A DNA stretch of 32,863 nt from Polymyxa betae A26-41 (lineage: Eukaryota > Protista > Endomyxa: Phytomyxea), in the NCBI GenBank assembly GCA_003693705.1, contig RBZT01000173.1:1-32863 (forward strand). The letters are read 5' to 3'. Of this stretch, positions 1-32,863 are shown piece after piece. Position 1 is the stretch's first letter; each line of letters begins with the position of its first letter. Made by a program: the position numbers and the translations under genes. The notes beneath the pieces are model-generated. The model searched no databases and had not been told where the DNA came from. It worked only from the letters and a program-made list of their open reading frames with translations.

Positions 1-119
1 ATGTGTCTATTCTCAGGATATAGTTTCGATTGGATTATGAATGAAGTAAAAGCGTTCAGCAAAAATCCAAAATAAATGCGATTCTTGGTTATAAAATTCG
101 TTTTCTTGATTGAAGCAGT

Positions 120-515
120 CAGCAGTATCGTGCGATCTCAGATGGGTGACCAAGTTCGATTTCTGCGAGAGCGTTCACCGACATGTCGGACATTGGAATG
201 GACGCTCGCCAGTATGGGTCGCCATTTGAGTATTTAGATGATGACGCTGAGCGAAGCGTTGATGACAGACTTCGCAAGCGACCGGTTTCTCGCCTGTATG
301 GATGAGCGTGTTGAGGTTCGAAGTCTGCGTGAAGCTCTTCCGGCAGATAAAGCATTAATACGGTCGTTCGTCATTAAGGAGAAGTCAGGTGGCTCTGCTG
401 TTGAATCGTTTTTCCCACAAACTTCGCATTTGAAGGGTTTTTCGCCCGAATGAATTCGAAGATGAGTTCGTAGCATGGATGGGTATAGAAGGATTCGCTG
501 ACAGAGCTTGCAGGT
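120..515 (-). pseudogene. Multi-C2H2 (Kruppel-type) zinc-finger pseudogene, ~5 fingers
   Basis: Minus strand reads [34 protein letters not shown]. After a frameshift it reads [88 protein letters not shown] linkers are present; in-frame stops at 355-357 and 175-177; some zinc-ligand His residues are lost. Confidence 0.9.
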
Positions 516-999
516 GATCGATCTAAGTAATATCGCTTTCAGGGTCAGAGAATCCTTCACACATTACGAAGCCGAAAATTCTCGCTGGTAATGAACCAAT
601 TCATAAAAGTTTAGACAAATATTCTTTCGTACTGTCATCAGTTAGCTTTACTCGACGTCCGTGGTTCCATTTATCGTTTCGGATGTATCCGGTCATACTA
701 TCCCCGATGTTTCGTCAATGCCTATCTGGCTCTGGCCGGTCATAATCCACCGAGGACACGGTCCATTAGAAATCCGCATTTCGACTGTGATCGTGGTCAT
801 GGAGGTCGTTCTATCGCTGTTCGCAGCCCTCGCCCGGTCGTATCTGAAACCGCGTCGTTTGTTGACCACATCAATAGTCGATGTTATGTTCATCTACGAC
901 AAGACAACCGTTTTGTAAGTTGCTCACCCTCTAATTGATACAAGCGATTCTACATTGACTCCGATGATCGATTTCCTTTCAGCTTGTAAATGAGTGTAT

Positions 1000-2465
1000 T
1001 TATTCAATGGGATCATCACAGCTGAATACACAATTTCTCCTCCATAGTTCATAATGAAGATGTCCTGGACTAAAATATTCGCTCATCTTGTTTGAATAAT
1101 CACTGACCCAATGTGTTAACTGAACAGAGAAAACATTCCGATCCGAGAGATCCCGCAGCATCGACTGCGTATCACGTCCACGTTGATCCAGGTACTCGTC
1201 CACGTCCCAGAACCCGAACATCTGATTGATATCATACAGCAACGGCCATTCGGATCTCTGCAATCGGGTCTCGGACTCCGTGGCCGTCGACAGCAATGTC
1301 TCTACAAGCAGATGACCTCCCATGGCGACATCACCAAGACCCGGGTCGGCTTCGACGTCCGGGTACGCCCTCGCCATTCCGAGCAGCGCCTTACGCAGGA
1401 ACGGATGATGCCGGTCGAACTGGCCCAGGATCCCGTTCGTGCAGTACCAGGTGCGGCCTGCGATGAACGGCAGCGAATCGTTGAAGGGTTGCTGGATGTC
1501 GTGATCGGCGTCGCACTGGACCCAGCGGTGTCCGTGACCCACCGTCACCCGATCGTGACACGGGAGGCCGTTCCGCATCGTGAACGGCCTCAGGTACAGG
1601 GCGTCCGCGTCCAGCCACGACCCGCCGTGAAGGTACAGTACGGCCAGACGGACAAAGTCCGACAGAATCATGGGCGATCGTTCGATCGCCGGCCACAGCT
1701 GCGCGGCCCAAGTCGAAGTCCGGAAGACGGCGTCGTCGAGTTCCGGAAGAGCGTCCAGGAGTTGGAGTTGCAAGTCGGTCAGGTTGAGCGGGACCATGAC
1801 GACGCGGAGATGATGGGCCGCGAATCTCGGATCGATGGCGTTCAGATTGCCGTAGATATAGAGGGTCGTGTTCGGGTTGTTTTTCAGAAACGATTCGAAG
1901 CCGAGTTGGTACGCTCGAGGTAACGTGGACTGCGTTACCACTGCGAACGCATTTTGCGAAGTCGCGGGATAGTGTGCGGATGTGGATTGCAGTTGGCAGA
2001 CGCTGTGTGAGAGAGCGTCTGCGCTGATCTTCGAGTCCATCTCCAAATCGGATTTCAACGAAATCGCCTCCGAATCTAATGTCATTTGTTAACGTAAAGA
2101 ATTGGCTGTTTTGAAAATCAGAAAATTGTTGGTATATTTCGTTACTCAATAAGCGTGTGATCAAAAACGACCCTTGTAACATAGAGTAATGTGAAACTTG
2201 AGCAAACTTGAAACATTAACAGTAGATTGAAAGCGTTTTTTAAACAGAAATGGATCGAATGTCTCTAACCACTCTGAAGAGTTACCAGCTGTGTCATAAA
2301 GTGCAGTTCTAAGTAATGTAACGATATAGTTGTTATGGCGACAATACTGATTGCTATCCAGGCAACGATGATCAGAAATGGACGACATCTTGAGACTGTC
2401 CTGGCTGAGATCGTTCTGGATCTCCATCTATCAATATTCCGATCCATGCCACCATTGTACATCAT
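1000..2465 (-). CDS. GT32-family (alpha-1,4-glycosyltransferase/OCH1-like) type II membrane glycosyltransferase, ~423 aa, 2 exons
   Basis: SDFVRLAVLYLHGGSWLDAD is the GT32 SD..R...LY..GG.Y.DxD signature; ESFLKNNP lies upstream. A TM exon at 2465-2270 (FLIIVAWIAISIVAITTI) joins exon 2075-1000 in phase through a predicted intron 2269-2076 (GTTAGA...TTAG). The exact donor is uncertain. Confidence 0.85.
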
Positions 2466-3409
2466 AATCTGTTAGTCAACCGAGCGGAATAAAGTACTTC
2501 CAGATAGGTGGACGATACCCGCAGAATGACGAGTGGGCGCATGCCTCCAGAATGAATCTACGAATATGCAAACCCTAACCCTAAAATTGATTTCACACTG
2601 AAGCACCTCTGTAATTACAATATGTCGGCAGCCTGACAAAACTGATTGAGGGCTCTGAAACAGGTTTTGACTTCGAAAATTTAGAATGCCGGAGACACAC
2701 ATTCCTCGGATGCTTTTTGGATGATTTTAAAACTTCCATTCTCCAAGACTGCGATATTTCGTATTTCTCACTGTTACGTTCCCATCTCGACTAGAGTAAC
2801 GATTGGCTCTGGTAAAAGATATTTAAGTCTTCAGTCTATAGCGGATGGTGTGGTGCCGTCTATGTCTTACGCGATATCCATCAACGCTGCCCATCCGAAT
2901 CCGTGCAGCTTTAACATGGAAATAGCACAATGCTCTGAACTCCCGCCATGGTTTCGTCTAATATCAATGAATCGTATGAGCGTGAAACAAGCTCTCATAT
3001 CTGAACATAGCGTGATGCGCTTTTATCGCAAATGCGAAAAATGTGTTATAATCTCTGAGTTGCTTGAAATTCTAATTCTCCTTAACATGAGTGAAAAGAA
3101 GGGCTGAATAATCTGCGAATCACCCAGTAGGAGACCCTGGACCTCAACTCAGGCCCGTTTAACTGTGCCGCCCACACCGCTGAAAGGAGCAGATAGTGCA
3201 ATCAAATCCAATCCAAATGCATGAAAATGGAGTGGAATGAAAGCTCTAGGTTTGGAGCGAAGCCTCCATTATCTCGTACGAAACCTCTTCGACATTGACT
3301 GATTCAGGATTCCCCACGGGTGCGGCCTCTTGGGGTTGTGGGAGGCTACGCCACAATAAGTGACTGGCTCGACACCTCTGCGGAGCAGCCTCTTCAGTCC
3401 TCTCTTCAG

Positions 3410-3606
3410 ACAGTCCCTTGACCCTTCTTTTCTTGACCATTCTGCAGCGCGGCCTCTCTCCAGTTCTTGCTTTCTTGACCTTTTCAGCAGAGCGACCTCT
3501 TTCCAGTTCTTGCAGAGCGTCCTCTCTTCAATTCTTGACCCTTCTGTGAGCGGCCTCTCTCCAATTGTTGACCCTTCTGCGAGCGGCCTCCCTCCAGTCC
3601 CTTGAC
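3410..3606. repeat. Degenerate ~33-bp pyrimidine-rich minisatellite
   Basis: Recurring TTGACCCTTCTG.GAGCGGCCTCTCTCCA.TT units; this explains the repetitive ORFs at 3269-3613 and 3360-3605. Confidence 0.75.
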
Positions 3607-3738
3607 ACTTCACTATTTATCATCACCATCTTGTATCTGTACATAAAGTGGTAATGTCATCTCGTCATAGTATGGCAGCCATTTCGGGTGTAGCCATTTA
3701 GCCCAATTTTTTTAGAAGGCTATTTGCAGCAATAGTTT

Positions 3739-6669
3739 ATGATCAGTCAAGAGCCAGTTTTGGTAGGGCCATGGCGCCGTCTGGCGGCTGTCGCTTTAGT
3801 CCTGATTTTCGCTACAATCTGTCTCCTCAGTGTCGTTACTGTCAGTCACGTCAATGATGATCGTCTGCTTTTATCACCAATGTCATCGTTATCTTCCTCG
3901 TTGCATAATCGAACAAGGCATGAATGCAGCGATAACCGCGGTGGTCGTGTGGCTTTGGTGACCGGTATTAATGGCATGATTGGATCTCATGTAGCTCGGG
4001 CTCTTCTCGAATCGAATCGTGCTTGTTATCATGTCGTTGGTCTAATTCGTCCACGATCTGATCTATCAACTCTAGCTGGTATTCTGGATCAGATCGAATT
4101 TGTGCAGGGAGATATTACTGACAGCCATCGTATGATTACCATCATTCAGGAGGTAAACTTTCTGCCTTTACAACTTTAACTTTTTTTATTCAAAACCCAT
4201 TTTTTCTACATTTCTGAAACCTGAAGCCCTATCTGCTTTCTATTCAACATAATCGTTCGATGGATTTATTATTCCAAATTTAAAATGATCGCTTATACAA
4301 GTCTCCTCTATTGAATCGTTTCCGGCCAGGTTGATCCGGATGTGATCTTCCATTTCGCCGCTCAAGCAATCAATGGAATATCGCTCGGTATTCCTCAAGT
4401 GACCGTCGACGCCAATATCCAGGGCACCATCAATCTATTCGAAGCCATCCGACGTTGGGGTCGACACCCCCGCGTCTTGGTCGCCGGCTCCAGCACCGAA
4501 TACGGACAAGCTGCCGAGCGCCATACTGGTCCCATTCCCGAATCGCTGATTCTGGATCCCGTAACGCCCTATGGAATCAGCAAAGCTGCCACCGAGAAGA
4601 TCGCCAATCAGTATGTGATCGCTGCTGAGATTCCAGCGGTCACGGCGCGTCTGTTCATTCATGTTGGCGTCGGTGGGACGGACTCGCTCGCCATCCATCA
4701 GTTCTGTAAGCAGACGGCGCTGGCCGAGCTCGGTCTAGCCGCCCCTGTGATTCGTCATGGGAATCTGAAGACGGCCAGAGATATCACCGATGCGCGTGAT
4801 TCGGCACCGGTTTTGATTCAGCTGGCCGAAGAGGGCGTTCCCGGCGAAGCCTATAACGTTGGTTCCGGGAATACGATTCATATCAAGGATCTGTTAGCTA
4901 ATGTAATCGATCAAGCTCGTGTGGTGATGACGCACGAGCAGGATCCCAAACTGTTCAGATCATTCGATGAGAAAGTTCTCGTTGCCGATATCAGCAAGAT
5001 TCGCGGCCTTACTGGTTGGCGTCCGGCATCCGATATGAGCACGACGGTTGGCAATATCATGGCGTATTGGCGACATAAAGTTCACACATTATACTGTGTT
5101 GAAGACGGTGATGGGGTCAACCCGTGTAAGACGGCCGTGAACAGCGACCCGGCTGCTGACAATGGCACTGTCGCCCCGGCTGTGAAATGCCAGTTTGCCG
5201 ATGTCGATCTCTGGGTTCCCCTTCATGAACCGGAGTTCCCAATGCTATCATTGCTGGTTAATAGCATCAAGACGTTCATGCCATGTTTCAATACGCTGCA
5301 TATTGTCGTGGATCGACCTGATGCCACCAAAGCATTATCATGGTCAGTTGTAGTTATTCTGAACGATTTTTTTCTTTATTTTTGCTTTAACAAGGGTTTT
5401 GGGGTTTTCTTTATATGTTGCTGACCTTTGAATTAATGAAGTTTCTATGTTTGTTAACGGCTATCAGGGTGGTTGAAAGCGATGGTGTTGATGGCATCGG
5501 AAGGATCCGAATCGAACCTGTCGATTTCCCAGAAGCGCTTTCAGCTATCAAAGGGCAGCGATTAGATGGGTATATCGTACAAGCGTGGCGTATGCTCTGG
5601 GCGGATCAATTCTCGGCCACGACCGGTGCGAAATACGTCATGTTATTGGATACGGATTCGATATTCGCCATGCCGGTGACGTGTCGTTCGATCTTCGATG
5701 ATGAAGGCCGAATCTATCAGCTGTCTTGGTCGATTGAGCGGCAAACACACTTTCAGCAGCCTTGTATTGATATGGTCTTTAACATCGTTCTATACGAGAT
5801 GAAGAACTCTGATTTGTTCAATGCAGACAGGAGGTCAATGTACTCGCAGCTATATGGCCACATTTCCCTTCATCATGCCAATCGACGTGTTCGCTCCGAT
5901 GCGGGAATCGATTCGGCAGCGATTAGGGGGCGCCACGTTCGACCTGGCGTTCGGCTCATGGGCCCAACATTCGAACTGGCGATTCTTCTCCCAGTTCGTC
6001 ACTATGGGAGAGTATATGCGACTTAATCATCCTCATGTAAGCCTTATCTCGGACCGAAACATATTCACGTTTTTCCAAAGTTTTTGCCCTTGTTTCAGAT
6101 CATCGATAATATTATATTTTCTGCTTTTTTTTCTGTTTTTTTCTATTTTGTCTGAGAATTTCCTCTCTTGACTATGTTTTCAAAACATAACAATTTCGAT
6201 TGCTTAACCAACGTCATAGCGTGTTCGCCAAGTTTTCTGTCCAATCTGGAATGATGGCGTTGACAACTCGGCCGTTTTCAATGCATCCGACGATGCCCGG
6301 CTGTGTCTGCAGCACGTCCCCGTGACCGTCCACCTCGGCTGGGCCAACAACGCCTACGTCAACGGTGGCACCGGGACCTCGTATCGCCGGGTCGACGCCG
6401 GCGAGTTCAACCGCTACTCGGATAAATACGGCGTCGCCACCATCGATGCTGTTCAAGCCATGACCATTCACGGAATCTGTCTCCGGGATCGCTGGGCCAA
6501 CAAGGACAACCCGTTATGCCACGATATCAACAGTACGACCGTGTTCCCAGACCTTAATCTGTATGGTGACAAACGTCAGCTCGATTGGTCTGTTATTGAG
6601 GAAAGATTCAAGCCTGATGATGGCAGTATTCTGTGTTCTGCAGGATCTCGCAGATCTCAATTTGTGTAA
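3739..6669 (+). CDS. Membrane-anchored fusion: GDP-sugar extended SDR (GMD/RMD-like) + C-terminal DxD glycosyltransferase-like domain, ~797 aa, 5 exons
   Basis: Exons 3739-4152, 4330-5342, 5468-5774, 5827-6036 and 6220-6669 join in phase through GT-AG introns. Motifs: N-terminal TM LAAVALVLIFATICLLSVVTV; TGINGMIG (GxxGxxG); FHFAAQ; GSSTEYG; PYGISK (YxxxK); GNL...RDITDARD. The second domain has LLVNSIKTF, GYIVQAWRMLWADQF and VMLLDTDSIF (resembles DUF6492-type GT-A). Confidence 0.85.
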
Positions 6670-6906
6670 CTCAGTAACTAAACTCTCTAGTTTATATATC
6701 ATGACAAGTCCGTTATCGGCGATAGTCAGCGATTGAATTTGTCGCGAGATTGCTCAAAGCCATAAATGATTTGGCTCAAAAATCACCAAAGCTATAGCTT
6801 TCACTGTTTGTTAAAATCAACACAAAATTCTACTTGATGGCACTCGAATGTGCACTGAATGGCGTCAATCGAATAAATGATGCTGTTGTAAAATCTTTTC
6901 ACATTG

Positions 6907-8303
6907 TTATAAATTTTGTAAAGTTGGAAACTGGTACCCGATATCATTCAATGCATTAATCCAGTATTGCTGCAGTCGAACATCTTCAATATGAATATAT
7001 CCTCTCTCATACAGCTCTATCGCTAATTCTTCAATCCGTCCTGGCAGGCTGTTCTGCTCTCCTTTCCATTCGATCAGGAAATCGAGCAATGCCTCCGCCC
7101 TCTCATACAGAGGAATCTCCGAGTCGAGATCGGCGAGATAGTTATGCGGATTGCGGAACTGATTCACGAGCGGGGGCGAGTACGTCACCCGTAGGCCCAG
7201 ATCCCAAAGCAATCGCTGTCCGGAATATCCGCGCCAGATATCCGACACCCGCCCGTGGACGGAAATCGGCAGCAATAACATCCAGAACGCCGCCCTTCGG
7301 AACAGGCACGCCTGGGCGTTCAGCGGGGCCAGTACGCCCCGGGGCAACAGGATCGGGAGGGCGTCATCGGCGGCGTTGAAGTTGAAGGGCAGCGGCTGCG
7401 TTAATCGATAGATGGCGTCCATATCCGGATCGTGATCGGCCAGCGACTGAATCAGACCGATGGCGTTGCCGTCGGCGACTTTCCGGACCAGTTCGGAGTT
7501 CCAGGCGGCGTCTTGTTTGATATGAGTGAGAGGGATGCCTCGGGGCCAGACGGGGCGATGGGGTGCCCCAAGTCTCACATACGGATTGTATGATGGGAAT
7601 TGATGGGTCTCGGGAACTCGAACCGGAACTCGATCATGATCGGACGGCGTCGGAATCTGTTTGTCGCTTTTCAGGATGTTGTCGTCGTCAAAGTCCCAGA
7701 TGAATTCGGCGCCTCGCTCGATCGCATACAGAAATCCGATATTTTTCCGCCCGAAATGATTCCATGGAAGGGCGGCGAATAGCTGTGGAAAGCGGCCGCC
7801 ATATGTGTGCTGATCGTCGGCGTTAAGGTAGACGATCGGGCTGGATGCATCCGGGACTTGATAGATGCGAGGTGATTTCCGATCGCCGACCACCACAATA
7901 CACCATTCAGGTCCCAGATTCGCCTGACGACGAACCGCATCGGATGGCTCGAATATCGTCGTCACAACCGACCATTTTGTGCATTGAAATTGTGATCGGG
8001 ATTGATTAACTGCTATGGGCGCCCATCCGGAAAACATCACGTTTTCTTTTGGAAAATTTCGAATTTTCAAACCGGAGAATACTTGCCCACTACAGTCAAA
8101 CATTTGAATAAAACGTTCTGTTTTTGGCCATTTTTCTACCTGGTGGCAGTCCCCGAAAGCGTTTCTGGTTCGATCCAGGTGTCGGATAGGGTCGTACTGG
8201 TCAACGAGGTATTGATGAAGACGATGGCGATCCAGATGAATGAGAGACCGGTTAGGATGGCGACCACCTTCGGATTTCTCCATTCTGATTCTTTGTTCAA
8301 CAT
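6907..8303 (-). CDS. STELLO/DUF288-like glycosyltransferase, ~448 aa, 2 exons
   Basis: Motifs WSVVTTI, VVVGDRKSP, LPWNHFGRKNIGFLYAI, IWDFDDDN, PRGIPL, DPDMDAIYRL and RVSDIWRGY match STELLO. The likely first exon 8303-8140 (MLNKESEWRNPKVVAILTGLSFIWIAIVFINT) is in another frame, joined by a 50-nt intron 8139-8090. Confidence 0.92.
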
Positions 8304-8677
8304 ATTGATAGACGACAGACTTAAACCCTAATCATACATTGGCAGGTTGCTGCCTGCAGATTACAGTTCATTGGTCACAGTGCAACCTTACTGACACGTC
8401 ATCTATGATGGGCTGCTGGCTCTCAATCAAGGGAAAGATCGACTCCAGATCAACCTCTAAAAAAGAAAATAAAAACAAAGGGAAAATACGGTTTAGAACC
8501 AGAACGAAATTGAAGAGCAAATCGGTCAAAATATATGGAATTAAGAGAAAATAAAAAAACATGTTTTTGAACTTGTTCGATTTTTTAGCTGTCCAAGATC
8601 TCCCGGATTCCATGAGATTCGCGTATCAAAATTCCAGCACGAACTGATTGAAAACAGTCCGAAACAAATGATAGGGT

Positions 8678-9833
8678 TTATCCATAGATATGATGGGGTT
8701 GACGTCGACATTGTTCCGGCGCTGTTGTCCAGAATGTTGCCGAACCATGTTGACGATATGATGGCCATAACGCCAGCTTCCCATTCGACAACATTTCCGT
8801 GGCGGTTGTATCCTGAACCAGGCCCACGAAATCGCCGTGATAATCGCGAGGCAATGGGAACGCCGTCGAATGGTTGCCGTGATCGCCGCAATGGAATGCA
8901 TCATGATCGACAACATCGTCTCCAACGAGAGGCCAGATAACATCCTCCAGCCATCTCTGATCTGTATCCCATGATGGATTCGGCAATCGCTCATCAACAT
9001 ATCGGGTCAGGTTGCCGCCAACATCGCCCAACTTCGACCTCAAAGTAGCTGCATGGACACCCCACATCCCCTACGGGCCAGTACGGCGCCTCATTAGAAA
9101 CGCATTGATGCACTAATACACAAACCCAGACAAAGAGCGCTTCGAAAGCGTCAAGAAGGATGACTGTTTGAAGGATGAAAAGTTTTGTAGAAAAATCGCA
9201 AAAATCTATAAAAGCTTTTGTAGAAAAAAGCGGAAAAAATGTGGTTGTTACCCCGGGTAATACAAACCAATGATTAGGATGATCTCTCATAATATGAAAG
9301 GTCTTATTAGTCTGCAGCCAGGTGTTCACCGACGAGATCTCGCGGGCCGAGATCCGGGAATCGGCATCGCGGAACAGGGCGTACTCGACCTTGGGATCGG
9401 ACAGAACCAGGAACCGGAAGATACGCTTGGCGTTGCCCCAATGGGAATAGTTCCCCGGCAGCTGGATAACGGTGCCGCCCGCCTCCCGAAGCTGATCCTG
9501 AAACACGCCGGGAATGGTCTCGTCCACGACGAAGATCGATCGCCATGATAGATAATACAGAGGGACGGCCGCCGCATTCGCCAAAGCTCCATCCCGATCC
9601 ATCCCGCGATCGCCATACAGAGAGAACACCACGACCTTGTTCGCCTGCATGAACGCAGGGCGGCGTACGTGCGGCGTACTGGACCCGGCGTGGCGAAGCA
9701 GGTCCGGACGTATGGCATGGGCCTGGTTGCGTCCGATATCGGTAACCTGGAGGACAGTGGCGCCCAGAGCCAGTACGGCGGCGGCCTGTACGAGCCGATG
9801 TAACCAGGAGCTGCTGAATACGTGACCTTTCAT
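8678..9833 (-). CDS. Uncharacterised RDxDSR/RDHPxH/GGMWG family protein (putative GT-A), paralog A, ~324 aa, 2 exons
   Basis: N-terminal hydrophobic anchor, then FSLYG..GALANA, RIFRFL, FRDADSRISARE, FHIMRDHPNH, DQRWL..VIWP and HDAFHC. Intron 9251-9071 restores LPG|GMWG. Confidence 0.85.
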
Positions 9834-10372
9834 TTGATGGGTGAGATGAGGGTGGTTGATGAGCTGGCCTTTTTAATATGGGCGGAATCTGATATTTGGG
9901 AGGGTCACAGAACATGACGCAACCTGAGCTGCATCTTCAGATCAGCATCAATACAATACATCGATATATTCGGCAGGACGCCCTTGGCAGAGGATAACCC
10001 TTCAGAGCTCGAGAACTCTGACAGATAGAACCATACAGATCAGGTCCGAAACAGATGAATATTTCGGGTTTTATTTAATCGCGACATCGCTTTGCCCCAG
10101 ATTAAACCCCAGCTGGGGGCGCCTTCTCTATCTTATCCTGTTTTTGCGTTATTCGAACATGAAGCCGCCCAGGCTCAAACAATGTCTGCAGCATTACGAC
10201 AACGACCGTGGCTGCCATTCGTGGGATCAGTACGACCTCAAGGAAGGGGGTGCGGCCCTGCTTCGTCGTATGACCATACCCGTCATAGTCTCAGGCATGA
10301 ACTGTGTCGCCTCACTGGATGTGTTGTGATCCATCCCCCTATTAAGGATCATCATCATTGGATTGTTGCAAG

Positions 10373-11793
10373 ATGATCGCAGGACGGGGTGATCGTCGTG
10401 GTCGTACTGGACCGGGCCTCATGACGGAGTCCATCCCAGCCCTACTGAATCGTCATCGGACCCAGATCTATCTCATTGCTATTATAACGTTATCATCATT
10501 CCTAACATGGAATATGTTCCATATGTCATTGCAGGCGTACTGCCCCTCGCCCACTAACGTCCTTGATGGACGGTTGACTGGTCAGGACAGCGTCGTGGTC
10601 GCATTCGACGTAACCGAGCAGGAAGCGCGGTCCAGTCCGCAGCTGGTAACGTCAAGTAACGTGCCCGGGCCGGGGTTCGAAACCGATCTGTCGTCCGGCG
10701 GTCGTGCTGACCCAATGCCAACAACAATCGAATCGGGCGACGATGCTGTGATGAGTAACGTGTCCGAGTCGAGTCAGGTCCCAGCTGAAACGTTACCTGA
10801 CCAACCAACGCAGTCGATTGCAGCCGAGTTCTCCGATCCGGAACCGATTCGGACCCCGTCACCGACGGATCTCTACTCCGGGATTCTGCAATGGCGTTAC
10901 CATCAGCAATGTCAGACGGGTCTCCCGTTTGCTGCGAGCCAGTACGACGATCTGATAGGACAGATAGAGGCGCAGGATGAGTTCTCTGCAGTACAAGTTG
11001 GATATGAGATGTGGAATCGACTCAGTCTAGAAGAGGTTCAGTCTCCCTATCGATATTACGCCGATCAGGGAGCCGTGACGGACACCGCTCTGGCCTATCC
11101 ACTCACGATACTCTCCTACGGGCAACGTCGTGAGCAAGGCCTGCAACAGCTGGAACGGATCGGCGCCCACCACACTGATCTGGTGTCGTACCCGTCCTTA
11201 GATGCCGCATTCCATGATCGTCCTTATCTATCCAGATATCTATTTCGTAATGCCATTAATATGGAATGGGATAGATTTACATCATTCTTCTCTGGTAAAG
11301 ATCAGGGCTATCTATTAAGTACATTGAATCAATGGATCGTATTGGAGCGCCTTAAGAACGGCACCTATCCGGATGAGGTTTTTGTTGTCGAGGACGACGT
11401 GTTCATGGTGCCAGATTTCCAGAGGAAGTTCGGCGTTTTAAGGGAGCAGCTGGCCACGTTGCCATGGGAGGTAGGCAGGCAGGAGTTGTGCTAGGGTTTA
11501 GGGTTTTAATGGATGCTCAGGTGGTGTTTGTTGGGACTTGTCATCAGATCAAGTCGGATAGGGAGGCTTCATCGAACTTGTTTGTAGCAGATGCCAGCCG
11601 TTGTTTTAATGCAGTTCTGTTAAGACGTAGCGCGGCTGTAAAGATATTAGAGGCAGGCGCTGTATTAGATGAATTTCAAGCTGTTGATCATATGTTTAAT
11701 ATCTATATACCAACATTGAATCTAACTGCATATTATGTATATCCACCATTAGCCTATGAGCAAACTAAAATATCACATATTTATCCATGCTAA
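10373..11793 (+). CDS. GT25-like type II membrane glycosyltransferase, paralog A, 2 exons (start at 10373 or 10421)
   Basis: TM IYLIAIITLSSFLTW and a Ser/Pro/Thr-rich stem, then GYLLSTLNQW, VVEDD, PWE|VVFVG, NAVLLRRSAAVKIL, VDH and YYVYPPLAYEQ in GT25 order. 50-nt phase-0 intron at 11471-11520. Confidence 0.8.
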
Positions 11794-12027
11794 ATACCAT
11801 TTTGTCACAGATTCATCTTTCACTTTTTATGTTGGGAATCGCCTTGACCGCTTGATGGCGATGAACTCGCGGTGCGATTCGTTCGAATAGGTCGGATGCA
11901 TATTTCAATTTGATAACGATATGATAGATTCGGTCACAGAAATTGCATCAACAGCCCGAGGGTTGCTGCTACGTCAGACCTCGATTGTTTGTCTATGCAG
12001 AATCAGCTCCATTGATCCACCAATAAC

Positions 12028-13507
12028 ATGTTCGGATCATACTGTCGACGACCGAAATCCAAGCGATCGCTGCCCGCCGACCGACTCCGATCTGTGCTTT
12101 CGCTGCAATGGGTCCAGCTCAGGTCCCAGATTCCACCCGTCCTGCTGCTCCTGGTCGGCGTACTGGCCCTGGCCCTATACCAAAATCGGATCGGGTTCGA
12201 ATCACAGCAACAGAATGCCGCTATGGGGCAGCCGTCAGCCCCAGATATCGTGCGTCTTTATGATGGCAACAGGCTCTTGTCATAGTTTCATGAAATCTTG
12301 AAAATTTTCGGAAACTTTTCGGAGAATTTTCGCCAAAAATTTACCTCATTTTCCCTGCCTGCACATTTCTTGCGGTTCTTCGATGCTGACAATACAGGTG
12401 TACAGGACCTCGGATGGAAGGCTCCAAGGTGGCTCCGGGACTATGTTCAATTCTGTGGTGAGCCGGATACAGACACCACCCGATACCTGATCTGGTCCTG
12501 TACGGATCAATACTGCAGCGGAATCGGGGATCGAATTCGCGGCATTCTCACGGCCTTCTATCTGGCTGTTGGGACACGACGCAAGCTCAAGATTCACTGC
12601 ATCAAACCTGTCAATTTGAACCGATCGCTGCAGCCCTCTTGGATCGACTGGTAACGTGTTGGACGGTTACGTTACCCTTGGGCTGTGTAACATAACTTCC
12701 CCCAGGTCGACCGATGCCGACATCCTGTTCGCCCAAGCCCCCGAACGTGTTCGTGTTCACGCCCGCAATGACACTCTGGCCTACGCATACGATACCGACC
12801 ATCTTCGGATTGCTTCAATCTTCACGACGGCCATGGAGCAGTACGCCCTGTATTCGGCCCCGCAGTTCGCCGCACGTTTCTACGGTGATGAGATCCGTGT
12901 CGGACCTGATAACTGGGACCTATTAGCGACCTGGGCCTGGGATGTGTTGTTCCAGCCTTCGCCCGAACTTCAGGCCGAGATTGACGCCGTTCGATCTGAC
13001 GCCGATCTCTCCGGTGACTATATCGCCGTCCACGTTCGTCATGGCGGTCATTGGGGCGATTGGTTACGTCATGATACGGATCAACAACTCTCTCAGTTTA
13101 TCGAATGCGCCACCAATATGACCAAGTCGATGGGTGGAGATCCACTCATTTATGTCGCCTCCGACGATGTCTGCGTCAAGGAGGAGTTCCGGAAGGCGTT
13201 GGCTGCGGTCCGGTACGACCCGCAACCGCCGCGGCATATCGAGAAGACGCGGGATTATGAGGAACAGCTGAGGATCTGGGCCGAGTTTGAGGTGATTCGT
13301 CAATCGAGTTGTATTGTGGCAAGTTTGAGCGGATTCTCATTATGGCCGGTTATGACAACTCGTGATCCTGTATCAGGGAGAAGATGTTGGGCGAGATTTG
13401 ATCGATGTTCTATGGAGATGATATTGAGATCAAGATCGGGCACTATACCAGCGTATGATGCACCTAGTGCTAATCATCCAGATTTCGGTATTACAGCACT
13501 ACCTTAA
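12028..13507 (+). CDS. Fucosyltransferase-fold protein (GT23/GT37-like motifs), ~422 aa, 3 exons
   Basis: TM PVLLLLVGVLALALY; SGIGDRIRGILTAFYLAVGTRR; IAVHVRHG (motif I); IYVASDD (motif II); SGFSLW (motif III). Exons 12028-12249, 12406-12650 and 12706-13507; the first acceptor is somewhat uncertain. Confidence 0.82.
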
Positions 13508-13658
13508 ACCGCCTTAATAAATAGAGACAACAAGGTAGCTATGATCTATGTTCATTTGTAGGCCTCTCTGCTTATTACACGAGAATTCATTATATCAGCT
13601 AGATCAGGAATACAGTACAGAGCTCGTTTAGGTTACATAGATTAGGACCATGATAGGG

Positions 13659-14888
13659 TTAGGGTTTCGTGTCACCATCGACTGGGTTGGATTTTGGCGG
13701 TTCAAATCGTGTTAACGAATTTGCAGTCCGTAATATAATATCGAGATCTGATCTCATACATGATTGCATCTTATGCCACCAATCTGTCACCTGATCCTGT
13801 AACCGATCCAGTCGTACTGGATCCTGGATCAGGGCCTTCATCTGCTGGGCGGCCTCCCTCCATGACCCAGCCACAATCCCTGGCACTCGCTCATACGGAG
13901 CATGCTGGAACTCCACATCGAGGAAGACGGGAATACTGCCCTGATCGATGACCTCGGCGAGGCGATGCGTCTCGGGGTTGTTGCCGCACGGAACCAGGGC
14001 GAACACGGCATTGGCGGTCCGCAGATGCCCATATTCGAACGGGCCAGTATGGCCGCCGAAATCGCCCTCGACCTGGATGTCGGCGAGCGGGAACTCGGCC
14101 CGCATCACGTCCACCATCTCACTGCGATCGGCGCGTAACGATCCGATCCACATGGCCGGGCGCTGGCGTTGGCTGGCGGGCCAGTACGACCCGGGCCCGT
14201 GCCCGCTGTCGACGTTGCCCAGACCCCGGCCCTGGAGCATGATCCAGTGCACGCCCAGACGCGGCTCGTCGGGTGGCGTGGGGATTGCGGGGAATACTGG
14301 CCCGGTGCCGCAGGTCATGTTACCGAGTGCACGGACCTTGATATCTGGATGTGATTTTAGATGATGGAAGTAATAATGGCGAAGGACGTAATCGAATGAT
14401 TTGTAAATGATGCCGTTCTGGTCGTTAGTTTCATCAGCCATTAACATAAGACCAACCGAGTATGGATGTCGTACTGCCCAGGATAGGAAGGATGATGAGG
14501 GCTCTATCCAGCGCGTTACGAGCAAGACCGGTGTTTTGATCATGAGGGCGTCAAGATTATCATCGTGAACGGCAACATAACGCCATCGGACCCAGGACGG
14601 AAGCAGTTTATGAATGAACGCGACGCATTGTTCATCGCCACGCTGCCGATCCACGACGATCGTCAGCTGACGTCGTGGATCGTCTGGTTCAGGCTGTGGG
14701 AGAGATAGGGCGCTGATTAGGACGTTGGGTCCCTGTATGTATCGAATCAGTACTGCATTAAGAGCGATGACAAGCAGAAGTGAGGTCATGATAAGTGTCA
14801 GACGATGTGGTGATGTCCATTCTGGTGATATTGGAGCAATCAACCGGCTGCATCCAGTCTGTTTAGATTTCGACTTGGTTACGAGCAT
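13659..14888 (-). CDS. Exostosin/GT47-like (or RXYLT1-like) GT-B glycosyltransferase A, 409 aa
   Basis: TM LTLIMTSLLLVIALNAVLI; LMADE...DYVLRHYY; WIGS...R; FALVPCGNNPETHRLAEVIDQGSIPV matches the F.L.P.G....T.R..E....G.IPV motif. Confidence 0.8.
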   Translation of the reverse strand: MLVTKSKSKQTGCSRLIAPISPEWTSPHRLTLIMTSLLLVIALNAVLIRYIQGPNVLISALSLPQPEPDDPRRQLTIVVDRQRGDEQCVAFIHKLLPSWVRWRYVAVHDDNLDALMIKTPVLLVTRWIEPSSSFLSWAVRHPYSVGLMLMADETNDQNGIIYKSFDYVLRHYYFHHLKSHPDIKVRALGNMTCGTGPVFPAIPTPPDEPRLGVHWIMLQGRGLGNVDSGHGPGSYWPASQRQRPAMWIGSLRADRSEMVDVMRAEFPLADIQVEGDFGGHTGPFEYGHLRTANAVFALVPCGNNPETHRLAEVIDQGSIPVFLDVEFQHAPYERVPGIVAGSWREAAQQMKALIQDPVRLDRLQDQVTDWWHKMQSCMRSDLDIILRTANSLTRFEPPKSNPVDGDTKP

Positions 14889-15642
14889 CGAGCTTGACGA
14901 CGTCCCGTATTTGGAATGTTACCGGCCCACACTAGGCCTCGATGGCCATACTGGACTTCGACGACCATAGTAGGTCTCGACGACTCTGTGACATCATGCT
15001 CTTTGAGCCGCCATGGCACTGCCTGATTTAGCAATCAGTTGCTCTGTCTTTCTCAGATTGCAGTATAGCCCCCATAAATGTGTTCAAAAAATTCAGCAAT
15101 TTTCCCTAAGCGATATCAACTATGAGAATGTTAATAGCTTCATACTTGGTAGAAAAAACTAGTCATTTGAAGAGATCAGGTGTTTATTCCCTTTGGAAGT
15201 GTGGTCTTGCGTTATCAAAAGCTTTTCTGCTATTCGTCGGGATCTTCTGTCATGTAAAATGTGAGCAAACTGTCAAAACTTTGACTTCAGCTTTGCGAAA
15301 AGTGCGCTCTGTATTCGCGCATCTTTTGGAATTTCCTTGAGCGCAACCCTCCAAGTTGGACGAGAGAAAAGAAACAGAGCTCCTCTTTCATAAAGCGATG
15401 TCATTCTTGGCTCGCAAGCGTGTCGTTGATCCCGATGCGTCTACGATCTCCTCGTTACGCATTGGAACGGTCTAAAGGCATGCTATCTATATCTTGCCTT
15501 GCTGGCTGCAACGCTATCAAACATTCTTCAAGCTATCGATTTGATCGTCACAGGAGGGATACCCGTTCATTTCGATTTCATCTCTGACCGAACTTCACGT
15601 TATCCCTGCATTCATGCCAGTACTGCTTAAAACGTCATACGA

Positions 15643-16746
15643 ATGAAATCCTTTCGTCGACTGTCGTTTATAGCGATGCTGTCATCGGCGACCACCATCG
15701 TCGTCCTCATTATGTATCTTTGTATACCTGAATCTGCTATCCCATCAAGCTCATCATCTCTGGAATCGTTCTATATTCCATCTTTCAACGGCACTTTTAG
15801 CGAATATTTGACATTCTCGCCCATATCTACTGGCTTTAATTTCTCTGAAGAATTCCATCACGAGAAGTCGTCTCCACCAGAAATCGCCTCACATTATCCA
15901 GACGAATCCCAACGTCAGTTCCCGTATCCATTCGTATCCGGCGATATGTTCCGGTTCACATCCGATTTCATATTCGACGAGAACGATTACAGGAACCATT
16001 GGGGCCCGGGTCATGTTGGTTCTTGTCAGACCGTCTTTGTCAAGAACAACCTTCTTGGCGACTTCTTCGACGACGTCTTCCCTCATATTCGCCACCCGTT
16101 TATCTTAATTTCGCACAATGGTGACGATCCAGCTCCAGGAAGGTTTCATGGGCATTTAGCCGATCCAAGAATCTACTCCTGGTTCGCCCAGAATCTGGAC
16201 GGGACCCAGCACATGAAACTTCGTCCGATTCCAATCGGCATCACGAATAGCCAATGGGAGACCGGCAATCTTAACGAATGGCGCCGTGCTTTAAGCAGAG
16301 ACCTACCTGGTTGGGATGAGAGAGACACTCTGCTCTTTATCAACTGGACCGATGTAAACAACCCTATAAGAAAGCTGCTGAAGGAGAAATTTCGCCATTT
16401 CACCAAAGATACGGTTGTGGGAGAAGGCAACCATGAGCAGTTCCTGCACAACCTTACTCGAACCAAATTCGTCCTGTCACCGCCTGGGAAAGGCATCGAT
16501 TGTCATCGTCATTGGGAGGCGATATTGATGGGAGCTGTTCCTATCGTGTTAAGGTCGGGACTCGACCCGCTCTTTCAGAATGCACCGGCTGTGGTTGTTG
16601 ATGATTTCAACGATATCAGCGAGGATCTGCTGAGGGCGCTCAGGCCATCTGAAAGCTATAATCGTCGCATTATGTGGGCAAATCTCTGGCTCGGTATGAT
16701 TAAGAATTCTGTTCAAGAATGCCTCGCAAGGAGATCGGAAAGTTGA
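15643..16746 (+). CDS. Exostosin/GT47-like GT-B glycosyltransferase B, 367 aa, intronless
   Basis: TM near the N-terminus; PFVSGDMFR; ILISHNGD; WFAQN; PIPIG; KFVLSPPGKGIDCHRHWEAILMGAVPIV. Confidence 0.85.
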   Translation: MKSFRRLSFIAMLSSATTIVVLIMYLCIPESAIPSSSSSLESFYIPSFNGTFSEYLTFSPISTGFNFSEEFHHEKSSPPEIASHYPDESQRQFPYPFVSGDMFRFTSDFIFDENDYRNHWGPGHVGSCQTVFVKNNLLGDFFDDVFPHIRHPFILISHNGDDPAPGRFHGHLADPRIYSWFAQNLDGTQHMKLRPIPIGITNSQWETGNLNEWRRALSRDLPGWDERDTLLFINWTDVNNPIRKLLKEKFRHFTKDTVVGEGNHEQFLHNLTRTKFVLSPPGKGIDCHRHWEAILMGAVPIVLRSGLDPLFQNAPAVVVDDFNDISEDLLRALRPSESYNRRIMWANLWLGMIKNSVQECLARRSES

Positions 16747-17420
16747 ATACTGCAGTACCGAACCTTGCAGAAGATTGTTTATCACAAGTTGATGCTGCTA
16801 TGGAGTATCGGATCGTTTTCAGTGCTAGAAGCTTCGAACAAAGCATTTAATAACATGGCTGTGACAACTACAGCCAAGTCCCAGTTATACATTGTTCGTT
16901 ATAACGAATTGTCATTGTACTTAGATAAAGCTTCTGATATGAAAGAATACACAGACGGAGGGGTGATAATACTTGGATTGTTAACGCTTAGAGGAGTTTA
17001 GACAGCTTCTACAAATATCCATAGATAGAGGAGAGATTATTGGCGCGCCTGAGTCGGTGTTCTGCCGCAATCATCATAAACGATGTTGCATAATCCGAGA
17101 CCGGGCCACAGGGGCCGCCAGACGCTCAGCCTGCTTGACACCGGCAATCTCGTTTCGATGCTGTCGCCGCCTGGCTACATCATACAGCGCCTGCCATCGA
17201 CCAGCTTGTCGCAGCGAAAGGCTTGCTTGAACTATCGGTTAACAGCACTATACAATAATCGACGTATCTTTACTTCTATAGAATTAATCTGATCGAGACT
17301 AGACGAGAACTTCTGGATTTGAAGATGTATTGGGGAGGCCTCTCTGCCACGTCACGATGACGAGGCCAATTTTCTGCATGTAGTTAGTGATCCCCTATCA
17401 ACATTCTCTCTGCATTTATC

Positions 17421-19370
17421 ATGCAACACAACAAACAACGTCGTGGTTGGAATGAGATATTCGGTAGCAGCCGCTGGAGAGTATGTAGCAGTATTACCGT
17501 CCTCATTGCTTTCGTTCTGCTTTCTATGAATGGCTTTATAAAGCCAATCAACACACAAGTATCATGGCTGCCAAAACCATCAGCGATGGATCCTCCTCGG
17601 TCTCTTATTCATGGTCTAGAACCTGTCTTCAAGAATAATGGATGGACTGCTATCGACAATCCATGTGCGAAGTTGCCATTCGATCATCGCGATACTGTTA
17701 ATTGGTTAAAGCAACGTTATTGGTGCGATCGTCAACGATATTTTCTAAGGTCAGTTGCCAAGTTTTACTTTCTTTTTCTAAGGTCGGTTGCGAGTTTTAC
17801 TTTCTTTTTCTAAGGTCATTTGCGAGTTATACTTTCTTTTTAGGTCAGTTGCGAGTTTTACTCTCTTTGGATTCCAAAACGTCTCTGCTGGTTGATCATG
17901 TAAACATTGATGATTTTTTGTGTTCGTAGAGGACATCGTAATCATATGAATCCGACCCAAGAACGTTGGTCGAAGCTGAATCCGAAGCTAAACGTGAAGG
18001 TTGATTACAACCGATACGTCGTTAGCGGGCCTGGTCTTGGAGCTACAGTTGAAGGGCGGATTCTGGCCGGTCATACTCGCCTACCAGCAGAGATCGCTCA
18101 AGCACCTGCATATACTGGACAGCAACATAACTGTTCTGTCGGGAAACCATGCGGCTTTCAGATACGAACTTTCGATTCACAAGGCGATCCTGTCAATCAT
18201 AACGAGGCCCGATTCAAGGCCCGGTTGTACGGCACAGCTATCGTCGACGCAGACGTCATGAGTATTGGGGGCGGCGTCTATAACGTGTCGTACACGCCCT
18301 ATGACGCCGGCATGTACTTGATCCAAGTACTTTTAACGTCGGTTGATGGCGAGGGATTGGGCCCCGAATTCATCAATCGCAACGCTCCATTCCTGGTGAA
18401 CGATCTCATCTATCAATCCGAACACCTCCTGCACGTTGTTTGGCAAGACGATTCCGACGATGCTGTCGTTTCGCAATGCACGACGGCCGATCTAGAACGG
18501 GGACGATGGGTGTATGTCGAGAACGAATGTCGCCGGCCGTACTGCACGATGGCGCCCGGCGTCACGCTGTCCGATTTGCAGATCAATGATCCGCTGGGAT
18601 TGAACTGGAACTATGTCTGGGTGCCCATTGATTGTTATTATCATCTGTATACGCCTCTGGAATTTCATCAATGTACTCAGCAATGCGGATATTCGCAATG
18701 GTCGCTATCAGGCGATTCATTGGGTCGAGAGATGCTGCAGAATCTGCAGATGATTCTCACCGATTATTCGCCGAGTTTCGCGATGCCCAAATTGAAGTTG
18801 GGTGGCCCACATTGGTCGAATTCCATCAAGTTCAGAGATGTCACCAACTTCTCTGTCAACTTTGTTATGAATGAATATCATGAGACCGATGATGTCGCCG
18901 TCCTGCATTTACACAACGCCCATCAGCTGACGAGCGGCACTGGCGTCTCCGCCCTCTTTCCAACGAACTTCGCAACGATTGAGGAATTCGCCAGAAACTG
19001 CACCAAGAATCCCAAACAGCGATGTTTCTATTATGTGAATCCCGCTATACAACGTGAAGCCGATCACAGCAACAATGAAAGATTGCAAAGGTCGTTCTAC
19101 CGAGATGTTACGCGAGATCGTATGCAGATCTTCAATATGGCATTACGTGATCATGCCAGATCTCAAAATCTGTCGATTATTGAAGGAGAGATGCCCACCC
19201 GATCAAGATGGCAATCGTGTTGGGATGGAATTCATTATAGCGAAATGTTCGATCATTTCGAACCCGGAGATTCGAGATGGTTTGGAGGAGCGAGTATGAT
19301 GATCACACAGACATTCATTAATGCAATTTGTAATCAGCCATGTTATGCGATGGAAACTACCAGCTCATAA
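17421..19370 (+). CDS. TM + filamin-type Ig + PC-esterase/SGNH domain (NXPE/TBL-like) putative glycan O-acetyltransferase, ~589 aa, 2 exons
   Basis: Exon 17421-17749 (TM ITVLIAFVLLSM) joins exon 17930-19370 through a phase-2 intron. Filamin-like FQIRTFDSQG...GGGVYNVSYTPYDAGMYLIQV; GRWV...WVPIDC; catalytic GDS (LSGDSLGRE) and DxxH (WDGIHY). Confidence 0.85.
17741..17868 (+). repeat. Four tandem 29-33 nt copies of an exon-intron junction
   Basis: AGGTC recurs at 17748, 17781, 17813 and 17842, each followed by a variant of AGTTGCGAGTTTTACTTTCTTT. Confidence 0.9.
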
Positions 19371-19767
19371 CACCTCTCTCCAGCTGTCTGCAAGGCATTC
19401 CAAATATTGTCAATGTAAATACAGACCATATAATCACTTACTGCTCGAAGCGATTGTCTTCGCTTTTGCCCTTTTTCGAACGAAAGAATTCCTCCAAGGA
19501 TTTCCATCGGAATCGGTATCTTTCGAATGGATGAATTGCTCAACAAAACGACGTTTTTTTGAAGCGGTGTTGAGCAAGCGACTGATCATCCATTTTTCTT
19601 CAAAAATTTGACCCGATAAGATTATCATGTTCAAGGGTTGCCTGAGACAAAATCTGCAAGATCAAAAATTGCCTTCAGGATTGACCTCCTCTGACGGAAT
19701 TCAGAAATCAGCTTTCATGGAAAAGTTCCGATTATTATATTAATAAATTTATCAGGAAGCGATTTTA

Positions 19768-20989
19768 CTAAAGAGCTTTCTCGAAATCCGCTGTGAATCT
19801 TTCTAGACGCTGAACATGCTGAGCACCTTGTCCATCTCCATTCAGAACATGTTGTAATAGCCATTTCGACATATCAAAGATCTCATGATAGGTTCCTCTC
19901 GTATCTGGAACACGCGGCAAATGCGAGTCGAATTTCGTGTCGATTTCGGCCGCGCTTAATGACGATGGCCATCCAATTCGATCGATTCGATTTCGATTGG
20001 TTCTGTACTTAACTAGAACATCCCTCTCCCAGACAATGCTTCCCGTGATTTGAGCCGTTTTCAGCCGTAAACTGACCAATTGCTGATCCCAGAACCATTC
20101 GTTTCCCGTATTAAGCAACGTCGTCCGAATATCCTCGTTGACTCGTTCACAGATATGCTGTTCGGGTGATATGGCGATTGGTGAGATGGGGGATGGAAGA
20201 CGAAGAATCTGTCTCCATCTAAGACCTGTCATACCAATATTTGATAGAGCCCATTCCTTGAAATTATAACCCCATTTATCATCGGTCGCCTGAAACTCTT
20301 CCAGATCGAATAGGAGAATAGGCTGACGTTCCTGCCAGGCCATCGATGTCAACGTCTGATTGGCCAGACGAGCATCGAACGAATCGTAATACTGTCCTTG
20401 GCCTGTAGCGATCGGGAGCAGATCGACATCGGTCGTGATCAGGTAATCGTGATCTCGAATGAACGGCAGCATCGATGCGTATAATCGTGATAGTTGAGTT
20501 AATCGAACCCGATTATCTGGTAGCGAGGAATCGCCTGTTAAATAATAGACATGTTGGATATCATATTCAGCGAGTAAATCTATGATCAGCTGAGTATGGG
20601 AATGATTTCTCCATCCGCTACCAGGCGAATCTTCAACCAGAAAGACACTGAACGATATCATCAGTGAGGGGAAAACCCTAAACCCTCAGCACCTACATTG
20701 GCGTGAATTCCTGTCGTATCTTCCATGCTAATACAACAGCTGGTAGCCAATAGGCATATTTCGCATCCGTTCCGACACTCAATACAGCATAACGACGTCT
20801 TGGTGCGACGATCATCTCATCGGATGAGGTCTCGTTCCGAACGAGAATCTGAGCGCCAAATGTGCCCATCGTTGGCATCGGTGAGCGACAGTTTTCGCTC
20901 AGCACGAATACGATCAAGGCTGTTGATGCTGATACAACTGATACCAGCAATAAGATGGGACCGAATCTCCTGCGCTTGATCTCCTCCAT
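19768..20989 (-). CDS. Uncharacterised type II membrane DxD protein (putative GT-A), ~390 aa, 2 exons
   Basis: TM ILLLVSVVSASTALIVFVL; YAYWLPAVVLAW; TQLSRLYA; YLITTDVDLLP; IGM...WR; WFWDQQLVS; RIDRIGW; DSHL. 49-nt intron 20696-20648 gives EFTPI|VFLVE. Confidence 0.75.
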
Positions 20990-21963
20990 CTCTCAGTAAA
21001 TGCAACGCTACCTGGGATTATGAGTGACTGCATTCCACTGACTGTGTTTCGGTTACATACTCAGTGGTTGGTTGCTCCACAGGTCATGCAGTCGAATTAT
21101 CTAAACTTATTCGTTGAAACAAACTAAAACCAAAAGACTTTTAAATTAAGCATTTTTTTATTATTTTTATTTGAATTAAAATGCCTTGATAATAAATAAA
21201 CATGCTGTTTATAGAAGACTGAATTCGCTGAGTGGCGGCAGCTGGTAATCGTATGACGATAATCATCAGGATTTCTGTTATGTCAATACACTCGGGTTAG
21301 AGGTTCGATGGGGTGGGGGAATGCTGGCCCAATGGTGGAAGAGCTATGGCTTGGTAATCATTGCGCTTTTCAATTATCTGGTGAAGCCCATCGTTATCGG
21401 CATGATGGAAGAAACTTGCAGCCGTTCCTCGATCTCCGCATAGAGTTGATTGAATCGGTTTCATGATGGAATCTGATTTTGGATAGAAAGCGTCCCGTTG
21501 ACGAGCGTTGGTTGGCGATTAACGGTTCTCTTGCTTGGTGATCATCAGATCATACAGAAATTCGATAAACGTGCGACTTGTACAAAGCTTTGTCGTTACA
21601 GACCTGTTTGGTGCTGTTCAGAACCAATTTGTACCGAATCGAATCTCTTGATGACGAATATCTGGACGATGATCCCGCCAGGCGCCAGATCCCGATCTGT
21701 CTGATATACAATCAGCATTTAAACCGAGATATGCCTCATCAGGAACTAACAGCTGAAACGATCATCGTGGAATCCATCATCAACTTGACCGAACTGAAGC
21801 CTGTTTGCTGATTGACGAATAACGAGCGCCGAACGCTGCTTGATGGATCTCTCGGCTGCTGAGAGGTCGGAGATGGCCCGGCCATTGGGGCGTTGCAACC
21901 AATACCTGAACCGTCACAGATAGTTGTAATCAGCAACGAATCTTGTTGCTGAACCGTCCCATC

Positions 21964-23193
21964 ATGGATCGACGGAAATCGCTGAATGTGACACGAACGC
22001 AGATCTATCTGTCATTGATCATATTCAGCTCATTGATCACCTGCACTGTTCTATCCCTATCTCGTCGTCCATCATCGCTCCAAGATCCCATTCGAATCTC
22101 CAATCACGATAACGAGACCAAATCCCGAAGCGATGGGCGAAACTCGTCGTTGATCGCCCTTCTCCTGCAATCGCCGAACTCCAAAATCGATGAACTTCCC
22201 GGGCACAGCTCGTCGCCGCCGCCATTCGATCGCACCGCCCGGATCGTGCTGGCTCTTCAACGTCATTATCACGACAGCTGTGATCGTGCGCTAACATCGG
22301 ATGAGATCCTGAATCAGGGAATGATCTCGCAGATCGAGAGCAGCGATGAATTCTCGGGCGTCTTGATCGGGACGGAGATGTGGAATCGGCTGAGCTTGGA
22401 CGAGCTCGACGATCCGTTCCGTTTCTACGCCGACCCGACCGACAGCGATTCGGACGCGTTCCCGTTCGCGATTCTGTCGTACGGGAAACGCCTTCAGCAA
22501 GGGAAAGCGCTGCTCGCGCGTATGGGCGCCGATCGGGTCGATTGCGTATCGTATCCGTCGTTGGAGAAGGCGTTCGCCGACCTCCCGTATCTGTCCCGAT
22601 ATCTGTTTCGTGATGCAGCGATGATGAATTGGGATAATTTCACGATGGAGTTCTCTGGAAAGAATCACGGCTATTTATTAAGTACATTGAATCAATGGAT
22701 GATCTTTGAACGATTAGCGAATGGGACCTATCCCGATCAGGTCGTCATCGTTGAAGACGATATGTTCCTGGTCCCAGATTTCACCAGGAAGTTTCGGGCG
22801 CTGCGATCGCAATTGGCTACAGTACCCTGGGATGTAAGAACACGCTAGGGTTTAGGGTTTTCTCCAATATTCTCGTTTCCAACGCCATCGTGATACTAAC
22901 CGTCGGGCTGTGCGTTTTAGGTCGTGTTCTTGGGGACGTGTTTCGGGATTCGGTCGTACACGCCCGCGACTCCGAACCTGTATGTTGCCGATAGGAGCCG
23001 CTGCTTCAATGCGGTTCTGATGAGGGCCAGCGTGGCCGTTAAGATCCTCGAGGCCGGCGTCTGCGTCGATCGATTCGCTGCTGTTGATCATCTGTTCAAT
23101 CGTTATATCGTCGATCTGAATCTCAACGCTTATTATGTGTATCCACCATTAGCGTATGAACAGTCGAAGAATGTAATACAGCATCCTTGTTAG
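21964..23193 (+). CDS. GT25-like glycosyltransferase, paralog B, ~380 aa, 2 exons
   Basis: Shares RTQIYL, EMWNRLSL, PYLSRYLFR, GYLLSTLNQW, VEDD and YYVYPPLAYEQ with paralog A. Intron 22834-22920 is at the identical codon position. Confidence 0.82.
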
Positions 23194-23582
23194 GGTTAGG
23201 GTTTGCAGAATCTTTTGAGAGCAGCATCGCCACATCCAATATTGCAGCATGTCATTGAACTAGTAGATTGTGCTGATCAGGTTGAGAGCTCGTCTTAACG
23301 ACAAAGCCGAATCTAGTTAGATACCATCTCTGGCTATTCTGATTATTGGGCTTTGATGGATATTGACCATCTTGAGATTTCCAAAACAATGAACGGATTC
23401 GTGCATGCTATATAGCAGATGATTCATATCAATTGACCATTGAGATTAGACCAATTCGATTTTATTATCCATGCAGCGATTGTTAATAGCCAGCCCATAT
23501 CCATGTCTCGCTCAATTCCAATCATCAATACGATTAGCTTGACAAACAGATCCGCTCAGCCATACAACCTCTGCAACACGTC

Positions 23583-24515
23583 TCACATTATAGTTCGTGA
23601 ATGATTCCATAAATCCTCGTCATGTAATATTCGTTTCTTTTCATCGTGTCCATGTAAATAATTGGCATGAACAATGACCGGACCTTGTGGATATCTCACC
23701 CAATCATATCCTTCAATCCACATGATCTTCCCGTTCGGGAATACCGACCCCGGCACCGTATAATGAGCGTACTGGCCCGCGATGTTGTTCTTGGCCCGAT
23801 TCAACGCGACCTGATCGTCCTCGGTCGGATCGCTATTCGCGAACACGATCCATTCGTGAATGAGTTGTTGCGATGTTTGTTTGGGCGTGAAATACAGCAG
23901 ACACGAGCACCAATACCCATCGGCGCCATCTTCGGAGACGATCAGATCGAGATCGGTGTGATTGGCGAGAATCGGCTCGAACACGCGATACGGATTGCTT
24001 CTATAAGCTGTATCAACATCGGAATAGAACACCGAATATCCCAGCTCAAGAAGCGCCTTCAGCATGCTCGGTCGCGATCGCGTCAGCTTTCGGAATCCGT
24101 TCGAGGCGTATTCGACCGCGGGCGTCTCCGCTTCCGTTGAGATCGGGAGCAGGACGCGATTCGTGTGATTTAACGCCCAATATGTTCGATTATCATAGGC
24201 CATAATCACGTAATTCTCAACACCAACTCGGGACGCCATTCGTCGCCAATCGTCGAACATATCCAGATAGCCCCAATTGACGCCCACCACCGTGATTCGA
24301 TTCTGGTCGTCCGCGAATCGATCCAGGAAACAGGTCGACGGCGGCCAGGGGTCGTACTGACCCGGGCAGGAGGCGATCGCTGGTTGAGGCGCTCTTGGAT
24401 TCAGATAGCGGCTGAGCAATGATCCGATTAGACATGTTGATAGCCCGATGAATGTGAGGACGACGAGAAGTCGAGCACGTCGAGAGGAGCGTCTTGAACG
24501 CGTTTCTAACAGCAT
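23583..24515 (-). CDS. GT77 / nucleotide-diphospho-sugar transferase family protein, ~310 aa
   Basis: Likely ATG at 24515 ahead of a basic tail and TM (RRARLLVVLTFIGLSTCLIGSLL). Motifs NWGYLDM..W, LLELGYSVFYSDVD....NPY, DDQVALN, FPNG and IVHANY....KK....LW. Confidence 0.92.
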   Translation of the reverse strand: MLLETRSRRSSRRARLLVVLTFIGLSTCLIGSLLSRYLNPRAPQPAIASCPGQYDPWPPSTCFLDRFADDQNRITVVGVNWGYLDMFDDWRRMASRVGVENYVIMAYDNRTYWALNHTNRVLLPISTEAETPAVEYASNGFRKLTRSRPSMLKALLELGYSVFYSDVDTAYRSNPYRVFEPILANHTDLDLIVSEDGADGYWCSCLLYFTPKQTSQQLIHEWIVFANSDPTEDDQVALNRAKNNIAGQYAHYTVPGSVFPNGKIMWIEGYDWVRYPQGPVIVHANYLHGHDEKKRILHDEDLWNHSRTIM

Positions 24516-24604
24516 TGAGACAGCTCCATATGTGACTGGAATTTCTAGCAGCAATAAAGACCGTCTCAAATAGAGCATGATGTGTTTATTAATAGGTCTG
24601 ATTT

Positions 24605-25874
24605 CTAGCCATAGATATACGCAGGATGATTTCGGCAGCGTTCTGGCACTTGTTGATGGAAATTCGCATCGCCGCTGCGACGATATTCGGGCCATAGAGC
24701 AGTAATGTGACTATGCGAGAAGTCGGTCATGGCCGGATCCAGAATATGGCCAACATAATCGCCATGATAATCGCGTGGTAATGGGAACCCTTTGGAATAT
24801 GGGGAATACTGCCCACAAAGGAACGCATCGTGATCAACGACATCGTCGTGGATCTGCGGAAACACGACCTGCGACAGCCACTCTTGATCGTCGAATTTGT
24901 CGGCGTTCGGGAGCTTGGGCGTCACGAAGTTCGTGATGCTTGCGGCGACGTCTTCCCCAATCTGCCTTCGTAATATTGGAGCATAGACAGCCCACATTCC
25001 CTGAATGCTTTCAGAGATCGTATTGAATGAATTGGTCTCGTCTTACCCCGAGCATGGTGGTTGTATGAGCTGGATGATCTCTCATAATGTGATAGGATTT
25101 GTTCGATCTCAGCCAGTAATGAACCGATGAGATCTCTCTGGCTGAAATACGAGAATCTGTATCCCGAAACATGAAGTAATCGATGGTTGAATCATTGAGA
25201 GCCAAATATCGGAATATTCGACGAGCTTCACCCCAATCTGTGAAGCTATCTGGCAGAACTCGGACCTCGCCACCAGCAGCACGAATCTCGTTCAACGAAC
25301 TCTCCGGAACCGTGTTATCCACAACAAACAGAGCCTTCCACGATAGATAATACAGAGGAACCGATCTGGCATTGAACACAGCCCCGACTAGATCCATAGG
25401 GCGATCTCCATATACAGTGAATGCAACGAATTTGCGAGCTGTTAGATAGCCAGGACGGGCATAATGACTTAAGCTTTGAGATCCATCTTGGAAAGATTCT
25501 TCGGACGAATCCGTTTCACTAATAAACTCGTGAGATATTATTTCATGAAATGTCTCTTTACATCTCACCCGAGATAGGTAAAGTTGACGTGAGGTTTTGG
25601 CTGCAATTTGGATCTGAAATGTAAAGAGCATAATACCAATAGTAAGGGAACCAGGGACAGAGCAATCGCTGCCTGAAATCTCTTCGGATCGCTCCAATAA
25701 CCCATTGCTATGGCGTTCCGCAGTAAGCTGAAGACGTTGGGAATCAGCACGAACGCTTTCAGTGGTTCGATATCGTCGTACAGGACCTTGATTCAGCAGT
25801 CCGAGTATGACTGACATGCCCATAGTGATGATACAGATTGGACCGCAGCTGCCTCTCAATAGTGATGATTGCAT
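24605..25874 (-). CDS. RDxDSR/RDHPxH family protein, paralog B
   Basis: FTVYGD, RRIFRYL, FRDTDSRISARE and YHIMRDHPAH. 46-nt intron 25046-25001 restores LG|GMWA at the same position as in paralog A; both proteins end in IYG*. Additional introns in the stem region are possible. Confidence 0.85.
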
Positions 25875-25953
25875 GGTCACTCAACGATAAACAGACGTTT
25901 TCCAACTCAACGAAACTTGTTTTTTTTTTATCAAAATTGACTCTATTTGATGA

Positions 25954-27288
25954 CTACTGATGAAGAATCCAGGAAGTGTTGCTCGCAGCGTCTGTTTCAT
26001 GTGATCGGATTGACAAGATCCGGAGCGAGAAGGTGCTGAGTGGAGATCCAACGAAGAAATCGGCTTCAGCACAGGACTGCTGCTCGATCACTGCCCTCAT
26101 GGCAGCACTGAATCTGCAAGCATCAGATCGATCTGGATCGCATCCTATCTGTTTCAATGCTGCAATTCCTTGACGCAGATAATCCCGATCGCCCGAGTCG
26201 CCATTCGTGATGACGAAAACCGATCGAATGGCTCCAGTTCGGTGCAGCTGATTCGCAGCCGAAATGAAGGAATCCATCGGGATCCGAATCAGATCTTCTC
26301 TGCGAACATGCATACAGAGCAATGGACGTTCATGAACAAGCGTCTGATTCCTGGCAAGAGCCTTAATATGACGATTATAAGGAAGATAATACTGGTCATG
26401 ATCGACAGCGAAGAACATCGTCTCTCCATTAATAAAGATTATTCTCTCCTTGGACCTCTGCAGCAGCGCTGCGGTCAAATTCGTGCCATCCACAGTCTCC
26501 ATCCTATCAAACGACAGAGTACTTTTATCGCATTGAAAGCTGCCTGGAAATCTTCCGGAGCCCAGCTGATCCGAAGACGATCTCACGAATGGAATAAGAT
26601 GAGATATGTTAGAGGCGAGGAAAGGCGTATGCGACCATGGCAGCAGCCAGCAATCAACAGACCACGATGAAGGGTTTCTTAGACGCCATGGTGCATCTTC
26701 GGGCGACTCGCCACAGGACAGATTCCTGTTGATTCCTTTCACGACATAATCGGATGCCACAGGATCGTCGTACAACCCCTGAATATGGCATCTATTCGGG
26801 CTCAGATACGAATTCATCACATCCAGGTCCAGAATCTGCAGCCACGACAGACTGAAATCAGCATGATCCTCCATTGCCGTTATTGTTGGTGGATAAACTA
26901 GAATCTTGCGACCCGATAGGTTGGCGTAATAGATAGCGTTGCTGAGCGACATGATGTTGTTCGATAAACGACCATAACCGGAATAGGCAAGAAACCGATC
27001 TTGAGGTAAAGTCCCATAGATTAGCGATGAAGGTTTTGGAGGAGGTTGCGGGTGCAGGATCGTTAGGTGAAGGACCTTATAGCTGATAACAATGAGAACA
27101 GCAATCATAGCCAGGATCGATGTATATGCAAGTCTCCAATGACATCGCCTGCTTTGATTAAGGGCAGCGAGGGCATCTTCAGCATCCTCAGACATGAAGA
27201 TTCTGCTCGATCGGCGTTCGATTTGATGGAGCTCAGCGGTCAGAATCAATGGATCCGACTCTTGATCCCTGCTTGAGCGTTCAGACAT
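25954..27288 (-). CDS. O-fucosyltransferase-family (POFUT GT65/GT68-like) type II membrane protein
   Basis: TM LAYTSILAMIAVLIVISY; GYGRLSNNIMSL..AIYYA...GR.LV; MHVRRED; VFVITN; VIEQQSCAEADFFVGSPLSTFSLRI. First ATG at 27288. Confidence 0.88.
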   Translation of the reverse strand: MSERSSRDQESDPLILTAELHQIERRSSRIFMSEDAEDALAALNQSRRCHWRLAYTSILAMIAVLIVISYKVLHLTILHPQPPPKPSSLIYGTLPQDRFLAYSGYGRLSNNIMSLSNAIYYANLSGRKILVYPPTITAMEDHADFSLSWLQILDLDVMNSYLSPNRCHIQGLYDDPVASDYVVKGINRNLSCGESPEDAPWRLRNPSSWSVDCWLLPWSHTPFLASNISHLIPFVRSSSDQLGSGRFPGSFQCDKSTLSFDRMETVDGTNLTAALLQRSKERIIFINGETMFFAVDHDQYYLPYNRHIKALARNQTLVHERPLLCMHVRREDLIRIPMDSFISAANQLHRTGAIRSVFVITNGDSGDRDYLRQGIAALKQIGCDPDRSDACRFSAAMRAVIEQQSCAEADFFVGSPLSTFSLRILSIRSHETDAASNTSWILHQ

Positions 27289-27475
27289 GACCGAAGTTAG
27301 GTGAAGCGACAAAGCCAAGCATGAGCGTCACTGCAGTTGTACCTAGCAGCAGCCATAGAGAGCCAAAATGCCAATATAACTCAGTGCAGAGCAAAAAATT
27401 GCAAAACTGAGACGCGTTCAGATCAGAATATAGGCAGTAATATTATAATACTAATAGAAATGTTTTAAGGGGGGT

Positions 27476-27953
27476 CAGGGTATTCAGAAACTAGTGAATT
27501 GTTGCCATTGTTCACTGGACATTTCCAAAGTGCGCCGTGCCCACCCCCGTTCCGGCCGATAGAGATATCACGCACTGAATTATTACGGTCCTCAGAACTG
27601 GGCAGATCCAAAAATGCGCGATACGCTGATGCCCTAACAGGCCTACCTGTAACTGGTTCGAGATACTCAGTGAATTATTTCCACTGTCCACAGAAAATGG
27701 GCATTTCCAAAAGTGCGCGACGCGCTCACCCAGTCCGAGATACTCAGTGAAATTTTTCCATTGTCCACAGTATATGCCTATATGGGCTTTTACAAAAGTG
27801 CGCGATGCGCTCACCCAGTCCAAGATTCTCAGTGAAATTTTCCATTGTCCAGAGAACATGGGCATTTCCAAAAGTGCGCGATGCGCTGATGAGTGATGCC
27901 CAAACTGGTTCAAGATACGGTACCTAGTCAGTGAATTTGCAGATATCACCCTG
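27476..27953. repeat. Degenerate ~80-100 bp tandem array (~5 units), possibly a non-autonomous transposon
   Basis: Recurring CAGTGAA.TT.TTCCA.TGTCCA...GGGCATTTCCAAAAGTGCGCGA.GCGCT...AGATA. The array is bracketed by CAGGGT (27476) and ACCCTG (27948-27953). Confidence 0.75.
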
Positions 27954-28298
27954 ATTTTGTATGGGTCCAGGACCCACGCAGTTTTTTCCTCTGCCCTCGT
28001 TGTGGGAATCTTGTTATCACTTTTCGTGCATACAATGCTGATGGGGTTGCCCCATTGTCGGGGCCTTAAGCACAAGTCGAAGGCATCGTTATATTGCTTG
28101 CATTTGTGCTGTTCAGATCATCATGTCGGGAATCCACATCAGCAACAATTGTCACGAAATGATTCGGAGGAGATTCTCTGTTGCGACGACAAAAAGGTAT
28201 ACAAGGCATACGAAGTAAGGAAATAACAGTAATGTTTCTTCTATTGCAATTACCGTGAAATCTGTTTTTTATTTAAGCTTTACAAAGGAGCAAGCGAT

Positions 28299-29009
28299 TT
28301 GCAGAAAAACGCTGAAGCATGTACAGCTTTCCAGAAGGAGCGATTCATTCTGTCCTTGTTTGCGCTAAGACTTGATTCTGAGGAAGCCCAGCAATTCCTC
28401 AGAATCAAACAGGAAGAATCATTAATTGGTGTTGAGCTAGCTTTAGCTGGTAAGAAACGAGGGGTAGCCCGGCTGCAAGAAAAAGCCTTAGGCTTGCCAA
28501 AATTGATTCGTTCATTAATCATTAAAATCAAAACAGTCAATTAGATTGTAGTTGGACCAACGTGGTTCCCAAAATGCTCTAGATATCAGGTCTCCTTGTA
28601 GTTTTCGAAGCATATCAGCATCCTAAATGCGAGCGAACTTGCTAGATCATCTTTCGCTCTTCATTCCAACCTTTATTATCAGCTCTTTGAGCGTTAATCG
28701 TGAAAGGATGGTTTGCCTGGAACCGTTTGTCAAGTATGTACTCTGAATCCAGATTGCTCTGGGCGCTGTTAATAATCCAGGATCAAATTATGCAATATAA
28801 CGCAAGTCTTCATAACTGAGTACATTGCATCGCGAGACCACAACTTAAATGAAAAGTCAAGATGTGAAAGCGTGCTTGGAGCATCCCAAATTCTCGTTCG
28901 ATGTCTTTACGCTTGTTTTCCTGCTTTAGATGCAAATAGCTCCTGTTTCCCCGCTATCAGATTGGATATGGTGAATTAGATAGATTCCACCAGCTAGCCC
29001 AAACGGTAC
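28299..29009 (-). mobile_element. PIF/Harbinger DNA transposon relic (transposase C-terminal half, frameshifted)
   Basis: Minus-strand fragments LAGGIY, KQELFA, RKDIEREFGMLQARFHIL, KLWSRDAMYSVMKTCVILHNLIL and KLQGDLI..EH match the Harbinger LADGIYP, RKDVERAFGVLQARF, C.ILHN and L..DL.EH.W motifs. Convergent + ORF 28299-28544 may be the tail of the accessory ORF. Confidence 0.85.
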
Positions 29010-29317
29010 TGTGTAAATATGGCCATTTACCTGGAAGTGTGGTGCTTTAAAGAGACATAGACACAGAAAGGTGAGCGGAATGAGACCTGCCGTGTGTATT
29101 CGAAAAAAGAATGAGTAAAAACGGGAGAGAGAGAATCACAGGAGCAACAGCAAACTAGTAGAGGCTGCAAACTCAGTGTCTTGTCTGCGGACAAGACAAT
29201 GCGATATGGCCATGTCAGGAGGCCGCGGCCAGTCTTGAACGACCATGGCGTGAGACTGATCGCGTACCACGGCGACCGTTACTTCTGGAGGCCGCGTCAT
29301 GCTGTCGGGGCACGACA
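29010..29317 (-). repeat. Putative 3' LTR (~308 bp) with upstream polypurine tract
   Basis: On the minus strand GGGGGGTGATTA precedes TGTCG (29317). The segment ends ...TACACA at 29010, where Harbinger homology begins. No second copy is in the window. Confidence 0.6.
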
Positions 29318-31350
29318 TAATCACCCCCCGAATGAGATGCCGGCTGGTTGCGGAGACGTGCCCATTAATCGGCAATGACCTGGACATCATTAAAGTTCGT
29401 AGCCGGTTCTCAGAATCTTCGCCCGGGGCGAAGTTCTTCCATCGTTCAAGGTACTGTACGTCGTTTGAATGGGGTGTCACGGTGCGATAAGTTCTTGTCA
29501 ACGATGAAAGATAAGGGGCCATGACCCGGGTCGCGTGAAACCAACTTCAACTGTGACGGGGCGACACTGCGAGAGATAAACGTTTGATCACTGTCCACTA
29601 ACTGATAACTTCCTCCCTTCGTTCGTCGGAGTACCTCAAACGGGCCCTCAATGTAAGGGCGGTTTTTATCCGAGCGCGTCGGATCCATCTCCATGACGTA
29701 GCTGCCGACAGGAAAGGGTTCTTTGAGAATACGATGCGTTTTAACAAAAGATACAATGGCTCGCGAAGCGCGTCCAGATTCTCGGTCAGAATTAGCGGGA
29801 AACAAAATGCCAGAAAACCAGCGCAGTCGCTCTTTCACAAGATTGAAGTCCGAGGTAGGCGACGAATAGCAGGTCTGAAAAATAATCGACAGCTGCACAG
29901 CGGGAACCTATCGGTCCCACTGTCGATCTTCACTTTCCAGTAGTTTCCGGATGGCACGGCATGAGGTTTGTACTGTGCGTTCAGCCAAACCATTAGCAAG
30001 TGGGTGATACTTAGTTGCGGAGCGGTGATCGATGCCAACTTCCTTCGTCATCAGTTGCATAAGTTGATTGACGAACTCCGAGCCATTGTCAGACTGAACG
30101 ATGCGAGGGAAGCCAAAATCACAAAAAATCATAACCAATGCCTTGGAAACGGAGGTAGCCGATTTGTCAAGAAGGGCATGTGTCAGCTGACATGCAGAGC
30201 GGCGCCTATTCCAACATCAGACGCGTCCGTCGCTACCTTAACTGCTTGCTTAAAGTCCAGAAAATGCAGGAAAATGCCGTGACGGAGAATGTCTTTCAAG
30301 CCGCTGAATGCTTGCCGACGTTCGTACGACCAGTCGGAATCTCCAATGTGTGGTAATTTCCGCATTGACTCTAGTGGAGCCGCAACCGTCGAGTAACAGG
30401 GAATAAAGTCCCAGAAATAATTGATCAATCCCAGGTAGCGCTCCATTTGGTTACCGCTGGTAGGCGGAGGCCAATTGTCGACATCCACTTATTTGCGCCT
30501 GTCCACGGAAATGCCGTCTTTTGTGAACGTGTGGCCCAGAAGATGAAGCGATGGTCTGAAGAAGTGAGACTTCTTCAGGCTTACTCGTAGATTGGCATCA
30601 GTTAATCGGTCCAAAGTGTCGATCAAATCTTCGAGGTGTTCCTCCGGAAAGCTCGAGCCAACCGGTATGTCGTCAAGAAATGGGATTGCAATGTCGAACC
30701 TTCAAGAACACGTTTCATGGTGCGCTGTAGCACAGATGATGTCGTCAACCCGAAAGGCGCTCCAACGAATATAAGATGCCGTCCTTGCCCAGTAAACAAA
30801 AGCTTTTCGCGATAAGGCTCATGAACTGGAAGCTGTAAAAACTCTGTTCTAAATCCATCGCACTTAAGATACTTTTGCCTGCGAGGACCTGGAAAATTTC
30901 GGATACGAGAGGTAGGGGTACCTGTCTGGCAACAGTAGAGCGTTGAGAGCTCTGGGGTCTATGCAAACCCGCTTCGGTTTCTTCTGGCCAGTAACCTCGT
31001 CCCTCTTCAGAGCAACTAATAGTGAAAGGTTCCATTGACACCCTCGGGGGGCATCCGTGACCTTGCCATTCTGTATCCATTCCCTCACTTGATCGTGAAC
31101 GACCGTCTTCCCATGATGAGGTATTGGATACTGCCGACGATAAACTGGCTGGCTCTGGCCCGTCTCGAGGTGAACAACGGCCTCCTGTAGTGAACAGAAA
31201 CTGTTAAGTGGTATAGCTTGTTGCGTCGGATAGCGTGAAAAAGAAGTGGATGCGAAGTTAATGGATGGGGTTCAGCGTTCTGATGAGTCTCAACGAGTGG
31301 TGGAGTAACATCCTCAGGTGGAGAGGTCTGAGAGGCGGTCACGGAGTGCG
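29010..31350 (-). mobile_element. Decayed Ty3/Gypsy chromovirus-type LTR retrotransposon (RT-RNaseH-integrase-chromodomain), 5'-truncated
   Basis: RT: RVCIDPRALN..DRYP, AMDL and FLDDI (~30670). Connection: YLGLINYF. RNase H: TDASDVGIGA. Integrase: FGFPRIVQSDNGSEF and YHPLANGLAER. GPF motif; chromodomain VDKNLSHR/YLERWKNF. Many stops and frameshifts; the right boundary is approximate. Confidence 0.93.
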
Positions 31351-31560
31351 GCAGTTGGAGGCCGAGGCCGAGGAGACAGTTCGCACATAGTTTCCTTCAC
31401 AAATTCTTGCCAATACTCTACCACTAACTTCATCATTGCTAATAGCCTTTCTGCATACAGACATATACAATCACTCATAGCATTTTTGCATACAAACATA
31501 TACAATCACCTATATCTCTTCTTCTGTGATTTATTCATGGCGTTCATCTAGAATTTGCGC

Positions 31561-31622
31561 AATCTGATCTTTCGTCAGATTGTCCGGGCATGCGTATACG
31601 GGATGCCCGGGCTTCTCGCAGT
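31561..31622 (+). other. Two adjacent hairpins; the second resembles a Helitron 3' terminus
   Basis: AATCTGA/TCAGATT at 31561-31581; CCGGGCAT...ATGCCCGG at 31584-31610 with an inner palindrome CGTATACG, followed by GCTTCTCGCAGT. Confidence 0.5.
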
Positions 31623-31737
31623 GATAGCAGATCAACCCCTAAAAAAAATGCGAACGTGTTGATAATCCTCCCACAAGGTTATTTTCCCATACAACACCCG
31701 CCCTTTCGCCCATCTCAAAAACCGCTTTTGTTAATTT

Positions 31738-32010
31738 TTCAATTTGTCATTTTCCAATTTCCATTTCTAAAAATATCACGTTATAACACCCAATAACGTA
31801 ATAACCCTAACTCCAAACCCTAATTTCAAAAAAAATCAATTTGTCATTTTCCAATTTCAATTTCTAAAAATATCATTCCAAAAAAATTTTCCACCCAAAT
31901 AAAATTATTTTCCCAAACCCTAATCTCAAAAAATACCCAGATTGTCATTTTCCAATTTCAATTTCTAAAAATATCATTCCCAAAAAACTTTTCCACCCAA
32001 ATATATTTTT
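31738..32010. repeat. Three ~100-bp AT-rich direct repeats containing AAACCCTAA
   Basis: TTGTCATTTTCCAATTTC.ATTTCTAAAAATATCA at ~31741, ~31838 and ~31941. Confidence 0.9.
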
Positions 32011-32134
32011 CTTTTAAACTCAAAATTAATTTTCAAATCAAACAATAAAATCAATTCAAAAAACAAAACCAACAACAAAACCCACCCCGCCCAATCAGGG
32101 AAAAAACTAAAAATTATAATAGGGTGTAATTGTA

Positions 32135-32326
32135 ATGGTAAATGGTTATTTAAAGTGTAAATTTTGTGGTTATTATAAGCAATACAATAATTTAACAGAA
32201 GCAAAATTTTTTGATAAAGATTTAAAATTTCATAACTCTTTTTGTAATCACCAGAAAAATATCGAATTGAGTAGAAATATAATAAAAGATATTATTAAAA
32301 AAAATATGAAAAAACTGAAAATTTAA
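32135..32326 (+). CDS. Small AT-rich hypothetical protein with possible CxxC...HxxxC zinc site
   Basis: 63-aa ATG-initiated ORF containing CKFC and HNSFC in very AT-rich DNA. Confidence 0.45.
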   Translation: MVNGYLKCKFCGYYKQYNNLTEAKFFDKDLKFHNSFCNHQKNIELSRNIIKDIIKKNMKKLKI

Positions 32327-32360
32327 CTTTAAAAGAAAAAAATGATTGTAATATATAGAA

Positions 32361-32822
32361 ATGAAATATTATAAAATTGAATATGTAGATATATCAGAAA
32401 TTGTAAATAAAAATATTGTTAGGGAAGCGCCTAAATTATTAACTGAATACGATAAATTACAATATCTAAGAAGGCCATTGGAAATCTTTACGAATAAAAA
32501 GTTTTTACAATCAATCAAAGAACAATAATTAGTTTTAGTATCTTTGAAATATGATTTATCATTAAATCCATTGAATGAAGAAACACAATTATTGCTAAAA
32601 ATTGAAGAAAGGCAATATAAATATATGGTTTATTATACTAAAATAGCAAGTTTAATTATTGATAATGAAATTGAAAGAGCTGAAAAACTTTTTGAAAAGG
32701 CAAAGGAAAATGCCATTGAATATTTAGAAATGGTAAGAGAGTTAAATGAAGATGCTTTTTATTTAAATATATCTCAAAAAATTCAAATTTTTTTATGTAT
32801 TGTGAATTTCAAATTAATTTGA
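32361..32822 (+). pseudogene. AT-rich helical hypothetical ORF (~153 codons) with one internal stop
   Basis: ATG 32361 (MKYYKIEYVDISE...) is in frame with ORF 32544-32822 and is broken only by TAA at 32526-32528. Confidence 0.55.
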
Positions 32823-32863
32823 GAAAAAATAATCAGTAATTAATTTAATTTAATTTCTTTTTC

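Follow-up and report, generated by a model that had tools for sequence, protein, structure and literature searches.

Fourteen consecutive genes for putative secretory-pathway glycan enzymes in Polymyxa betae: a candidate biosynthetic gene cluster

Glycosyltransferase genes of the eukaryotic Golgi are normally dispersed, and eukaryotic glycan pathways are therefore difficult to trace in a genome sequence. The biosynthetic gene clusters of plants and fungi, which are assembled by duplication and relocation, serve the production of small molecules by soluble or ER enzymes. In bacterial O-antigen and capsule loci of the gmd-rmd type, transferases and an O-acetyltransferase adjoin an RMD-like reductase. 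The fungal galactosaminogalactan (GAG) cluster has five genes, centred on a plasma-membrane synthase and including one for a deacetylase. In Aspergillus and Metarhizium its genes are unrelated to each other (a sugar-nucleotide enzyme, a transferase and a tailoring enzyme), and those for GAG serve one extracellular glycan (PMC8224951). Chromosome 19 of Ostreococcus tauri, the small outlier chromosome (SOC) of Mamiellales, is hypervariable and carries methyltransferases, membrane proteins, transposons and many putative foreign genes; it is also rich in non-homologous glycosyltransferases and in enzymes that modify sugars, an NAD-dependent epimerase/dehydratase among them; surface-glycan remodelling and pathway-based local grouping were proposed for these genes (PMC5082852). 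Finally, the fibril glycosylation clusters of Megavirinae are clade-specific and hold 6 to 33 genes each, whose products make nucleotide sugars or act as transferases and acetyltransferases (PMC10117803).

The window analyzed here is a whole contig (C710; 32,863 nucleotides) of the Polymyxa betae draft genome, in which positions 1000-27288 hold 14 consecutive genes on mixed strands over about 26 kb (Table 1). P. betae is a parasite of beet roots and the vector of rhizomania, its resting spores persist in soil, and we know of no biosynthetic clusters in its lineage; the locus offers a test case for gene-cluster origin in such a lineage. Like the Ostreococcus chromosome, it combines non-homologous glycosyltransferases with sugar-modifying enzymes; however, in place of a whole chromosome it is a compact 26-kb run of anchored glycan enzymes only, its genes have native plasmodiophorid orthologues, and no variation was seen. 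It shares with the GAG cluster the combination of unrelated genes but has about 12 single-pass Golgi-type transferases, no families found in common, and a putative co-regulation and product. Among PDB entries, g5/g11 match the GT25-like Mimivirus protein R655 best, yet the Megavirinae systems are viral with largely soluble enzymes, whereas the P. betae genes are nuclear, intron-bearing and membrane-anchored. Bacterial gmd-rmd loci contain the g4/g13 and g8 families as well as the RMD-like reductase; in contrast to them, the P. betae locus has mixed strands, anchors and introns, and lacks an operon, a flippase/polymerase (Wzx/Wzy), an ABC exporter and gmd. Non-homologous genes, lineage specificity, dispersed paralogues and a transposon-rich flank are shared with plant and fungal clusters, from which the locus differs in its apparent role in Golgi glycosylation. 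No literature was found on this locus or on a compact multi-family Golgi-type cluster, in a search of largely open-access literature that stopped short of later P. betae genome papers. The initial annotation's remark that it knew of no described equivalent is to be qualified by the three systems cited above, which are partial precedents.

Table 1. Features of the window, with the evidence for each assignment
Feature	Positions	Strand	Assignment	Evidence
left flank	234..560	-	C2H2 zinc-finger fragment	PF13465 E 3e-8
g1	1000..2462	-	anchored GT32-type (DxD) glycosyltransferase, 2 exons, start and donor site provisional	PF04488, 27.1 bits, above cut-off
g2	3739..6669	+	anchor, RMD-like GDP-sugar SDR and C-terminal DUF6492-like DxD domain	PF16363
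g3	6907..8303	-	STELLO/DUF288-like, 448 aa	PF03385, 64% to P. brassicae STELLO
g4	8678..9833	-	unnamed GT-A family (RDxD...HxMRDHP), g13 paralogue	family model and Foldseek, RNA-type contigs
g5	10421..11793	+	GT25-like glycosyltransferase, 440 aa	family profile match
g6	12028..13507	+	probable fucosyltransferase-clan GT-B enzyme (weak)	NodZ E 0.026
g7	13659..14888	-	GT47/RXYLT1-like, single exon, 409 aa	Pfam E 0.0015-0.0019
g8	15643..16746	+	GT47/RXYLT1-like, single exon, 367 aa	Pfam E 7e-5
g9	17421..19370	+	anchor, filamin/Ig and SGNH (GDS...DGxH) O-acetyltransferase or esterase candidate, ~589 aa	PF00630
g10	19768..20989	-	anchored DxD protein, probable GT-A (lead only)	ESM Atlas
g11	21964..23193	+	GT25-like glycosyltransferase, g5 paralogue	
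g12	23583..24515	-	GT77 (Nucleotid_trans) glycosyltransferase, single exon	PF03407 E 1.7e-28
g13	24605..25874	-	unnamed GT-A family, g4 paralogue	
g14	25954..27288	-	O-fucosyltransferase-like GT-B enzyme, single exon, 444 aa	PF10250 E 2.6e-4, POFUT2 E 2e-4
right flank	29446..31080	-	decayed retrotransposon pol remnant, short broken ORFs	RT_RNaseH_2 E 9e-8 at 30186-30488

All 14 genes have an open reading frame, four as a single exon and ten with canonical GT-AG splice solutions; profile and sequence searches of the spliced models were run exon by exon, joined exons serving for frame and hydropathy checks only. An N-terminal hydrophobic segment (Kyte-Doolittle 19-mer) is present throughout, with scores of 2.0-2.9 in 12 genes and weaker ones in g4 (1.55) and g5 (1.41). 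Pfam models above cut-off were recovered for g1 (GT32), g2 (GDP-sugar SDR), g3 (STELLO), g12 (GT77) and g9 (filamin/Ig), and models under cut-off for g7 and g8 (GT47/RXYLT1_C), g14 (O-FucT) and g6 (NodZ); an NCBIfam search gave no model above cut-off. A glycan-enzyme role is directly backed by sequence or fold in 12 of the genes, with weak leads for g6 and g10; the specific assignment of g9 is likewise weak. The genes fall into about 12 families (11 if the distant g7/g8 are pooled), the only close paralogues being g4/g13 (48-56%) and g5/g11 (59-67%), and no housekeeping gene was found between positions 1000 and 27288; the initial observation of the gene run is thereby confirmed.

Two unnamed families could be placed in the course of this analysis. 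The g4/g13 family is a GT-A fold with an invariant RDxD, the DxD lying after the fourth strand; a model of an intronless paralogue from another contig (C98; pLDDT 84) retrieved glycogenin, PBCV-1 A64R and GT6 with Foldseek (E ~1e-6). Among 146 loci with homologues of this family in bacteria and viruses, NDP-sugar enzymes adjoin in 23, g8 homologues in 12 and STELLO in one. Viral scans with single-protein queries (the g4 paralogue and g10) gave no match. The g5/g11 family is GT25-like, a candidate for GT25 itself: its profile matches Mimivirus R655 (E 5e-5) and COLGALT1 (E 4e-3), and one homologue shows PF01755 below cut-off. A diatom cluster includes a protein in which a GT77 domain is fused to a g11-like domain, corresponding to the neighbors g11 and g12. 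For the remaining transferases, g7 matches a local GT47-like profile (E 2e-5), and most of 128 g8 homologues carry PF24785/PF03016. A g6 paralogue matches GT11 weakly (E 0.17), and g10, which has a 70% identical paralogue on C882, has GT77/GT8 as its nearest named ESM Atlas clusters (0.92-0.93; a language-model lead only). Sequence searches of the PDB with g6 and with g9 returned no match. In g9 the GDS and DxxH motifs are conserved in two homologues; a low-confidence model of its C-terminal region (pLDDT 50) has XOAT1 as top match among several SGNH hydrolases (Z 6.5, rmsd 7.7, 161 aligned), whereas Foldseek gave no match under E 0.001 and Pfam no PC-esterase match. The domain is accordingly a candidate SGNH/XOAT1-like enzyme, with O-acetyltransferase and esterase not separable, and the O-acetylation initially claimed retains a candidate enzyme at this strength.

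The initial claim of a deoxyhexose enzyme is supported by the RMD-like g2, a five-exon gene for about 790-800 aa. Its extended SDR domain contains the S-Y-K triad (Ser and YxxxK aligned), has the RMD structures 2pk3 (E 1e-35) and 6x3b (E 2e-32) as best PDB matches with dehydratases ranking lower, and is about one third identical to RMD; no NCBIfam model reached cut-off. A Thr occupies the position of a Glu found in RMD and dehydratases (SSTEYG in g2 versus SSEEYG). The C-terminal exons match the profile of DUF6492-like domains that are fused to STELLO (E 3e-9 and 7e-6). Identity is 50-59% to eukaryote-type anchored proteins and 25-33% to prokaryotic or viral SDRs. Furthermore, STELLO is joined in other eukaryotes to both halves of g2: with an RMD-like SDR that shares 50-59% identity with g2, in a single 1428-aa ORF (L032) and likewise in P0071/P0090, and with the g2-type C-terminal domain in P0060, P0078, P0097 and P0101. 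At L048 an ORF combining a transporter-like region with STELLO adjoins an RMD-like ORF, and on a probable phytomyxid contig (L269) a STELLO gene (61%) comes immediately before a homologue of the g2 C-terminal domain, after which there is an anchored GT8. Such fusions of neighbors in unrelated eukaryotes (STELLO with both g2 halves, GT77 with GT25-like) therefore point to a pathway logic, tying the pairs g2-g3 and g11-g12 rather than all 14 genes. One of the STELLO/g2-C-terminal fusion clusters contains an acoel protein. When metagenomes were scanned with g3, no closely related plasmodiophorid contig turned up.

Family searches recovered about 32 homologous or comparable loci in the 27 Mb genome; these counts are lower bounds, yet the Poisson probability of at least 12 such genes in 26 kb stays below 2e-9 genome-wide even if 600 are assumed, a density far beyond chance. 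Searches for GT8 and GT31 were blank and uninformative. Three or more adjacent non-homologous enzyme genes beyond chance, by which eukaryotic biosynthetic gene clusters are recognized, are thus present. An intact dispersed paralogue at 41-70% exists for seven of the 12 families, whereas g1, g2, g3, g7 and g9 have no intact copy elsewhere in the genome (for g1, no close paralogue; for g7, none). The dispersed paralogues, several intronless genes, the transposon-like flanks and dispersed P. brassicae orthologues would also suit an unselected pile-up of recent copies or retrocopies of secretory genes in a permissive region. This is improbable, as such a region should collect any class of gene, yet all 14 are glycan enzymes, none is broken, five genes are without an intact second copy and neighbors correspond to fusion partners elsewhere. 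An artefactual contig has a negligible probability: the draft was binned from a metagenome (PMC6328671) and the contig end is AT-rich, but a 2021 DNA run, possibly of the same strain, contains a 25.1-kb contig that spans about 1-25,100 (by coordinates and a paralogue joint) without differences over the 6 kb compared. This rules out a chimaera or contaminant, and spliced transcripts, plasmodiophorid best matches and paralogues spread over the genome speak likewise. The suggested variability between strains was not seen, with 0-1 differences over 6 kb across four runs.

The best matches of g3, g8 and g5/g11 are from P. brassicae and Spongospora, and the nearest homologues come from plasmodiophorids or other eukaryotes (g3 64%, g8 42-46%, g11 43-47%). 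Together with the dispersed paralogues of seven families, this indicates that native plasmodiophorid genes were most likely duplicated and relocated to form the cluster; a tree of the g5/g11 family did not resolve the order of these events. Horizontal acquisition of the whole block, as a bacterial O-antigen-like or a giant-virus Megavirinae-like locus, followed by domestication could account for the g4/g13, g8 and g10 families and RMD-like SDRs, all frequent in the glycan loci of bacteria and viruses, but is very unlikely and largely refuted by those matches, the eukaryotic anchors, the spliceosomal introns and the mixed orientations; older transfers of single genes may be compatible with the data. 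In Plasmodiophora brassicae, linkage is absent for all three orthologues tested, which lie apart amid housekeeping genes. The initial annotation had counted such absence against a cluster, but it fits a lineage-specific one. Contig L267 shows no synteny on its one visible side, and its weak tblastx links to g14 or the contig end were rejected as sum-statistic noise.

In light of these observations, we propose with moderate confidence that the locus is a lineage-specific biosynthetic gene cluster of secretory-pathway (Golgi-type) enzymes, comprising an RMD-like reductase, about 12 transferases and an XOAT1-like O-acetyltransferase, which probably builds a specialised surface glycan. Its products would be type II membrane enzymes in the Golgi, acting on one or few linked acceptors of one life stage, perhaps in the resting-spore or cyst wall, the zoospore coat or the plasmodium surface. 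The g2 SDR could reduce or epimerise a GDP-keto-deoxyhexose from an ordinary GMD encoded on C536, as one working module with the STELLO-like g3; g6 and g14 (fucosyltransferase-fold) would attach GDP-deoxyhexoses, the GT32, GT25-like, GT47-like, GT77 and unnamed GT-A enzymes would make backbone and branches, and g9 might O-acetylate the glycan. The cluster is not self-contained, because it encodes no sugar-nucleotide transporter, acetyl donor transporter or regulator; 12 transferases are many for a single repeat unit; and an NAD(P)H-dependent g2 reductase, if it is luminal, would need an imported keto-sugar. To our knowledge, no reaction is known for STELLO/DUF288, the DUF6492-like domains, the RDxD-HxMRDHP GT-A family or the g10 family, and a compact cluster both lists the parts needed for one glycan and allows guilt-by-association reasoning about these families. 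A Polymyxa-specific surface glycan, if real, would serve as a diagnostic marker and might act at the interface with the host or the virus.

Alternatively, the locus is possibly a chromosomal domain that collects small modules (g2-g3, g11-g12 and others) for different glycoconjugates under shared chromatin control, like a smaller-scale Ostreococcus small outlier chromosome. The many families and donor types, fusions that join only pairs, smaller mixed candidate groups elsewhere in the genome (C289, C387, C256) and a right flank with a retroelement remnant and telomere-like repeats agree with this, while the block differs from the described SOC in having no methyltransferases, membrane proteins or transposons, all of its genes are intact, and two identical isolates or runs show no hypervariability. 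Within the preferred glycan cluster, it is doubtful that the 14 genes together make up a single co-expressed Golgi assembly line, in which an anchored (luminal) RMD-like enzyme makes a bacterial-type GDP-6-deoxyhexose (for example D-rhamnose or 6-deoxy-talose) with a STELLO-like partner; if true, this would be the first compact multi-family secretory-glycosylation cluster in a eukaryote and would give the STELLO/DUF6492/RMD-like module fused in other eukaryotes a biochemical function.

At least three cluster genes are expressed and spliced. RNA-type contigs, which give no levels, cover g4, g5 and g6 in three runs, with the g5 intron (11471-11520) spliced in all three and the g6 intron (12651-12705) in one; none covers g3 in these runs, which would suit separate modules, although contigs cannot show absence. 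For the initially proposed co-regulation, an upstream motif is a lead: GTCAC/CGTCA occurs in the 150 bp before all 14 starts, against 32-45% of background tiles (a post hoc comparison with a crude background), and at seven of nine dispersed GT-like starts against four of 14 other starts (also post hoc).

The window is the whole of contig C710; the 14 genes g1 to g14 lie at positions 1000-27288, with no other recognisable gene in between. The best protein matches, those of g3, g8 and g5/g11, are in Plasmodiophora brassicae and Spongospora; Polymyxa betae is itself a plasmodiophorid, a root parasite of beet. Open frames are present in all of them, ten require introns, each with a canonical GT-AG solution, and every gene encodes an N-terminal hydrophobic segment, which is weak in g4 and g5. 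Single exons were used as queries in database searches, and joined exon models served local frame checks only. Contigs from three runs skip the g5 intron and one run skips the second g6 intron; given these missing introns, the runs are RNA-derived, though not labelled as such.

Pfam matches lie above the cut-off for g1 (GT32), g2 (GDP-sugar SDR), g3 (STELLO) and g12 (GT77), and below it for g7 and g8 (GT47/RXYLT1-like), g6 (NodZ) and g14 (O-FucT), the last with second support from a match to POFUT2. For the unnamed g4/g13 family, 146 bacterial and viral homologues were collected and an intronless paralogue was folded as its representative; the Foldseek matches of this model (pLDDT 84) to glycogenin, PBCV-1 A64R and GT6 (E about 1e-6) identify the family as GT-A. 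Profile matches to Mimivirus R655 and COLGALT1 likewise mark g5/g11 as probably GT25-like. The g9 protein combines a filamin/Ig domain with a rare C-terminal domain bearing GDS and DGxH motifs, and in a low-confidence model XOAT1 is its top match among SGNH proteins (Z 6.5). The nearest relative of the g2 SDR domain is the GDP-6-deoxy-D-lyxo-4-hexulose reductase RMD, whose Glu, the dehydratase acid in GMD, is replaced by Thr; on this replacement g2 is predicted to be a reductase or epimerase. Its C-terminal part is DUF6492-like, and a canonical GMD-like gene is present outside the cluster, on contig C536. Assignments for g6 and g10 are leads only. Gene models, anchors and family matches thus bear out the initial annotation of a 14-gene, multi-family, anchored cluster without housekeeping genes.

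The draft genome (27,085,946 bp, 1,001 contigs and 45.1% GC as published, PMC6328671; 27,085,814 bases as searched) was searched with each cluster gene or family. About 32 comparable loci occur outside the cluster contig, over more than 20 contigs, and the neighbourhoods retrieved for most paralogues are ordinary. Genome-wide, the Poisson probability of at least 12 glycan-enzyme genes in 26 kb is 2e-9, even assuming 600 such genes, a density that chance does not explain. The view of the initial annotation that tandem duplication is insufficient also stands, as only the g4/g13 and g5/g11 pairs are explained that way. In a DNA run of 2021, one contig of 25.1 kb reaches across most of the cluster and is identical over the 6 kb compared; an artefact is scarcely credible.

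At locus L032, a single anchored 1428-aa ORF comprises STELLO and two SDRs, one of them 50-59% identical to g2. Two proteins are STELLO-SDR fusions, STELLO is joined to a domain homologous to the g2 C-terminus in four more (table), and at locus L048 an ORF of transporter-like and STELLO regions adjoins an RMD-like ORF. The SDRs of these fusions and neighbours have a common SST[EV]YG motif and so look like one anchored, STELLO-associated subfamily. GT77 is fused to a g11-like domain in one diatom-cluster protein; g11 and g12 are adjacent in the window, and on contig C256 a GT77 gene adjoins a g11-like gene. Bacterial and viral g4/g13 homologues adjoin NDP-sugar enzymes, other transferases and g8 homologues. 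Such fusion or adjacency elsewhere supports a probable functional coupling of gene pairs within the cluster. STELLO, the anchored RMD-like SDR with SST[EV]YG and a DUF6492-like DxD domain, fused or adjacent, form a recurring eukaryotic module that may be a clue to STELLO chemistry.

We lean towards a pathway in which type II Golgi enzymes would decorate a lipid- or protein-linked acceptor belonging to one stage. Here g2 together with g3 would supply or transfer an unusual GDP-6-deoxyhexose, g6 and g14 would perform GDP-deoxyhexose transfer, GT-A and GT47-like enzymes would build chain and branches, and g9 would acetylate; donors, transporters and a regulator would be provided from outside the cluster. 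A glyco-island with several products is a possible, less probable reading. RNA-type contigs cover g4, g5 and g6, and none covers g3 (contigs only). GTCAC or CGTCA, a pattern picked after the data were seen, lies within 150 bp upstream of 14/14 starts versus 32-45% in three backgrounds; in a held-out test it marked seven of nine dispersed GT-like starts versus four of 14 others (p 0.04). A glycan-gene regulon marked by this pattern is a lead.

The P. brassicae orthologues of g3, g8 and g5/g11 lie on CP145414, a roughly 1.86-Mb sequence and CP145425, all dispersed among housekeeping genes, and local synteny with P. betae is poor at all three sites; UBA1 adjoins STELLO in P. brassicae, and STELLO is absent at the P. 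betae UBA1 gene. The initial proposal of a co-regulated locus for one deoxyhexose-containing, O-acetylated surface glycan is partly supported: some gene pairs are probably coupled, and the three genes examined are unlinked in P. brassicae. On an ENA contig bearing a g5/g11 orthologue, the accessible 10 kb hold no cluster gene. A JGI contig, probably from a phytomyxid, carries STELLO (61%), a g2-C-terminal homologue and an anchored GT8, in this order, within 4.9 kb. The full cluster is thus so far unique to P. betae, and partial linkage and a habit of glycan-gene grouping are found outside it. This may reflect either assembly of the cluster within Polymyxa or its loss from Plasmodiophora, and a tree of the g5/g11 family gave no resolution.

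Seven of the families are each represented by an intact paralogue dispersed elsewhere in the genome (41-70%), five genes lack one, and this pattern fits an origin by stepwise duplication and relocation; a neutral sink is unlikely and block transfer very improbable. Contigs C289 and C387 hold smaller, partly broken glycan-gene groups. Dispersed paralogues of g4/g13, g12 and g8 (C98, C134, C912, C256, C885) are intronless, unlike g4 and g13, which carry an intron at a common position. Homologues of g8 are patchy (many bdelloid rotifers, Rozella, one nematode, Chlamydiia, other bacteria), a distribution suggesting that this GT47-like family was exchanged horizontally long ago.

Unrelated glycan genes are similarly grouped on Ostreococcus chromosome 19, enriched in glycosyltransferases alongside sugar-modifying enzymes (PMC5082852), in the 6-33-gene glycosylation clusters of Megavirinae (PMC10117803) and in a five-gene exopolysaccharide cluster of Aspergillus and Metarhizium (PMC8224951), yet the P. 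betae cluster is a member of none of these. Our literature search, with many journals outside its coverage, found neither an account of this locus nor one of a dozen single-pass Golgi-type families packed closely together; within that coverage the initial remark on the lack of a described equivalent stands for such a run, with these related groupings to be set against it.

Coordinates of modules, partial groups and local features
Feature	Location	Content
STELLO/SDR/DUF6492-like module	L032:473-4759; L048:5656-9800	STELLO-SDR: P0071, P0090; STELLO-g2 C-terminus: P0060, P0078, P0097, P0101
C289 group	L116:1775-6778	anchored DUF7796-like ORF, broken g4-like pieces, anchored DUF6492-like ORF
C387 group	L115	two GT61 matches, broken g4-like gene, anchored ORF
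Contig of run X3	window 11783-12233	skips 11993-12042, CT..AC ends (minus-strand intron)
Second skip	window 10293-10344	upstream of g5; clean GT-AG ends absent
g9 exon-intron junction	window 17741-17868	four imperfect copies
TTTAGGG telomere-like motifs	window 11492-11506; 20670-20690; 22846-22860	short introns of g5, g10, g11
Direct-repeat arrays	window 27498-27917; 31709-32024	spacing 76-85 bp; about 100 bp
AT-rich contig end	window 32100-32863	92-aa orphan ORF

The X3 skip marks a spliced transcript, antisense or small, that lies between g5 and g6 and overlaps the g6 start, and the copied g9 junction yields several in-frame donor sites. The short repeat arrays lie right of the cluster, the second containing CCCTAA-like units and preceding the AT-rich end; together they are possibly subtelomeric, or else a foreign join. 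Telomere-like motifs likewise occur near other gene ends of the window.
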